DNA of 64,000 nucleotides. Source: Nemertoderma westbladi (taxonomy: Eukaryota; Animalia; Xenacoelomorpha). The position numbers were made by a program, and so were the translations under genes. Under the pieces are notes generated by a model. That model had not been told where the DNA came from, searched no databases, and saw nothing but the letters and a program-made list of their open reading frames with translations. Of the stretch, positions 1 to 64,000 are shown piece after piece; positions within the stretch are counted from its first letter, which is position 1, and each line of letters begins with the position of its first letter. The DNA is taken from contig JAUCBJ010003249.1 of assembly GCA_032718475.1 (NCBI GenBank), positions 7,988 to 71,987 on the forward strand, given 5' to 3'.

Positions 1-162
1 TATTATAATATTAATGTTTAATAATCAATCACCTTATGAGTTTAAAGTGGAATGAATTATCATTATTCTATTGCCGAATATAAATAAATAAACAGTCATA
101 TGAATTATGCAAATAAATATATGATTTAATTGTTCATTCGAACGTCACTGGTGTACGTGGTT

Positions 163-1983
163 CTACACTCTACCCGTCAGGGTCACATAGAAGTTCGATG
201 AACGACGGCCACTCCGTCCCATAAATATTGGTTCCGGCTCCGGCTGACAACACGAACAAAATATATCGCTGAACGCCCTGGACTGTAAATCCCGGTAGTT
301 GCCGCTCTCGGGTGCGTCGGTACACTCATTAATAAAAGTCTCCAGGGGAGTCGCTACCCCGTTGCCACGTAACGACTTGACCTCCTCAAAAGTGCCGATA
401 ATCACGGAGATGAAGACACTGAGGACAATGTAGATGAACAGAGAGATGAAAGTGTAGAGATAGACCCGAGAGAAGTACCAAATCCCGGGAGATTCGTCGT
501 AATTGATACCGGCGAAGGTTGCGAACATATCGTCGCCGTTGATCAGGGAGAACAGACACTCTGAGGAACGTGTTAGGGTGCGGAACTTGTAGTGGAACGG
601 CCCGATGACAACCCAACCGCAGAACACGAACCCGAGGTAGAGCATCCCGGCGCAGACCATGAACCTGAGGACGCGAGGAAGGGCCATCTTAAGGGTGACA
701 ATGAGGAGACTGTACTCCTGGAAGAAGGTCAGGTATCTCAGGATCCCGATCCACGCGTAGAGGGTGGAGACCCCGAGGAGGACGCTGACAACGTTGTACT
801 CAAACATAAGGTTAACCTCGATGACGATCTTAAAGACACTACCGATAACCGTCATAAAATCCGCTATTATAATAAGAATATACCAAAAGTTAACGAACTT
901 TAACTTTTCATTTCGACTAAGTTTTAATATATTGCGAGTTTCAAGAAAGATAATGCTTTCTTTGAGGAGGTAGTGAGCTTTAATAAGTGAACGAAGGCAC
1001 AGCGCTAAGGATAGAGAGCATAAGGCGATCACAACAACATCGTAGACCTTAGTGAATACAGTGAAGTTGAAGGTGTTAGACGGATAGGAGATATTGGATC
1101 TGCACTGGAGGTACTCCGGGGTAACCGTCATGGAAACCGGAACCTTCCCATTGAATCCGGAATTGTCGAATTTGATTTCGAGGAGGAAGTTGTAGCAATC
1201 GGGGTCCCAGTCTACGTTCATGGGTTTAACATGGACCGCCTTGAGGTTGTAGGTGATGTCAACGGACACCAGACGCTCCCAACTCATAGCAAAGTCATTC
1301 TCAACAAGCCAGTCAACTATACTGAAGTTCTTTGGAGGAATGTTAGTGGCGGAAGACCAGAGGTATTCGCAGCTCCTACGTTGGTTCGTGTTGAATCGTA
1401 TTGTTTCATTGGCGGCGTTTATCTGTCCGTCTATCATGTAGGTCATGCAGTACATCATAGGGGGGACTCCGTCCCCCTCCAGCGCGTGGGCGTACGCCCC
1501 TATCGTTTTATTCTCCATATCTATGTACGCCTGGACGGCAAAGTCAACGATATCGTTGAAATCTTCCTTGAGGTAGATCGAGTATGGGAACTTAATGACT
1601 CTATATCCGGGTTCCCCGTCCGAGACATCCCAATCTTTGAGCATCAGCAGTCGGAATGTACTCGCGCTGTCCTGTATGAATGTTGTAACGGAGGAATGTT
1701 CCTTACTAAACAGATACAGTTGGGTCGTCACAACGAGAATCTTAATTACCTGGAGTATCAGCTTGAATGGTTTTCGGCCTCGGGCTCTGAATTTCTGGCA
1801 CGGGTTCATAAAGTGAAACTTTAACTTTTTGCGAAGTCGGTCCTCCTGAGTGAGGTGAATAGACTGATTGTTCGACTCCTGTATAGACCCGTAACTATGG
1901 TAACTATCACTGGTAATGGAAGAGCGATTGGTTGAATGTCTATTCCTCTCCATTCTGACACTTCCGTTATCCGGATTCACCAT
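163..1983 (-). CDS. MCOLN: Mucolipin / TRPML lysosomal cation channel, single-exon CDS (606 aa)
   Basis: RLRKKLKFHFMNPCQKFRARGRKPFKLILQ N-terminal motif, large luminal loop, six TM segments, pore signature SECLFSLINGDDMFATF, S6 YLYTFISLFIYIVLSVFI, C-terminal CSCC. Confidence 0.97.
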   Translation of the reverse strand: MVNPDNGSVRMERNRHSTNRSSITSDSYHSYGSIQESNNQSIHLTQEDRLRKKLKFHFMNPCQKFRARGRKPFKLILQVIKILVVTTQLYLFSKEHSSVTTFIQDSASTFRLLMLKDWDVSDGEPGYRVIKFPYSIYLKEDFNDIVDFAVQAYIDMENKTIGAYAHALEGDGVPPMMYCMTYMIDGQINAANETIRFNTNQRRSCEYLWSSATNIPPKNFSIVDWLVENDFAMSWERLVSVDITYNLKAVHVKPMNVDWDPDCYNFLLEIKFDNSGFNGKVPVSMTVTPEYLQCRSNISYPSNTFNFTVFTKVYDVVVIALCSLSLALCLRSLIKAHYLLKESIIFLETRNILKLSRNEKLKFVNFWYILIIIADFMTVIGSVFKIVIEVNLMFEYNVVSVLLGVSTLYAWIGILRYLTFFQEYSLLIVTLKMALPRVLRFMVCAGMLYLGFVFCGWVVIGPFHYKFRTLTRSSECLFSLINGDDMFATFAGINYDESPGIWYFSRVYLYTFISLFIYIVLSVFISVIIGTFEEVKSLRGNGVATPLETFINECTDAPESGNYRDLQSRAFSDIFCSCCQPEPEPIFMGRSGRRSSNFYVTLTGRV

Positions 1984-2819
1984 GACGTCACGACATCAAG
2001 TTTATATTTCAATCGCCAATTTTCCAACACCATTACATATAATCTATTGTAACTGAAATTATAACTGTATATAACTGAAAAAGTAATAAGTGAAGAAACG
2101 AGTGTGACATTTTTTTTTACAGTTTTATAATTTAATGACATCAACGTATATCCCGCAACAAAGTAAATAATTTTTCAACAAATACTTAATACAAATTGTT
2201 TAAACCAATAAAACCACCGACTACCATCCCAACTAGTTAAGGTACACCGTAGGAATGTACCGATGACCGGTATTGCATTGTCAGGGCAACACTTTATAGA
2301 TAAAGCCATATAAAACAAACAGAGAAGATAATAAAAAGCGTATAAAGGTGGCAGGGCTAATCCGATTCGATTGTTATCATTAAAATAAATGTAATTTGGT
2401 AATGTCGCATTGGGTTGGAAGCAAGGCGATCTATAAGTACAGTAAATAACTACTGCAATGCACTTATAGATCGGTTTGGTTGGATGTGATTACCAATCGC
2501 ATAGCTCGATGAACGCCAATGTTACATTTATAAATTAAACATTGAGCAGAAATCAAATAATACCAACTACTCTGCTAATACGCCTCACTACCGTCTCAAT
2601 AACATTAATACGAATTGCGTACAGATTAGAGCGGATAAATATATGAAATAGAATACGAGATATCCAAATGCAAATTAACATTTAACAAAAATGACATTTT
2701 ATGAATCTGGAATTTAAGTATCTGCAGACCGAAACGTTCTACATTATAATCCACCGAGGCCCGTTACTATAATAAGTGCCGGCATCGGCGGGAGACAACA
2801 GAAAATATGTTAAAAGACA

Positions 2820-4001
2820 ACAGTAAAGACAGTGGTACAGACAGTGGTACAGACACACATGGTGGTACAGACAGTGGTACAGACACACATGGTGGCACAG
2901 ACACACATGGTGGTACAGACACACATGGTGGTACAGACACACATGGTGGAACAGACACACATGGTGGCACAGACACACATGGTGGTTCAGACACACGTGG
3001 TGGCACAGACACACATGGTGGTACAGACACACATGGTGGTACAGACACACATGGTGGTACAAACACACATGGTGGTACAGACACACATGGTGGTACAGAC
3101 ACACATGGTGGTACAGACACACATGGTGGTACAGACACACATGGTGGTACAGACACACATGGTGGCACAGACACACATGGTGGTTCAGACACACGTGGTG
3201 GCACAGACACACATGGTGGTACAGACACACATGGTGGTACAGACACACATGGTGGCACAGACAGACAGACACACATGGTGGTTCAGACACACGTGGTGGC
3301 ACAGACACACATGGTGGTACAGACACACATGGTGGTACAGACACACATGGTGGTACAGACACACATGGTTGTACACACACACATGGTGGTACAAACACAC
3401 ATAGTCAGATAGTGGTACAGACACACATGGTGGTAAAGACACACATGGTGGCACAGACACACATGGTGGTTCAGACACACGTGGTGGCACAGACACACAT
3501 GGTGGTACAGACACACATGGTGGCACAGACAGAGACACACATGGTGGTACAGACACACATGGTGGTACAGACACACGTGGTGGCACAGACACACATGGTG
3601 GTACAGACACACATGGTGGTACAGACACACATGGTGGTACAAACACACATGGTGGTACAGACACACATGGTGGCACAGACACACATGGTGGAACAGACAC
3701 ACATGGTGGCACAGACACACATGGTGGTACAGACACACATGGTGGCACAGACACACATGGTGGTACAGACACACATGGTGGTACAGACACACATGGTGGC
3801 ACAGACACACATGGTGGAACATACACACATGGTGGCACAGACACACATGGTGGTACAGACACACATGGTGGCACAGACACACGTGGTGGTACAGACACAC
3901 ATGGTGGTACAGACACACATGGTGGCACAGACACACATGGTGGTACAGACACACATGGTGGTACAGACACACATGGTGGCACAGACACACATGGTGGTAC
4001 A
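2820..4001. repeat. 18-bp minisatellite (ACAGACACACATGGTGGT), about 63 copies
   Basis: Directly visible tandem array with ggtac/ggcac/ggttc variants. It generates the spurious GGTDTH, PPCVSV and HHVCLY ORFs. Confidence 0.97.
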
Positions 4002-4437
4002 AGTAAGTTGATTAGACCCTAGAGTTTGAACTCATCTAATTGTGGGGCTAAACAAAACCGCGAATCAACAGCAAACAAATATAATCATACAAAGGCCGCT
4101 TTCCAAATGACCGTGATTGTGTGTGCGGGACTGAAATCCATTATAGTCAGATGCCACGAACTATGGCTTTCGACTCGCACACACACTACGACTACAGTAC
4201 ACACACATACTGGCATTTGGAGAGCGTGCAGCCCCCCCCCCCCCCCATGTTCGCTAGTGATGGCTTATAGTTCTGCTCCAAGAAGGTCCCTGACCGGTCT
4301 GCCGGTTTTCTTATTTCGGGACAATCCAAAAAGTCAGTTATGCAAACTATAATCAGATACTATGAGTATGAGATAGTATTACTATACTATAACTATATAC
4401 CGGTACTCACTCACACAGCAACCGCACATTGATTTCA

Positions 4438-4586
4438 AGAGTTCAGATGGACTTCAGATGAACTTTCTGCTGCTCCCCCGAGCCGGTAGGCCTAAGAGTT
4501 CAGATGGACTTTCTGCTGCTCCCCCGAGCCGGTAGGCCTAAGAGTTCAGATGGACTTTCTGCTGCTCCCCCGAGCCGGTAGGCCTA
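4438..4586. repeat. 46-bp tandem triplication overlapping the DTWD1 C-terminus and stop codon
   Basis: CAGATGGACTTTCTGCTGCTCCCCCGAGCCGGTAGGCCTA recurs at 4501 and 4547, with a further diverged copy at about 4440-4500. Confidence 0.9.
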
Positions 4587-5317
4587 CAATTAATAAGTTT
4601 CCACATATAAGAATAAAAGAACAACATATCGTCAAACTGCCCTTCATAAGGCACCGACGCGAATTTATTGTGTAATTCGACTAGAGTCCAATAAATAGCT
4701 TCAATAGTTGCTAGGCATGTAGGTGGTTTCTTCTTCTGTGGTCGCCAGTAGGTAGTGTTATGGTTTGCCAAAGACACGCGAGTAATTCCTTGTAAATTCG
4801 AACTTCGTGATAATTGGTTTAAGGTTTGCCACGTACAGTCAAGGACAACAACATGTTTTGGTTGAAAAGGCAAATCTGAAATTGAAACTGCTTCGTTTCC
4901 AGGAAGCAACAATATACAATCCTTCTTTTCATCAGAGGTAAAATTAGGGAAATTAGGATATCTGTAAAACTCGACATCGTCTGGCGCTAACAATTTGGCA
5001 TGGATTGATGTGCTCTTTCCAGGTCGTTCTTGGCCATGTTTTACGATGCTAAGCTGTACGGGCATTTGTAGTTTAGGGATATTATCGGAATTCAGCGCTG
5101 AGCTGAGACATAAACAATCGTAACAAAACCACTTCCGCGATTTAAAGCATTGCGGGCAAACAGACCTCCCTGAAACATTTCGTAAAACATCGTGGTTAGA
5201 TATACTGAAACAGGAAAAGGGGTTCGGCGGACCCGGAGGTGCAGGAAGTACCGGTATCTTTACGGATTCAACAACAGCGCCATCCACTTCCACTCGCCGC
5301 TTCTTAACTTTGTCCAT
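4538..5317 (-). CDS. DTWD1: tRNA-uridine aminocarboxypropyltransferase 1 (DTW domain), single-exon CDS (about 259 aa from ATG at 5317)
   Basis: N-terminal RSVCPQCFKSRKWFCYDC, KHxxERxGKSTSIHAKLLAPDDV, VLDCTW (DTW motif), YWRPQ and LATIEAIY. Confidence 0.93.
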   Translation of the reverse strand: MDKVKKRRVEVDGAVVESVKIPVLPAPPGPPNPFSCFSISNHDVLRNVSGRSVCPQCFKSRKWFCYDCLCLSSALNSDNIPKLQMPVQLSIVKHGQERPGKSTSIHAKLLAPDDVEFYRYPNFPNFTSDEKKDCILLLPGNEAVSISDLPFQPKHVVVLDCTWQTLNQLSRSSNLQGITRVSLANHNTTYWRPQKKKPPTCLATIEAIYWTLVELHNKFASVPYEGQFDDMLFFYSYMWKLINCRPTGSGEQQKVHLNS

Positions 5318-5376
5318 ATTCCTGTATTCAGATAGGCCTACAGGCCTACCGTAGTCAGGTAGTTGTAGTAAGTACA

Positions 5377-5428
5377 ACCATGGCCTACTATATTATATAG
5401 TATTATATATAATATAGTAGGCCATGGT
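5377..5428. repeat. Short perfect palindrome (23-bp arms), probable tiny transposon-derived insertion
   Basis: ACCATGGCCTACTATATTATATA ... TATATAATATAGTAGGCCATGGT, with direct repeat GTACAAC at 5372-5378 and 5427-5433. Confidence 0.75.
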
Positions 5429-6966
5429 ACAACGCGCAATTTAGCCTAATACCTAACTAAACTGATACTAACAGACTAACCGATACTAAACCAGTAAACT
5501 GTAAAATAAAAATAATTCAATTCTGTTTACTGGTTTACAGGTTTATGTACTGCCTAACTACAGAACTGCATGTACTGCTCTACAGTGGGCCTACTACTCT
5601 TACACCTGCAGATCTGGAATTGGAATTGTTTATTGACATCAAAATACAGTAAAAATATTAAAAACATAGGCTATACGTTAAACGTTACACACAACAGTAC
5701 AATCGAAACTGAAACAAGTATTTACAAATTTATTCATTATTTATAATTAATTACAGTAGGCCTACACTGTAAATATTCGGTTTTATCGTTTGGGATATTA
5801 GATTACGGTAAGGTGTAGCTGTAGGACTTTACAATTATGGTATTGTATAACCGGTACTAAAAACAATAGATGAGAAACGGTTTGGCTTGAACAAATAAGT
5901 TTTTATGGGAGTGCACACTAAAAAGAATCATGATGATGTAGATGTGGATATAATTACAAATATTAAAAAAGGGGAACATACAGGCGCATAGGAAGCACAG
6001 GAAGGCGCTCAGGGAGCATACATACGGGCGCGGAATGATAACGGTTAACGGTACAGAGCAAAATATAATGATGTCGGGGATAACCTCATGAGACATAGTC
6101 TCGTTTCCATGGGGGTCCCCTGGCTATGCAGTGAATCGATCTGGCTATAAAATCATTATTGAAACTTAATAAAAAATGAAAAATAAAAAATAAATAAAAT
6201 ACAGAACACGGTTACGATACGATTAAAAAAAAAGAATGAGAGTTTTTGTTGGGATGGTTAAAAAGAATAGATGCATTGTTCTCGGGAGGATAAAAGGCTA
6301 AGTAAGTGAGTCTTTACTTTGTGTTTAAAGGATTCTACTGTGGTTAAGTACGCATACACTACTCAATACTGCAGTTGACAATCCGATGCTCCATACTCCA
6401 AATCCAGACTCTATCCCTGATCCGCATTCCCCACGAAGCTAAAGTTCGCCCTGTTCCTGGTGATGTGACGGTGGGATAAAGTCAAATGACATAAATATGC
6501 ACACCAAAAAACCTAAAAAGTTTATGAATTATTAAAATTTAACTTAAGACTGCTAATATATGTCTAATATTACCAAATTAATAATCAAACCAAATCAAAT
6601 GTATACTCTACTGTACAGTAAGTACTGTAGTTGCACCAATTGTTATCATTAAAAATTTTTACAACTGTTCACTGTTAAAACAAGAGAAAAAAATAAACAG
6701 GGGGCCCTACATATTAGGTTTTAAAATTAAGAGATTTGGTTTTGTGCCTTAGTTGCACCAACGAAACTTGTAGGCCTACTACTGTATGTAAATGCGGATA
6801 ATATACTAGCTGGTTTGTGAATTTTGCAAGATAGTATTTTTTAACACTATACTTAAAAGCAATTGAGGACGCTGAGTTGATAATTTTGGCGGGTAAGATC
6901 GTTGCACAGCTTTGGTACCGAGGAAACTCAAAGCCTCAAATGGTTTTTCGCCTCAACCGCGTTTAG

Positions 6967-7862
6967 CCCAGTGAAAAGTGCGCAAGCGTATCGCAAGCGT
7001 GCAACGCAGGCGTATCTCATGTGATTCCCAAGAGTTATGGCCCGACCTTTACGCAAGCGATCTACTTGAGTTATGTCACATAAATATCGCAACAACTTAC
7101 GTTCAGTCGCATAAAACTCACATGCGATTCACTTGCGACTTTCAAGCGTCATGGCGCATAAATATCGCAAAAATCTACTGGTTGTGAGTTTTGTGTAATA
7201 TATTGAGAACTTTGTGACAGAAAATATGATAGCAGTTGATTATTCCACTACTGTTTGATACTATGGGCTTCTGTATCATCTGCCTGCTGCACTTACCTTA
7301 CATTACATCACATTACACTCTCTAGACTTACAGTAGAACATTAGACATGCTGTATGAATCAATACTAGAAATGGTTGGTTATATAGAGGATAATACAAAT
7401 AGATTAGAATAACCATGATACACTTTTAATTATTCCCTATAATTTTCAATTCTATAAAATATATTAATATAATCTCTGAATTCGACAGCCATATTAGATA
7501 ATTCGTATTCATCAATTTTATATTTTAAAACTATTTATTTCTTGATAGGCAACTTTATTTTAATTAATAATCTTTAGTGTAATTAATAACATGCGATACA
7601 CATGGGAATTGACGCATGAGATTCTCATGGTGTAAAACATGCGTAAAATAAGCGTTAAATGAGGTGTGATTCGCATGCGATTTTCATACACGGAATCACA
7701 TGCGTAAAATTAAGTTGTGAATCGCATGCGTGGAATCGCTTCCCTATTTTACATGTGAATCACATGCGAATCACAAGAGTTTTATCGCTATTTATTGAGC
7801 CGCAATAAAAACGCATGACGCTTTAAAATCACTTGCGATACGCATGCGCATTTTTCACTGGG
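6967..7862. mobile_element. Non-autonomous DNA transposon, CMC/EnSpm-like (CCC...GGG ends, 2-bp TSD)
   Basis: About 31-bp TIRs CCCAGTGAAAAGTGCGCAAGCGTATCGCAAG / CTTGCGATACGCATGCGCATTTTTCACTGGG, AG on both flanks, subterminal CGCATG/TCACATG repeats, no coding ORF. Confidence 0.75.
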
Positions 7863-9226
7863 AGTATGCTGTAGCGAATTAGGGGTTAGTGCTATACAGT
7901 ATATCACATTGGATATAACATAGAGACTCTGATACGCCTTTGCTTCTACTGTACTTGTATGGATATCCATGCCTATAGAGTCAATCACTGTCATGTAATC
8001 TCAGTTACTGTAAGTGTTTTTGCCTAGGATATGCTCACGTGAGAACTAAAAGGGATACAATGTTAGAACAACATGACTCATATTTTAAAATTGTCTGTAT
8101 TAGGAGGGTTTTTTATTCAAACACTACTAATATTACAAACTAATAAATATATTGCTTTGGGGTTTTTCATAGGTCGGTGATTTCATTTACGCCGTCAGTT
8201 TTCACATGTTATGGAATATAGATAGGCTATTCTGTACAGTAGGTCTAATAGCTATAGTCATTGCCCGGGTATTACATTTGATTGTTCGATATATTGTAGG
8301 TTGACTAGTTTGACTAGGTTGTCTTTTTATTTCAAGTGTATGTCTTCAGGCTAGTTTGTCAGTCGGTATGTCTTTCTGTCCATCTTAAACTGGGGGGAAA
8401 CTTGACGCAAATCCCATCTCGGGGCTTCAATCAATTCTAAATCATCACTTTAAGAGAACTGAGCTGAGCAGGTTACATTATTGGGACATTATTCTGACCA
8501 AATCAATAAATTAAAAATAATATAACAGGTTTACAGTTTATTTTTGGGAGCAATCTGTTATTTGCGTCAATTTTCTCCTGGGAGAGGGATGAATTTTGAT
8601 TCAAGCCACTGAATTACACACTATATTCCAGGACATGGTGTAAATAAAAGTTGATAAATATTTCTTTATAATGTTTATGATATTAAATGTTAATTTTATT
8701 ATTTCTTTGTTATAAATTTGATGGCCTCAATGGGCCACCACAGATGAGAAACATGTCAGCTCTTCATTGATGCCATCAACACATTATTATAAGGTAGCGG
8801 GAAATTTGAATTCACCAAAGAGCAAACCTGTTTTAACAGGACAGTACTGCAGCAGTACTGCAGTAGGCCTACCACTGTTAGTTGTAGTACCGGTAATCGG
8901 TATTACTGTGAACTGTATTAATTTGTTATAGTATTCCTTGCCATGAGGCATGAACCTAACTGACTGCCGGACTTAACAGTATCGTTCATACTGCCAGACT
9001 GCAGTGGAGCAGCGCCAGTCTGTCAGTACCTGAGTACTGTGCCGTACAAACTTTGACCCAAGCAGCAAGAACTGAATAAGGCTATCTAAATGTTGTTTAG
9101 TTAGATGGCCTTGCTTTGAACCTAAAGCCGTTTCTTGCAATTAGACCCAATGTGTACCGATTTAATCCATTACTGCATTACCTATTACCGGTACCAGGGT
9201 ACGCGGTAAGTACTGAAGTAAAATCA

Positions 9227-9775
9227 ATGGCAAAGAATCCAACAACCGATGAATATATAATCTGTCCGTACAACGAAACTCATAGGATTAGAACAACTCG
9301 CATGGTCTACCATCTACAAAAATGTCGGAAGAATTACCCCAACGTTGCCATGGAAACATGTCCATACAACGCGAAACATCTGTTCCCAGCGCCAGAGAAA
9401 CGCCGCCACATGGAGAACTGCGTAGATCAGAAGATGATGGACCTGGACTTCCAGCAGGCGCGGCAGATAGGCGCGTCCAACTACAAACACGGCGACTTAT
9501 CGCTGCCACCTGACCTAGGGGCGCGGTTGGCCCAGTACCAGGACAACGAAGAATGGGAGCAGGACGGGGGTTACGGTCTGCCTAAGGTCCGGTTCGATTG
9601 CAACGTTGGGTTCGAGGGAGGTGCAACGGAGTGTGCTGCAAACAGCGCGGTGCAGCACAGAGCCCCGATGCTACGCAAGGTACCCGAGCCATTGGGACGG
9701 GCGCAGCTCAGGCTCACTTCCTCCACCAACAAACTCAAGAACCCAGGGCGTATAGCAGCCCAGACACCCGAGTGA
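9227..9775 (+). CDS. GTSF1: Gametocyte-specific factor 1 (GTSF1/Asterix-like, tandem CHHC zinc fingers; piRNA pathway), single-exon CDS (182 aa)
   Basis: Two U11-48K-type CHHC fingers, CPYNETHRI...HLQKC and CPYNAKHLF...HMENC, followed by an acidic Trp-containing segment (DNEEWE). ATG at 9227. Confidence 0.9.
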   Translation: MAKNPTTDEYIICPYNETHRIRTTRMVYHLQKCRKNYPNVAMETCPYNAKHLFPAPEKRRHMENCVDQKMMDLDFQQARQIGASNYKHGDLSLPPDLGARLAQYQDNEEWEQDGGYGLPKVRFDCNVGFEGGATECAANSAVQHRAPMLRKVPEPLGRAQLRLTSSTNKLKNPGRIAAQTPE

Positions 9776-10264
9776 GACTATATATTTCTATGGGAACTTA
9801 TCTGATATTGGGTGATAAGTAAAACGCTCATGCTCAATGCTCGCACCAGATAAATATCGGTCCTATTTAGTGTTAAAACAATGCGATACCAAATGAATAG
9901 GACGCAAATAATTGTTAATGCTTAGTATCTTTTTATATCATTTTGCTGTCTCGTATACTCTTATATTGTTTACATATTATAGACCAGAGGCAATTATTAT
10001 GAATTGGGATTATCAAACATGGCGAAGTAACTTGATTTAATTCAATTAATACATTAATACATGTCTATAATCCAATCACACAATATTGAAATTGAAGACG
10101 TATTTATTCATACATATGAATATTTTCAAATATAGCACAACTTAATTAATATTAATATATAAGGAATATCATTAAAAGGTATCTTATTAAATAGTAGATG
10201 AGGGTGAGTTATTCAATTTATATAATTGGTGTATTCGTCGATGTCGATGTTGCAATATGTGGAA

Positions 10265-10615
10265 TAACTCTGACTGATAAAATATGCAGAACAACTGAAG
10301 CTGACTGATAAAATATACGAAGCAACTGGCTGATAAAATATACGGAACAACTGACTGATAAAAAATATACGGAGCAACTGACTGATAAAAAATATACGGA
10401 GCAACTGACTGGTAAAATATACGGAACAACTGATGATACACTTAGATAGACATAGATACACATAGAAATCACTTAAGGATGCAAGGCAGAGATGCGCCCT
10501 GCGGTCCCTTCAAAGCATTCGTACCGAACCGAAAACTGCCTTGGCCCATGCGGGGATTGAACCCACGAATTCTGAGTGATATGAACTCAATGCAACCACT
10601 ACACCAAGGTGGAAC
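10265..10615 (-). mobile_element. tRNA-derived SINE with downstream short tandem repeats
   Basis: Minus strand has an A box (TGGTGTAGTGG) and a B box (GGTTCAATCCC) at about 10610-10545, a unique body, then about seven 22-25-bp ATCAGTCAGTTGCTCCGTATATTT-like repeats. No intact cloverleaf. Confidence 0.65.
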
Positions 10616-10626
10616 ACTCCCTTAAT

Positions 10627-11290
10627 TTAGATTGAATTCCATTGCCGGTGCCGAGACTGTAGTGGGTTTGTAAATATGTAAATAAGATTATGCACTGGCT
10701 GGTCTTCACGGCGAAAGCAATGTCCTGCAAAGCGGAGGCGATTTTGTTCTAGTGTCAAGCTTGGAGGAGCCAATGAGACACCTTCAATGTTATATAGTGT
10801 CTGGTTGGAGATGTGTGCATTGTACTTGACACAATGAACCCGGCGTAGCATTCTTGTGAATGTGCCATCCAGAGATTTGGTGTCCTCAGCAGTTAGAGCC
10901 CAGCATGGACTCCCATAGAGGAGTACTGGAACTACTGCTGCTCTAAATAATCGGACCTTAAGTTTCCGATTAATTCTCAGTGACTTCCAAATCCTGGAAA
11001 GCCTATTCAAGGCTGCCCATGCCTTTCCCTTACGTATAAGTTTCCGATTAATTCTCAGTGACTTCCAAATCCTGGAAAGCCTATTCAAGGCTGCCCATGC
11101 CTTTCCCTTACGTATTCGAAGGTCCTCACCTGACTTCCGGATCCATGATCCCAGGTAACAGAAGTCATCCACATGCTCAAGCATACCATCTTTTGAGCTT
11201 ATGCTCATCCGATCAGAGACTTGATGAGGACTTTCAAAGTTAACTGTCAAAATTTTGGTCTTTCTGGAGTTAATAAAAAGACCAATGGAA
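10627..11290 (-). mobile_element. RTE-like LINE fragment (RT C-terminal region) with an internal 78-bp tandem duplication
   Basis: GLFINSRKTK, VDDFCYLGSWI, IRKGKAWAALNRLSRIWKS (twice), LFRAAVVPVLLYGS and RLRFAGHCFR. Confidence 0.85.
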
Positions 11291-11327
11291 TACTAAATAT
11301 AGAGTATATCTATATTTAGTATTCCAT
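11285..11327. repeat. Short palindrome (19-bp arms) at the 5' break of the RTE fragment
   Basis: ATGGAATACTAAATATAGA-GTATA-TCTATATTTAGTATTCCAT. Confidence 0.75.
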
Positions 11328-11676
11328 GGGTCGCCTTGTGTGCAACATTAATTCATAGGAGATTTTATTTGTAATTATTAAAAAATAATTATTATTATTA
11401 AAAATACAATTCCCATAGCAATATGCGAAAATTAACAATAAACTGTATTATTGTTGGACAGATAATTTGCGCGGGAAGTTTCAAATTGTTAAAGTAATTA
11501 TTTGGCTTCGTCATGTCATCTGCTTTGTGAATGCGATTTGGCTGAAACCTGCAGTGGTATGTTATTTGTTGCACTTGTGCTTTATTGAAAAGTTGTTGCC
11601 ATTTCGTTTTACAGTATCTGTGACACTGCCAGCAGCCCCATCCGGTCTATTACCAGTAAAACAATTACTAAAGATC

Positions 11677-12627
11677 ATGTCATCCAAATGTGTCCCCGAA
11701 GGACATACGAAAGAGGAATTAAAATCAAATATAAATATCCCCTCTTCAAATGTTCTACAAATGCTCAATAATGACGCGTGCGGCGACGCTGGCAGTAACA
11801 GCGCCACTCTGCGGTACGAAACAACAACCACACTCTGCCCTGTAATCGACGAATTCCTTGGAGGGGGTTTATTAACCGGTAAACTTACCGAAATATCCGG
11901 TATTAGTTCCAGCGGGAAAACTCAGTTGGGGATGCAACTGAGTCTGGGGGTGCAGCTGTCAGAACAACACGGAGGTTTGTCATCCGGGGCCATATATATA
12001 TGTACGGAGGATAAATTCCCCAGCGGGCGACTTACAGCCCTCGCTAAACACTTTGCCGCCAAGTTCCCCTCAGAGAACCTAACCGAGAAGGGTATGACTG
12101 ACCGCGTATTTGTCACTCATATCGCGGACGCGAGCTCTCTGATTGGCTGTCTGGGCGGTCGTCTTCCTTGTGTTTTGCGACGTGGAGTAACGAGACTGGT
12201 TGTGGTGGACTCTGTCGCAGCTGTGTTCCGTTGCGAGGAATTCCGAGGCGACTGGAAGGCCAAGGATAAACAACTCCAGCAACTTGGTTCCCTGTTAAAG
12301 AAGCTGGCGTTTGAGTTCCGTTGCGCAGTGGTCTGTATTAACCAGGTGACAGCGTCTATGGCCCGGCCTTCCGCCGTGCCCCAGCCCGCGCTCGGCGCCA
12401 CTTGGGCCGCCCTAATTAACTCGCGATTAATGCTCTCCCGTACAGAGCGCGTTTACTCTCGTCGTGGCACCGGTGACGCCGATGAAGGAGTCCCGGCGAA
12501 GTCGGCTAAATACGACGTTGTCGTCCGAAATATCGAGGTGGTTCTGTCGGCTCGACTGCCCAAGGGTCTTTGTGAATTTATTGTGGACGGAGAAGGCGTC
12601 AAGGGAATTACCAAAGTGCCCGTCTAG
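11677..12627 (+). CDS. XRCC3: DNA repair protein XRCC3 (RAD51 paralog), single-exon CDS (316 aa from ATG at 11677)
   Basis: CPVIDEFLGGG, Walker A GISSSGKT, QHGGLSSGAIYICTEDKFP, Walker B LVVVDSVAAVFRCE, CINQVT and PALGATWA match recalled XRCC3 rather than RAD51/DMC1. Confidence 0.92.
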   Translation: MSSKCVPEGHTKEELKSNINIPSSNVLQMLNNDACGDAGSNSATLRYETTTTLCPVIDEFLGGGLLTGKLTEISGISSSGKTQLGMQLSLGVQLSEQHGGLSSGAIYICTEDKFPSGRLTALAKHFAAKFPSENLTEKGMTDRVFVTHIADASSLIGCLGGRLPCVLRRGVTRLVVVDSVAAVFRCEEFRGDWKAKDKQLQQLGSLLKKLAFEFRCAVVCINQVTASMARPSAVPQPALGATWAALINSRLMLSRTERVYSRRGTGDADEGVPAKSAKYDVVVRNIEVVLSARLPKGLCEFIVDGEGVKGITKVPV

Positions 12628-12768
12628 CGAAATACACAACTCATTGTAAATAAATCACTTACGAACTTATCCTTAATGTTGCAATAGTTTTATTTTTACC
12701 GCAGTAATTTTATTTTACTCGTAGTTTTGTAAATTTAAATGTTTTTTTCTGTATAATTTTATACATTA

Positions 12769-15041
12769 CACACGCTGTGCCGGAATAGTGTCGTTATTCA
12801 GGTACCTGGACCTAATTTTTCTACAAATCGTAACGAGATTGCATGAAATTTGAAACATAGATAGTTTCATCTCCCTCCTCCTCCGTGGCTGAGCCAGAAG
12901 TTTTAGTTTTGCTTTCATTCTTTAGCAACAAGAGTTTGCAAAAGGTGTCTCCGTTGATATTGCACAAGCTACAACGCCAGTTATGAACATGATATGATTA
13001 TCATTAACCATAATCATATAATATAATAATCATATGATTATTATTAACTAAAGTTGTAAAATTCCGCCGTGATGGAAGACTTGCCCTCACTATAGACCAG
13101 TTAATGGCATTACCCCATGTAAGAAAGACCCGGGGCTTCTATTTTAAAATTTGGTGGGGGATTACAAAGTTTGCCTCAACGATATATTAGTTTTATTTAT
13201 TTTATACTACCCGTTGGGTAATAACTAACGTTAGTGAGTGAGTGAAAGAAAATAAAGCCACGAGGTTCAGAACACTGTTCCGGTTGGTCAACAGATTCCG
13301 GTTGGATCTGAGGATTCCACTGCACTATATGCACCTCTAGAGAATGTGATTTGCGCTACTTTCATCCCTTCTGTCCTTGGTAGCTCTATGTCAACCTCAG
13401 AGCGAGAACTTTTTGAGTTACCTGTGCGTTTCGGCGGTTTGGCCATTCGGAATCCAAGTAACGCAGCGACACTATCATGTACTGCTTCCCGTGAGGGAAC
13501 TGCAGTAGCAGTTGCAGCAATTAAAGGAATCCATAATTACTCGGAACCAGATCATTTAAGCTGCCTGAAGGAAGCCCAGTACAACCTTCAGTTCCAGAAG
13601 AAAGATAAGGCTGAGGCAGTGCTTGGAATTGTAACTGCAGGCTTCACACCAGACAGAGTGAGAACGATTGAACGTGCTTCTTCCGAACGGGCTTCTGGTT
13701 GGCCAACGGTAGCTCCAGTGGCGCGCCACCAATTCAATTTGTCTGCTAATGAGTTCCTGGATGGCCTATCCCTTAGGTATGGACGACCTCTGGTTAATGG
13801 CCCATCGAAATGCGATGGTTGTGGCGAAGTTTTTAGTACAACCCACGCGCTTGACTGTAAGAAGGGGGGTTTAGTGGCTTTGCGTCACAACGAGGTCAGG
13901 GATACCCAGGGTGCACTATTTAGTTTAGCTTTCCCTGAATCTTGCATATCACGGGAACCTGTAATCAGGGAGGCCAACGAGGAAAGTGGTGTGGAGGGTT
14001 TGCGCGCTGACCTCTCAGTGAGGGGTTACTGGCAGCCACAGAGGCGGGCATTGTACGATGTTCGGGTCGTTGACCCTGATACCCCCACATATGTGGCACG
14101 TCCTGAAGACTCTATCCTACTAGACACGGAAACTCAGAAGAAAAACAAGTAGTAGTACCATGATGCATGTGCTCTCCGGCAAGCAGATTTCACTCCGCTT
14201 GTTGCTACAGTGGACGGTGTACTCGCTCCTGAGTACTCAATGACGGTGAGGAGGCTATCAGAGAGACTGGCTACTAAATGGGCCAAGCCATATACCTGTA
14301 TCATGGGGTGGGTGAGGGCGCGCCTTTCGTTTGGTATCCTAAGGGCGACGTGTGCCTGCTTCAGGGCATCACGCACCAAGTGGAGGTGTGTGGGAGTTAA
14401 GGATGGCGCTGCGATTCCTTTGGGTATCTAAGGAGACCCGATGAGTGCTGACGAGTCAGCATTGTAACTGTAGAGAACGACTTGGATCCCATGTAACACA
14501 ACATAACTTATTTGAGGTGATATTCCGTCTGAATTGCTTTTATGTATTAATAAATAATAGTTAATATAATGTATAATTAATATAGTTATACCAAGGAGAA
14601 CATTGTATTACTATTGCATAGCTACTCGTGAAATAAATATAATCTTCCAGAATATGGTGTATTTATTAAATAGAATAAAATAGCCTCGCGCAAATGCAAA
14701 ACCATGCAACATTCGAACGCTCATATCTCGGCTATTTTACGACAAAATTCAGATTGTGATACATATTTGGAATCCTTGCATGGCCAGCTTTCCGTCATTA
14801 TCAACAAATCGCTATAAGGTTGACGAATAACTGCGGTGTAACTAGTGCAATATCGGCGGAGACACCTTTTTCGAACGCTTGTAGCTAAAGAATGAAAGCG
14901 AAACTAGAAATGAAAGCGAAAGGTGAAACCAACTCTTTTTCAAATTTCATGCAATCTCATTAAGATTTGTAGAAAAATTTAGGAGGGGGGGGGGCAGGTA
15001 CCTGAATTCTGAATAACAACACTATATTCCAGGACATGGTG
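12769..15041. mobile_element. Non-autonomous DNA transposon with long (about 200 bp) imperfect TIRs, TA flanks (Tc1/mariner-like), carrying a nested retroelement fragment
   Basis: 12769-12985 is the diverged reverse complement of about 14826-15041 (shared blocks TTCAGGTACCTG, TTTTTCTACAAATC, GAGATTGCATGAAATTTGAAA, CTTTCATTCTTTAGC, AAAAGGTGTCTCCG, GATATTGCAC). The same terminus occurs alone at about 8618-8642. Confidence 0.75.
13270..14431 (+). mobile_element. CRE-like non-LTR retrotransposon 3' fragment (zinc knuckle plus restriction-like endonuclease), disrupted
   Basis: LPVRFGGLAIRNP, CDGCG...HALDCKKGG...RHNEVRD (CCHC), RADL..RGYW...YDVRV (RLE), then stops at about 14150 before FTPLVATVDG and WVRARLSFGILRAT. 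Confidence 0.85.
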
Positions 15042-15169
15042 TATATAATAACACGCATTGGTCCACGGAAGTCATTGTTGTTTCTTAAGTTGTTGATAAG
15101 GGCTGCGATTAAACATAACCCTCTCTAGAGTCTGAATGAACCAGTTTAGCACCTCTGTAAAATGTCGAG

Positions 15170-15554
15170 GTAGGGTTTGGAGTAGGGTAGGGATGTTTTG
15201 CACTGGGTTTGGAGTAGGGTAGGAATGTTTTGCACTGGGTTTGGAGTAGGGTAGGAATGTTTTGCACTGGGTTTGGAGTAGGGTAGGAATGTTTTGCACT
15301 GGGTTTGGAGTAGGGTAGGAATGTTTTGCACTGGGTTTGGAGTAGGGTAGGGATGTTTTGCACTGGGTTTGGAGTAGGGTAGGAATGTTTTGCACTGGGT
15401 TTGGAGTAGTGTAGGAATGTTTTGCACTGGGTTTGGAGTAGGGTAGGGATGTTTTGCACTGGGTTTGGAGTAGGGTAGGGATGTTTTGCACTGGGTTTGG
15501 AGTAGGGTAGGGATGTTTTGCACTGGGTTTGGAGTAGGGTAGGAATGTTTTGCA
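15170..15554. repeat. 32-bp G-rich minisatellite (GGGTTTGGAGTAGGGTAGGAATGTTTTGCACT), about 12 copies
   Basis: Directly visible tandem array. Confidence 0.95.
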
Positions 15555-15674
15555 CCGGATATAACTTCTTGATATCCGACCGGATCGGATATCCGGAAGA
15601 TTTTGCACGATATCCTGCCATCCTTTTAAATGAGAGAAAACTTTGTGTTTTATTTTGTTTTGTACAGGTAGGTA

Positions 15675-15995
15675 ACGGCTACGTAATGACTACGTTATGC
15701 TTATGTAAAGTCTATGTAATGGATATGTAATGACAAATGTAATGGCTATATAATGACTATCTAATGATTATGTAATGACTATGTAATGGCTATGTAATGA
15801 CTACATAATGAATATGTAATGACTATGTAATGACTATGTAATGGCTATGTAATTACTATGTAATGACTACGTAATCACCACGTAATGGCTATGTAATAAT
15901 TATCTAATGTATATGTAATGACTATGTAATGGCTATGTAATGACTATGTAATGACTATGTAATGACTATTTAATGACTATGTAATGGCTATGTAA
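15675..15995. repeat. 11-bp degenerate minisatellite (ATGACTATGTA)
   Basis: Directly visible tandem array with atgact/atggct variants. Confidence 0.9.
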
Positions 15996-17139
15996 CTAGG
16001 GTCGGTGATATTATTCGCTTCGGAGAGCATTATCAATATCATACTATTATATTATAATATTATATATATTTAATAGTAGACCGCCATTCCATTCCATTCC
16101 AGCCTACAACATTTCATTTATTTTTATTAAATATTTATCGTGGCATTGAAAGGCGACGCTAAAAATTATATTTTATACAAGCCGGCTTAAATGTCATTTT
16201 AACGATAATTTCTAGCTAAAAAGTCGTTTTAACGATAATTAATCACTGTACACACGCACTCTACAATCAGTAGGATACAAGGCGTTCTATAAGAATCCCA
16301 ATTACAGAATTACTTCTTAAACGCCATGGCAGGATGTACTAATTTATGTAATAATCCAATACCTTCTTTGCCGAGAAGAGCCTATGACGCTTGGGCTAAC
16401 ATTACAGCTGGCCAGTAACCATAACTACTTCATAAACAACTTGTCACGTTTTCGCTGGCAGTTATATCACCTCTGTACTCTGCTACTGCTGTAGGCATAC
16501 CGGTACCTAAGTAAGTTCGATTCTTTACTGCAGTACTGAGTGTCTCTCTCTTAAGAGCAGGAACTCTGTTGGTATAATTATAGAAGTAGGACCTACACTA
16601 TGAAATAGGGTTAGTGTAAAAGACTGCAATAGTCCTATTTTTTTGGTACCGGTACAGTTGGTAGTGCGAGTAAGATGGTAAGCGAAGGTTACCTAAGCCG
16701 GTAAGCAGTAGGCCTACACTTACATATACACACCATATATTAAACTTAACGGTGATTACATTGCATTACCGTTGGCATAGTAATTAAATTGGATATCAAC
16801 GGTTGAAGGAAGGAATTAATATTGTAAGCGTATGTTTTATGCTAAGCCACTGTATAGCTAGCTCTACTACTGGGACTGGGTAGAAACTCTACGACGCCAC
16901 ATACGGCCGACAGCCGCTATAATCGTTAAGGGAAATCACCAGATTACACCGGCGCATTCTAACCCAAATAATAAACGAATAATGAACGCGGGTTCCATTT
17001 TATTTTTTGCTTCATGGTAACGGCTTTTCAGTGTAGCGGTTACACGTACTGTACAGTAGCTGTTATGCGAAAATGATATTTTCAATACGTACAGAGTGGA
17101 GTTGCACAGCACCAAGCGTACAGTGGTACAGAATATACC

Positions 17140-17204
17140 CGACCGCGACCGCGACCGCGACCGCGACCGCGACCGCGACCGCGACCGCGACCGCGACCGC
17201 GACC
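17140..17204. repeat. (GACCGC)n hexanucleotide microsatellite about 300 bp upstream of the DYNC2H1 ATG
   Basis: About 10-11 perfect copies. Confidence 0.95.
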
Positions 17205-17503
17205 ATAACTCTAGTTGCCATAGTTTTATATTTCGGAATTATTATGTACAGTATTTTCAATCAAACAAAAATCTATGAAATTTAATTTAATTCTTATATT
17301 TAATACATTAAACCGCTTTCGGGCATAATAATTTCGATAATAATTAAAATTTCAATAATTTCCATAATAATTACCTGGACCTTTGTCCAGGTACAGTACA
17401 TTGCACATGGTATAACAGCTGCAGTATTTTCCAGAACAGACATTCTACACTATTCTTGTAGGTTTAATATACTTGCTGTACCTGTAGAGTTATTATAATA
17501 AGT

Positions 17504-17689
17504 ATGCCGGACCAGCGTAAAGAGTTCGTTGTCAGCGCTGCGTCCCATTTCCTTGCGGTCGGCATCAACGAACAGCCTATGAAAGAGCTCTATGACAGCA
17601 CTGAGCTGAACAACTTCCTGGACGACGGTAACTGCGTTGTCCTCGCAGTAAAGTTGTCTTCAGCGAAACGATTGCAGATATTTAATCAG
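17504..17689 (+). CDS. DYNC2H1: Cytoplasmic dynein-2 heavy chain, coding exon 1
   Basis: MPDQRKEFVVSAASHF...LNNFLDDGNCVVL; donor CAG|GTTAGT, phase 0. Confidence 0.9.
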
Positions 17690-17875
17690 GTTAGTCAAAC
17701 ACTCTTTAACGTCAGTTATTGATTACAAATACCCGTCAGAATGCAGTCGCTGGCAATTTCTCTATTTTTCTCTAAGAAAACTTTCTCAGAAATGTTACAA
17801 TAATTTGAATTTAAAGCATTAGTTTATTTTGATAACTAGAATGGTTTATGCAAAGGATGAGTAGTTAGTTAGTGT

Positions 17876-17889
17876 GTTTCCGTGGTAAC
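17876..17889. promoter_or_regulatory. RFX X-box motif in intron 1 of DYNC2H1
   Basis: GTTTCCGTGGTAAC fits the GTTNCC-NN-GGNAAC X-box consensus, and RFX factors control intraflagellar-transport genes. Weaker matches at 16771, 17008 and 17214. Confidence 0.55.
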
Positions 17890-18114
17890 TGCACTGAAGG
17901 CATATGTTTGTTGGACGATTGAATTTTCAAACTCTTTCTGTATTGATCTACTGCAGTACTGAGCTATCTACTGTATCTATGTAGAAACTAGGCAGGCAGC
18001 TGGGGGAAACTTGTTTAAACGCCACTGGTAAATGTTACTGTATTCTAGAACAGCTATTATTTTAGAAGCCTTTAAGAACTACAGTGGGTATATGAGCGAT
18101 TATCTTAATTTTAG

Positions 18115-18335
18115 GTTGAACATCTAGACGCCAACGAAGGAATTATTATATTCTATAAACACACTCCGGATGTGATATCCCCAGACAATATGCACAGTAA
18201 GGTGCTAGTTACAACCATCACAGAGTCACCACTGTTAACTCTATACCACGCTATACAGAAGATTTACGCTCCAGCACTTCTGCGAGACACTGCTTGGAGT
18301 AAAAATCTTGATCCCAAACTCCAGCACTATATAAG
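18115..18335 (+). CDS. DYNC2H1: DYNC2H1 coding exon 2
   Basis: TTTTAG| VEHLD...ESPLLTLYHAIQKIYAPALLRDTAWSKNLDPKLQ |GTATT; frame continuous with exons 1 and 3. Confidence 0.92.
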
Positions 18336-18479
18336 GTATTTAGAATTATTATGTAAAACCGTAAAACCTAAACACGCTGAAACTTAGCCCAAACCAGGCT
18401 ATCATCCTCCACTGGTCGATAAATGCGAACCAAGGTAACTTGGGAAACGGAGTGGAAGTGTTTTAATGTTGTAGATCAC

Positions 18480-19730
18480 TAGTGTTGAGAACTGTAACTG
18501 TAATTATACTGTAACTGCAACTGTAACTGAATGGTTTTGATGATTTTTTTGATACTGTAACTATAACTGTAACTGTAATTGCGAACTTTGAATACTGTAA
18601 CTGTAACTGAAACTGTAATTACGTATTTGGAATACTGTAACTGAAACTGAAATTAACAAAATCCGATTCAGTTCTCAATCACACAATTAACATGAATAAG
18701 CATTTAAAACAGTATTGTAATAAAGTATAGAGTATAGTTTAATAAATGAATAACAGTGGTTACCATAGGTATCATTTTTAAAACATTGTTATAAAAAAAA
18801 AAACAATCTCGTTTTTTCCACTTCTGAACAAAACCATAATATTACACAATATAAAATCAAAGACCCATTGCCCACTTAGCTCAAATGTGATTTATTTGGA
18901 GAGTCAAGTAGTGAACGAAGATCTAGCATATAGTCTATGTTCATCGGACTCAACTATTAGACTATTATCAGACCTTATCACCACTTTTGTTAATTAATGT
19001 TTTTACCGGTACTATTAATATCATAATCACACTAGAGGCACACTGGAAATTAAATTTTGATCAAGTTTACCATTATAAATTACAAAATTAAACTTAAAAG
19101 TGAAAGGAGCAGCTTATCGAGGTGGGTCTAACGAACCAAAACAATAAAAATATGATTACTAAAACAAATTACGAATTAAGGAAAATGAGCAGGATTCAGA
19201 AGCATGGCTTTATAACCAAAACAATAAATGATAACAATAAGTGTACAAGCACTGAAACAAGATGTACAGTAAAATGTGGGTGCCTTTAGTGTGATCTTGT
19301 GACGTGCCACTTTCATTACATACTATCAGTATATTAGTTACAAAATATTACCATAGCGTGGGTCCAACTTTCCTACAACAACTACCTATTAGCTCTAGAA
19401 AGAGGACGTTTCGTAATGAACATTATTATTAGCGTATATAACAGTAATATATTAAAGTGCCTCATTTTTAGTTTCAGATGACTGCTTACTACATGAGATC
19501 ATATATATTGAATCTATAACTGAAACTGAAACTGAAATGCTCAATTTTGTAATACTGAAACTGTAACTGTAACTGAAATGTTACACTTTGTAATACTGAA
19601 ACTGTAACTGTAACTGAAATGCAAAACTTTGAATACTGAAACTGTAACTGTAACTGAAATGCAAAACTTTGAATACTGAAACTGTAACTGTAACTGAAAT
19701 TAGTCAAAATTGATTCAGTTCTCAACACTA
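18480..19730. mobile_element. Non-autonomous hAT-like transposon in DYNC2H1 intron 2
   Basis: Perfect 15-bp TIRs TAGTGTTGAGAACTG / CAGTTCTCAACACTA, perfect 8-bp TSD TAGATCAC (18472-18479, 19731-19738), subterminal AACTGT/AACTGA arrays. Confidence 0.92.
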
Positions 19731-19929
19731 TAGATCACCCATGGTGGTGTAGAGAACATGTAGGCCTATTCTATTCCCTGGCTTAATAAGCTTGAAAGTT
19801 TCTCATATTCATAATTTAATATTTGTTTTAATTATATTTTTTTTATTTTACATATTGAATTGTGTGATGTAGGTTTATTATTAGACTTGTAGGCTGCGAT
19901 CCTGTCACTAATGTTTATGTTTATTTTAG

Positions 19930-20072
19930 TGAGTTGGAGAAGGGATTGGGAGGATTGTCTCGTCGAACGGGTTCCTCGGGTAAACGTTTAGTTTCCGAAG
20001 ATGAGGACGATGTCTCTAACATTGTCTCCGCTGTGGATGAGTTTCAGTTCTGGGCCGACATGGCGAGTTCAG
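19930..20072 (+). CDS. DYNC2H1: DYNC2H1 coding exon 3 (not in ORF track)
   Basis: TTTTAG| (S)ELEKGLGGLSRR...DEFQFWADMASS |GTAAAC. Confidence 0.92.
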
Positions 20073-20254
20073 GTAAACGTATTAAATAAAGATAATTATA
20101 TTGATTGGTAAAACATAAATATTATATATATATTATTAATATAACAGAAAAAAAGGTGCATAATCACAAATAGCTCTCAAGGTACCCCATCATCTCTATT
20201 TGTGCATATCATCATCAATGGGTGACAATAATCTTTAATAATAAGTCAATAAAT

Positions 20255-20320
20255 GAGTTGTGTCGAACTGATGACCTCCGGGTTGGAAGTCTGACGCTCT
20301 AACTTTTCAGCTAGCGGCTC
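20255..20320 (-). mobile_element. Degenerate tRNA-derived SINE head or tRNA pseudogene
   Basis: Minus strand GAGCCGCTAGCTGAAAAGTTAGAGCGTCAGACTTCCAACCCGGAGGTCATCAGTTCGAC shows A-box and B-box remnants; acceptor stem not intact. Confidence 0.5.
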
Positions 20321-20469
20321 GGGTAAAAGACTACCTGATACCTTGTATGTCCGCAATTTACCTCCTCATGGCCTCCCATATGTCAATCCCACAATCTGCT
20401 GCTACTGTGCTCAACCCTACAGTACTTGGTCGTTTTTAAATTAAGTTTATGGCTGTTTAAGCTTTTTCT

Positions 20470-21560
20470 TGCACAAATATTATTGGTAATTGTGATTGAT
20501 TATGATTACGTTCTACGCATGTCCTTAGACCATCTTAAAAAAGATGGGATATTGGTCTCCGGACAATTCGTACCCGGACAAATCGTACCCGGACAATTCG
20601 TAACAGACAATTCGTACCCGGACAATTCGTACCCGGACAATTCGTAACAGACAATTCGTACCCGGACAATTCGTACCCGGACAATTCGTACCCTAAATTT
20701 TTTTTGACGGGTACGAATTGTCCGGATACTGACTAGTTAAAGTACGCTATATATTGACTAGCTAGTTTTTTGTTAATTTTTTTATTCCAGTACGTATTAT
20801 ATTGATAATGGACATTATTTGTGCCCGAAATATATTTATAATATCTTATAATATCTGAACATATAATTAATAATTGAATCGTTAATTTTTTTATAAATGT
20901 TACAGAACACGTGTTAGTTATCAATTTTGATTGATTTGATTTTGATTCAATATTTTTGTTCTAGAACACATTTTTTTCTAGAACATTTTTTGGAAAAAAT
21001 ACCATCCTACTGTTAGAAGGTCAAATATTTGTTCTAGAAAATAAAACCTACATTATCTGTATCCTGACAATTCGTAGCTCAAATAAATTTGGTGCACACT
21101 ACCTCCTATTTTCTACACATTTTTTAATACCGATTTTTTTACATTTCACCTAGAGCAAAATTTCATCAGCATTCCAAATCTAAAGTCTTTTTGTTTATAT
21201 CTTGTTCCGTTATCGAGATATCGGCCTATAAGACTACTCTAGTCTACAATTCGTCATAAAAAACCCATCATAAAAAAATTTCGGGTACGAATTGTCCGGT
21301 ACGAATTCTCATTCGTACCGGTCGATGGTTCGATGGTAACACCCCCTACTGGCACAAGAAGTAGATGAAATCCAGCAAAGTTCCTTACTGATCAAGACTT
21401 TGCTGATGACTTAGGGGTACTGTCAGAATCACTAGAGGGAGCCCAAAGGCTCCTCTGCTCATTGGAGCAGGTTGCTTCTAGTGTTGGTATTTTTGTAAAT
21501 TCCAAGAAGAGCAAAATCATGACAGTCAACCTCGACTGCCCTCCAGAACTGTCTGATCGT
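20470..21560 (+). mobile_element. RTE-like LINE RT fragment split by a MITE
   Basis: VIVIDY..VLRMSLD...GI before 20553 and FLTDQDFADDLGVLSESLEGAQRLL...GIFVNSKKSKIMTVN after 21350. Same family as 10627-11290 (shared KI.TVN...P...SDR). Confidence 0.75.
20554..21320. mobile_element. MITE/foldback-like element with 15-bp subterminal repeats (GGACAATTCGTACCC)
   Basis: About nine direct copies at 20558-20693 and inverted copies at about 20708-20726 and 21281-21320. Confidence 0.7.
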
Positions 21561-21700
21561 AGTAAGGGCATACGCTCAGGGAGTTGTGGCTTCGCAATTT
21601 TGTCGACTAGCCAGCATAGCATTCTTATATATATGTAATATATATAATGCAGCTGCAATAGTAAGTAGAAAGTTTATAGGTACAAATGTTTTTTTTGCAG

Positions 21701-21925
21701 GGCAGAAACTAAGTTTGAAGGAGCGGGCCCAATACTTCCAGGAATTGTTCGGGTCATTGACCTCGGACTTCCAGTCTCTGGATAGCCACTCTTCGCAGGA
21801 GGTCGTTGACCTTATAGAGACAGTGGAGGGAGTCCTGGATGAACTCTGGAAGCAGGAAGAACACACTCCCCGATACCCGGAGAAACGGATGGCGCATCTG
21901 TTTCAGATGATAGGAGGAGATTTAG
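21701..21925 (+). CDS. DYNC2H1: DYNC2H1 coding exon 4
   Basis: TTTTGCAG| GQKLSLKERAQYFQELF...YPEKRMAHLFQMIGGDL |GTTGGT. Confidence 0.93.
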
Positions 21926-22069
21926 GTTGGTTGTAGTTCGATTAATCATCGCTAAACAATAAACGTTGTTGGCAATCCTGTGACATAAATCTCATTTATC
22001 GCTCTACTGTCCCAAAGTCATATAGATAGTTCTTCAACTTCTGAATTATATACAAATTATATCGACTTA

Positions 22070-23360
22070 CTATGTGAAATTGCAAATGTTGTAGCCCCTG
22101 AACGCAGATTAAATTAACTCCTAACCTGTCACGCCCTTGGTTCACAGCGGAATTAAAACTCATGCGTAATAAGAAACGAGCTTTGGAACATAAATTGAGA
22201 AAAAAATCGATCAGATCTCAACAAATCAATATATCGCAATCATTGCCTTGAGTAACTTGCTGCTCTCAAGTTTCCAGGGCGTATTATACTGAAAATCTGC
22301 CGACTACAAACACAAATGTCCTGTTCAAATACGTTAAATCATTATCTGCCCCCACTAATGTCCCTCCTCCCCAGCTCAATCCAACATACAAACCTGCGTT
22401 AATAAAATTAAACTTGAAATGGATAGGCTAAGACGTCCGTCCTAATACGTCCGACATTTTGCTAATTTGTAGGGGACAGGAGGGGACTATGTATCTTCTC
22501 ACTTCTCGGTTACGCTTGGAGGAAAACAAAATTTTGTCAAAATCATCAGTAACAACTCTTGGTGTTATTTTTGATAATGAGATTCGCACATAAACATATT
22601 TCTAAGATTGTTTCCTCAGTAAACTATCATCTCAGAAACATCAGCCACTTCAGACACCATCTAACTCAAGCTACACAACCCGTTTAGTTAATTCGTTAAT
22701 TATATCTAGACTCGATCAAAATAACTCTCTATTATACGGCCTCCCACAAGATGAAATCAACCGCCTACAAATGGTTCTAAACTCCTGTGCGCGTCTCGAG
22801 CCCACATTGTACAGACGCTCTGAAACATTGCACTGGCTGTCAATCAACTATCGCATAGGATACAAGATTGCATGCATCTTGTATATAAGATCAATAAATG
22901 GATGTGCACTAGTGTTTAAACGAGATCGGGATCCTGATCCCGATCCCGAAAAATGGGACCCCGAGAGTGATAATCCCGGTCCCTATCACGATCCCGGAAA
23001 TCCCGAAAAGTCTGATCCCGTTTAAAAACACTAATATGCACCTGATCTTACTAGCTCCAAATAACAATCCCACCCGAGAAACATATCTGTGGACTTTAAA
23101 GATACCCCGTTACAACCTAGTATCCTTGGCGCTCGCACCTTCTCTTACTCAGCACCTGTCGTTTTAATAGCTTACCACTATCCCTTAGAACTGAAACCGC
23201 TCTCAATACTTTACGGCGTGGTCTAAGAACTGAACTATTCAACAGGGCCTATCAGTAATACTCAGCTATATCGCTCTCCCAGTCTCCCAGCGCCTTCGAA
23301 CCTGACTTCATGGAGTTAGGGCGCTCTAATAATAACTGCTCATTATTATTATTATTATTC
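22070..23360 (+). mobile_element. Decayed L2/CR1-group LINE with 3' tail
   Basis: PWFTAELKLMR, LGVIFD, YHLRNI, LIISRLD..NSLLYGLP...RLQMVLNSCARL, LHWLSINYRI.YKI; 3' end AGCGCCTT...GGGCGCT followed by (ATT)n; multiple frameshifts. Confidence 0.8.
22910..23033. mobile_element. 124-bp hAT-like MITE nested in the L2 fragment
   Basis: TIRs TAGTGTTTAAACG / CGTTTAAAAACACTA, 8-bp TSD ATGTGCAC/ATATGCAC, internal ATCCCG repeats. Confidence 0.8.
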
Positions 23361-23504
23361 TGTAACAGATGATAGGATGAGATTTAGGGCAGTTGTAGAT
23401 AGATTAATCTCAAAGTGAACCTACCGGTATTTCAGTCATTATTATAATTTTATATAAAATAAAATTATAAAATTATATTATAAAATTATGGTGTTAAAAT
23501 TATT

Positions 23505-24120
23505 AAACTTGACAATAAGGCGGCAAGATGAGGTACGTGAGGTCTTTGGGGACCTCATTGCCTCTGCATTTGGGGGCGCCTGCGTCCAGCGTGACGTTAC
23601 CCTGGCGTCCGGTTACCTGGACAGACGGGGCCGAGAAGTGGGGGGAATTAGGGCGGATCTCCTGGCGAGAGGAGTCTGAACCGAGCAGAGGGTGGCGTCT
23701 TTCGATATTGCGTTCGTAAACGCCGACGCCCCTCATATGCTCACCGGCCCTTGGACTCTGTCCTCCAACAGAGAGTCCGAGCCAAGAAGGGGCACTACAG
23801 CGCGGTGTGCGAAGATAGAATGTTCTCCTTCACCCCCCTTGTCGGAACCACCGACGGGATGTGGTGCAAGGGAGACTGATATCTTCATCAGCCACCTCGC
23901 TGAGACCCTAATGACTCGGCGGCATGGGATGCGGGAACGTGGCCTTGCCTCCGTTCTCGGGGGAGTTCGGAGGCGGCTGCAGTTCGCTCTCCTCCGCTCA
24001 AACTCCCCTTTGTCTGCGTGGTGGCCGGCGACTATGGAGGGCGCTGGGCTTTGGAGATGGTGCGGGTCTGCGGGGCAATGACCTCGCAGACCGATATTAA
24101 ACCCTGATGCACCATTATTA
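23505..24120 (+). mobile_element. Second, diverged CRE-like RLE retrotransposon 3' fragment
   Basis: RRQDEVREVFGDL, GIRADLLARGV, FDIAFVNADAP, VRRRLQFALLRS; stops and frameshifts. Confidence 0.7.
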
Positions 24121-24716
24121 ATTGTATTGTTTTTGTTTTTAATTGTATTGTTCTGATTGGTGTTGGGATGTTGGTGCAGTTTTATATTTTAGTTTATTCT
24201 TATCGAGATGTCTCACTCGATTTATTATTTATTATAAAATTATAATTCGCTTATAAAATTATATTTGTTTTTTTTTCATAATTTTATACATTTTTACTAA
24301 ATTCAATAATGTTTTAATTATTAATGACAATCACGTAACATAATTAATGTTTAACATGACGTCCACACAATGTTGACCCATATGAAGTGTACCAGACTAT
24401 CTGCTTTATATTTCACTTTGCAGTTTACCCCATGTGAAGAATACCAAATGTTTTCACTAAATATCCAGGTTGCAGAAGGGCTGGTAACCAAAACAAAAAA
24501 CTAATTAGTATCTGTACAGGTTATAAGAAAGAAATAAGCCTAATAAAACACTTAAAAAAAGGAGAAATTTAGATAAATACAAATTCTTTATATATTCCAA
24601 TAAAATGTCATTCGATAAGTGAAAAAACCTGATATTATTCACTTGGGCGACAACGCTCAATAATTATTATATAATTAATAATTAATATTAAATTATAAAT
24701 TTATTTGTGATTTTAG

Positions 24717-25034
24717 GTCGATACGTTCAGCGTCAACTGGTCGGCAAAGATTTGTGGCACATTCCGTACGGCGAGGCGCGGGAGTTGACGCGAAACGGCT
24801 CGCTCGTCTGCGAACGATGGACCGCGACCTGCGATTCGTTGATCGCGGCCTGGCGCAAGTACTCCCCGCGTAAATGGCGCGAGGAGCCGCTCTCCGGGGA
24901 CATTGTCGGACAGTTGTCGAAGCGGTTGGAGCAGGTATCCCGTCTCAGGAGTGTCCACGAGCAGTTACTGCGACTGCTGTCTGCCGGAGAGAAACAGCAG
25001 ATGATCGCAACAGATCCTTACAGTCCCTTTATTG
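24717..25034 (+). CDS. DYNC2H1: DYNC2H1 coding exon 5
   Basis: TTTTAG| GRYVQRQL...CERW...LSKRLEQVSRLRSVHEQL...PF |GTGAGT. Confidence 0.93.
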
Positions 25035-25689
25035 GTGAGTTTCTACAACCAACAACCTTTATTTTATTTATAAGTTTTAAGATTACTTCACTACTTTATT
25101 TTACTGTTACTAAAGAAAATTTACAAAAGTAAAGTAAAGATAAAAAAATTAATTACTTCATGTCAGACATTTATCGACCTACTAACAATAATTATTTTCA
25201 CTAAATTTTAATAGGAAAATGATTCAGTTTCTACTAAGTATATTATCTCTATACGTTATATTCATATGTAAATATAATATTTTTAAAGTAATATAATATT
25301 ATAAATAAATATATTAGCAATAAAATCGATTAATTATTTAGTCTACGTAAGGGAAAAGAGCAGGTTACATTGGCACGTCATTCTAACCAAAACAATCAAC
25401 AAAAGTCAATAGGCAGATAGGGCAGTTGTAGACAGTTTCTTTTTTGATGAAGAAAAAATTATTTTTGTGTTAATTAATATATTTTAGTGGAAGAATGAGT
25501 GTCAACACTTTTGAAAAAAAAATTTAATTTATTGGAGAAAGCAATTATTGTTTTAGTGCGCAATAACATTAATGCCTTACTTTATGTCAACTGTTAGACA
25601 AAATACATAACTGCTAGCCCACTACCAACTACTTGGAGTTCATACCGCGAGCCTTACATGTCCTCATTAATGTGTTTGATTCCTATAAG

Positions 25690-25926
25690 GTTTGAACCCA
25701 CTGCAACCCAACCCGTACACTCAGCCGTTATGGAACGCCGCAGTCACTCAATACGAACGCGCGATGGAACCGGTAGAGAACACCGTCGCAGACAATCTAC
25801 GCAACGAAATACGCGCGATGGACGGCCAACCGCAGCAACTACTGCGAGAGTTTCAGCGGTACAAGGAGTTGGTTCAGAGACCAAACGTTAAAGAGAAACT
25901 CGTCGCCGAGAGGGAAACCTTACTGA
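25690..25926 (+). CDS. DYNC2H1: DYNC2H1 coding exon 6
   Basis: ATAAG| GLNPLQPNPYTQPLWNAAVTQYE...YKELVQRP...ERETLL; donor CTGA|GTTAGT (phase 1) joins in frame to exon 7. Confidence 0.92.
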
Positions 25927-25934
25927 GTTAGTCG

Positions 25935-28900
25935 ATTAGTTTGTTAGTTTAAAGTTAGTGTTGTTTGTTTGTTAGTTTGTTAGTTTAAAGTTAGTGTTGT
26001 TTGTTTGTTAGTTTAAAGTTAGTGTTGTTTGTTTGTTAGTTTAAAGTTAGTGTTGTTTGTTTGTTAGTTTGTTAGTTTAAAGTTAGTGTTGTTTGTTTGT
26101 TAGTTTAAAGTTAGTGTTGTTTGTTTGTTAGTTTAAAGTTGGTGTTGTTTGTTTGTTAGTTTATAGTTAGTGTTGTTTGTTTGTTAGTTTAAAGTTAGTG
26201 TTGTTTGTTTGTTAGTTTAAAGTTAGTGTTGTTTGTTTGTTAGTTTAAAGTTAGTGTTGTTTGTTTGTTAGTTTAAAGTTAGTGTTTTTTGTTTGTTAGT
26301 TTGTTAGTTTGTTAGTTTAAAGTTATTGTTGTTCGTTTGTTAGTTTAAAGTTAGTGTTGTTTGTTTGTTAGTTTAAAGTTAGTGTTGTTTGTTTGTTAGT
26401 TTAAAGTTAGTGTTGTTTGTTTGTTAGTTTAAAGTTAGTGTTGTTTGTTTGTTTGTTAGTTTAAAGTTAGTGTTGTTTGTTTGTTAGTTTAAAGTTGGTG
26501 TTGTTTGTTTGTTAGTTTATAGTTAGTGTTGTTTGTTTGTTAGTTTAAAGTTAGTGTTGTTTGTTTGTTAGTTTAAAGTTATTGTTGTTTGTTTGTTAGT
26601 TTAAAGTTAGTGTTGTTTGTTTGTTAGTTTAAAGTTAGTGTTGTTTGTTTGTTAGTTTAAAGTTAGTGTTGTTTGTTTGTTAGTTTAAAGTTAGTGTTGT
26701 TTGTTTGTTAGTTTAAAGTTAGTGTTTTTTGTTTGTTAGTTTGTTAGTTTAAAGTTATTGTTGTTTGTTTGTTAGTTTAAAGTTAGTGTTGTTTGTTTGT
26801 TAGTTTAAAGTTAGTGTTGTTTGTTTGTTAGTTTAAAGTTAGTGTTTTTTGTTTGTTAGTTTGTTAGTTTGTTAGTTTAAAGTTATTGTTGTTTGTTTGT
26901 TAGTTTAAAGTTAGTGTTGTTTGTTTGTTAGTTTAAAGTTAGTGTTGTTTGTTTGTTAGTTTAAAGTTAGTGTTGTTTGTTTGTTAGTTTAAAGTTAGTG
27001 TTGTTTGTTTGTTAGTTTAAAGTTAGTGTTTTTTGTTTGTTAGTTTGTTAGTTTAAAGTTAGTGTTGTTTGTTTGTTAGTTTAAAGTTAGTGTTGTTTGT
27101 TTGTTAGTTTAAAGTTAGTGTTGTTTGTTTGTTAGTTTAAGGTTAGTGTTGTTTGTTTGTTAGTTTAAAGTTAGTGTTGTTTGTTTGTTAGTTTAAAGTT
27201 AGTGTTGTTTGTTTGTTAGTTTAAAGTTAGTGTTGTTTGTTTGTTTGTTAGTTTAAAGTTAGTGTTGTTTGTTTGTTAGTTTAAAGTTAGTGTTGTTTGT
27301 TTGTTAGTTTAAAGTTAGTGTTGTTTGTTTGTTAGTTTAAAGTTAGTGTTGTTTGTTTGTTAGTTTAAAGTTATTGTTGTTTGTTTGTTAGTTTAAAGTT
27401 AGTGTTGTTTGTTTGTTAGTTTAAAGTTAGTGTTGTTTGTTTGTTAGTTTAAAGTTAGTGTTGTTTGTTTGTTAGTTTAAAGTTAGTGTTGTTTGTTTGT
27501 TAGTTTAAAGTTAGTGTTTTTTGTTTGTTAGTTTGTTAGTTTGTTAGTTTAAAGTTAGTGTTGTTTGTTTGTTAGTTTAAAGTTAGTGTTGTTTGTTTGT
27601 TAGTTTAAAGTTAGTGTTGTTTGTTTGTTAGTTTAAGGTTAGTGTTGTTTGTTTGTTAGTTTGTTAGTTTAAAGTTAGTGTTGTTTGTTTGTTAGTTTAA
27701 AGTTAGTGTTGTTTGTTTGTTAGTTTAAAGTTAGTGTTGTTTGTTTATTAGTTTAAAGTTAGTGTTGTTTGTTTGTTAGTTTATAGTTAGTGTTGTTAGT
27801 TTGTTAGTTTAAAGTTAGTGTTGTTTGTTTGTTAGTTTAAAGTTAGTGTTGTTTGTTTGTTAGTTTAAAGTTAGTGTTGTTTGTTTGTTAGTTTAAAGTT
27901 AGTGTTGTTTGTTTGTTAGTTTAAAGTTAGTGTTTTTTGTTTGTTAGTTTGTTAGTTTAAAGTTAGTGTTGTTTGTTTGTTAGTTTAAAGTTAGTGTTGT
28001 TTGTTTGTTAGTTTAAAGTTAGTGTTGTTTGTTTGTTAGTTTATAGTTAGTGTTGTTAGTTTGTTAGTTTAAAGTTAGTGTTGTTTGTTTGTTAGTTTAT
28101 AGTTAGTGTTGTTTGTTTGTTTGTTAGTTTAAAGTTAGTGTTGTTTGTTTGCTAGTTTAAAGTTAGTGTTGTTTGTTTGTTAGTTTAAAGTTAGTGTTGT
28201 TTGTTTGTTAGTTTAAAGTTAGTGTTGTTTGTTTGTTAGTTCGTTAGTTTGTTAGTTTGTTAGTTTAAAGTTAGTGTTGTTTGTTTGTTAGTTTAAAGTT
28301 AGTGTTGTTTGTTTGTTAGTTTGTTAGTTTAAAGTTAGTGTTGTTTGTTTGTTAGTTTAAAGTTAGTGTTTTTTGTTTGTTAGTTTGTTAGTTTAAAGTT
28401 AGTGTTGTTTGTTTGTTAGTTTAAAGTTAGTGTTGTTTGTTTGTTAGTTTAAAGTTAGTGTTTTTTGTTTGTTAGTTTAAAGTTAGTGTTGTTTGTTTGT
28501 TAGTTTTAAGTTAGTGTTGTTTGTTTGTTAGTTTGTTAGTTTAAAGTTAGTGTTGTTTGTTTGTTAGTTTATAGTTAGTGTTGTTTGTTTGTTTGTTAGT
28601 TTAAAGTTAGTGTTGTTTGTTTGCTAGTTTAAAGTTAGTGTTGTTTGTTTGTTAGTTTAAAGTTAGTGTTGTTTGTTTGTTAGTTTAAAGTTAGTGTTGT
28701 TTGTTTGTTAGTTTGTTAGTTTAAAGTTAGTGTTCTTTGTTTGTTAGTTTAAAGTTAGTGTTGTTTGTTTGTTAGTTTGTTAGTTTAAAGTTAGTGTTGT
28801 TTGTTTGTTAGTTTAAAGTTAGTGTTGTTTGTTTGTTAGTTTAAAGTTAGTGTTGTTTGTTTGTTAGTTTAAAGTTAGTGTTGTTTGTTTGTTAGTTTAA

Positions 28901-31077
28901 ATTTAGTGTTGTTTGTGTGTTAGTTTGTTAGTTTAAAGTTAGTGTTGTTTGTTTGTTAGTTTAAAGTTAGTGTTGTTTGTTTGTTAGTTTAAAGTTAGTG
29001 TTGTTTGTTTGTTAGTTTAAAGTTAGTGTTGTTTGTTTGTTAGTTTAAAGTTAGTGTTGTTTGTTTGTTAGTTTAAAGTTAGTGTTGTTTGTTTGTTAGT
29101 TTAAAGTTAGTGTTGTTTGTTTGTTAGTTTGTTAGTTTAAAGTTAGTGTTGTTTGTTTGTTAGTTTAAAGTTAGTGTTGTTTGTTTGTTAGTTTAAAGTT
29201 AGTGTTGTTTGTTTGTTAGTTTAAATTTAGTGTTGTTTGTTTGTTAGTTTGTTAGTTTAAAGTTATTGTTGTTTGTTTGTTAGTTTAAAGTTAGTGTTGT
29301 TTGTTTGTTAGTTTAAAGTTAGTGTTGTTTGTTTCTTAGTTTAAAGTTAGTGTTGTTTGTTTGTTAGTTTAAAGTTAGTGTTGTTTGTTTGTTAGTTTAA
29401 AGTTAGTGTTGTTTGTTTGTTTGTTAGTTTAAAGTTAGTGTTGTTTGTTTGTTAGTTTAAAGTTAGTGTTGTTTGTTTGTTAGTTTAAAGTTAGTGTTGT
29501 TTGTTTGTTAGTTTAAGGTTAGTGTTGTTTGTTTGTTAGTTTAAAGTTAGTGTTTTTTGTTTGTTAGTTTGTTAGTTTAAAGTTAGTGTTGTTTGTTTGT
29601 TAGTTTAAAGTTAGTGTTTTATTTGTTTGTTAGTTTAAAGTTAGTGTTGTTTGTTTGTTAGTTTGTTAGTTTAAAGTTAGTGTTGTTTGTTTGTTAGTTT
29701 AAAGTTAGTGTTGTTTGTTTGTTAGTTTGTTAGTTTAAAGTTAGTGTTGTTCGTTTGTTAGTTTAAAGTTAGTGTTGTTTGTTTGTTAGTTTAAAGTTAG
29801 TGTTGTTTGTTTGTTAGTTTAAAGTTAGTGTTGTTTGTTTGTTAGTTTAAAGTTAGTGTTGTTTGTTTGTTAGTTTAAAGTTAGTGTTGTTTGTTTGTTA
29901 GTTTAAAGTTAGTGTTGTTTGTTTGTTAGTTTAAAGTTAGTGTTGTTTGTTTGTTAGTTTAAAGTTAGTGTTGTTTGTTTGTTAGTTTGTTAGTTTAAAG
30001 TTAGTGTTGTTTGTTTGTTAGTTTAAAGTTAGTGTTGTTTGTTTGTTAGTTTGTTAGTTTAAAGTTAGTGTTGTTCGTTTGTTAGTTTAAAGTTAGTGTT
30101 GTTTGTTTGCTAGTTTAAAGTTAGTGTTGTTTGTTTGTTAGTTTAAAGTTAGTGTTGTTTGTTTGTTAGTTTAAAGTTAGTGTTGTTTGTTTGTTAGTTT
30201 AAAGTTAGTGTTGTTTGTTTGTTAGTTTAAAGTTAGTGTTGTTTGTTTGTTAGTTTAAAGTTAGTGTTGTTTGTTTGTTAGTTTAAAGTTAGTGTTGTTT
30301 GTTTGTTAGTTTAAAGTTAGTGTTGTTTGTTTGTTAGTTTGTTAGTTTAAAGTTAGTGTTGTTTGTTTGTTAGTTTAAAGTTAGTGTTGTTTGTTTGTTA
30401 GTTTGTTAGTTTAAAGTTAGTGTTGTTCGTTTGTTAGTTTAAAGTTAGTGTTGTTTGTTTGTTAGTTTAAAGTTAGTGTTGTTTGTTTGTTAGTTTAAAG
30501 TTAGTGTTGTTTGTTTGTTAGTTTAAAGTTAGTGTTGTTTGTTTGTTAGTTTAAAGTTAGTGTTGTTTGTTTGTTAGTTTGTTAGTTTAAAGTTAGTGTT
30601 GTTCGTTTGTTAGTTTAAAGTTAGTGTTGTTTGTTTCTTAGTTTAAAGTTAGTGTTGTTTGTTTGTTAGTTTATAGTTAGTGTTGTTTGTTTGTTAGTTT
30701 AAAGTTAGTGTTGTTTGTTTGTTAGTTTAAAGTTAGTGTTGTTTGTTTGTTAGTTTATAGTTAGTGTTGTTTGTTTGTTAGTTTAAAGTTAGTGTTGTTT
30801 GTTTGTTAGTTTATAGTTAGTGTTGTTTGTTTGTTAGTTTAAAGTTAGTGTTGTTTGTTTGTTAGTTTATAGTTAGTGTTGTTTGTTTGTTAGTTTAAAG
30901 TTAGTGTTGTTTGTTTGTTAGTTTATAGTTAGTGTTGTTTGTTTGTTAGTTTAAAGTTAGTGTTGTTTGTTTGTTAGTTTAAAGTTAGTGTTGTTTGTTT
31001 GTTAGTTTAAAGTTAGTGTTGTTTGTTTGTTAGTTTAAAGTTAGTGTTGTTTGTTTGTTAGTTTAAAGTTAGTGTTG
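25935..31077 (+). repeat. 28-bp GT-rich satellite (GTTAGTGTTGTTTGTTTGTTAGTTTAAA), roughly 175-180 copies, filling DYNC2H1 intron 6
   Basis: Directly visible; nearly C-free on the sense strand; variants add GTTAGTTT or GTTT. Confidence 0.98.
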
Positions 31078-31443
31078 CCTATCTGCATACCTATAATGTC
31101 TAACCTTCCGAAAACGGTATTTAATAGCCTCTGCTTTTTAGTGCTCAAGTTTGAAGCAACTTAAGGTACTGAATGGTAAAAAGTTAATTCAAAAAATTTA
31201 AGTAATAAATTCTTCAAAATGCCCCAAAAGCCTATTAATTTTCTGCCTGTGATTTTTGTAGTAAATTATTCAGTTGAAATACTAAAAATTATATTTATGA
31301 GGGAATAACCATAAATTTGGGCCGTTTTGAAAATCAGACGTTCATCAATTTATTATTAAGAACAATATTTTTGAACATGACGGCGTTATAAATATTATAT
31401 ATTTTATACTTATATTATATATATATATATTATTTTTTATTAG

Positions 31444-31676
31444 GCCAATTATCCGTATACATCGACAAACTCCGAGAGGACTTCAACCAAGCCTCGACCG
31501 GTGGTCCCGGACAGGAGGCTAACAATGTCCCAGAGGTTGTTAACCTCATCATCTACGTACGGCAGTTGGAGGGTAAAGTTGGGGAAACATTGGGGATAGC
31601 TGAGCAGTTACTAGGCGATCTCGGCCCCTTCAAACCCTTCAGACGAAGCGCCCTTGAGCTCCAAGATGAACTGCAG
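31444..31676 (+). CDS. DYNC2H1: DYNC2H1 coding exon 7 (not in ORF track)
   Basis: TTTATTAG| (S)QLSVYIDKLREDF...NVPEVVNLIIYVRQLEGKV...ELQDELQ |GTAGGT. Confidence 0.92.
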
Positions 31677-31848
31677 GTAGGTGATTAGTCCGACAGTGCT
31701 TCGTAGCATAGTAGCCGGCTATTTATTACCGTCGTTCTAAATTAACCTCTTCTTCTCTTTCCTACAGTATAACTGTACGCCGGTATGTCAATGTCGCAAC
31801 CAATGAACTACGTTTAGTTTATTTGAGTGTTTCTTTATATATTCGTAG

Positions 31849-32079
31849 GTTTATCGGAGAGAGCAGTTCGATATTTGGTCCAGAGAGACTCTGCAAGCCA
31901 TAGCAGACCCCGATCAGCCACTGAGTCTGCACACCAGCGGTAGACTGATGAGTCTGTCTACCAAGGACGGAAAGCTTCGGGTCTCCTACAGCGAGAGACT
32001 GGTCTCCTTACTGAGGGAGGTCCGTATACTCGTTGCTATGGGATTCCCGATTCCAGCCAAGATTACTCATACCTCGGAG
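31849..32079 (+). CDS. DYNC2H1: DYNC2H1 coding exon 8 (not in ORF track)
   Basis: CGTAG| VYRREQFDIWSRE...DGKLRVSYSERLVSLLREVR..GFPIPAKI |GTAATT. Confidence 0.93.
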
Positions 32080-32177
32080 GTAATTTTCTTCTTCTAACTC
32101 AACTGTTTTGTGAACGTCGGTGTGCTAGCTCGCTATGATTATCTTATTGCTTCGATTATTATCTTGTATTTCCCAAG

Positions 32178-32360
32178 GTTGCCCAGAAGTTTTACCGCCA
32201 TGGAATTATATTGAAGCAAGTCGCTCATTTCTACAACACAATCGATCAGCAGATGATACATAGCCAGAAACCCATGATGCTCGATGCCGCCTTAGCGTTC
32301 GAGAAAATTGTTAAGAATCCAAATACCACGAGTAAGAATGAAGGTGGTGACAAAGTACAG
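32178..32360 (+). CDS. DYNC2H1: DYNC2H1 coding exon 9 (gene continues beyond the window)
   Basis: TCCCAAG| VAQKFYRHGIILKQVAHFYNTIDQQMIHSQKPMMLDAALAFEKIVKN...GGDKVQ |GTGGGT. Similarity to recalled DYNC2H1 stops exactly here; the next expected residues are ITWDNP-like. Confidence 0.93.
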
Positions 32361-35300
32361 GTGGGTTGTATATGGAGTATCTCTATGGTGACAAAGTACA
32401 GGTGGGTTGTATATGGAGTATCTCCATGGTGACAAAGTACAGGTGGGTTGTGTATGGAGTATCTCTATGGTGACAAAGTAACGGTGGGTTGTATACGGAG
32501 TATCTCCATGGTGACAAAGTACGGGTGGGTTGTATATGGAGTATCTCTCTCTATGGTGATAAAGTACAGGTGGGTTGTGTATGGAGTATCTCTATGGTGA
32601 TAAAGTACAGGTGGGTTGTGTATGGAGTATCTCTATGGTGATAAAGTACAGGTGGGTTGTGTATGGAGTATCTCTATGGTGATAAAGTACAGGTGGGTTG
32701 TGTATGGAGTATCTCTCTCTATGGTGACAAAGTACAGGTGGGTTGTATATGGAGTATCTCTATGGTGACAAAGTACAGGTGGGTTGTGTATGGAGTATCT
32801 CTATGGTGATAAAGTACAGTGGGTTGTGTATGGAGTATCTCTATGGTGATAAAGTACAGGTGGGTTGTGTATGGAGTATCTCTATGGTGATAAAGTACAG
32901 GTGGGTTGTGTATGGAGTATCTCTATGGTGATAAAGTACAGGTGGGTTGTGTATGGAGTATCTCTATGGTGATAAAGTACAGGTGGGTTGTGTATGGAGT
33001 ATCTCTATGGTGATAAAGTACAGGTGGGTTGTGTATGGAGTATCTCTCTCTATGGTGACAAAGTACAGGTGGGTTGTATATGGAGTATCTCTATGGTGAC
33101 AAAGTACAGGTGGGTTGTGTATGGAGTATCTCTATGGTGATAAAGTACAGTGGGTTGTATATGGAGTATCTCCATGGTGATAAAGTACAGGTGGGTTGTG
33201 TATGGAGTATCTCTATGGTGACAAATTACAGGTGGGTTGTATATGGAGTATCTCCATGGTGACAAAGTACAGGTGGGTTGTGTATGGAGTATCTCTATGG
33301 TGATAAAGTACAGGTGGGTTGTGTATGGAGTATCTCTCTCTATGGTGACAAAGTACAGGTGGGTTGTATATGGAGTATCTCCATGGTGACAAAGTACAGG
33401 TGGGTTGTGTATGGAGTATCTCTATGGTGACAAAGTACAGTGGGTTGTATATGTAGTATCTCTATGGTGATAAAGTACAGGTGGGTTGTATATGGAGTAT
33501 CTCTATGGTGACAAAGTACAGGTGGGTTGTATATGGAGTATCTCTATGGTGACAAAGTACAGGTGGGTTGTATATGGAGTATCTCCATGGTGACAAAGTA
33601 CAGGTGGGTTGTGTATGGAGTATCTCTATGGTGACAAAGTACAGTGGGTTGTATATGGAGTATCTCTATGGTGATAAAGTACAGGTGGGTTGTGTATGGA
33701 GTATCTCCATGGTGACAAAGTACAGGTGGGTTGTATATGGAGTATCTCTATGGTGATAAAGTACAGGTGGGTTGTGTATGGAGTATCTCTATGGTGACAA
33801 AGTACAGGTGGGTTGTATATGGAGTATCTCTCTCTATGGTGACAAAGTACAGGTGGGTTGTATATGGAGTATCTCTCTCTATGGTGACAAAGTACAGGTG
33901 GGTTGTATATGGAGTATCTCTATGGTGATAAAGTACAGTGGGTTGTATATGGAGTATCTCTATGGTGACAAAGTACAGGTGGGTTGTGTATGGAGTATCT
34001 CCATGGTGACAAAGTACAGGTGGGTTGTGTATGGAGTATCTCTATGGTGACAAAGTACAGGTGGGTTGTATATGGAGTATCTCTATGGTGATAAAGTACA
34101 GGTGGGTTGTGTATGGAGTATCTCTCTCTATGGTGACAAAGTACAGGTGGGTTGTATATGGAGTATCTCTCTCTATGGTGACAAAGTACAGGTGGGTTGT
34201 ATATGGAGTATCTCTATGGTGATAAAGTACAGTGGGTTGTATATGGAGTATCTCTATGGTGACAAAGTACAGGTGGGTTGTATATGGAGTATCTCTCTCT
34301 ATGGTGACAAAGTACAGTGGGTTGTATATGGAGTATCTCTATGGTGACAAAGTACAGGTGGGTTGTATATGGAGTATCTCTATGGTGACAAAGTACAGTG
34401 GGTTGTATATGGAGTATCTCTATGGTGACAAAGTACAGGTGGGTTGTATATGGAGTATCTCTCTCTATGGTGACAAAGTACAGTGGGTTGTATATGGAGT
34501 ATCTCTATGGTGACAAAGTACAGGTGGGTTGTATATGGAGTATCTCTCTCTATGGTGACAAAGTACAGTGGGTTGTATATGGAGTATCTCTATGGTGACA
34601 AAGTACAGGTGGGTTGTATATGGAGTATCTCTCTCTATGGTGACAAAGTACAGTGGGTTGTATATGGAGTATCTCTATGGTGACAAAGTACAGGTGGGTT
34701 GTATATGGAGTATCTCTATGGTGACAAAGTACAGTGGGTTGTATATGGAGTATCTCTATGGTGACAAAGTACAGGTGGGTTGTATATGGAGTATCTCTCT
34801 CTATGGTGACAAAGTACAGTGGGTTGTATATGGAGTATCTCTATGGTGACAAAGTACAGGTGGGTTGTATATGGAGTATCTCTATGGTGATAAAGTACAG
34901 TGGGTTGTATATGGAGTATCTCTATGGTGACAAAGTACAGGTGGGTTGTATATGGAGTATCTCTCTCTATGGTGACAAAGTACAGTGGGTTGTATATGGA
35001 GTATCTCTATGGTGACAAAGTACAGGTGGGTTGTATATGGAGTATCTCTATGGTGATAAAGTACAGTGGGTTGTATATGGAGTATCTCTATGGTGACAAA
35101 GTACAGTGGGTTGTATATGGAGTATCTCTATGGTGATAAAGTACAGGTGGGTTGTGTATGGAGTATCTCTATGGTGACAAAGTACAGGTGGGTTGTATAT
35201 GGAGTATCTCTATGGTGATAAAGTACAGGTGGGTTGTATATGGAGTATCTCTATGGTGATAAAGTACAGTGGGTTGTATATGGAGTATCTCTATGGTGAC

Positions 35301-38300
35301 AAAGTACAGGTGGGTTGTATATGGAGTATCTCTATGGTGATAAAGTACAGGTGGGTTGTGTATGGAGTATCTCCATGGTGACAAAGTACAGGTGGGTTGT
35401 ATATGGAGTATCTCTATGGTGATAAAGTACAGGTGGGTTGTGTATGGAGTATCTCTATGGTGACAAAGTACAGGTGGGTTGTATATGGAGTATCTCTATG
35501 GTGATAAAGTACAGGTGGGTTGTATATGGAGTATCTCTATGGTGATAAAGTACAGTGGGTTGTATATGGAGTATCTCTATGGTGACAAAGTACAGTGGGT
35601 TGTATATGGAGTATCTCTATGGTGATAAAGTACAGGTGGGTTGTGTATGGAGTATCTCTATGGTGATAAAGTACAGTGGGTTGTATATGGAGTATCTCTA
35701 TGGTGATAAAGTACAGTGGGTTGTATATGGAGTATCTCTATGGTGACAAAGTACAGGTGGGTTGTATATGGAGTATCTCCATGGTGACAAAGTACAGGTG
35801 GGTTGTATATGGAGTATCTCTATGGTGATAAAGTACAGGTGGGTTGTGTATGGAGTATCTCTATGGTGATAAAGTACAGTGGGTTGTGTATGGAGTATCT
35901 CTATGGTGATAAAGTACAGTGGGTTGTATATGGAGTATCTCTATGGTGATAAAGTACAGGTGGGTTGTGTATGGAGTATCTCTATGGTGATAAAGTACAG
36001 TGGGTTGTGTATGGAGTATCTCTATGGTGATAAAGTACAGGTGGGTTGTGTATGGAGTATCTCTATGGTGATAAAGTACAGTGGGTTGTATATGGAGTAT
36101 CTCTATGGTGATAAAGTACAGTGGGTTGTATATGGAGTATCTCTATGGTGATAAAGTACAGGTGGGTTGTGTATGGAGTATCTCTATGGTGACAAAGTAC
36201 AGGTGGGTTGTATATGGAGTATCTCTATGGTGATAAAGTACAGTGGGTTGTATATGGAGTATCTCTATGGTGACAAAGTACAGGTGGGTTGTATATGGAG
36301 TATCTCTATGGTGATAAAGTACAGGTGGGTTGTGTATGGAGTATCTCTATGGTGATAAAGTACAGGTGGGTTGTATATGGAGTATCTCTATGGTGATAAA
36401 GTACAGTGGGTTGTATATGGAGTATCTCTATGGTGATAAAGTACAGTGGGTTGTATATGGAGTATCTCTATGGTGATAAAGTACAGTGGGTTGTATATGG
36501 AGTATCTCTATGGTGATAAAGTACAGTGGGTTGTATATGGAGTATCTCTATGGTGATAAAGTACAGTGGGTTGTATATGGAGTATCTCTATGGTGATAAA
36601 GTACAGGTGGGTTGTGTATGGAGTATCTCTATGGTGATAAAGTACAGTGGGTTGTATATGGAGTATCTCTATGGTGATAAAGTACAGGTGGGTTGTGTAT
36701 GGAGTATCTCTATGGTGATAAAGTACAGTGGGTTGTATATGGAGTATCTCTATGGTGATAAAGTACAGTGGGTTGTATATGGAGTATCTCTATGGTGATA
36801 AAGTACAGGTGGGTTGTGTATGGAGTATCTCTATGGTGATAAAGTACAGTGGGTTGTATATGGAGTATCTCTATGGTGATAAAGTACAGGTGGGTTGTGT
36901 ATGGAGTATCTCTATGGTGATAAAGTACAGTGGGTTGTATATGGAGTATCTCTATGGTGATAAAGTACAGGTGGGTTGTGTATGGAGTATCTCTATGGTG
37001 ATAAAGTACAGTGGGTTGTATATGGAGTATCTCTATGGTGATAAAGTACAGTGGGTTGTATATGGAGTATCTCTATGGTGATAAAGTACAGGTGGGTTGT
37101 GTATGGAGTATCTCTATGGTGATAAAGTACAGGTGGGTTGTGTATGGAGTATCTCTATGGTGACAAAGTACAGGTGGGTTGTATATGGAGTATCTCTATG
37201 GTGACAAAGTACAGTGGGTTGTGTATGGAGTATCTCTATGGTGATAAAGTACAGTGGGTTGTATATGGAGTATCTCTATGGTGATAAAGTACAGTGGGTT
37301 GTATATGGAGTATCTCTATGGTGATAAAGTACAGGTGGGTTGTATATGGAGTATCTCTATGGTGATAAAGTACAGGTGGGTTGTGTATGGAGTATCTCTA
37401 TGGTGATAAAGTACAGTGGGTTGTATATGGAGTATCTCTATGGTGATAAAGTACAGGTGGGTTGTATATGGAGTATCTCTATGGTGATAAAGTACAGGTG
37501 GGTTGTATATGGAGTATCTCTATGGTGACAAAGTACAGGTGGGTTGTATATGGAGTATCTCTATGGTGATAAAGTACAGGTGGGTTGTGTATGGAGTATC
37601 TCTATGGTGATAAAGTACAGGTGGGTTGTGTATGGAGTATCTCTATGGTGATAAAGTACAGTGGGTTGTGTATGGAGTATCTCTATGGTGATAAAGTACA
37701 GGTGGGTTGTGTATGGAGTATCTCTATGGTGATAAAGTACAGTGGGTTGTATATGGAGTATCTCTATGGTGACAAAGTACAGGTGGGTTGTATATGGAGT
37801 ATCTCTATGGTGATAAAGTACAGGTGGGTTGTGTATGGAGTATCTCTATGGTGATAAAGTACAGGTGGGTTGTGTATGGAGTATCTCTATGGTGATAAAG
37901 TACAGGTGGGTTGTGTATGGAGTATCTCTATGGTGATAAAGTACAGGTGGGTTGTATATGGAGTATCTCCATGGTGACAAAGTACAGGTGGGTTGTGTAT
38001 GGAGTATCTCTATGGTGATAAAGTACAGGTGGGTTGTGTATGGAGTATCTCTCTCTATGGTGACAAAGTACAGGTGGGTTGTATATGGAGTATCTCCATG
38101 GTGACAAAGTACAGGTGGGTTGTATATGGAGTATCTCTCTCTATGGTGACAAAGTACAGGTGGGTTGTATATGGAGTATCTCTATGGTGATAAAGTACAG
38201 GTGGGTTGTGTATGGAGTATCTCTCTCTATGGTGACAAAGTACAGGTGGGTTGTATATGGAGTATCTCCATGGTGACAAAGTACAGGTGGGTTGTGTATG

Positions 38301-41300
38301 GAGTATCTCTATGGTGACAAAGTACAGTGGGTTGTATATGGAGTATCTCTCTCTATGGTGACAAAGTACAGGTGGGTTGTATATGGAGTATCTCTCTCTA
38401 TGGTGACAAAGTACAGGTGGGTTGTATATGGAGTATCTCTATGGTGACAAAGTACAGGTGGGTTGTATATGGAGTATCTCTCTCTATGGTGACAAAGTAC
38501 AGGTGGGTTGTATATGGAGTATCTCTCTCTATGGTGACAAAGTACAGGTGGGTTGTATATGGAGTATCTCTATGGTGATAAAGTACAGGTGGGTTGTGTA
38601 TGGAGTATCTCTATGGTGACAAAGTACAGTGGGTTGTATATGGAGTATCTCTATGGTGACAAAGTACAGGTGGGTTGTATATGGAGTATCTCTATGGTGA
38701 TAAAGTACAGGTGGGTTGTATATGGAGTATCTCTCTCTATGGTGACAAAGTACAGGTGGGTTGTATATGGAGTATCTCCATGGTGACAAAGTACAGGTGG
38801 GTTGTATATGGAGTATCTCTATGGTGATAAAGTACAGGTGGGTTGTATATGGAGTATCTCTATGGTGACAAAGTACAGGTGGGTTGTATATGGAGTATCT
38901 CTATGGTGATAAAGTACAGGTGGGTTGTATATGGAGTATCTCTATGGTGATAAAGTACAGGTGGGTTGTATATGGAGTATCTCTCTCTATGGTGACAAAG
39001 TACAGGTGGGTTGTATATGGAGTATCTCCATGGTGACAAAGTACAGGTGGGTTGTATATGGAGTATCTCTATGGTGACAAAGTACAGTGGGTTGTATATG
39101 TAGTATCTCTATGGTGATAAAGTACAGGTGGGTTGTATATGGAGTATCTCTATGGTGACAAAGTACAGGTGGGTTGTATATGGAGTATCTCTATGGTGAC
39201 AAAGTACAGGTGGGTTGTATATGGAGTATCTCCATGGTGACAAAGTACAGGTGGGTTGTGTATGGAGTATCTCTATGGTGACAAAGTACAGTGGGTTGTA
39301 TATGGAGTATCTCTATGGTGACAAAGTACAGGTGGGTTGTATATGGAGTATCTCTATGGTGACAAAGTACAGTGGGTTGTATATGGAGTATCTCTCTCTA
39401 TGGTGACAAAGTACGGGTGGGTTGTATATGGAGTATCTCTATGGTGACAAAGTACAGGTGGGTTGTATATGGAGTATCTCCATGGTGACAAAGTACAGGT
39501 GGGTTGTATATGGAGTATCTCTATGGTGATAAAGTACAGGTGGGTTGTATATGGAGTATCTCTATGGTGACAAAGTACAGGTGGGTTGTATATGGAGTAT
39601 CTCCATGGTGACAAAGTACAGGTGGGTTGTATATGGAGTATCTCTCTCTATGGTGACAAAGTACAGGTGGGTTGTATATGGAGTATCTCCATGGTGACAA
39701 AGTACAGGTGGGTTGTATATGGAGTATCTCTATGGTGATAAAGTACAGGTGGGTTGTATATGGAGTATCTCTATGGTGACAAAGTACAGGTGGGTTGTAT
39801 ATGGAGTATCTCCATGGTGACAAAGTACAGGTGGGTTGTGTATGGAGTATCTCTATGGTGACAAAGTACAGTGGGTTGTATATGGAGTATCTCTATGGTG
39901 ACAAAGTACAGGTGGGTTGTATATGGAGTATCTCCATGGTGACAAAGTACAGGTGGGTTGTGTATGGAGTATCTCTATGGTGACAAAGTACAGTGGGTTG
40001 TATATGGAGTATCTCTATGGTGACAAAGTACAGTGGGTTGTATATGGAGTATCTCTATGGTGACAAAGTACAGTGGGTTGTATATGGAGTATCTCTATGG
40101 TGATAAAGTACAGGTGGGTTGTATATGGAGTATCTCTATGGTGATAAAGTACAGGTGGGTTGTATATGGAGTATCTCTATGGTGACAAAGTACAGGTGGG
40201 TTGTATATGGAGTATCTCTATGGTGACAAAGTACAGTGGGTTGTGTATGGAGTATCTCTATGGTGACAAAGTACAGTGGGTTGTATATGGAGTATCTCTC
40301 TCTATGGTGACAAAGTACAGGTGGGTTGTATATGGAGTATCTCCATGGTGACAAAGTATAGGTGGGTTGTATATGGAGTATCTCTATGGTGACAAAGTAC
40401 AGTGGGTTGTATATGGAGTATCTCTCTCTATGGTGACAAAGTACAGGTGGGTTGTATATGGAGTATCTCTCTCTATGGTGACAAAGTACAGGTGGGTTGT
40501 ATATGGAGTATCTCCATGGTGACAAAGTATAGGTGGGTTGTATATGGAGTATCTCTCTCTATGGTGACAAAGTACAGGTGGGTTGTATATGGAGTATCTC
40601 CATGGTGACAAAGTACAGTGGGTTGTATATGGAGTATCTCTCTCTATGGTGACAAAGTACAGGTGGGTTGTATATGGAGTATCTCCATGGTGACAAAGTA
40701 TAGGTGGGTTGTATATGGAGTATCTCTATGGTGATAAAGTACAGGTGGGTTGTATATGGAGTATCTCTATGGTGACAAAGTACAGGTGGGTTGTATATGG
40801 AGTATCTCTATGGTGATAAAGTACAGGTGGGTTGTGTATGGAGTATCTCTATGGTGACAAAGTACAGTGGGTTGTATATGGAGTATCTCTCTCTATGGTG
40901 ACAAAGTACAGGTGGGTTGTATATGGAGTATCTCTCTCTATGGTGACAAAGTACAGGTGGGTTGTATATGGAGTATCTCCATGGTGACAAAGTACAGTGG
41001 GTTGTATATGGAGTATCTCTCTCTATGGTGACAAAGTACAGGTGGGTTGTATATGGAGTATCTCCATGGTGACAAAGTATAGGTGGGTTGTATATGGAGT
41101 ATCTCTATGGTGATAAAGTACAGGTGGGTTGTATATGGAGTATCTCTATGGTGACAAAGTACAGGTGGGTTGTATATGGAGTATCTCTATGGTGATAAAG
41201 TACAGGTGGGTTGTATATGGAGTATCTCTATGGTGATAAAGTACAGGTGGGTTGTATATGGAGTATCTCTATGGTGACAAAGTACAGTGGGTTGTATATG

Positions 41301-44300
41301 TAGTATCTCTATGGTGATAAAGTACAGGTGGGTTGTATATGGAGTATCTCTATGGTGACAAAGTACAGGTGGGTTGTATATGGAGTATCTCTATGGTGAC
41401 AAAGTACAGGTGGGTTGTATATGGAGTATCTCCATGGTGACAAAGTACAGGTGGGTTGTGTATGGAGTATCTCTATGGTGACAAAGTACAGTGGGTTGTA
41501 TATGGAGTATCTCTATGGTGATAAAGTACAGGTGGGTTGTGTATGGAGTATCTCCATGGTGACAAAGTACAGGTGGGTTGTATATGGAGTATCTCTATGG
41601 TGATAAAGTACAGGTGGGTTGTGTATGGAGTATCTCTATGGTGACAAAGTACAGGTGGGTTGTATATGGAGTATCTCTCTCTATGGTGACAAAGTACAGG
41701 TGGGTTGTATATGGAGTATCTCTCTCTATGGTGACAAAGTACAGGTGGGTTGTATATGGAGTATCTCTATGGTGATAAAGTACAGTGGGTTGTATATGGA
41801 GTATCTCTATGGTGACAAAGTACAGGTGGGTTGTATATGGAGTATCTCTATGGTGACAAAGTACAGGTGGGTTGTATATGGAGTATCTCTATGGTGATAA
41901 AGTACAGGTGGGTTGTGTATGGAGTATCTCTATGGTGATAAAGTACAGGTGGGTTGTGTATGGAGTATCTCCTATGGTGACAAAGTACAGGTGGGTTGTA
42001 TATGGAGTATCTCTATGGTGATAAAGTACAGGTGGGTTGTGTATGGAGTATCTCTATGGTGACAAAGTACAGGTGGGTTGTATATGGAGTATCTCTCTCT
42101 ATGGTGACAAAGTACAGGTGGGTTGTATATGGAGTATCTCTCTCTATGGTGACAAAGTACAGGTGGGTTGTATATGGAGTATCTCTCTATGGTGACAAAG
42201 TACAGGTGGGTTGTATATGGAGTATCTCTCTATGGTGACAAAGTACAGGTGGGTTGTGTATGGAGTATCTCTATGGTGATAAAGTACAGGTGGGTTGTGT
42301 ATGGAGTATCTCCTATGGTGACAAAGTACAGGTGGGTTGTATATGGAGTATCTCTATGGTGATAAAGTACAGGTGGGTTGTGTATGGAGTATCTCTATGG
42401 TGACAAAGTACAGGTGGGTTGTATATGGAGTATCTCTCTCTATGGTGACAAAGTACAGGTGGGTTGTATATGGAGTATCTCTCTCTATGGTGACAAAGTA
42501 CAGTGGGTTGTATATGGAGTATCTCTATGGTGATAAAGTACAGTGGGTTGTATATGGAGTATCTCTATGGTGACAAAGTACAGGTGGGTTGTATATGGAG
42601 TATCTCTATGGTGACAAAGTACAGGTGGGTTGTATATGGAGTATCTCTATGGTGACAAAGTACAGGTGGGTTGTATATGGAGTATCTCTATGGTGACAAA
42701 GTACAGGTGGGTTGTATATGGAGTATCTCTATGGTGATAAAGTACAGTGGGTTGTATATGGAGTATCTCTATGGTGACAAAGTACAGGTGGGTTGTATAT
42801 GGAGTATCTCTATGGTGACAAAGTACAGGTGGGTTGTATATGGAGTATCTCTATGGTGACAAAGTACAGGTGGGTTGTATATGGAGTATCTCTATGGTGA
42901 TAAAGTACAGGTGGGTTGTGTATGGAGTATCTCTATGGTGACAAAGTACAGGTGGGTTGTGTATGGAGTATCTCTATGGTGACAAAGTACAGGTGGGTTG
43001 TATATGGAGTATCTCTATGGTGATAAAGTACAGGTGGGTTGTGTATGGAGTATCTCTATGGTGACAAAGTACAGGTGGGTTGTATATGGAGTATCTCTAT
43101 GGTGATAAAGTACAGGTGGGTTGTGTATGGAGTATCTCTATGGTGATAAAGTACAGGTGGGTTGTATATGGAGTATCTCTATGGTGACAAAGTACAGGTG
43201 GGTTGTATATGGAGTATCTCTATGGTGACAAAGTACAGGTGGGTTGTGTATGGAGTATCTCTATGGTGATAAAGTACAGGTGGGTTGTATATGGAGTATC
43301 TCTATGGTGATAAAGTACAGGTGGGTTGTATATGGAGTATCTCTATGGTGACAAAGTACAGGTGGGTTGTATATGGAGTATCTCTATGGTGATAAAGTAC
43401 AGGTGGGTTGTATATGGAGTATCTCTATGGTGATAAAGTACAGTGGGTTGTATATGGAGTATCTCTATGGTGATAAAGTACAGGTGGGTTGTATATGGAG
43501 TATCTCTATGGTGACAAAGTACAGTGGGTTGTATATGGAGTATCTCTATGGTGATAAAGTACAGGTGGGTTGTATATGGAGTATCTCTATGGTGATAAAG
43601 TACAGGTGGGTTGTATATGGAGTATCTCTATGGTGACAAAGTACAGTGGGTTGTATATGGAGTATCTCTATGGTGACAAAGTACAGGTGGGTTGTATATG
43701 GAGTATCTCTATGGTGACAAAGTACAGGTGGGTTGTATATGGAGTATCTCTATGGTGACAAAGTACAGGTGGGTTGTGTATGGAGTATCTCTATGGTGAT
43801 AAAGTACAGTGGGTTGTATATGGAGTATCTCTATGGTGACAAAGTACAGGTGGGTTGTATATGGAGTATCTCTATGGTGACAAAGTACAGGTGGGTTGTA
43901 TATGGAGTATCTCTATGGTGACAAAGTACAGGTGGGTTGTGTATGGAGTATCTCTATGGTGACAAAGTACAGTGGGTTGTATATGGAGTATCTCTATGGT
44001 GACAAAGTACAGGTGGGTTGTATATGGAGTATCTCTATGGTGACAAAGTACAGGTGGGTTGTGTATGGAGTATCTCTATGGTGATAAAGTACAGGTGGGT
44101 TGTATATGGAGTATCTCTATGGTGACAAAGTACAGGTGGGTTGTGTATGGAGTATCTCTATGGTGACAAAGTACAGGTGGGTTGTATATGGAGTATCTCT
44201 ATGGTGACAAAGTACAGGTGGGTTGTATATGGAGTATCTCTATGGTGACAAAGTACAGGTGGGTTGTATATGGAGTATCTCTATGGTGACAAAGTACAGG

Positions 44301-47300
44301 TGGGTTGTATATGGAGTATCTCTATGGTGACAAAGTACAGGTGGGTTGTGTATGGAGTATCTCTATGGTGACAAAGTACAGGTGGGTTGTATATGGAGTA
44401 TCTCTATGGTGACAAAGTACAGGTGGGTTGTATATGGAGTATCTCTATGGTGACAAAGTACAGGTGGGTTGTATATGGAGTATCTCTATGGTGACAAAGT
44501 ACAGGTGGGTTGTATATGGAGTATCTCTATGGTGACAAAGTACAGGTGGGTTGTGTATGGAGTATCTCTATGGTGACAAAGTACAGTGGGTTGTATATGG
44601 AGTATCTCTATGGTGACAAAGTACAGGTGGGTTGTATATGGAGTATCTCTATGGTGACAAAGTACAGGTGGGTTGTATATGGAGTATCTCTATGGTGACA
44701 AAGTACAGGTGGGTTGTATATGGAGTATCTCTATGGTGACAAAGTACAGGTGGGTTGTGTATGGAGTATCTCTATGGTGACAAAGTACAGGTGGGTTGTA
44801 TATGGAGTATCTCTATGGTGACAAAGTACAGGTGGGTTGTATATGGAGTATCTCTATGGTGACAAAGTACAGGTGGGTTGTGTATGGAGTATCTCTATGG
44901 TGACAAAGTACAGGTGGGTTGTATATGGAGTATCTCTATGGTGACAAAGTACAGGTGGGTTGTATATGGAGTATCTCTATGGTGACAAAGTACAGGTGGG
45001 TTGTGTATGGAGTATCTCTCTATGGTGACAAAGTACAGGTGGGTTGTATATGGAGTATCTCTATGGTGACAAAGTACAGGTGGGTTGTATATGGAGTATC
45101 TCTATGGTGACAAAGTACAGGTGGGTTGTATATGGAGTATCTCTATGGTGACAAAGTACAGGTGGGTTGTGTATGGAGTATCTCTATGGTGACAAAGTAC
45201 AGGTGGGTTGTATATGGAGTATCTCTATGGTGACAAAGTACAGGTGGGTTGTATATGGAGTATCTTCTATGGTGACAAAGTACAGGTGGGTTGTATATGG
45301 AGTATCTCTATGGTGACAAAGTACAGGTGGGTTGTATATGGAGTATCTCTATGGTGACAAAGTACAGGTGGGTTGTGTATGGAGTATCTCTCTCTATGGT
45401 GACAAAGTACAGGTGGGTTGTATATGGAGTATCTCTATGGTGACAAAGTACAGGTGGGTTGTGTATGGAGTATCTCCTATGGTGACAAAGTACAGGTGGG
45501 TTGTATATGGAGTATCTCTATGGTGACAAAGTACAGGTGGGTTGTATATGGAGTATCTCTCTCTATGGTGACAAAGTACAGGTGGGTTGTATATGGAGTA
45601 TCTCTATGGTGACAAAGTACAGGTGGGTTGTGTATGGAGTATCTCTATGGTGACAAAGTACAGGTGGGTTGTATATGGAGTATCTCTATGGTGACAAAGT
45701 ACAGGTGGGTTGTATATGGAGTATCTCTATGGTGACAAAGTACAGGTGGGTTGTATATGGAGTATCTCTATGGTGACAAAGTACAGGTGGGTTGTGTATG
45801 GAGTATCTCTCTCTATGGTGACAAAGTACAGGTGGGTTGTATATGGAGTATCTCTATGGTGACAAAGTACAGGTGGGTTGTATATGGAGTATCTCCTATG
45901 GTGACAAAGTACAGGTGGGTTGTATATGGAGTATCTCTATGGTGACAAAGTACAGGTGGGTTGTGTATGGAGTATCTCTCTCTATGGTGACAAAGTACAG
46001 GTGGGTTGTATATGGAGTATCTCTATGGTGACAAAGTACAGGTGGGTTGTATATGGAGTATCTCTATGGTGACAAAGTACAGGTGGGTTGTGTATGGAGT
46101 ATCTCTCTCTATGGTGACAAAGTACAGGTGGGTTGTATATGGAGTATCTCTATGGTGACAAAGTACAGGTGGGTTGTGTATGGAGTATCTCTCTCTATGG
46201 TGACAAAGTACAGGTGGGTTGTATATGGAGTATCTCTATGGTGACAAAGTACAGGTGGGTTGTATATGGAGTATCTCTATGGTGACAAAGTACAGGTGGG
46301 TTGTATATGGAGTATCTCTATGGTGACAAAGTACAGGTGGGTTGTGTATGGAGTATCTCTCTCTATGGTGACAAAGTACAGGTGGGTTGTATATGGAGTA
46401 TCTCTATGGTGACAAAGTACAGGTGGGTTGTGTATGGAGTATCTCTCTCTATGGTGACAAAGTACAGGTGGGTTGTATATGGAGTATCTCTATGGTGACA
46501 AAGTACAGGTGGGTTGTGTATGGAGTATCTCTCTCTATGGTGACAAAGTACAGGTGGGTTGTATATGGAGTATCTCTATGGTGACAAAGTACAGGTGGGT
46601 TGTGTATGGAGTATCTCTATGGTGACAAAGTACAGTGGGTTGTATATGGAGTATCTCTATGGTGACAAAGTACAGGTGGGTTGTGTATGGAGTATCTCTC
46701 TCTATGGTGACAAAGTACAGGTGGGTTGTATATGGAGTATCTCTATGGTGACAAAGTACAGGTGGGTTGTGTATGGAGTATCTCTCTCTATGGTGACAAA
46801 GTACAGGTGGGTTGTATATGGAGTATCTCTATGGTGACAAAGTACAGGTGGGTTGTATATGGAGTATCTCTATGGTGACAAAGTACAGGTGGGTTGTGTA
46901 TGGAGTATCTCTCTCTATGGTGACAAAGTACAGGTGGGTTGTATATGGAGTATCTCTATGGTGACAAAGTACAGGTGGGTTGTATATGGAGTATCTCCTC
47001 TATGGTGACAAAGTACAGGTGGGTTGTATATGGAGTATCTCTATGGTGACAAAGTACAGGTGGGTTGTATATGGAGTATCTCTATGGTGACAAAGTACAG
47101 GTGGGTTGTATATGGAGTATCTCTATGGTGACAAAGTACAGGTGGGTTGTGTATGGAGTATCTCTCTCTATGGTGACAAAGTACAGGTGGGTTGTATATG
47201 GAGTATCTCTATGGTGACAAAGTACAGGTGGGTTGTGTATGGAGTATCTCTCTCTATGGTGACAAAGTACAGGTGGGTTGTATATGGAGTATCTCTATGG

Positions 47301-50300
47301 TGACAAAGTACAGGTGGGTTGTGTATGGAGTATCTCTCTCTATGGTGACAAAGTACAGTGGGTTGTATATGGAGTATCTCTATGGTGACAAAGTACAGGT
47401 GGGTTGTATATGGAGTATCTCTATGGTGACAAAGTACAGGTGGGTTGTATATGGAGTATCTCTATGGTGACAAAGTACAGGTGGGTTGTGTATGGAGTAT
47501 CTCTCTCTATGGTGACAAAGTACAGTGGGTTGTATATGGAGTATCTCTATGGTGACAAAGTACAGGTGGGTTGTATATGGAGTATCTCTATGGTGACAAA
47601 GTACAGGTGGGTTGTGTATGGAGTATCTCTCTCTATGGTGACAAAGTACAGGTGGGTTGTATATGGAGTATCTCTATGGTGACAAAGTACAGTGGGTTGT
47701 ATATGGAGTATCTCTATGGTGACAAAGTACAGGTGGGTTGTGTATGGAGTATCTCTCTCTATGGTGACAAAGTACAGGTGGGTTGTATATGGAGTATCTC
47801 TATGGTGACAAAGTACAGGTGGGTTGTGTATGGAGTATCTCTCTCTATGGTGACAAAGTACAGGTGGGTTGTATATGGAGTATCTCTATGGTGACAAAGT
47901 ACAGGTGGGTTGTATATGGAGTATCTCTATGGTGACAAAGTACAGGTGGGTTGTGTATGGAGTATCTCTCTCTATGGTGACAAAGTACAGGTGGGTTGTA
48001 TATGGAGTATCTCTATGGTGACAAAGTACAGGTGGGTTGTATATGGAGTATCTCTATGGTGACAAAGTACAGGTGGGTTGTGTATGGAGTATCTCTCTCT
48101 ATGGTGACAAAGTACAGGTGGGTTGTATATGGAGTATCTCTATGGTGACAAAGTACAGGTGGGTTGTATATGGAGTATCTCTATGGTGACAAAGTACAGG
48201 TGGGTTGTATATGGAGTATCTCTATGGTGACAAAGTACAGGTGGGTTGTGTATGGAGTATCTCTCTCTATGGTGACAAAGTACAGTGGGTTGTATATGGA
48301 GTATCTCTATGGTGACAAAGTACAGGTGGGTTGTATATGGAGTATCTCTATGGTGACAAAGTACAGGTGGGTTGTATATGGAGTATCTCTATGGTGACAA
48401 AGTACAGGTGGGTTGTGTATGGAGTATCTCTCTCTATGGTGACAAAGTACAGTGGGTTGTATATGGAGTATCTCTATGGTGACAAAGTACAGGTGGGTTG
48501 TATATGGAGTATCTCTATGGTGACAAAGTACAGGTGGGTTGTGTATGGAGTATCTCTCTCTATGGTGACAAAGTACAGGTGGGTTGTATATGGAGTATCT
48601 CTATGGTGACAAAGTACAGGTGGGTTGTGTATGGAGTATCTCTCTCTATGGTGACAAAGTACAGTGGGTTGTATATGGAGTATCTCTATGGTGACAAAGT
48701 ACAGGTGGGTTGTATATGGAGTATCTCTATGGTGACAAAGTACAGGTGGGTTGTGTATGGAGTATCTCTCTCTATGGTGACAAAGTACAGTGGGTTGTAT
48801 ATGGAGTATCTCTATGGTGACAAAGTACAGGTGGGTTGTATATGGAGTATCTCTATGGTGACAAAGTACAGGTGGGTTGTGTATGGAGTATCTCTCTATG
48901 GTGACAAAGTACAGTGGGTTGTATATGGAGTATCTCTATGGTGACAAAGTACAGGTGGGTTGTATATGGAGTATCTCTATGGTGACAAAGTACAGGTGGG
49001 TTGTGTATGGAGTATCTCTCTCTATGGTGACAAAGTACAGGTGGGTTGTATATGGAGTATCTCTATGGTGACAAAGTACAGGTGGGTTGTATATGGAGTA
49101 TCTCTATGGTGACAAAGTACAGGTGGGTTGTGTATGGAGTACCTCTCTATGGTGACAAAGTACAGGTGGGTTGTATATGGAGTATCTCTATGGTGACAAA
49201 GTACAGGTGGGTTGTGTATGGAGTATCTCTCTCTATGGTGACAAAGTACAGTGGGTTGTATATGGAGTATCTCTATGGTGACAAAGTACAGGTGGGTTGT
49301 ATATGGAGTATCTCTATGGTGACAAAGTACAGGTGGGTTGTATATGGAGTATCTCTATGGTGACAAAGTACAGGTGGGTTGTGTATGGAGTATCTCTCTC
49401 TATGGTGACAAAGTACAGGTGGGTTGTATATGGAGTATCTCTATGGTGACAAAGTACAGGTGGGTTGTGTATGGAGTACTCTCTCTATGGTGACAAAGTA
49501 CAGGTGGGTTGTATATGGAGTATCTCTATGGTGACAAAGTACAGGTGGGTTGTGTATGGAGTATCTCTCTATGGTGACAAAGTACAGTGGGTTGTATATG
49601 GAGTATCTCTATGGTGACAAAGTACAGGTGGGTTGTATATGGAGTATCTCTATGGTGACAAAGTACAGGTGGGTTGTATATGGAGTATCTCCTCTATGGT
49701 GACAAAGTACAGTGGGTTGTATATGGAGTATCTCTATGGTGACAAAGTACAGGTGGGTTGTGTATGGAGTATCTCTCTATGGTGACAAAGTACAGGTGGG
49801 TTGTATATGGAGTATCTCTATGGTGACAAAGTACAGGTGGGTTGTGTATGGAGTATCTCTCTCTATGGTGACAAAGTACAGGTGGGTTGTATATGGAGTA
49901 TCTCTATGGTGACAAAGTACAGGTGGGTTGTATATGGAGTACTCTCTCTATGGTGACAAAGTACAGGTGGGTTGTATATGGAGTATCTCTATGGTGACAA
50001 AGTACAGGTGGGTTGTATATGGAGTATCTCTATGGTGACAAAGTACAGGTGGGTTGTATATGGAGTATCTCTATGGTGACAAAGTACAGGTGGGTTGTAT
50101 ATGGAGTATCTCTATGGTGACAAAGTACAGGTGGGTTGTATATGGAGTACTCTCTCTATGGTGACAAAGTACAGGTGGGTTGTATATGGAGTATCTCTAT
50201 GGTGACAAAGTACAGGTGGGTTGTATATGGAGTATCTCTATGGTGACAAAGTACAGGTGGGTTGTATATGGAGTATCTCTATGGTGACAAAGTACAGGTG

Positions 50301-53300
50301 GGTTGTGTATGGAGTATCTCTCTCTATGGTGACAAAGTACAGTGGGTTGTATATGGAGTATCTCTATGGTGACAAAGTACAGGTGGGTTGTGTATGGAGT
50401 ACTCTCTCTATGGTGACAAAGTACAGGTGGGTTGTATATGGAGTATCTCTATGGTGACAAAGTACAGGTGGGTTGTGTATGGAGTATCTCTCTCTATGGT
50501 GACAAAGTACAGGTGGGTTGTATATGGAGTATCTCTATGGTGACAAAGTACAGGTGGGTTGTGTATGGAGTATCTCTCTCTATGGTGACAAAGTACAGGT
50601 GGGTTGTATATGGAGTATCTCTATGGTGACAAAGTACAGGTGGGTTGTATATGGAGTATCTCTATGGTGACAAAGTACAGGTGGGTTGTATATGGAGTAT
50701 CTCTATGGTGACAAAGTACAGGTGGGTTGTGTATGGAGTATCTCTCTCTATGGTGACAAAGTACAGTGGGTTGTATATGGAGTATCTCTATGGTGACAAA
50801 GTACAGGTGGGTTGTATATGGAGTATCTCTATGGTGACAAAGTACAGGTGGGTTGTATATGGAGTATCTCTATGGTGACAAAGTACAGGTGGGTTGTATA
50901 TGGAGTATCTCTATGGTGACAAAGTACAGTGGGTTGTATATGGAGTATCTCTATGGTGACAAAGTACAGGTGGGTTGTATATGGAGTATCTCTATGGTGA
51001 CAAAGTACAGGTGGGTTGTATATGGAGTATCTCTATGGTGACAAAGTACAGGTGGGTTGTATATGGAGTATCTCTATGGTGATAAAGTACAGTGGGTTGT
51101 ATATGGAGTATCTCTCTCTATGGTGACAAAGTACAGGTGGGTTGTGTATGGAGTATCTCTATGGTGACAAAGTACAGGTGGGTTGTATATGGAGTATCTC
51201 TCTATGGTGACAAAGTACAGGTGGGTTGTGTATGGAGTATCTCTATGGTGATAAAGTACAGTGGGTTGTATATGGAGTATCTCTATGGTGACAAAGTACA
51301 GTGGGTTGTATATGGAGTATCTCTATGGTGACAAAGTACAGGTGGGTTGTATATGGAGTATCTCTCTCTATGGTGACAAAGTACAGGTGGGTTGTGTATG
51401 GAGTATCTCTATGGTGACAAAGTACAGGTGGGTTGTATATGGAGTATCTCTATGGTGACAAAGTACAGGTGGGTTGTGTATGGAGTATCTCTCTCTATGG
51501 TGACAAAGTACAGGTGGGTTGTGTATGGAGTATCTCTATGGTGACAAAGTACAGGTGGGTTGTATATGGAGTATCTCTATGGTGACAAAGTACAGGTGGG
51601 TTGTGTATGGAGTATCTCTATGGTGATAAAGTACAGGTGGGTTGTGTATGGAGTATCTCTATGGTGACAAAGTACAGGTGGGTTGTATATGGAGTATCTC
51701 TCTCTATGGTGACAAAGTACAGGTGGGTTGTGTATGGAGTATCTCTATGGTGATAAAGTACAGTGGGTTGTATATGGAGTATCTCTATGGTGACAAAGTA
51801 CAGGTGGGTTGTATATGGAGTATCTCTCTCTATGGTGACAAAGTACAGGTGGGTTGTGTATGGAGTATCTCTATGGTGACAAAGTACAGGTGGGTTGTAT
51901 ATGGAGTATCTCTATGGTGACAAAGTACAGGTGGGTTGTGTATGGAGTATCTCTATGGTGATAAAGTACAGGTGGGTTGTGTATGGAGTATCTCTATGGT
52001 GACAAAGTACAGGTGGGTTGTATATGGAGTATCTCCTCTATGGTGACAAAGTACAGGTGGGTTGTGTATGGAGTATCTCTATGGTGATAAAGTACAGGTG
52101 GGTTGTGTATGGAGTATCTCTATGGTGACAAAGTACAGTGGGTTGTATATGGAGTATCTCTATGGTGACAAAGTACAGGTGGGTTGTGTATGGAGTATCT
52201 CTATGGTGATAAAGTACAGTGGGTTGTATATGGAGTATCTCTATGGTGACAAAGTACAGGTGGGTTGTGTATGGAGTATCTCTATGGTGACAAAGTACAG
52301 GTGGGTTGTATATGGAGTATCTCTATGGTGACAAAGTACAGGTGGGTTGTGTATGGAGTATCTCTCTCTATGGTGACAAAGTACAGGTGGGTTGTGTATG
52401 GAGTATCTCTATGGTGACAAAGTACAGGTGGGTTGTATATGGAGTATCTCTATGGTGACAAAGTACAGGTGGGTTGTGTATGGAGTATCTCTATGGTGAT
52501 AAAGTACAGGTGGGTTGTGTATGGAGTATCTCTATGGTGACAAAGTACAGGTGGGTTGTATATGGAGTATCTCTCTCTATGGTGACAAAGTACAGTGGGT
52601 TGTATATGGAGTATCTCTATGGTGATAAAGTACAGGTGGGTTGTATATGGAGTATCTCTATGGTGACAAAGTACAGGTGGGTTGTGTATGGAGTATCTCT
52701 ATGGTGATAAAGTACAGTGGGTTGTATATGGAGTATCTCTATGGTGATAAAGTACAGGTGGGTTGTATATGGAGTATCTCTATGGTGACAAAGTACAGGT
52801 GGGTTGTATATGGAGTATCTCCATGGTGACAAAGTACAGGTGGGTTGTATATGGAGTATCTCCATGGTGACAAAGTACAGGTGGGTTGTATATGGAGTAT
52901 CTCTATGGTGATAAAGTACAGTGGGTTGTATATGGAGTATCTCTATGGTGATAAAGTACAGGTGGGTTGTATATGGAGTATCTCTATGGTGACAAAGTAC
53001 AGGTGGGTTGTATATGGAGTATCTCCATGGTGACAAAGTACAGGTGGGTTGTGTATGGAGTATCTCTATGGTGATAAAGTACAGTGGGTTGTATATGGAG
53101 TATCTCTATGGTGACAAAGTACAGGTGGGTTGTATATGGAGTATCTCTATGGTGACAAAGTACAGGTGGGTTGTATATGGAGTATCTCCATGGTGACAAA
53201 GTACAGGTGGGTTGTATATGGAGTATCTCTATGGTGACAAAGTACAGTGGGTTGTATATGGAGTATCTCTATGGTGACAAAGTACAGGTGGGTTGTATAT

Positions 53301-56300
53301 GGAGTATCTCCATGGTGACAAAGTACAGGTGGGTTGTATATGGAGTATCTCTATGGTGACAAAGTACAGGTGGGTTGTATATGGAGTATCTCTCTCTATG
53401 GTGACAAAGTACAGGTGGGTTGTATATGGAGTATCTCCATGGTGACAAAGTACAGGTGGGTTGTATATGGAGTATCTCCATGGTGACAAAGTACAGGTGG
53501 GTTGTATATGGAGTATCTCTATGGTGACAAAGTACAGTGGGTTGTATATGGAGTATCTCCATGGTGACAAAGTACAGGTGGGTTGTATATGGAGTATCTC
53601 CATGGTGACAAAGTACAGGTGGGTTGTATATGGAGTATCTCCATGGTGACAAAGTACAGGTGGGTTGTATATGGAGTATCTCTATGGTGACAAAGTACAG
53701 TGGGTTGTATATGGAGTATCTCTATGGTGACAAAGTACAGGTGGGTTGTATATGGAGTATCTCCATGGTGACAAAGTACAGGTGGGTTGTATATGGAGTA
53801 TCTCTATGGTGACAAAGTACAGGTGGGTTGTATATGGAGTATCTCTCTCTATGGTGACAAAGTACAGGTGGGTTGTATATGGAGTATCTCCATGGTGACA
53901 AAGTACAGGTGGGTTGTATATGGAGTATCTCCATGGTGACAAAGTACAGGTGGGTTGTATATGGAGTATCTCTATGGTGACAAAGTACAGGTGGGTTGTA
54001 TATGGAGTATCTCTCTCTATGGTGACAAAGTACAGGTGGGTTGTATATGGAGTATCTCTATGGTGATAAAGTACAGTGGGTTGTATATGGAGTATCTCTA
54101 TGGTGACAAAGTACAGGTGGGTTGTATATGGAGTATCTCCATGGTGACAAAGTACAGGTGGGTTGTATATGGAGTATCTCTATGGTGACAAAGTACAGTG
54201 GGTTGTATATGGAGTATCTCTATGGTGACAAAGTACAGTGGGTTGTGTATGGAGTATCTCTATGGTGATAAAGTACAGTGGGTTGTGTATGGAGTATCTC
54301 TATGGTGACAAAGTACAGTGGGTTGTGTATGGAGTATCTCTATGGTGACAAAGTACAGTGGGTTGTGTATGGAGTATCTCTATGGTGACAAAGTACAGTG
54401 GGTTGTATATGGAGTATCTCTATGGTGACAAAGTACAGTGGGTTGTGTATGGAGTATCTCTATGGTGACAAAGTACAGTGGGTTGTGTATGGAGTATCTC
54501 TATGGTGACAAAGTACAGTGGGTTGTATATGGAGTATCTCTATGGTGACAAAGTACAGTGGGTTGTGTATGGAGTATCTCTATGGTGACAAAGTACAGTG
54601 GGTTGTGTATGGAGTATCTCTATGGTGACAAAGTACAGTGGGTTGTGTATGGAGTATCTCTATGGTGACAAAGTACAGTGGGTTGTGTATGGAGTATCTC
54701 TATGGTGACAAAGTACAGTGGGTTGTGTATGGAGTATCTCTATGGTGACAAAGTACAGTGGGTTGTGTATGGAGTATCTCTATGGTGACAAAGTACAGTG
54801 GGTTGTGTATGGAGTATCTCTATGGTGACAAAGTACAGTGGGTTGTGTATGGAGTATCTCTATGGTGACAAAGTACAGGTGGGTTGTGTATGGAGTATCT
54901 CTATGGTGACAAAGTACAGGTGGGTTGTATATGGAGTATCTCCATGGTGACAAAGTACAGGTGGGTTGTATATGGAGTATCTCTATGGTGACAAAGTACA
55001 GTGGGTTGTATATGGAGTATCTCTATGGTGACAAAGTACAGTGGGTTGTGTATGGAGTATCTCTATGGTGACAAAGTACAGTGGGTTGTGTATGGAGTAT
55101 CTCTATGGTGACAAAGTACAGTGGGTTGTGTATGGAGTATCTCTATGGTGACAAAGTACAGTGGGTTGTGTATGGAGTATCTCTATGGTGACAAAGTACA
55201 GTGGGTTGTGTATGGAGTATCTCTATGGTGACAAAGTACAGTGGGTTGTGTATGGAGTATCTCTATGGTGACAAAGTACAGTGGGTTGTGTATGGAGTAT
55301 CTCTATGGTGACAAAGTACAGTGGGTTGTGTATGGAGTATCTCTATGGTGACAAAGTACAGTGGGTTGTGTATGGAGTATCTCTATGGTGACAAAGTACA
55401 GTGGGTTGTGTATGGAGTATCTCTATGGTGACAAAGTACAGTGGGTTGTGTATGGAGTATCTCTATGGTGACAAAGTACAGGTGGGTTGTGTATGGAGTA
55501 TCTCTATGGTGACAAAGTACAGGTGGGTTGTATATGGAGTATCTCCATGGTGACAAAGTACAGGTGGGTTGTATATGGAGTATCTCTATGGTGACAAAGT
55601 ACAGTGGGTTGTGTATGGAGTATCTCTATGGTGACAAAGTACAGTGGGTTGTGTATGGAGTATCTCTATGGTGACAAAGTACAGTGGGTTGTGTATGGAG
55701 TATCTCTATGGTGACAAAGTACAGTGGGTTGTGTATGGAGTATCTCTATGGTGACAAAGTACAGTGGGTTGTGTATGGAGTATCTCTATGGTGACAAAGT
55801 ACAGGTGGGTTGTGTATGGAGTATCTCTATGGTGACAAAGTACAGGTGGGTTGTATATGGAGTATCTCCATGGTGACAAAGTACAGGTGGGTTGTATATG
55901 GAGTATCTCTATGGTGACAAAGTACAGTGGGTTGTGTATGGAGTATCTCTATGGTGACAAAGTACAGTGGGTTGTGTATGGAGTATCTCTATGGTGACAA
56001 AGTACAGTGGGTTGTGTATGGAGTATCTCTATGGTGACAAAGTACAGTGGGTTGTGTATGGAGTATCTCTATGGTGACAAAGTACAGGTGGGTTGTGTAT
56101 GGAGTATCTCTATGGTGATAAAGTACAGTGGGTTGTATATGGAGTATCTCTATGGTGACAAAGTACAGGTGGGTTGTATATGGAGTATCTCTATGGTGAC
56201 AAAGTACAGGTGGGTTGTATATGGAGTATCTCTATGGTGACAAAGTACAGTGGGTTGTATATGGAGTATCTCTATGGTGACAAAGTACAGGTGGGTTGTG

Positions 56301-59300
56301 TATGGAGTATCTCTATGGTGACAAAGTACAGTGGGTTGTGTATGGAGTATCTCTATGGTGATAAAGTACAGTGGGTTGTATATGGAGTATCTCTATGGTG
56401 ACAAAGTACAGGTGGGTTGTATATGGAGTATCTCCATGGTGACAAAGTACAGGTGGGTTGTATATGGAGTATCTCCATGGTGACAAAGTACAGGTGGGTT
56501 GTATATGGAGTATCTCCATGGTGACAAAGTACAGGTGGGTTGTATATGGAGTATCTCTATGGTGACAAAGTACAGTGGGTTGTATATGGAGTATCTCTAT
56601 GGTGACAAAGTACAGGTGGGTTGTATATGGAGTATCTCTATGGTGACAAAGTACAGGTGGGTTGTATATGGAGTATCTCTCTCTATGGTGACAAAGTACA
56701 GGTGGGTTGTATATGGAGTATCTCTATGGTGATAAAGTACAGGTGGGTTGTATATGGAGTATCTCTCTCTATGGTGACAAAGTACAGGTGGGTTGTATAT
56801 GGAGTATCTCCATGGTGACAAAGTACAGGTGGGTTGTATATGGAGTATCTCTATGGTGACAAAGTACAGTGGGTTGTATATGGAGTATCTCTATGGTGAC
56901 AAAGTACAGGTGGGTTGTATATGGAGTATCTCTCTATGGTGACAAAGTACAGGTGGGTTGTATATGGAGTATCTCTATGGTGATAAAGTACAGTGGGTTG
57001 TATATGGAGTATCTCTATGGTGACAAAGTACAGGTGGGTTGTATATGGAGTATCTCCATGGTGACAAAGTACAGGTGGGTTGTATATGGAGTATCTCCAT
57101 GGTGACAAAGTACAGGTGGGTTGTATATGGAGTATCTCCATGGTGACAAAGTACAGGTGGGTTGTATATGGAGTATCTCTATGGTGACAAAGTACAGGTG
57201 GGTTGTATATGGAGTATCTCTATGGTGACAAAGTACAGGTGGGTTGTATATGGAGTATCTCTATGGTGACAAAGTACAGGTGGGTTGTATATGGAGTATC
57301 TCTCATGGTGACAAAGTACAGGTGGGTTGTATATGGAGTATCTCTATGGTGATAAAGTACAGGTGGGTTGTATATGGAGTATCTCTCTCTATGGTGACAA
57401 AGTACAGGTGGGTTGTATATGGAGTATCTCCATGGTGACAAAGTACAGGTGGGTTGTATATGGAGTATCTCTATGGTGACAAAGTACAGTGGGTTGTATA
57501 TGGAGTATCTCTATGGTGACAAAGTACAGGTGGGTTGTATATGGAGTATCTCTCTATGGTGACAAAGTACAGGTGGGTTGTATATGGAGTATCTCTATGG
57601 TGATAAAGTACAGTGGGTTGTATATGGAGTATCTCTATGGTGACAAAGTACAGGTGGGTTGTATATGGAGTATCTCCATGGTGACAAAGTACAGGTGGGT
57701 TGTATATGGAGTATCTCTATGGTGATAAAGTACAGTGGGTTGTATATGGAGTATCTCTATGGTGACAAAGTACAGGTGGGTTGTATATGGAGTATCTCCA
57801 TGGTGACAAAGTACAGGTGGGTTGTATATGGAGTATCTCTATGGTGACAAAGTACAGTGGGTTGTATATGGAGTATCTCTATGGTGACAAAGTACAGTGG
57901 GTTGTATATGGAGTATCTCTATGGTGATAAAGTACAGTGGGTTGTATATGGAGTATCTCTATGGTGACAAAGTACAGGTGGGTTGTATATGGAGTATCTC
58001 TATGGTGACAAAGTACAGGTGGGTTGTATATGGAGTATCTCTATGGTGACAAAGTACAGTGGGTTGTATATGGAGTATCTCTATGGTGACAAAGTACAGT
58101 GGGTTGTATATGGAGTATCTCTATGGTGACAAAGTACAGTGGGTTGTATATGGAGTATCTCTATGGTGACAAAGTACAGTGGGTTGTATATGGAGTATCT
58201 CTATGGTGACAAAGTACAGGTGGGTTGTATATGGAGTATCTCTATGGTGACAAAGTACAGGTGGGTTGTATATGGAGTATCTCTATGGTGACAAAGTACA
58301 GTGGGTTGTATATGGAGTATCTCTATGGTGACAAAGTACAGGTGGGTTGTATATGGAGTATCTCTATGGTGACAAAGTACAGTGGGTTGTATATGGAGTA
58401 TCTCTATGGTGACAAAGTACAGGTGGGTTGTATATGGAGTATCTCTATGGTGATAAAGTACAGTGGGTTGTATATGGAGTATCTCTATGGTGACAAAGTA
58501 CAGGTGGGTTGTATATGGAGTATCTCTATGGTGACAAAGTACAGGTGGGTTGTATATGGAGTATCTCTATGGTGACAAAGTACAGTGGGTTGTATATGGA
58601 GTATCTCTATGGTGATAAAGTACAGGTGGGTTGTATATGGAGTATCTCTATGGTGACAAAGTACAGTGGGTTGTATATGGAGTATCTCTATGGTGACAAA
58701 GTACAGGTGGGTTGTATATGGAGTATCTCTATGGTGACAAAGTACAGGTGGGTTGTATATGGAGTATCTCTATGGTGATAAAGTACAGTGGGTTGTATAT
58801 GGAGTATCTCTATGGTGACAAAGTACAGGTGGGTTGTATATGGAGTATCTCTATGGTGACAAAGTACAGGTGGGTTGTATATGGAGTATCTCTATGGTGA
58901 TAAAGTACAGTGGGTTGTATATGGAGTATCTCTATGGTGACAAAGTACAGGTGGGTTGTATATGGAGTATCTCTATGGTGACAAAGTACAGGTGGGTTGT
59001 ATATGGAGTATCTCTATGGTGACAAAGTACAGGTGGGTTGTATATGGAGTATCTCTATGGTGATAAAGTACAGTGGGTTGTATATGGAGTATCTCTATGG
59101 TGACAAAGTACAGGTGGGTTGTATATGGAGTATCTCTATGGTGACAAAGTACAGGTGGGTTGTATATGGAGTATCTCTATGGTGATAAAGTACAGTGGGT
59201 TGTATATGGAGTATCTCTATGGTGACAAAGTACAGGTGGGTTGTATATGGAGTATCTCTATGGTGACAAAGTACAGGTGGGTTGTATATGGAGTATCTCT

Positions 59301-62300
59301 ATGGTGACAAAGTACAGGTGGGTTGTATATGGAGTATCTCTATGGTGATAAAGTACAGTGGGTTGTATATGGAGTATCTCTATGGTGACAAAGTACAGGT
59401 GGGTTGTATATGGAGTATCTCTATGGTGACAAAGTACAGGTGGGTTGTATATGGAGTATCTCTATGGTGATAAAGTACAGTGGGTTGTATATGGAGTATC
59501 TCTATGGTGACAAAGTACAGGTGGGTTGTATATGGAGTATCTCTATGGTGACAAAGTACAGGTGGGTTGTATATGGAGTATCTCTATGGTGATAAAGTAC
59601 AGTGGGTTGTATATGGAGTATCTCTATGGTGACAAAGTACAGGTGGGTTGTATATGGAGTATCTCTATGGTGACAAAGTACAGGTGGGTTGTATATGGAG
59701 TATCTCTATGGTGACAAAGTACAGGTGGGTTGTATATGGAGTATCTCTATGGTGATAAAGTACAGTGGGTTGTATATGGAGTATCTCTATGGTGACAAAG
59801 TACAGGTGGGTTGTATATGGAGTATCTCTATGGTGACAAAGTACAGGTGGGTTGTATATGGAGTATCTCTATGGTGACAAAGTACAGGTGGGTTGTATAT
59901 GGAGTATCTCTATGGTGATAAAGTACAGGTGGGTTGTATATGGAGTATCTCTATGGTGACAAAGTACAGTGGGTTGTATATGGAGTATCTCTATGGTGAC
60001 AAAGTACAGGTGGGTTGTATATGGAGTATCTCTATGGTGACAAAGTACAGGTGGGTTGTATATGGAGTATCTCTATGGTGACAAAGTACAGGTGGGTTGT
60101 ATATGGAGTATCTCTATGGTGACAAAGTACAGTGGGTTGTATATGGAGTATCTCTATGGTGACAAAGTACAGGTGGGTTGTATATGGAGTATCTCTCTAT
60201 GGTGACAAAGTACAGTGGGTTGTATATGGAGTACTCTCTCTATGGTGATAAAGTACAGTGGGTTGTATATGGAGTATCTCTATGGTGACAAAGTACAGGT
60301 GGGTTGTATATGGAGTATCTCCATGGTGACAAAGTACAGGTGGGTTGTATATGGAGTATCTCTATGGTGATAAAGTACAGTGGGTTGTATATGGAGTATC
60401 TCTCTCTATGGTGATAAAGTACAGTGGGTTGTATATGGAGTATCTCTATGGTGACAAAGTACAGGTGGGTTGTATATGGAGTATCTCCATGGTGACAAAG
60501 TACAGGTGGGTTGTATATGGAGTATCTCCATGGTGACAAAGTACAGGTGGGTTGTATATGGAGTATCTCTATGGTGATAAAGTACAGTGGGTTGTATATG
60601 GAGTATCTCTATGGTGATAAAGTACAGTGGGTTGTATATGGAGTATCTCTATGGTGACAAAGTACAGGTGGGTTGTATATGGAGTATCTCCATGGTGACA
60701 AAGTACAGGTGGGTTGTATATGGAGTATCTCTATGGTGATAAAGTACAGTGGGTTGTATATGGAGTATCTCTATGGTGACAAAGTACAGGTGGGTTGTAT
60801 ATGGAGTATCTCCATGGTGACAAAGTACAGGTGGGTTGTATATGGAGTATCTCTATGGTGACAAAGTACAGGTGGGTTGTATATGGAGTATCTCTATGGT
60901 GATAAAGTACAGTGGGTTGTATATGGAGTATCTCTATGGTGACAAAGTACAGGTGGGTTGTATATGGAGTATCTCCATGGTGACAAAGTACAGGTGGGTT
61001 GTATATGGAGTATCTCTATGGTGATAAAGTACAGTGGGTTGTATATGGAGTATCTCTATGGTGACAAAGTACAGGTGGGTTGTGTATGGAGTATCTCTCT
61101 CTATGGTGACAAAGTACAGGTGGGTTGTATATGGAGTATCTCTATGGTGACAAAGTACAGTGGGTTGTATATGGAGTATCTCTATGGTGACAAAGTACAG
61201 TGGGTTGTGTATGGAGTATCTCTATGGTGACAAAGTACAGGTGGGTTGTATATGGAGTATCTCTATGGTGACAAAGTACAGTGGGTTGTATATGGAGTAT
61301 CTCTATGGTGACAAAGTACAGGTGGGTTGTATATGGAGTATCTCTATGGTGACAAAGTACAGGTGGGTTGTATATGGAGTATCTCTATGGTGACAAAGTA
61401 CAGTGGGTTGTGTATGGAGTATCTCTATGGTGACAAAGTACAGGTGGGTTGTATATGGAGTATCTCTATGGTGACAAAGTACAGTGGGTTGTATATGGAG
61501 TATCTCTATGGTGACAAAGTACAGTGGGTTGTGTATGGAGTATCTCTCTCTATGGTGACAAAGTACAGGTGGGTTGTATATGGAGTATCTCTATGGTGAC
61601 AAAGTACAGTGGGTTGTATATGGAGTATCTCTATGGTGACAAAGTACAGTGGGTTGTGTATGGAGTATCTCTCTCTATGGTGACAAAGTACAGGTGGGTT
61701 GTATATGGAGTATCTCTATGGTGACAAAGTACAGTGGGTTGTATATGGAGTATCTCTATGGTGACAAAGTACAGGTGGGTTGTATATGGAGTATCTCTAT
61801 GGTGACAAAGTACAGGTGGGTTGTATATGGAGTATCTCTATGGTGACAAAGTACAGTGGGTTGTATATGGAGTATCTCTATGGTGACAAAGTACAGGTGG
61901 GTTGTATATGGAGTATCTCTATGGTGACAAAGTACAGTGGGTTGTATATGGAGTATCTCTATGGTGATAAAGTACAGTGGGTTGTATATGGAGTATCTCT
62001 ATGGTGACAAAGTACAGGTGGGTTGTATATGGAGTATCTCTCTCTATGGTGACAAAGTACAGGTGGGTTGTATATGGAGTATCTCTATGGTGACAAAGTA
62101 CAGGTGGGTTGTGTATGGAGTATCTCTATGGTGATAAAGTACAGTGGGTTGTATATGGAGTATCTCTCTCTATGGTGACAAAGTACAGGTGGGTTGTATA
62201 TGGAGTATCTCTATGGTGATAAAGTACAGTGGGTTGTATATGGAGTATCTCTATGGTGATAAAGTACAGGTGGGTTGTGTATGGAGTATCTCTATGGTGA

Positions 62301-64000
62301 TAAAGTACAGTGGGTTGTATATGGAGTATCTCTATGGTGACAAAGTACAGGTGGGTTGTATATGGAGTATCTCTATGGTGACAAAGTACAGGTGGGTTGT
62401 ATATGGAGTATCTCTATGGTGACAAAGTACAGGTGGGTTGTATATGGAGTATCTCTATGGTGACAAAGTACAGTGGGTTGTATATGGAGTATCTCTATGG
62501 TGACAAAGTACAGGTGGGTTGTATATGGAGTATCTCTATGGTGACAAAGTACAGTGGGTTGTATATGGAGTATCTCTCTCTATGGTGACAAAGTACAGGT
62601 GGGTTGTATATGGAGTATCTCTATGGTGACAAAGTACAGTGGGTTGTATATGGAGTATCTCTCTCTATGGTGACAAAGTACAGGTGGGTTGTATATGGAG
62701 TATCTCTATGGTGACAAAGTACAGTGGGTTGTATATGGAGTATCTCTCTCTATGGTGACAAAGTACAGGTGGGTTGTATATGGAGTATCTCTATGGTGAT
62801 AAAGTACAGTGGGTTGTATATGGAGTATCTCTATGGTGACAAAGTACAGTGGGTTGTATATGGAGTATCTCTATGGTGACAAAGTACAGTGGGTTGTATA
62901 TGGAGTATCTCTATGGTGACAAAGTACAGTGGGTTGTATATGGAGTATCTCTCTCTATGGTGACAAAGTACAGGTGGGTTGTATATGGAGTATCTCTATG
63001 GTGACAAAGTACAGGTGGGTTGTATATGGAGTATCTCTATGGTGACAAAGTACAGTGGGTTGTATATGGAGTATCTCTCTCTATGGTGACAAAGTACAGG
63101 TGGGTTGTATATGGAGTATCTCTATGGTGACAAAGTACAGGTGGGTTGTATATGGAGTATCTCTATGGTGACAAAGTACAGGTGGGTTGTGTATGGAGTA
63201 TCTCTATGGTGACAAAGTACAGGTGGGTTGTGTATGGAGTATCTCTATGGTGATAAAGTACAGTGGGTTGTATATGGAGTATCTCTATGGTGATAAAGTA
63301 CAGGTGGGTTGTATATGGAGTATCTCTATGGTGACAAAGTACAGGTGGGTTGTATATGGAGTATCTCCATGGTGATAAAGTACAGGTGGGTTGTGTATGG
63401 AGTATCTCTATGGTGACAAATTACAGGTGGGTTGTGTATGGAGTATCTCTATGGTGATAAAGTACAGGTGGGTTGTATATGGAGTATCTCCATGGTGATA
63501 AAGTACAGGTGGGTTGTGTATGGAGTATCTCTATGGTGACAAATTACAGGTGGGTTGTGTATGGAGTATCTCTATGGTGATAAAGTACAGGTGGGTTGTG
63601 TATGGAGTATCTCTATGGTGACAAAGTACAGGTGGGTTGTATATGGAGTATCTCTATGGTGATAAAGTACAGGTGGGTTGTATATGGAGTATCTCTATGG
63701 TGATAAAGTACAGGTGGGTTGTGTATGGAGTATCTCTATGGTGATAAATTACAGGTGGGTTGTGTATGGAGTATCTCTATGGTGATAAAGTACAGTGGGT
63801 TGTATATGGAGTATCTCTATGGTGATAAAGTACAGGTGGGTTGTGTATGGAGTATCTCTATGGTGATAAATTACAGGTGGGTTGTGTATGGAGTATCTCT
63901 ATGGTGATAAAGTACAGGTGGGTTGTATATGGAGTATCTCTATGGTGACAAAGTACAGGTGGGTTGTATATGGAGTATCTCTATGGTGACAAAGTACAGG
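32345..64000 (+). repeat. 41-bp satellite (TGGTGACAAAGTACAG|GTGGGTTGTATATGGAGTATCTCTA), about 770 copies, intron 9 of DYNC2H1, incomplete at window end
   Basis: Directly visible. 40-bp (one G lost), 43-bp and 45-bp (extra CT) length variants, plus gac/gat, tat/tgt and ctat/ccat substitutions. The first copy overlaps exon 9. Confidence 0.99.

What the first reader, a model, noticed from the sequence alone, without database searches (positions are those of the whole stretch)
4438..64000. Recurrent rule: tandem arrays nucleate at gene-structure boundaries (two splice donors, one stop codon, possibly more)
Seen: the 41-mer spans a donor, the 28-mer starts at a donor, and the 46-mer spans the DTWD1 stop. 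The 32-mer starts right after GAG|GTAGGG (15169/15170) and the 11-mer right after CAG|GTAGGT (15667/15668), although no exon is proven for those two. The large arrays are all G/T-rich on the + (DYNC2H1 sense) strand. Inference: a transcription- or splicing-coupled mutational process (for example R-loops or pausing at 5' splice sites) may seed and expand local repeats. Alternatively, selection only tolerates expansions that extend downstream of a donor or stop. Either way this could be a lineage-wide route to intron gigantism.
Basis: inference. Interest (0 to 1): 0.7.

Follow-up and report, generated by a model that had tools for sequence, protein, structure and literature searches.

The report
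Giant minisatellites copying dynein splice donors
In an animal dynein gene, two introns are filled by very long tandem repeats that begin at the exon's splice signal (one copies it about 550 times); they are likely large examples of a repeat type known from human and lancelet genes, and the proposed general rule that repeats start at gene boundaries remains unproven.

Summary
Three anchors are real. The 41-mer (767 units, over 31.6 kb) begins 16 nt inside DYNC2H1 exon 9 and holds 552 copies of its donor. The 28-mer begins in register at the exon 6 donor. The three-copy 46-mer overlaps the DTWD1 stop, which the unit junction re-creates. The two other 'donors' have no shown exon: 15169 is background-level, and 15667 fits an acceptor equally well. 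'All large arrays G/T-rich' holds for 3 of 5 arrays over 300 bp. In the window, 3 of 19 arrays sit on a donor or stop, against 0.3-0.6 expected (nominal P 0.004-0.02, criteria chosen after seeing the data). In 28 DYNC2H1 loci from other eukaryotes, 4 of 21 arrays were donor-side against 1.6-2.1 expected (P 0.06-0.13), so the rule was not reproduced, though that test is weak. Best reading: local tandem duplication or slippage, tolerated because the first donor is likely still used. This is the known human F7/CBS VNTR and lancelet 'mirage' type; this scan noted it before in at least eight other animal windows. What stands out is the scale. R-loop or pausing seeding has no direct support here, and the genome-wide test could not be run.

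The parts
17504..32360 (+). DYNC2H1 coding exons 1-9 (17504-17689, 18115-18335, 19930-20072, 21701-21925, 24717-25034, 25690-25926, 31444-31676, 31849-32079, 32178-32360); the gene continues beyond the window
   Evidence: tblastn map; open 659-aa frame, 44-46% identity to P0033 and P0003; PDB DYNC2H1 hits; Pfam DHC_N1 just under its cut-off
32345..64000 (+). 41-bp minisatellite: 16 nt of exon 9 end plus 25 nt of intron start; 767 unit starts, 552 intact donors, 207 one-G-deleted variants; makes intron 9 at least 31.6 kb
   Evidence: same intron position in 4 of 38 related loci; unit present in DNA contigs of runs X1, X2, X3
32358..32366 (+). Exon 9 splice donor CAG|GTGGGT (phase 0, after GGDKVQ; relatives continue with V/ITWD)
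25927..31077 (+). 28-bp GTTT/GTTA-type minisatellite, 175 units with +4 and +8 slippage variants; fills 5151 of 5517 bp of intron 6; first diverged unit starts at the donor
25924..25932 (+). Exon 6 splice donor TGA|GTTAGT (phase 1; the weakest of the nine, 5 of 9 consensus matches)
   Evidence: open frame and homology
4438..4586 (-). 46-bp three-copy duplication of the last 15 codons of DTWD1; the copy 1/copy 2 junction forms the TAG stop (4540-4538)
4538..5317 (-). DTWD1-like intronless ORF (DTW domain)
   Evidence: Pfam PF03942, E 2e-28
15170..15555 (+). 32-bp array, 12 copies, G/T-rich; preceded by GAG|GTAGGG, a background-level motif with no exon shown
15668..15995 (+). 11-bp array, about 29 copies; starts at an AG|GT that is both a strong donor-like and a strong acceptor-like site; role unknown
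2823..4001 (+).

Best explanation
The 41-mer and 28-mer begin at DYNC2H1 splice donors and likely arose as two independent local tandem duplication or slippage events that then grew by ordinary minisatellite turnover and are tolerated because the first donor is probably still the one used. SHOWN: the 41-mer unit holds this exon's own last 16 nt, and neither unit occurs elsewhere in the window; the extra copies fall in the intron; any later donor would shift the frame or include a stop; the DTWD1 duplication leaves the protein end unchanged. INFERRED: first-donor use (by analogy with F7); growth by slippage and unequal exchange; a GTTT/GTTA microsatellite seeded at GTTAGT as the origin of the 28-mer. 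On this reading the clustering at boundaries is a few harmless survivors plus after-the-fact selection, not a demonstrated transcription-coupled rule.
For: Exon-derived unit: 9-10 of 16 nt match relatives' codons, while the 25 post-donor nt match at 6-7 of 25. No copy of either unit in the non-array part of the window. First in-frame stop 69 nt after donor 9, pseudo-donors at +41 and +82 out of frame, and an immediate stop after donor 6. A single-copy DTWD1 reconstruction ends in the same KVHLNS plus TGA. Slippage-type length variants in both arrays and patchy variant blocks along the 41-mer. Published cases: F7, CBS, 6-16, lamin B2, PDGF (PMC1557585) and lancelet mirages (PMC3087553; PMC3902484). 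16 of 19 window arrays are not at a shown donor or stop. Outgroup loci: 4 of 21 donor-side against 1.6-2.1 expected; periods of 10 bp or more, 2 of 13 against 1.3-1.6.
Against: The window excess survives a null that already removes wholly exonic placements (3 of 19, P 0.004-0.023; the two largest arrays are both at donors, joint P about 0.002). Two of only four + strand 8/9 donor-like motifs in 17.8 kb of free non-coding DNA (4002, 15667) abut arrays over 300 bp. Both big arrays are far more G-skewed (0.98, 0.52) than the array-free introns (-0.03). The outgroup trend points the same way (P 0.056 at 10 nt), and short contigs under-sample long arrays. Which donor is used was not observed.
Confidence: 0.65

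Rival explanations
1. A real donor-proximal bias in this lineage: arrays are preferentially born or amplified at 5' splice sites because of transcription- or splicing-coupled lesions (R-loops, pausing), which produces giant introns.
For: 2 of 3 arrays of 1 kb or more start at donors (P 0.0005-0.0016); strong sense-strand G skew in both; the 11-mer and 18-mer abut rare 8/9 motifs; a GTTT run starts at a donor in L013 and a 25-mer carrying CAG|GTATGT occurs in L025.
Against: Two cases in one gene; criteria chosen post hoc; the 28-mer has no GGG run (the importance of G clusters for R-loops is recalled, not tested); outgroup test not significant and 3 of its 4 hits come from one locus; a LINE-internal 78-mer has an 8/9 motif 15 nt before it, which shows such adjacency arises by chance.
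Confidence: 0.15
2. A sequence-composition bias without transcription coupling: donor motifs such as GTTAGT are short 4-bp-periodic repeats that seed GTTT/GTTA slippage, so simple-sequence arrays start at donors somewhat more often than chance.
For: The 28-mer is built of TTGT/TAGT tetramers, holds 366 GTTAGT and has +4/+8 variants; two of the four outgroup donor-side hits are GTTT and TG runs.
Against: Does not explain the complex 41-mer or 46-mer; outgroup numbers are small.
Confidence: 0.15
3. The arrays created the introns (intron gain by tandem duplication of an AG|GT site), or they are assembly artefacts.
For: Most intron positions here differ from those common in the fetched loci; 4 of 38 loci have no intron at this site, three of them reading CAG GT across it.
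Against: The post-donor 25 nt do not resemble the next codons (6-7 of 25), and 4 of 38 loci have an intron at the same position. The unit and its main variants are in contigs of two studies, far deeper than the flanking contig in X2, a sample with 5 other letters in 892 bp. There are 42 unit types in patchy blocks.
Confidence: 0.05

Closest known systems
Human F7 intron 7 37-bp VNTR, with CBS intron 13, 6-16 intron 2, lamin B2 and PDGF intron 4 (PMC1557585; abstract, Introduction and Discussion read)
   Same: The first unit spans the exon-intron boundary, so the donor is repeated in the intron; similar unit length (37 against 41 bp).
   Different: 5-25 copies there, against 552 intact donors over at least 31.6 kb here; first-donor use was shown experimentally for F7 and is not observed here.
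Lancelet 'mirage' minisatellites in Adh3, globins, TnC and PGBD5 (PMC3087553 and PMC3902484; passages read)
   Same: [quoted passage not shown]
   Different: Mirages occur at both donors and acceptors and have few copies (3-6 in BflGb6); here the two arrays are donor-side and hundreds of copies long.
Drosophila kl-3/kl-5 satellite-filled giant introns (PMC6508621; abstract and outline read)
   Same: An intron enlarged by tandem repeats; the fly genes being dynein heavy chains is recalled, not read.
   Different: Megabases of simple satellite on a Y chromosome with a dedicated expression programme; here locally born 28/41-bp units of tens of kb, with no such programme tested.

Membership tests
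Boundary-spanning minisatellite (F7-type VNTR / mirage) | First unit spans a true exon-intron boundary | tested here: met
   41-mer = 16 nt exon + 25 nt intron at a homology-supported donor. The 28-mer starts at the donor and shares only the last exon base, so it is a borderline member.
Boundary-spanning minisatellite (F7-type VNTR / mirage) | Donor sequence repeated in the intron as pseudo-sites | tested here: met
   552 CAG|GTGGGT and 161 A|GTTAGT
Boundary-spanning minisatellite (F7-type VNTR / mirage) | Local origin rather than an inserted satellite | tested here: met
   The exon part of the 41-mer codes the conserved end of exon 9; no copy elsewhere in the window; the rest of the genome was not available.
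Boundary-spanning minisatellite (F7-type VNTR / mirage) | Splicing uses the most upstream donor(s) | not testable with these tools
   Only inferred from reading-frame constraints
Boundary-spanning minisatellite (F7-type VNTR / mirage) | Copy number varies between alleles | tested here: inconclusive
   Unit seen in contigs of X1-X3, but contig depth is not a copy number
Intron gain by tandem genomic duplication | Intron sequence is a duplicate of flanking coding sequence on both sides of an AG|GT | tested here: not met
   Post-donor 25 nt match the next codons of 4 intron-less relatives at 6-7 of 25; same intron position in 4 other loci
Transcription/R-loop-seeded repeat expansion (proposed rule) | Genome-wide excess of array starts at donors or stops | tested here: inconclusive
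   Window 3 of 19, nominal P 0.004-0.023, post hoc; outgroup 4 of 21, P 0.06-0.13; no genome held
Transcription/R-loop-seeded repeat expansion (proposed rule) | All large arrays G/T-rich on the sense strand | tested here: not met
   3 of 5 arrays over 300 bp are G/T-rich on +; the 46-mer is 0.48 on its sense strand; the 28-mer has no GGG

The most novel reading that the evidence does not exclude
In this animal lineage, which appears to have remodelled its intron positions, tandem arrays are born or run away specifically at the first bases of introns, with a G-rich sense strand, turning sub-kilobase introns into 5 to over 30 kb stretches of hundreds of perfect decoy donors: a splice-site-anchored route to giant introns and an extreme natural test of first-donor selection.
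Probability: 0.15. Interest if true: 0.65.

Novelty: new member of a known kind. Interest (0 to 1): 0.3.

Why it matters
As it stands, this is an unusually large example of a known repeat type: about 550 identical donors in a row against 5-25 in the published human cases, in a conserved ciliary gene. That makes it a good natural test of how the spliceosome picks the first donor. If a genome-wide donor bias were real, it would link splicing signals to where repeats are born and offer a mutational route to giant introns. That is cheap to test once the assembly and RNA are at hand.

Tried and rejected
Sequencing runs: no RNA holder listed among 6 runs; this says nothing about expression. Run X4 laid nothing on 31460-32430, which is no proof of absence. 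One X3 contig runs unchanged from intron 8 to 32374, 30 letters into the array, one short of the tool's bridging rule, so I do not count it as a bridge. The 41-mer pattern had 0 matches in metagenome contigs, so the far end of the array and its breakpoint remain unknown. No earlier notes for this genome or look-alike stretches. Rejected: intron gain by duplication; a hidden exon inside the 41-mer (all 766 spacings are 40-45 bp); 15169 as a donor (background level); the 18-mer as an intact coding repeat (26-, 44- and other off-period spacings, stop after 201 codons). In the outgroup test I dropped 8 redundant loci and L005 (telomere-like repeats) of 38, and one more lacked two coding blocks; L025's 25-mer was not counted because its exon is off the contig. 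Paper searches showed no genome-wide test of array starts against donors; the library lacks most subscription journals, and I judged those lists from titles and abstract starts. PMC10078293 (passages) deals with splicing effects of repeats, not where they arise. No supplements were read.
Full report
Setting. The window is animal DNA with four intronless ORFs (mucolipin, DTWD1, a CHHC zinc-finger GTSF1-like gene, XRCC3) and the 5' part of DYNC2H1. The name GTSF1 is my recall for the CHHC protein. A nine-exon model with GT-AG introns gives an open 659-aa frame, 44-46% identical to two vertebrate proteins. TRF gave 36 rows, which I merged into 19 arrays. I moved three starts by hand after reading the register: 46-mer to 4438, 11-mer to 15668, 28-mer to 25927 (TRF: 4453, 15679, 25969). 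The five largest arrays fill 60% of the window. No genome is held.

The 41-mer. It starts at 32345, 16 nt before the exon 9 donor, and runs off the window, so intron 9 is at least 31.6 kb. There are 767 unit starts, 42 unit types, 552 exact donors and 207 copies lacking one G. Variants lie in patchy blocks. The donor is supported by relatives, which continue with V/ITWD after this Q; of 38 fetched loci, 4 have an intron at the same place and 4 read straight through. The exon part of the unit matches those codons at 9-10 of 16, the post-donor part at 6-7 of 25, so the array copied an existing junction and did not create the intron. The unit and its main variants occur in DNA contigs of runs X1, X2 and X3 (two studies; X2 and X3 are one sample; X1 may be the source). 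In X2 the summed depth is 8,878-11,552 over the unit against 24.8 over the flanking contig, which differs from the window at 5 of 892 letters. Depth is not copy number, but an assembly artefact is unlikely.

The 28-mer. It fills 5151 of 5517 bp of intron 6. A diverged first unit starts at the donor GT and exact unit sequence starts 12 nt later; there are 175 units with 161 A|GTTAGT, and +4/+8 variants point to tetranucleotide slippage. Read-through past either true donor meets a stop (at once for intron 6, after 69 nt for intron 9), and the pseudo-donors at +41 and +82 are out of frame. A working gene must therefore use the first donor; this is inferred, not observed.

The 46-mer. It is three copies of the last 15 codons of DTWD1, beyond the DTW domain. 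The present TAG is formed by the junction of copies 1 and 2. Removing two units and an 11-bp internal duplicate gives the same KVHLNS end with TGA; removing only the two units gives KVHLKSI. The duplication is thus probably neutral for the protein.

The unproven sites. 15169 scores 6 of 9 against the MAG|GTRAGT consensus given in PMC1557585; such sites occur 19 times per kb, and one lies within 12 nt before a random position, in either orientation, about 22% of the time. It lies about 145 nt past a large inverted-repeat element. 15667 scores 8 of 9 and is the best + strand donor-like site among 15 between XRCC3 and the DYNC2H1 ATG, so it could be a 5' UTR donor. It also has the strongest acceptor tract in the comparison, and 5 of 8 true acceptors are followed by GT. 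Against, the 78-mer inside a LINE relic has an 8/9 site 15 nt before it, apparently by chance.

Is it more than chance? I collapsed each array to one unit (24,513 bp) and placed it at random anywhere not wholly inside coding sequence (38 variants run). Donor or stop: 3 of 19, expected 0.32-0.63, P 0.004-0.023. Donors only: 2 of 19, P 0.02-0.07. Inside DYNC2H1: 2 of 9, P 0.03-0.05. Arrays of 1 kb or more: 2 of 3, P 0.0005-0.0016. All boundary types: 3-5 of 19, P 0.007-0.024. These are nominally significant, but the window, the boundary classes and the size cut were chosen after seeing the data, and UTR introns are unknown. As an independent sample I used 28 of the 38 DYNC2H1 loci (156 gaps between coding blocks, edges approximate): 4 of 21 arrays donor-side against 1.6-2.1 expected (P 0.056-0.13), acceptor-side 2-3 against 1.6-2.1, and periods of 10 bp or more 2 of 13 against 1.3-1.6. 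Three of the four donor-side hits come from L013. These are other lineages and short contigs, so the test is weak in both directions.

Strand skew. G+T on + is 0.64, 0.82 and 0.76 for the 41-, 28- and 32-mers, 0.54 for the 11-mer and 0.43 for the 18-mer, against 0.50 in array-free introns. The skew of the two intronic arrays is real, but n is 2, and a unit copied from a donor inherits G and T. The 28-mer has no GGG run.

Mechanism. Most likely: a local duplication (41-mer, 46-mer) or slippage from a GTTA/GTTT seed (28-mer); survival because the extra copies land in the intron or 3' UTR and the first donor or a re-created stop keeps the protein intact; then unconstrained growth. Local origin and harmlessness to the frame are shown; first-donor use and the growth process are inferred.

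Known relatives. PMC1557585 (abstract, Introduction, Discussion) describes F7, CBS, 6-16, lamin B2 and PDGF minisatellites whose first unit spans a donor, and shows upstream-first donor choice for F7. PMC3087553 and PMC3902484 (passages) describe lancelet mirages at several loci, call their origin unclear and suggest they may be general in that lineage. PMC6508621 (abstract) covers satellite-filled giant introns. This scan's notes list eight similar animal cases; they are unchecked and chosen by eye, so they are not evidence of enrichment. One of them suggested the collapsed-array null; here, unlike there, short introns alone do not explain the positions.

Verdict. This is a new, very large member of a known kind. 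Interest 0.3; a true lineage-specific donor bias keeps about 15% probability.

Noticed in passing
window:17504-32360: DYNC2H1 intron positions (about aa 62, 136, 183, 258, 364, 443, 521, 598, 659) mostly differ from those common in the fetched loci (about 112, 163, 218, 255, 332, 415, 439, 488, 546, 613), and four neighbouring genes have intronless ORFs: a sign of strong intron loss and gain in this lineage.
   Followed up: partly
window:2750-4011: The 18-mer can be read from an ATG at 2807 as a GTDTHG repeat, open for 201 codons before off-period units break it; it ends at a donor-like CAA|GTAAGT. Probably non-coding, but a + strand transcript is not excluded.
   Followed up: partly
window:15645-15675: A site that is both a strong acceptor and a strong donor (TACAG|GTAGGT after a T-rich tract), resembling a recursive splice point; no transcript known.
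   Followed up: partly
window:12785-15025: A 2.2-kb element with long inverted arms enclosing broken ORFs (13256-14431) that look like a non-LTR retrotransposon end (family recalled; no Pfam hit; arms).
   Followed up: no
window:18479-18680, 19490-19730, 20545-21310: The 40-mer and 15-mer arrays look like internal repeats of small dispersed inverted-repeat elements, not locally born arrays.
   Followed up: partly
window:10627-11292: LINE relic on the minus strand with a perfect 78-bp tandem duplication.
   Followed up: partly
window:2040-2095: Several acceptor-like sites on the minus strand upstream of the mucolipin ATG suggest a 5' UTR intron.
   Followed up: no
L025:1-192: A 25-bp array with CAG|GTATGT in each unit at the contig start, upstream of DYNC2H1 coding blocks: possibly another donor-spanning minisatellite in the same gene of another organism; its exon is off the contig.
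   Followed up: partly
L013:6616-6676; L010:19345-19527: A GTTT run starting right at a likely donor, and a 97-bp duplicate over a likely acceptor, in other DYNC2H1 loci.
   Followed up: partly
window:31676: Run X2 has G>A at the last base of exon 7 (CAG|GT to CAA|GT), a variant at a donor.
   Followed up: no

Follow-up and report, generated by a model that had tools for sequence, protein, structure and literature searches.

Minisatellites that begin at a 5' splice site and reiterate the donor have been described in the human genes F7, IFI 6-16, CBS, LMNB2 and PDGF (Borensztajn et al. 2006, PMC1557585). The class includes a 37-bp VNTR in intron 7 of F7 and repeats in intron 2 of IFI 6-16 and intron 13 of CBS (PMC1557585). 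As that study describes F7, the downstream pseudo-sites are identical to the real site, functional and unused, the choice among them being oriented 5' to 3', and sites with a perfect match to the consensus could shift splicing (PMC1557585). A related group is formed by the lancelet "mirage" minisatellites, reported from Adh3, the globin genes BflGb6 and BflGb9, PGBD5 and troponin C (Ebner et al. 2010, PMC3087553; PMC3902484). According to Ebner et al. (PMC3087553), mirages evolve in concert within a cluster, the edge units are left out of homogenisation, and splicing is thought to be undisturbed.

Here we describe a 28-bp minisatellite in intron 6 of a gene in a 64,000-nt stretch of Nemertoderma westbladi DNA (the window). 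As in the F7 class, the minisatellite begins at the 5' splice site, the donor motif is reiterated downstream, and the productive junction, here placed by homology, would be the most upstream site. The first unit in F7 consists of the last 4 bp of the exon and 33 bp of the intron, whereas the 28-mer includes 0-1 exon base and its first monomer does not span the exon-intron boundary. Donor reiteration holds for the intronic hexamer: the pseudo-sites of F7 equal the real site, whereas the full 9-nt site TGA|GTTAGT occurs once here, and 152 decoys fit the consensus better. The scale is also different: F7 has 5-9 units and 6-16 has at most about 25, as compared to 175 units with two hexamers each. 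The F7 case is backed by RNA and mutational evidence. Like the mirages, the two large repeats of this gene are tied to exon-intron borders and occur more than once, as mirages do several times per genome and even per gene. By definition, however, mirages span the border and carry pieces of exon, which is true of a 41-mer in intron 9 and not of the 28-mer, and their unit numbers in lancelets are small (3-6 for BflGb6). The donor-tied minisatellite is thus not new in kind; it belongs to a known set of oddities, among which it is large and slightly unusual.

Layout and register of the intron 6 array

Judging from its predicted protein, the gene in the window is a cytoplasmic dynein 2 heavy chain (DYNC2H1-like) gene. 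Exon 6 shares about 64-65% identity with crinoid protein P0001 (tblastn), the closest named match, and aligns with residues 574-651 of human DYNC2H1 in PDB 6rla (phmmer, E 5.5e-21). In the numbering of 6rla, residue 651 is the last of exon 6 and residue 653 the first of exon 7, and the protein across the junction (ERETLL-S-QLSVY) is equal in length to the crinoid ERETLLQQLQQY. Since homology to the crinoid and human proteins fixes the junction, the productive donor is placed at the first hexamer of the intron, where a first-pass annotation had put it (25926|25927). Table 1 lists the features discussed below.

Table 1. Coordinates of the intron 6 array and related features in the window.
Feature	Position	Strand	Description
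Exon 1 donor, CAG|GTTAGT	17690..17695	+	no repeat behind it; placed by ORF end and continuity
Exon 6	25690..25926	+	ends ...ERETLL; the next codon (Ser) is split after its first base
Authentic 5' splice site, TGA|GTTAGT	25924..25932	+	cut 25926/25927; placed by homology
Unit 0	25927..25953	+	first 27 nt of intron: GTTAGTCG / ATTAGTTT / GTTAGTTT / AAA
28-bp minisatellite	25927..31077	+	5151 nt, 175 units, consensus GTTAGTGTTGTTTGTTTGTTAGTTTAAA, 366 GTTAGT
Last unit, cut after 10 nt	31068..31077	+	GTTAGTGTTG; matches consensus; right edge of array
Unique tail of intron 6	31078..31443	+	366 nt; begins CCTATC, AT-rich tract, acceptor TTTTTTATTAG|
Exon 7	31444..31676	+	opens with GC, the rest of the Ser codon, followed by QLSVYIDKLREDF...
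41-bp array of intron 9	32345..64000	+	runs off the window

The intron spans 25927-31443 (5517 nt), and the measured lengths of the array and the tail bear out the earlier figures of about 5.1 of 5.5 kb filled and about 365 nt unique. The same annotation had the array beginning within about 10 nt of the donor; the array is indeed at the donor, but this understates the contact, as the repeat keeps its phase right from intron position +1. By TRF, the 28-bp array covers 25969-31077 (177.1 copies, 89% matches, 8% indels), and the 175 units are from our own segmentation, distinct from that of TRF, over 25927-31077. Most units are 28 nt long (141), followed by 36 nt (22), 32 nt (five) and 44 nt (three), with one unit each of 52, 30 and 27 nt, the last being unit 0. 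The length variants step by 8 nt (GTTAGTTT: 36, 44 and 52 nt) or by 4 nt (GTTT: 32 nt). Among 174 whole units, 106 are identical to the consensus. Multi-unit blocks recur along the array, as do strings of variant units (BABG three times, CDJAA twice, and alternating CA near the end).

Unit 0 is the sole strongly diverged unit; aligned end to end with the consensus, it has 23 matches, 4 mismatches and 1 gap. It splits into three GTTAGTTT-like 8-mers followed by AAA, and its CGA is absent from every other unit. The units at the right edge are identical to the consensus, so that divergence of edge units is true of one side of the array only. A search for Rfam families over 17000-33000 found none. 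The 28-mer has no copies elsewhere in the window, and none turned up when metagenome contigs were scanned for exact matches to it.

The array is in register with the donor that homology marks as productive. Unit 0 scores 17 against the tandem consensus, as compared to 5-10 for the first 27 nt of the eight other introns (8 for intron 1) and 4 for both the last 27 nt of exon 6 and the far flank. In 5000 shuffles of unit 0 this score was never reached; with GTTAGT held fixed, it was reached once in 5000. Upstream of the donor, agreement with the unit is limited to the A at -1 (2/9 matches over -9..-1).

The other large array of the gene, the 41-mer of intron 9, has a unit that includes 16 nt from the 3' end of exon 9 (exon end at 32360) together with the donor CAG|GTGGGT (8/9 consensus matches). 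The two arrays share the gene, the strand, a start at the donor and very large size; the 41-mer differs in its monomer, in spanning the border and in repeating a strong donor. The monomers are unrelated, as the first-pass annotation had claimed (alignment score 7, shuffled mean 7.57). Its statement that the two have the same geometry stands as far as both sit at a donor, and fails in that the 41-mer spans the border, with 16 exon nt against at most one for the 28-mer. That two large donor-touching arrays occur in one gene hints at a bias beyond plain slippage.

Decoy donors and splice-site choice

In 25927-31077 we counted 366 GTTAGT (the annotation had estimated roughly 350), against nine in the remaining 58,849 nt of the window. 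The words AAGTTAGT and TTGTTAGT occur 150 and 199 times in the array, respectively, and neither is found outside it within the window. The hexamers follow AAA (149), TTT (197), ATA (11), AAG (3) and a few other contexts. They do not look like ratchet sites for recursive splicing, in which a 3' splice site (pyrimidine tract and AG) directly adjoins a regenerated 5' splice site (AG|GT...): AG precedes only 3 of the 366 (AAG|GTTAGT) and the rest follow AAA, TTT or ATA. Variants of the hexamer among units (GTTATT, GTTGGT, TTTAGT) are accompanied by changes at other positions; with hexamer and other positions varying alike, there is no sign that the hexamer is protected.

With 5/9 matches to MAG|GURAGU, the authentic donor is the weakest of the gene's nine donors in the window, whereas the 152 better decoys score 7-8/9. 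Nine-donor counts also show that GTTAGT itself is used twice and that T at +3 occurs in three donors. The second GTTAGT donor is that of exon 1, as noted earlier, where CAG|GTTAGT is found at 17690; its placement agrees with human numbering to within one residue. Reading through from exon 6, a TAG is met at the second codon, and the open reading frame 25689-25931 ends ...ERETLLS before the stop. The array holds 386 TAG and 163 TAA triplets, and no AATAAA or ATTAAA was found in its 5.1 kb. Folding of the RNA of 25900-26140 gave z = +1.66, with 192 of 200 shuffles folding at least as well, so no masking structure is predicted over this region. The 11-mer TGTTTGTTTGT / UGUUUGUUUGU is present in 153 exact copies, and we take it to be what is cited as a GU-rich element of the CELF1 type.

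By analogy with the repeat of human F7 intron 7, we infer that the most upstream donor would be chosen, being the first after the exon. The 365 downstream hexamers would either be silent or give transcripts that run into the TAG at the second intron codon and probably undergo degradation. As by consensus the gene has no weaker donor than the authentic one, and 152 decoys score above it, this would be a harder case than F7, whose sites are identical.

Origin and possible function

On balance we lean towards a local origin, in which copying slips over the initial 27 nt of intron 6 made the 175-unit array, likely a neutral passenger. First, copying of the donor hexamer and two bases may have produced a short series of GTTAGTTT-like 8-mers. 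Within this series, a block of 27-28 nt would then have been duplicated between short direct repeats (GTTAGTGTTG), and unequal exchange would have expanded and homogenised the block to 175 units, leaving behind the edge unit on the exon side. The three 8-mers of unit 0 make seeding by the donor plausible. The array ends in a 10-nt partial unit, as a duplication between short direct repeats would leave it, and the recurring variant strings and the 106 of 174 identical units fit exchange within the array. The neutrality of the array is assumed.

The opposite order, in which a unit was captured as donor, would also be compatible with this one sequence. In that opposite order, which we consider rather unlikely, a GT-rich minisatellite arose inside the intron and a deletion or conversion brought one unit to the exon edge as a recruited donor. 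The donor does look makeshift (T at +3, a poor exon side TGA, 5/9 matches), the repeat edge equals the exon edge within 1 nt, exactly as a homology-guided deletion between GTTAGT copies would leave it, and the unit resembles a degenerate (GTTT)n tract, which might form at any place. However, a recently captured unit should resemble the consensus that 106 of 174 units carry unchanged, and unit 0 differs from it at 5/28 places; moreover, GTTAGT works at exon 1 without a repeat, and T at +3 is found in 3/9 donors, so GTTAGT is nothing unusual in this gene.

The array could also be a working element, a pre-mRNA platform of U1-type donors and GU-rich protein sites that strengthens a weak donor, protects a long intron, or tunes output via unproductive decoy splicing. 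We think this quite improbable. It would fit the 152 decoys with 7-8/9 matches, the 153 putative CELF1 elements of TGTTTGTTTGT, a strand predicted to be unstructured and hence accessible, the lack of AATAAA and ATTAAA across 5.1 kb, and the location of the array behind the gene's weakest donor. Against it, a donor array is present in 0/7 complete counterpart introns of other animals and the intron position in 0/12 loci, the hexamers mutate as other positions do, and the very high unit identity points to recent turnover, not long maintenance. The human and lancelet cases are also reported without splicing disturbance in the accounts cited above (PMC1557585, PMC3087553).

Very unlikely, in our view, is that the repeat is a relic of intron birth or relocation, i.e. 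that intron 6 is lineage-specific and the repeat records a tandem duplication (Rogers and "mirage" intron-gain models). Of 12 other animal loci, 11 have a nearby intron 14 nt upstream (after ER, phase 2) and one has none, and none shares the position of intron 6; intron 5 is likewise unshared (10/10 loci). Ebner et al. (PMC3087553) predict that repeat remains are found inside mirage-derived new introns. Yet no exon sequence is recognisable in the unit (score 4 for the final 27 nt of exon 6), a duplication leaves the 366-nt unique tail unexplained, and the animals behind the 12 loci are distant (protein identity 44-69%), which leaves room for an old intron in this lineage.

Two further readings are each highly improbable. 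An ordinary intronic minisatellite may by chance begin beside a donor, since GTTAGT-like words arise readily in low-complexity GT-rich DNA, the finding was chosen post hoc in a repeat-rich window with 36 TRF rows, and the smaller arrays of introns 2, 3 and 4 have no contact to splice sites; but hexamer and unit agree in phase to 1 nt or better, a donor is likewise the seat of the other large array in this gene, and a rough estimate, reasoned and not computed as a test, multiplies to about 0.001 (~0.07 for an array edge no more than 28 nt from the donor when the intron is ~400 nt long, ~0.1 for the phase, and at most ~0.2 for the donor being GTTAGT, from 2/9 in this gene). Mis-assembly (collapse or expansion) may have altered the length of a real repeat or its placement relative to the exon, as long near-identical arrays assemble poorly and Ebner et al. 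(PMC3087553) mention a mis-assembled mirage in a draft genome, but the left (exon 6, unit 0, array) and right (partial unit, tail, exon 7) junctions are unique, the gene is intact, and the variant pattern along the array is unlike simple collapse.

Implications for donor choice and intron evolution

Minisatellites that repeat a donor are rare natural experiments on how the spliceosome selects 5' splice sites, and the 5-9 identical sites of human F7 gave rise to the "oriented scanning" model (PMC1557585). The intron 6 array would be a far harder test: in an essential cilia motor gene, the weakest donor is followed by 365 extra hexamers, 152 of them closer to the consensus. Should RNA reveal that only the first site is used, position would outrank strength across an unprecedented range; should the decoys be spliced, the gene would bear a measurable cost via nonsense-mediated decay.

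A bolder idea, which we regard as unlikely, is that this genome preferentially starts tandem amplification at 5' splice sites and tolerates the 152 better decoys behind the gene's weakest donor only through strict commitment of its spliceosome to the first donor after an exon. The observation behind it is that two unrelated arrays (5 kb and >31 kb) begin at donors, one of them at intron base 1. If true, donor-anchored arrays would be a mutational signature of splicing-coupled DNA instability and an extreme natural assay of donor choice. Introns might also be born or moved by way of such arrays, because the position of intron 6 is absent from the 12 other animal loci.

The 28-mer array itself is likely a harmless by-product of DNA copying slips. 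Taken with the border-spanning 41-mer, it suggests that donor-side arrays are perhaps recurrent in some animal genomes.

The dynein-2 gene and its neighbors in the window

The DNA of the window is animal, and its + strand carries the 5' portion of a gene for a cytoplasmic dynein 2 heavy chain, nine exons of which lie inside the window. The exon borders are predictions based on homology and consensus, placed via tblastn, sequence reading and open frames. Exon 6 aligns with residues 574-651 of human DYNC2H1 (PDB 6rla, E 5.5e-21). Joining position 25926 to 31444 gives ERETLL-S-QLSVY, which equals in length the crinoid counterpart ERETLLQQLQQY and that of another relative, ERESLLGKLSEY; in human DYNC2H1 numbering exon 6 ends at 651 and exon 7 starts at 653, so that the split codon accounts for the one residue in between. 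The donor sequence of intron 6 is GTTAGTCGATTAG (TGA/GTTAGT, with the slash marking the cut). Read-through from exon 6 into intron 6 gives CTG AGT TAG, i.e. the second intron codon is a stop, so that the use of a downstream copy of the GTTAGT hexamer as donor would yield a truncated frame.

Features of the window (ORFs called presumed are named by our reading of their translations)
Feature	Position	Strand	Description
Mucolipin-like (TRPML) channel ORF	163-1995	-	610 aa, intronless
18-bp array	2844-4001		64 copies, GTGGTACAGACACACATG, between the mucolipin-like and DTW-domain-like ORFs
Presumed DTW-domain-like ORF	4538-5392	-	
Presumed GTSF1-type zinc-finger-like ORF	9101-9775	+	single exon
Presumed retroelement (reverse-transcriptase-type) fragment-like ORF	10627-11292	-	
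Presumed RAD51-paralogue (XRCC3-like) ORF	11419-12627	+	single exon
Presumed retroelement (reverse-transcriptase-type) fragment-like ORF	13256-14152	+	
32-bp array and 11-bp array	15173-15995		12 copies and ~29 copies; 1.5-2.3 kb upstream of the dynein start codon
Dynein start codon	17504	+	
Two small ~40-bp arrays, intron 2	18548-18652; 19518-19700		AACTGT and AACTGA hexamers; off both splice sites
Presumed retroelement (reverse-transcriptase-type) fragment-like ORFs	21369-23025	+	
Intron 5	25035-25689	+	
Exon 6	25690-25926	+	64-65% match to Anneissia japonica (crinoid) 'cytoplasmic dynein 2 heavy chain 1-like'
Intron 6	25927-31443	+	
28-bp array, segmentation	25927-31077		175 units
28-bp array, TRF	25969-31077		177.1 copies
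41-bp array	32345-64000	+	>766 units; runs off the window

The mucolipin-like ORF shares 38-42% identity with vertebrate mucolipins (nothing closer among the 120 matches listed), and its lack of introns may mark it as a retrogene or be a sign of an intron-poor lineage. One set of the retroelement-like ORFs sits in intron 4 of the dynein gene.

Structure of the 28-bp array and its register with the donor

We segmented the array of intron 6 into units by cutting at the recurring anchor AAAGTTAGTG. Most units are 28 nt long (141 units), with others of 36 nt (22), 32 nt (5) and 44 nt (3), and lengths of 52, 30 and 27 nt found once each; at its 3' end the array stops in a 10-nt partial unit, and unique sequence follows from 31078. 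The 27-nt unit is the most upstream one (unit 0). It makes up the first 27 nt of intron 6, with the donor hexamer at its start, and aligns with the consensus GTTAGTGTTGTTTGTTTGTTAGTTTAAA end-to-end and in phase (23 matches, 4 mismatches and 1 gap; score 17). Against the same consensus, scores are 5-10 for the initial 27 nt of each of the eight other introns, and 4 each for the final 27 nt of exon 6 and for the 27 nt past the array. None of 5000 shuffled versions of unit 0 reach a score of 17; with GTTAGT kept fixed, one of 5000 reaches it. The first-pass annotation placed the start of the array within about 10 nt of the donor; the adjacency is borne out, and it was understated, the array being in register from +1. 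Its figures of roughly 350 hexamers, and of about 5.1 of the 5.5 kb of the intron filled before a unique tail of about 365 nt, agree with our counts: 366 GTTAGT in the array (vs. 9 in the remainder of the window), and 5151 of the 5517 nt of intron 6, with a tail of 366 nt.

Unit 0 consists of three 8-mers (GTTAGTCG, ATTAGTTT and GTTAGTTT) plus AAA, and the length variants of the array are steps of whole GTTAGTTT 8-mers or of GTTT. The consensus is matched exactly by 106 of the 174 whole units. Some runs of variant units are seen more than once (three times for BABG and twice for CDJAA, with a C/A alternation at the array end), as is characteristic of unequal exchange in blocks of several units. 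Hexamer variants (GTTATT, GTTGGT and TTTAGT) are present, and protection of the hexamers is not visible. The transcribed strand of the array contains almost no C (13 in 5151 nt), with 58% T, 25% G and 17% A. On both strands of the window, there are no copies of the 28-mer outside the array with up to 5 errors, nor any 16-mer of its unit with up to 1 mismatch; an exact 35-mer scan of the metagenome contigs gave 0 matches.

The arrangement of array and donor is non-random, and the observation is real. We roughly estimate ~0.07 for an array edge falling within one unit of the donor (taking a pre-expansion intron of ~400 nt), ~0.1 for the right phase to 1 nt, and at most ~0.2 for a donor that equals the repeat hexamer (from 2 of the 9 donors of the gene); as the product of these three rough factors, chance placement would be of the order of 0.001.

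Possible origin of the array and the decoy donors

It is plausible, judging from the sequence, that the array was seeded by the donor, with the direction of events unproven. From the 10-nt partial unit at the array end we infer that the founder, when still a single copy, would have had a GTTAGTGTTG direct repeat on either side, at a spacing of 28 nt on which slippage could readily act. Local slippage would then start on the donor-proximal sequence, and expansion and homogenization would follow, with the exon-side edge unit staying behind. An edge unit left out of homogenization has a likeness in the lancelet clusters described by Ebner et al. (PMC3087553). The events may also have run in the reverse order, with an array unit recruited as donor via a deletion. 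One sequence cannot decide between the two; the reverse order matches the way the repeat edge falls exactly on the exon edge, but the divergence of unit 0 fits it less well.

We also considered that the array is a working platform for U1 or for a GU-rich-binding protein. The array contains 153 exact copies of TGTTTGTTTGT, a GU-rich 11-mer that has been described as a CELF1 11-mer, and is without poly(A) signals, both in line with a platform. A relic of intron birth and an assembly artefact were considered as well. Derivation of a unit starting at +1 from a lariat or an RNA template was set aside, since the 41-bp monomer at the exon 9 donor of the same gene includes exon bases; a second reason against a lariat is that 27-28 nt falls short of the length of a lariat loop. 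Derivation of intron 6 from duplicated exon sequence was rejected, as the unit has no exon-like sequence.

Donors were scored by matches to MAG/GURAGU over 9 positions (the consensus as quoted in PMC1557585). The authentic TGA/GTTAGT scores 5 of 9, the lowest among the nine donors of the gene in the window (the others score 6-8). The decoys, i.e. the hexamer copies downstream of it, score 7-8 when they read AAA/GTTAGT (149 copies) or AAG/GTTAGT (3 copies) and 5 when they read TTT/GTTAGT (197 copies). GTTAGT had been noted to serve at exon 1 too, and we find it there as CAG/GTTAGT at 17690; T stands at +3 in 3 of the 9 donors, so that nothing about the hexamer is unusual for this dynein gene. 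Masking of the decoys by RNA structure was rejected, given that the RNA of 25900-26140 is less structured than its shuffled versions (z +1.66, with 192 of 200 folding equally well or better), and so was recursive splicing, with just 3 of the 366 hexamers preceded by AG. No Rfam families were found at gathering score in 17000-33000.

Counterpart introns and known donor-repeating minisatellites

Searching metagenome contigs with the exon 6 protein, we found 12 animal loci (44-69% identity). Eleven of them have a nearby intron after ER (AG/G, phase 2), 14 nt upstream of the intron 6 position; locus L007 has no intron at that place, and 0 of the 12 share the intron 6 position. Intron 5 of the window is absent from all 10 loci that cover its position, and the window is without the introns that the loci have near residue 50 in exon 6 and near residue 45 in exon 7. 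A tandem array at the donor is found in 0 of 7 complete counterpart introns. As the loci are from distant animals, the comparison goes no further than to show that the array has not been conserved from ancient times and that neither intron 5 nor intron 6 is universal; the differences in introns between the window and the 12 loci point to turnover between lineages.

Minisatellites in which the first monomer lies across an exon-intron border and the donor is thereby repeated are described by Borensztajn et al. 2006 (PMC1557585), with F7 intron 7, IFI 6-16, CBS, LMNB2 and PDGF among the examples given there. In their account of F7, the identical pseudo-sites are functional but not used, because the most upstream site is chosen. 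The lancelet 'mirages' (Ebner et al. 2010, PMC3087553; PMC3902484; a term defined by Canestro et al. 2002, as cited in PMC3087553) are likewise border-spanning tandem repeats, reported to leave splicing undisturbed. The 41-bp array is a true border-spanning array ('mirage' or F7-type), and a plain member of the known kind: its monomer covers the final 16 nt of exon 9 together with the donor CAG/GTGGGT, and the homologous crinoid stretch (…DG-KLQVTW) suggests an exonic origin for GGDKVQ. The 41-bp and 28-bp monomers are unrelated, as first proposed. The same geometry had been claimed for both arrays; both indeed sit at donors, but the 41-mer spans the border and the 28-mer abuts it. The small arrays of introns 2, 3 and 4 all lie clear of splice sites.

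In its working, the 28-mer array would resemble the F7 type and the mirages. It lacks the feature that defines them, as it abuts the border instead of crossing it, and its decoys do not repeat the full site; for these reasons we class it as a variant of the known kind. We note that this kind of feature is already known, and that the 28-mer array is a large and instructive example of it.

Follow-up and report, generated by a model that had tools for sequence, protein, structure and literature searches.

A 41-bp satellite in intron 9 of DYNC2H1 repeats the gene's own exon 9/intron 9 junction

Which 5' splice site does a gene use when its exon-intron junction is repeated hundreds of times in the intron that follows, and how does such an intron come about? 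The question is raised by a 64,000-nucleotide stretch of Nemertoderma westbladi DNA (the window), in which exon 9 of the ciliary motor gene DYNC2H1 runs directly into a tandem array of 41-bp units. We consider it probable that a 41-bp piece of the junction was amplified to at least 767 tandem copies, beginning 16 nt inside exon 9, and that the first donor is the one likely used.

Identification of DYNC2H1 and its nine exons

The translation of exon 9 matched human DYNC2H1 with an E value of 1.6e-17, and tblastn with three orthologues (P0002, P0007, and P0012) mapped nine exons starting from the ATG at position 17504, consistent with its being exon 9; both the gene and the exon number agree with an earlier note on this DNA. 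All nine exons were open, in order, and orthologue-like, with 37-73% identity per piece, and had usable GT donors and AG acceptors. The boundaries of exons 1-5 are approximate, the sole refined one being the exon-5 donor TTG/GTGAGT. The exons and the authentic donor are the following.

~17504-17662, 18115-18345, 19925-20080, 21706-21927, and 24713-25034, forward strand: exons 1-5 (tblastn)
25690..25926, forward strand: exon 6, donor TGA/GTTAGT (tblastn; phase agrees with the exon-7 acceptor)
31444..31676, forward strand: exon 7, donor CAG/GTAGGT (tblastn, boundaries)
31849..32079, forward strand: exon 8, donor GAG/GTAATT (DHC_N1 match, tblastn, boundaries)
32178..32360, forward strand: exon 9, 183 nt, 61 codons, VAQKFYRHG...NEGGDKVQ (human match, orthologue alignment ending at VQ, tblastn exon map)
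32358..32366, forward strand: authentic intron-9 donor CAG/GTGGGT, cut at 32360/32361 (the sole GT where homology ends)

The best named DYNC2H1 fragment match came from a bivalve (73%), and the top identities to exon 9 in the protein collection were 84-86%, covering part of the exon only; no DYNC2H1 protein or transcript of the same species was found in that collection. The exon-9 acceptor, CCCAAG/G at 32177/32178, had the most pyrimidine-rich tract (0.75) among the six acceptors scored. Of the eight donors read, that of exon 9 has an exonic CAG, with G at +5 and T at +6. A mucolipin ORF was also present in the window, with relatives only ~40% identical and mostly from vertebrates. No Rfam family was matched in positions 1-34000.

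The end of exon 9 was placed at 32360 by the orthologue alignments. After the aligned VQ, 14 of 19 orthologues go on with (I/V)-TW(D/E/G), and the window reads GGDKVQ followed by gtgggt. In 3 of 15 exon-sized ORFs of other animals, VQ was followed by V and unrelated residues, as would be expected if an intron sits at the same place. Homology thus supports copy 1 of the array as the favoured junction, and the conservation of V-Q among orthologues suggests that the exon-9 end is ancestral.

Composition of the 41-bp array

TRF returned the array as one call, 32345-64000, with a period of 41, 766.4 copies, 94% matches, and 3% indels. Segmentation gave 767 units, the final one partial (17 nt at 63984-64000), so the array continues past the window in sense orientation. 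Its size, at least 767 units and more than 31.6 kb visible in the window, is a lower bound, with the length taken from one assembly.

32345..64000, forward strand: 41-bp tandem array, 767 units, truncated at the end of the window (TRF, segmentation, variant map)
32345..32385, forward strand: first 41-bp unit (copy 1), with 16 nt of exon and 25 nt of intron

Copy 1 was identical to the commonest monomer, which made up 250 of the 767 units. The donor 9-mer CAG/GTGGGT, CAGGTGGGT, was present in 552 units and a one-G-deleted form, ACAGTGGGT, from which the -1 G has been removed, in 207; the remaining eight carried TAG/GT (four units), CGG/GT (two), or ACG/GT (one), or were partial (one). The 16 exonic nt together with GTGGGT, a 22-mer, occurred in 445 exact copies. 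The 766 unit spacings were of 41 nt (n = 455), 40 nt (n = 189), 45 nt (n = 80), 44 nt (n = 24), 43 nt (n = 12), and 42 nt (n = 6). Altogether 42 distinct monomers were distinguished, lying in local higher-order patches, and the longest exact repeat within the array was only 606 bp. Among the first ten units, the edge copies 4 and 5 had diverged most; such divergence is usual at the edges of satellite arrays.

The earlier note had described an array of more than 31 kb from 32345 to the window end, with copy 1 as the real junction at 32360/32361, a monomer of 16 + 25 nt, and later copies repeating the same context, and all of this is borne out by the counts and alignments above. Its figure of about 770 near-identical competitors was slightly generous: the decoys are near-identical, but the 9-mer itself is unchanged in 552 of 767 units and 207 lack the -1 G.

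Monomer-like sequence was absent from both strands of positions 1-32344, in searches with a 25-mer allowing up to 5 mismatches, a 16-mer allowing up to 2, and a 41-mer allowing up to 9, and metagenome contigs had no exact match to the 41-bp monomer. Tandem spliced-leader (SL) RNA genes were set aside as an explanation because of the unit length, since such a gene does not fit into 41 bp.

A second satellite was found in the same gene as the 41-bp array, and it starts at the donor of the intron in which it lies.

25927..31077, forward strand: second satellite, 28-bp unit and 36-bp variants, occupying intron 6 from its first base

TRF called it at 25969-31077 with 177 copies. Aligned in register with the 36-bp variant unit, the first 34 nt of intron 6 agreed with it at 30 positions, and 363 GTTAGT hexamers were counted in this satellite.

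Predicted effect of the decoy donors on the transcript

The first two decoys and the stop codon that follows exon 9 in the read-through frame lie close together.

32399..32407, forward strand: decoy donor 2, CAG/GTGGGT; use would add 41 nt (sequence)
32430..32432, forward strand: in-frame TGA in the read-through frame (translation)
32440..32448, forward strand: decoy donor 3, CAG/GTGGGT; use would add 82 nt, stop included (sequence)

As had been pointed out before, splicing from donor 2 would cause a frameshift, because 41 is not divisible by 3 (41 mod 3 = 2), and the TGA falls inside the 82 nt added by donor 3. Masking of the decoys by RNA structure was rejected on the folding model: six array units folded at z = -1.21 versus shuffles, and the mean unpaired probability was 0.33 at donor 1 versus 0.33-0.55 at donors 2-6, which would make donor 1 not more accessible than the rest.

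Comparison with known intronic repeats

The earlier note implied that junction copies are without precedent, with the Drosophila Y-linked genes as the closest case. This does not hold, as minisatellites with a first monomer across the exon-intron boundary are known (Borensztajn et al. 2006, PMC1557585), and the sections of that paper drawn on here describe the same architecture in human F7, IFI6, CBS, LMNB2, and PDGF. Intron 7 of human F7 has a 37-bp unit in 5-9 copies, the first monomer comprising 4 exonic and 33 intronic nt, and the donor UGG/gugggu; experimentally, the upstream-most of the identical donors alone was used, and the pseudo-sites became functional after the upstream sites had been mutated (PMC1557585). 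The Introduction of the same paper lists 25 pseudo-sites in intron 2 of IFI6 (6-16), 15-20 repeats in intron 13 of CBS, 10-15 repeats of 100 bp in LMNB2, and 16-18 repeats of 81 bp in intron 4 of PDGF. In IFI6 and CBS the first three sites, that is, the authentic one and the first two pseudo-sites, are used (PMC1557585), so that a minor share of splicing at donors 2 and 3 would be expected in DYNC2H1.

The DYNC2H1 array resembles that of F7, itself an essential gene, in being head-to-tail, in sense orientation, and directly after the exon, in its junction-spanning first monomer, and in the identical pseudo-donors reiterated at a fixed spacing (37 bp in F7, 41 bp in DYNC2H1) with the same hexamer gugggu. 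The two differ in scale, not in architecture: at least 767 copies spanning more than 31.6 kb, with 16 exonic nt per unit, in DYNC2H1 stand against 5-9 copies, less than 0.4 kb, and 4 exonic nt in F7, tens of copies at most in IFI6, CBS, LMNB2, and PDGF, and an overall range of 5-26 copies in the published cases as that source presents them. The array is a known architecture with ~30-150 times more copies than those cases. The literature search found no junction-spanning array of hundreds of copies, and DYNC2H1 combined with satellite DNA and intron returned unrelated papers only. Donor choice in F7 was established by experiment, in mammalian cells and with no more than nine copies, whereas the DYNC2H1 array numbers hundreds of copies and belongs to another animal, distant from mammals.

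According to the earlier note, the intron satellites of the Drosophila Y-linked dynein genes are simple ones and do not copy the splice junction. The genes kl-3 and kl-5 are presented, in the portions of PMC6508621 and PMC11207136 used here, as having satellite-filled gigantic introns of megabase scale within a spermatocyte programme. They share with DYNC2H1 a dynein heavy-chain gene and a long intronic satellite that has to be transcribed through. In DYNC2H1, by contrast, it is the junction that forms the unit, and tens of kb can be seen, with at least 31.6 kb of satellite in intron 9 before the array exits the window; gigantic introns of the Drosophila type span hundreds of kb to Mb.

Origin of the array and choice of donor

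Because the exon-9 end appears ancestral, the satellite would have arisen by tandem duplication of the junction, after which unequal exchange or slippage may have expanded it. By analogy with the upstream-most rule of F7 intron 7, the first, authentic donor is likely to be used. Donor 1 could be committed by exon definition or by scanning in the 5'-to-3' direction, starting at the strong acceptor of exon 9; low-level use of donors 2 and 3 would be possible, as in IFI6 and CBS, and transcripts spliced there would run into premature stops and be degraded. A different rule comes from duplicated strong 5' splice sites at least 45 nt apart, of which the intron-proximal one is used (Hodson et al. 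2012, PMC3413131). In those model pre-mRNAs, as in DYNC2H1, identical donors compete for one acceptor, but the substrates have two sites; their rule is opposite to that of F7 and counts against the use of donor 1. Most likely, the array is not an adaptation but a by-product that is tolerated.

Alternative explanations

It is unlikely that the array is functional in DYNC2H1 expression, whether by stepwise removal of the intron, by U1 snRNP loading that protects or times it, or by decoys and NMD tuning the output. Recursive splice sites (ratchet points) carry the juxtaposed 3'/5' motif YAG/GTRRGT, and a motif of this kind, CAG/GTGGGT, is found in 552 of the 767 units; because of it, if the exon-9 donor were spliced to the CAG of a later unit, whichever it was, an identical junction would be restored, as zero-nucleotide recursive splicing. 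The array also contains neither AATAAA nor ATTAAA, and the intron-6 satellite of the same gene carries the donor hexamer of that intron, a hint of something recurrent. Co-transcriptional splicing is, moreover, reported as important for the satellite-filled giant introns of Drosophila in the part of PMC11207136 drawn on here. The acceptor side of the unit, on the other hand, looks poor, with a pyrimidine fraction of 0.50 at -22 to -3 versus 0.55-0.75 in six real DYNC2H1 acceptors and with AAAG placed 5 nt upstream of the CAG. A deletion inside the donor motif in 207 of the 767 units does not suggest constraint, and in the F7 repeat, as far as the sections of PMC1557585 used here extend, no autonomous regulatory element was found and the pseudo-sites were silent. 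We regard as quite improbable the more specific proposal of a working gene part, in which the intron is removed in many small splicing steps at the same junction or hundreds of U1 snRNPs hold and time the transcript.

A truncated or dead locus, in which the satellite cut DYNC2H1 after exon 9, or exon 10 is missing, and the working copy lies elsewhere, would agree with the lack of an exon 10 within the window, which ends inside the array. Nine exons that are open, ordered, and 37-73% identical to orthologues per piece, with usable donors and acceptors across them, speak against it, as does copy 1, in which the conserved codons for V-Q are kept and the donor is good, and we give such decay only a slim chance. 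Equally doubtful is that the array, its length, or its position is an assembly artefact, with the exon misjoined to a distant satellite or the repeat overextended. The whole array was seen in one assembly only, and short-read contigs of an independent sample break off at the border of the repeat, at 32351 (X2) and 32374 (X3); none of the independent contigs ran into the array for the 31 letters taken as bridging (30 letters in X3, 7 in X2). X5 showed no coverage and X1 none on the unique flank, neither of which speaks for or against the array. Yet in sample S2, X3 carries exon 8/9 sequence up to 32374, which is the last 31-letter word with an exon-specific base and hence the point where the word graph would have to branch if the unit is repeated, on our assumption of 31-letter words. 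The unit words of X2 summed to 6340-13100 versus 24.8 on the unique flank, a rough indication only; the contig-depth ratios were ~255-530 for X2 and, far lower, ~30 for X3, and depth summed over contigs does not give the number of copies. An assembly loop is contradicted by the 42 monomer types in local patches and by the longest exact internal repeat of 606 bp. The join, furthermore, falls within a unit that doubles as exon sequence, and a chance misjoin would need 16 exonic nt matching the satellite.

Significance

If the array is neutral, the result is a modest one, an extreme example of a repeat type described in the 1990s-2000s. If instead it works, its copy number would set DYNC2H1 output, and the intron-6 satellite would belong to the same arrangement. 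The two published rules for identical donors conflict, the F7 rule, as far as its source was drawn on, favouring the upstream-most site through scanning or exon definition and the model substrates favouring the intron-proximal one, and both come from a few copies only. Since they are opposite, the DYNC2H1 array is a natural case able to discriminate between them, at hundreds of copies and in a gene for a ciliary motor that is conserved and probably essential. A further consequence of the array is that exon 9 ends inside a recombining satellite: unequal exchange that put one of the 207 G-deleted units in first position would be expected to damage DYNC2H1, and the locus would thus be a standing mutational hazard.

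Exon 9 of DYNC2H1 and its donor

The open reading frame (ORF) piece at 32172-32360 matches the human cytoplasmic dynein 2 heavy chain (DYNC2H1, chain 6rla_A; E 1.6e-17) and 19 longer proteins, several of which are named DYNC2H1 by their sources, and the piece upstream of it matches Pfam DHC_N1. With tblastn of three orthologues, nine collinear exons were placed on the + strand, all open, from the ATG at 17504 to the last exon at 32178-32360, so the label exon 9 is fair; the splice sites of exons 5 to 9 were read directly from the sequence. After the aligned ...VQ, (I/V)-TW(D/E/G) follows in 14/19 orthologues and the remaining five stop or diverge there, whereas the window has GGDKVQ, then gtgggt, with the read-through VGCIWSIS... 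unlike the orthologues. In 3/15 exon-sized ORFs of other animals, ...VQ is followed by V and unrelated residues, the pattern to be expected from a GT-starting intron at the same place. Given this pattern and the orthologue continuation past VQ, the donor at 32360/32361 (donor 1) is well supported by homology, and the alignments and exon map agree with an earlier note that had placed the real junction there.

Neighboring genes and other repeats

Other features of the window (coordinates, strand where assigned, description)
163-1995, -, mucolipin-type channel, 610 aa (MCLN_ECD, PKD_channel), uninterrupted ORF
2844-4001, 18-bp array, 64 copies
4538-5392, -, DTW-domain protein, uninterrupted ORF
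9101-9775, +, protein with two U11-48K-type CHHC zinc fingers, uninterrupted ORF
10959-11115, perfect 78-bp duplication inside an ORF with a weak DUF6451 match
11419-12627, +, Rad51-family paralogue, uninterrupted ORF
15173-15555, 32-bp array, 12 copies, 98% identity
15679-15995, 11-bp array, 29 copies

The four neighboring genes are single uninterrupted ORFs, next to the many-introned DYNC2H1, and may be intron-poor genes or retrocopies; even the closest database matches of the mucolipin ORF share only ~40% identity with it. Tandem repeats other than the intronic satellites are abundant in the window. In DYNC2H1 intron 3, a short ORF (21369-21638, +) with a weak RVT_1 match under the Pfam cut-off (24.8 vs 29.6 bits) is probably a decayed retroelement fragment.

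An array of exon 9/intron 9 junctions

Tandem Repeats Finder (TRF) reported 32345-64000 as a single array of period 41 (766.4 copies, 94% matches, 3% indels). Cut at the first six bases of the unit, it yielded 767 units, of which the final one is a partial of 17 nt (63984-64000); the array thus exits the window in sense orientation, and both results bear out the >31-kb array, running out of the window in this orientation, of the earlier note. Unit spacings (n = 766) were 41 nt (455 times), 40 (189), 45 (80), 44 (24), 43 (12), and 42 (6), with 42 distinct monomers and a strong sense-strand bias of G over C (9956 vs 3173).

Copy 1 (32345-32385) comprises 16 exonic and 25 intronic nt and is the same as the commonest monomer (250/767), which confirms that the monomer is the exon 9/intron 9 junction, as had been proposed. 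The 9-mer CAG/GTGGGT is present in 552 of the 767 units and a one-G deletion (ACAGTGGGT), in which GTGGGT is kept and the -1 G lost, in 207; the other eight are TAG/GT (four), CGG/GT (two), ACG/GT (one), and the partial unit. The 22-mer of the 16 exonic nt plus GTGGGT occurs exactly 445 times and its synonymous GAT variant 102 times. No monomer look-alikes were found on either strand of 1-32344. The V-Q codons are conserved across animals, from which we infer that the exon end came first and gave rise to the satellite, by a 41-bp tandem duplication spanning the junction and later amplification. Among the first ten units, units 4 and 5 (32468-32553, +) are the most diverged, with donors altered at the -2/-3 positions (ACG/GT and CGG/GT); units 2 and 3, the decoys closest to the real donor, have CAG/GTGGGT intact.

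Intron 6 begins at 25927 with an unusual donor, TGA/GTTAGT. Its first 34 nt match a 36-bp variant of a 28-bp satellite at 30/34 positions, in register, and the 28-bp array (+) therefore starts at the first base of the intron, 25927, not at 25969 as given by TRF; it ends at 31077, 366 nt short of the exon-7 acceptor, and contains 363 copies of GTTAGT, the donor hexamer of intron 6 itself. Two DYNC2H1 introns (6 and 9) bear satellites starting at the donor. In both, G strongly outweighs C on the sense (non-template) strand: across 25969-64000, GC skew is ~+0.98 to +1.0 for the 28-bp satellite and ~+0.5 for the 41-bp one.

Support for the array

The monomer types are grouped in local higher-order patches and exact internal repeats reach at most 606 bp, which speaks for a real, long-read-resolved satellite and not a looped block. 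The locus is contained in one independent sample, in which a 951-nt contig spans 31450-32351 and a 328-nt contig spans 32047-32374. These contigs did not bridge into the array, the 328-nt contig entering the unit by 30 letters, one below the bridging criterion. It ends exactly at the last 31-letter word with an exon-specific base; with words of 31 letters, which we take to be the length behind these contigs, the word graph would have to fork at this point should the unit occur again in a different context. Summed word depths, which are not copy numbers, were 6340-13100 for the unit vs 24.8 on the unique flank in one run of this sample, and unit words reached ~130 vs 4.4 on the flank in a second run. 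Our reading of these contigs and depths is that a second individual, too, carries the unit in many repeats, the array length not being confirmed thereby; independent support for the array is thin.

Precedents and donor choice

The earlier note had likened the locus to the giant introns, filled with satellite, of Y-linked dynein genes in Drosophila (PMC6508621, PMC11207136) and implied that junction copies are new. Its observation is confirmed and its interpretation supported in part: the junction unit stands, but the novelty does not, as such arrays are already described by Borensztajn et al. (PMC1557585): human F7 intron 7 (37-bp unit of 4 exonic and 33 intronic nt, 5-9 copies, donor UGG/gugggu), IFI6/6-16 intron 2 (25 pseudo-sites), CBS intron 13 (15-20 repeats), LMNB2 (10-15 x 100 bp), and PDGF intron 4 (16-18 x 81 bp). 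According to the same paper, the sole donor used in F7 is the upstream-most, pseudo-sites become active once preceding sites are mutated, neither a masking structure nor an autonomous element was found, and 5'-to-3' scanning aided by exon definition was proposed; IFI6 and CBS also make use of their first two pseudo-sites. The DYNC2H1 array has the three architectural features of this F7-type class, namely a sense-oriented tandem array right behind an exon, a first monomer that spans the junction, and a donor repeated unchanged in later monomers, and differs from the class in scale (~30-150 times more copies) and host. The kind of array is known and its size is exceptional.

The splicing arithmetic of the earlier note also holds: use of donor 2 (32401/32402) would add 41 nt and shift the frame, and any donor past it would take in the in-frame TGA at 32430-32432. 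The exon-9 acceptor had a pyrimidine fraction of 0.75, the top of six acceptors scored. RNA folding predicted no special structure (z = -1.21), with donor 1 no more accessible than donors 2-6; in this one respect, the predicted absence of masking, the locus resembles F7. The likeliest course, by analogy with F7, is that exon 9 is defined from its strong acceptor and the first downstream donor committed. Low-level use of donors 2 and 3, which are both intact, may occur, with products expected to contain premature stops and to be degraded, and all other units would be inert intron.

A function for the array in any form, stepwise removal of the intron included, seems unlikely. Stepwise removal is allowed by the sequence, as CAG/GTGGGT juxtaposes an acceptor-like and a donor motif and splicing onto any later CAG would regenerate an identical junction; however, the acceptor side of the unit looks poor, with a pyrimidine fraction of 0.50 vs 0.55-0.75 and a competing AAAG 5 nt upstream of its acceptor-like CAG.

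Use of the upstream-most donor, as in F7, conflicts with the preference for the intron-proximal of two duplicated strong donors, set 45 nt or more apart, in model pre-mRNAs (Hodson et al. 2012, PMC3413131). If the intron-proximal rule operated at DYNC2H1 intron 9, it would be ruinous for the gene. To our knowledge, the two rules have not been pitted against each other at so many copies before, and the locus is valuable mainly for doing so.
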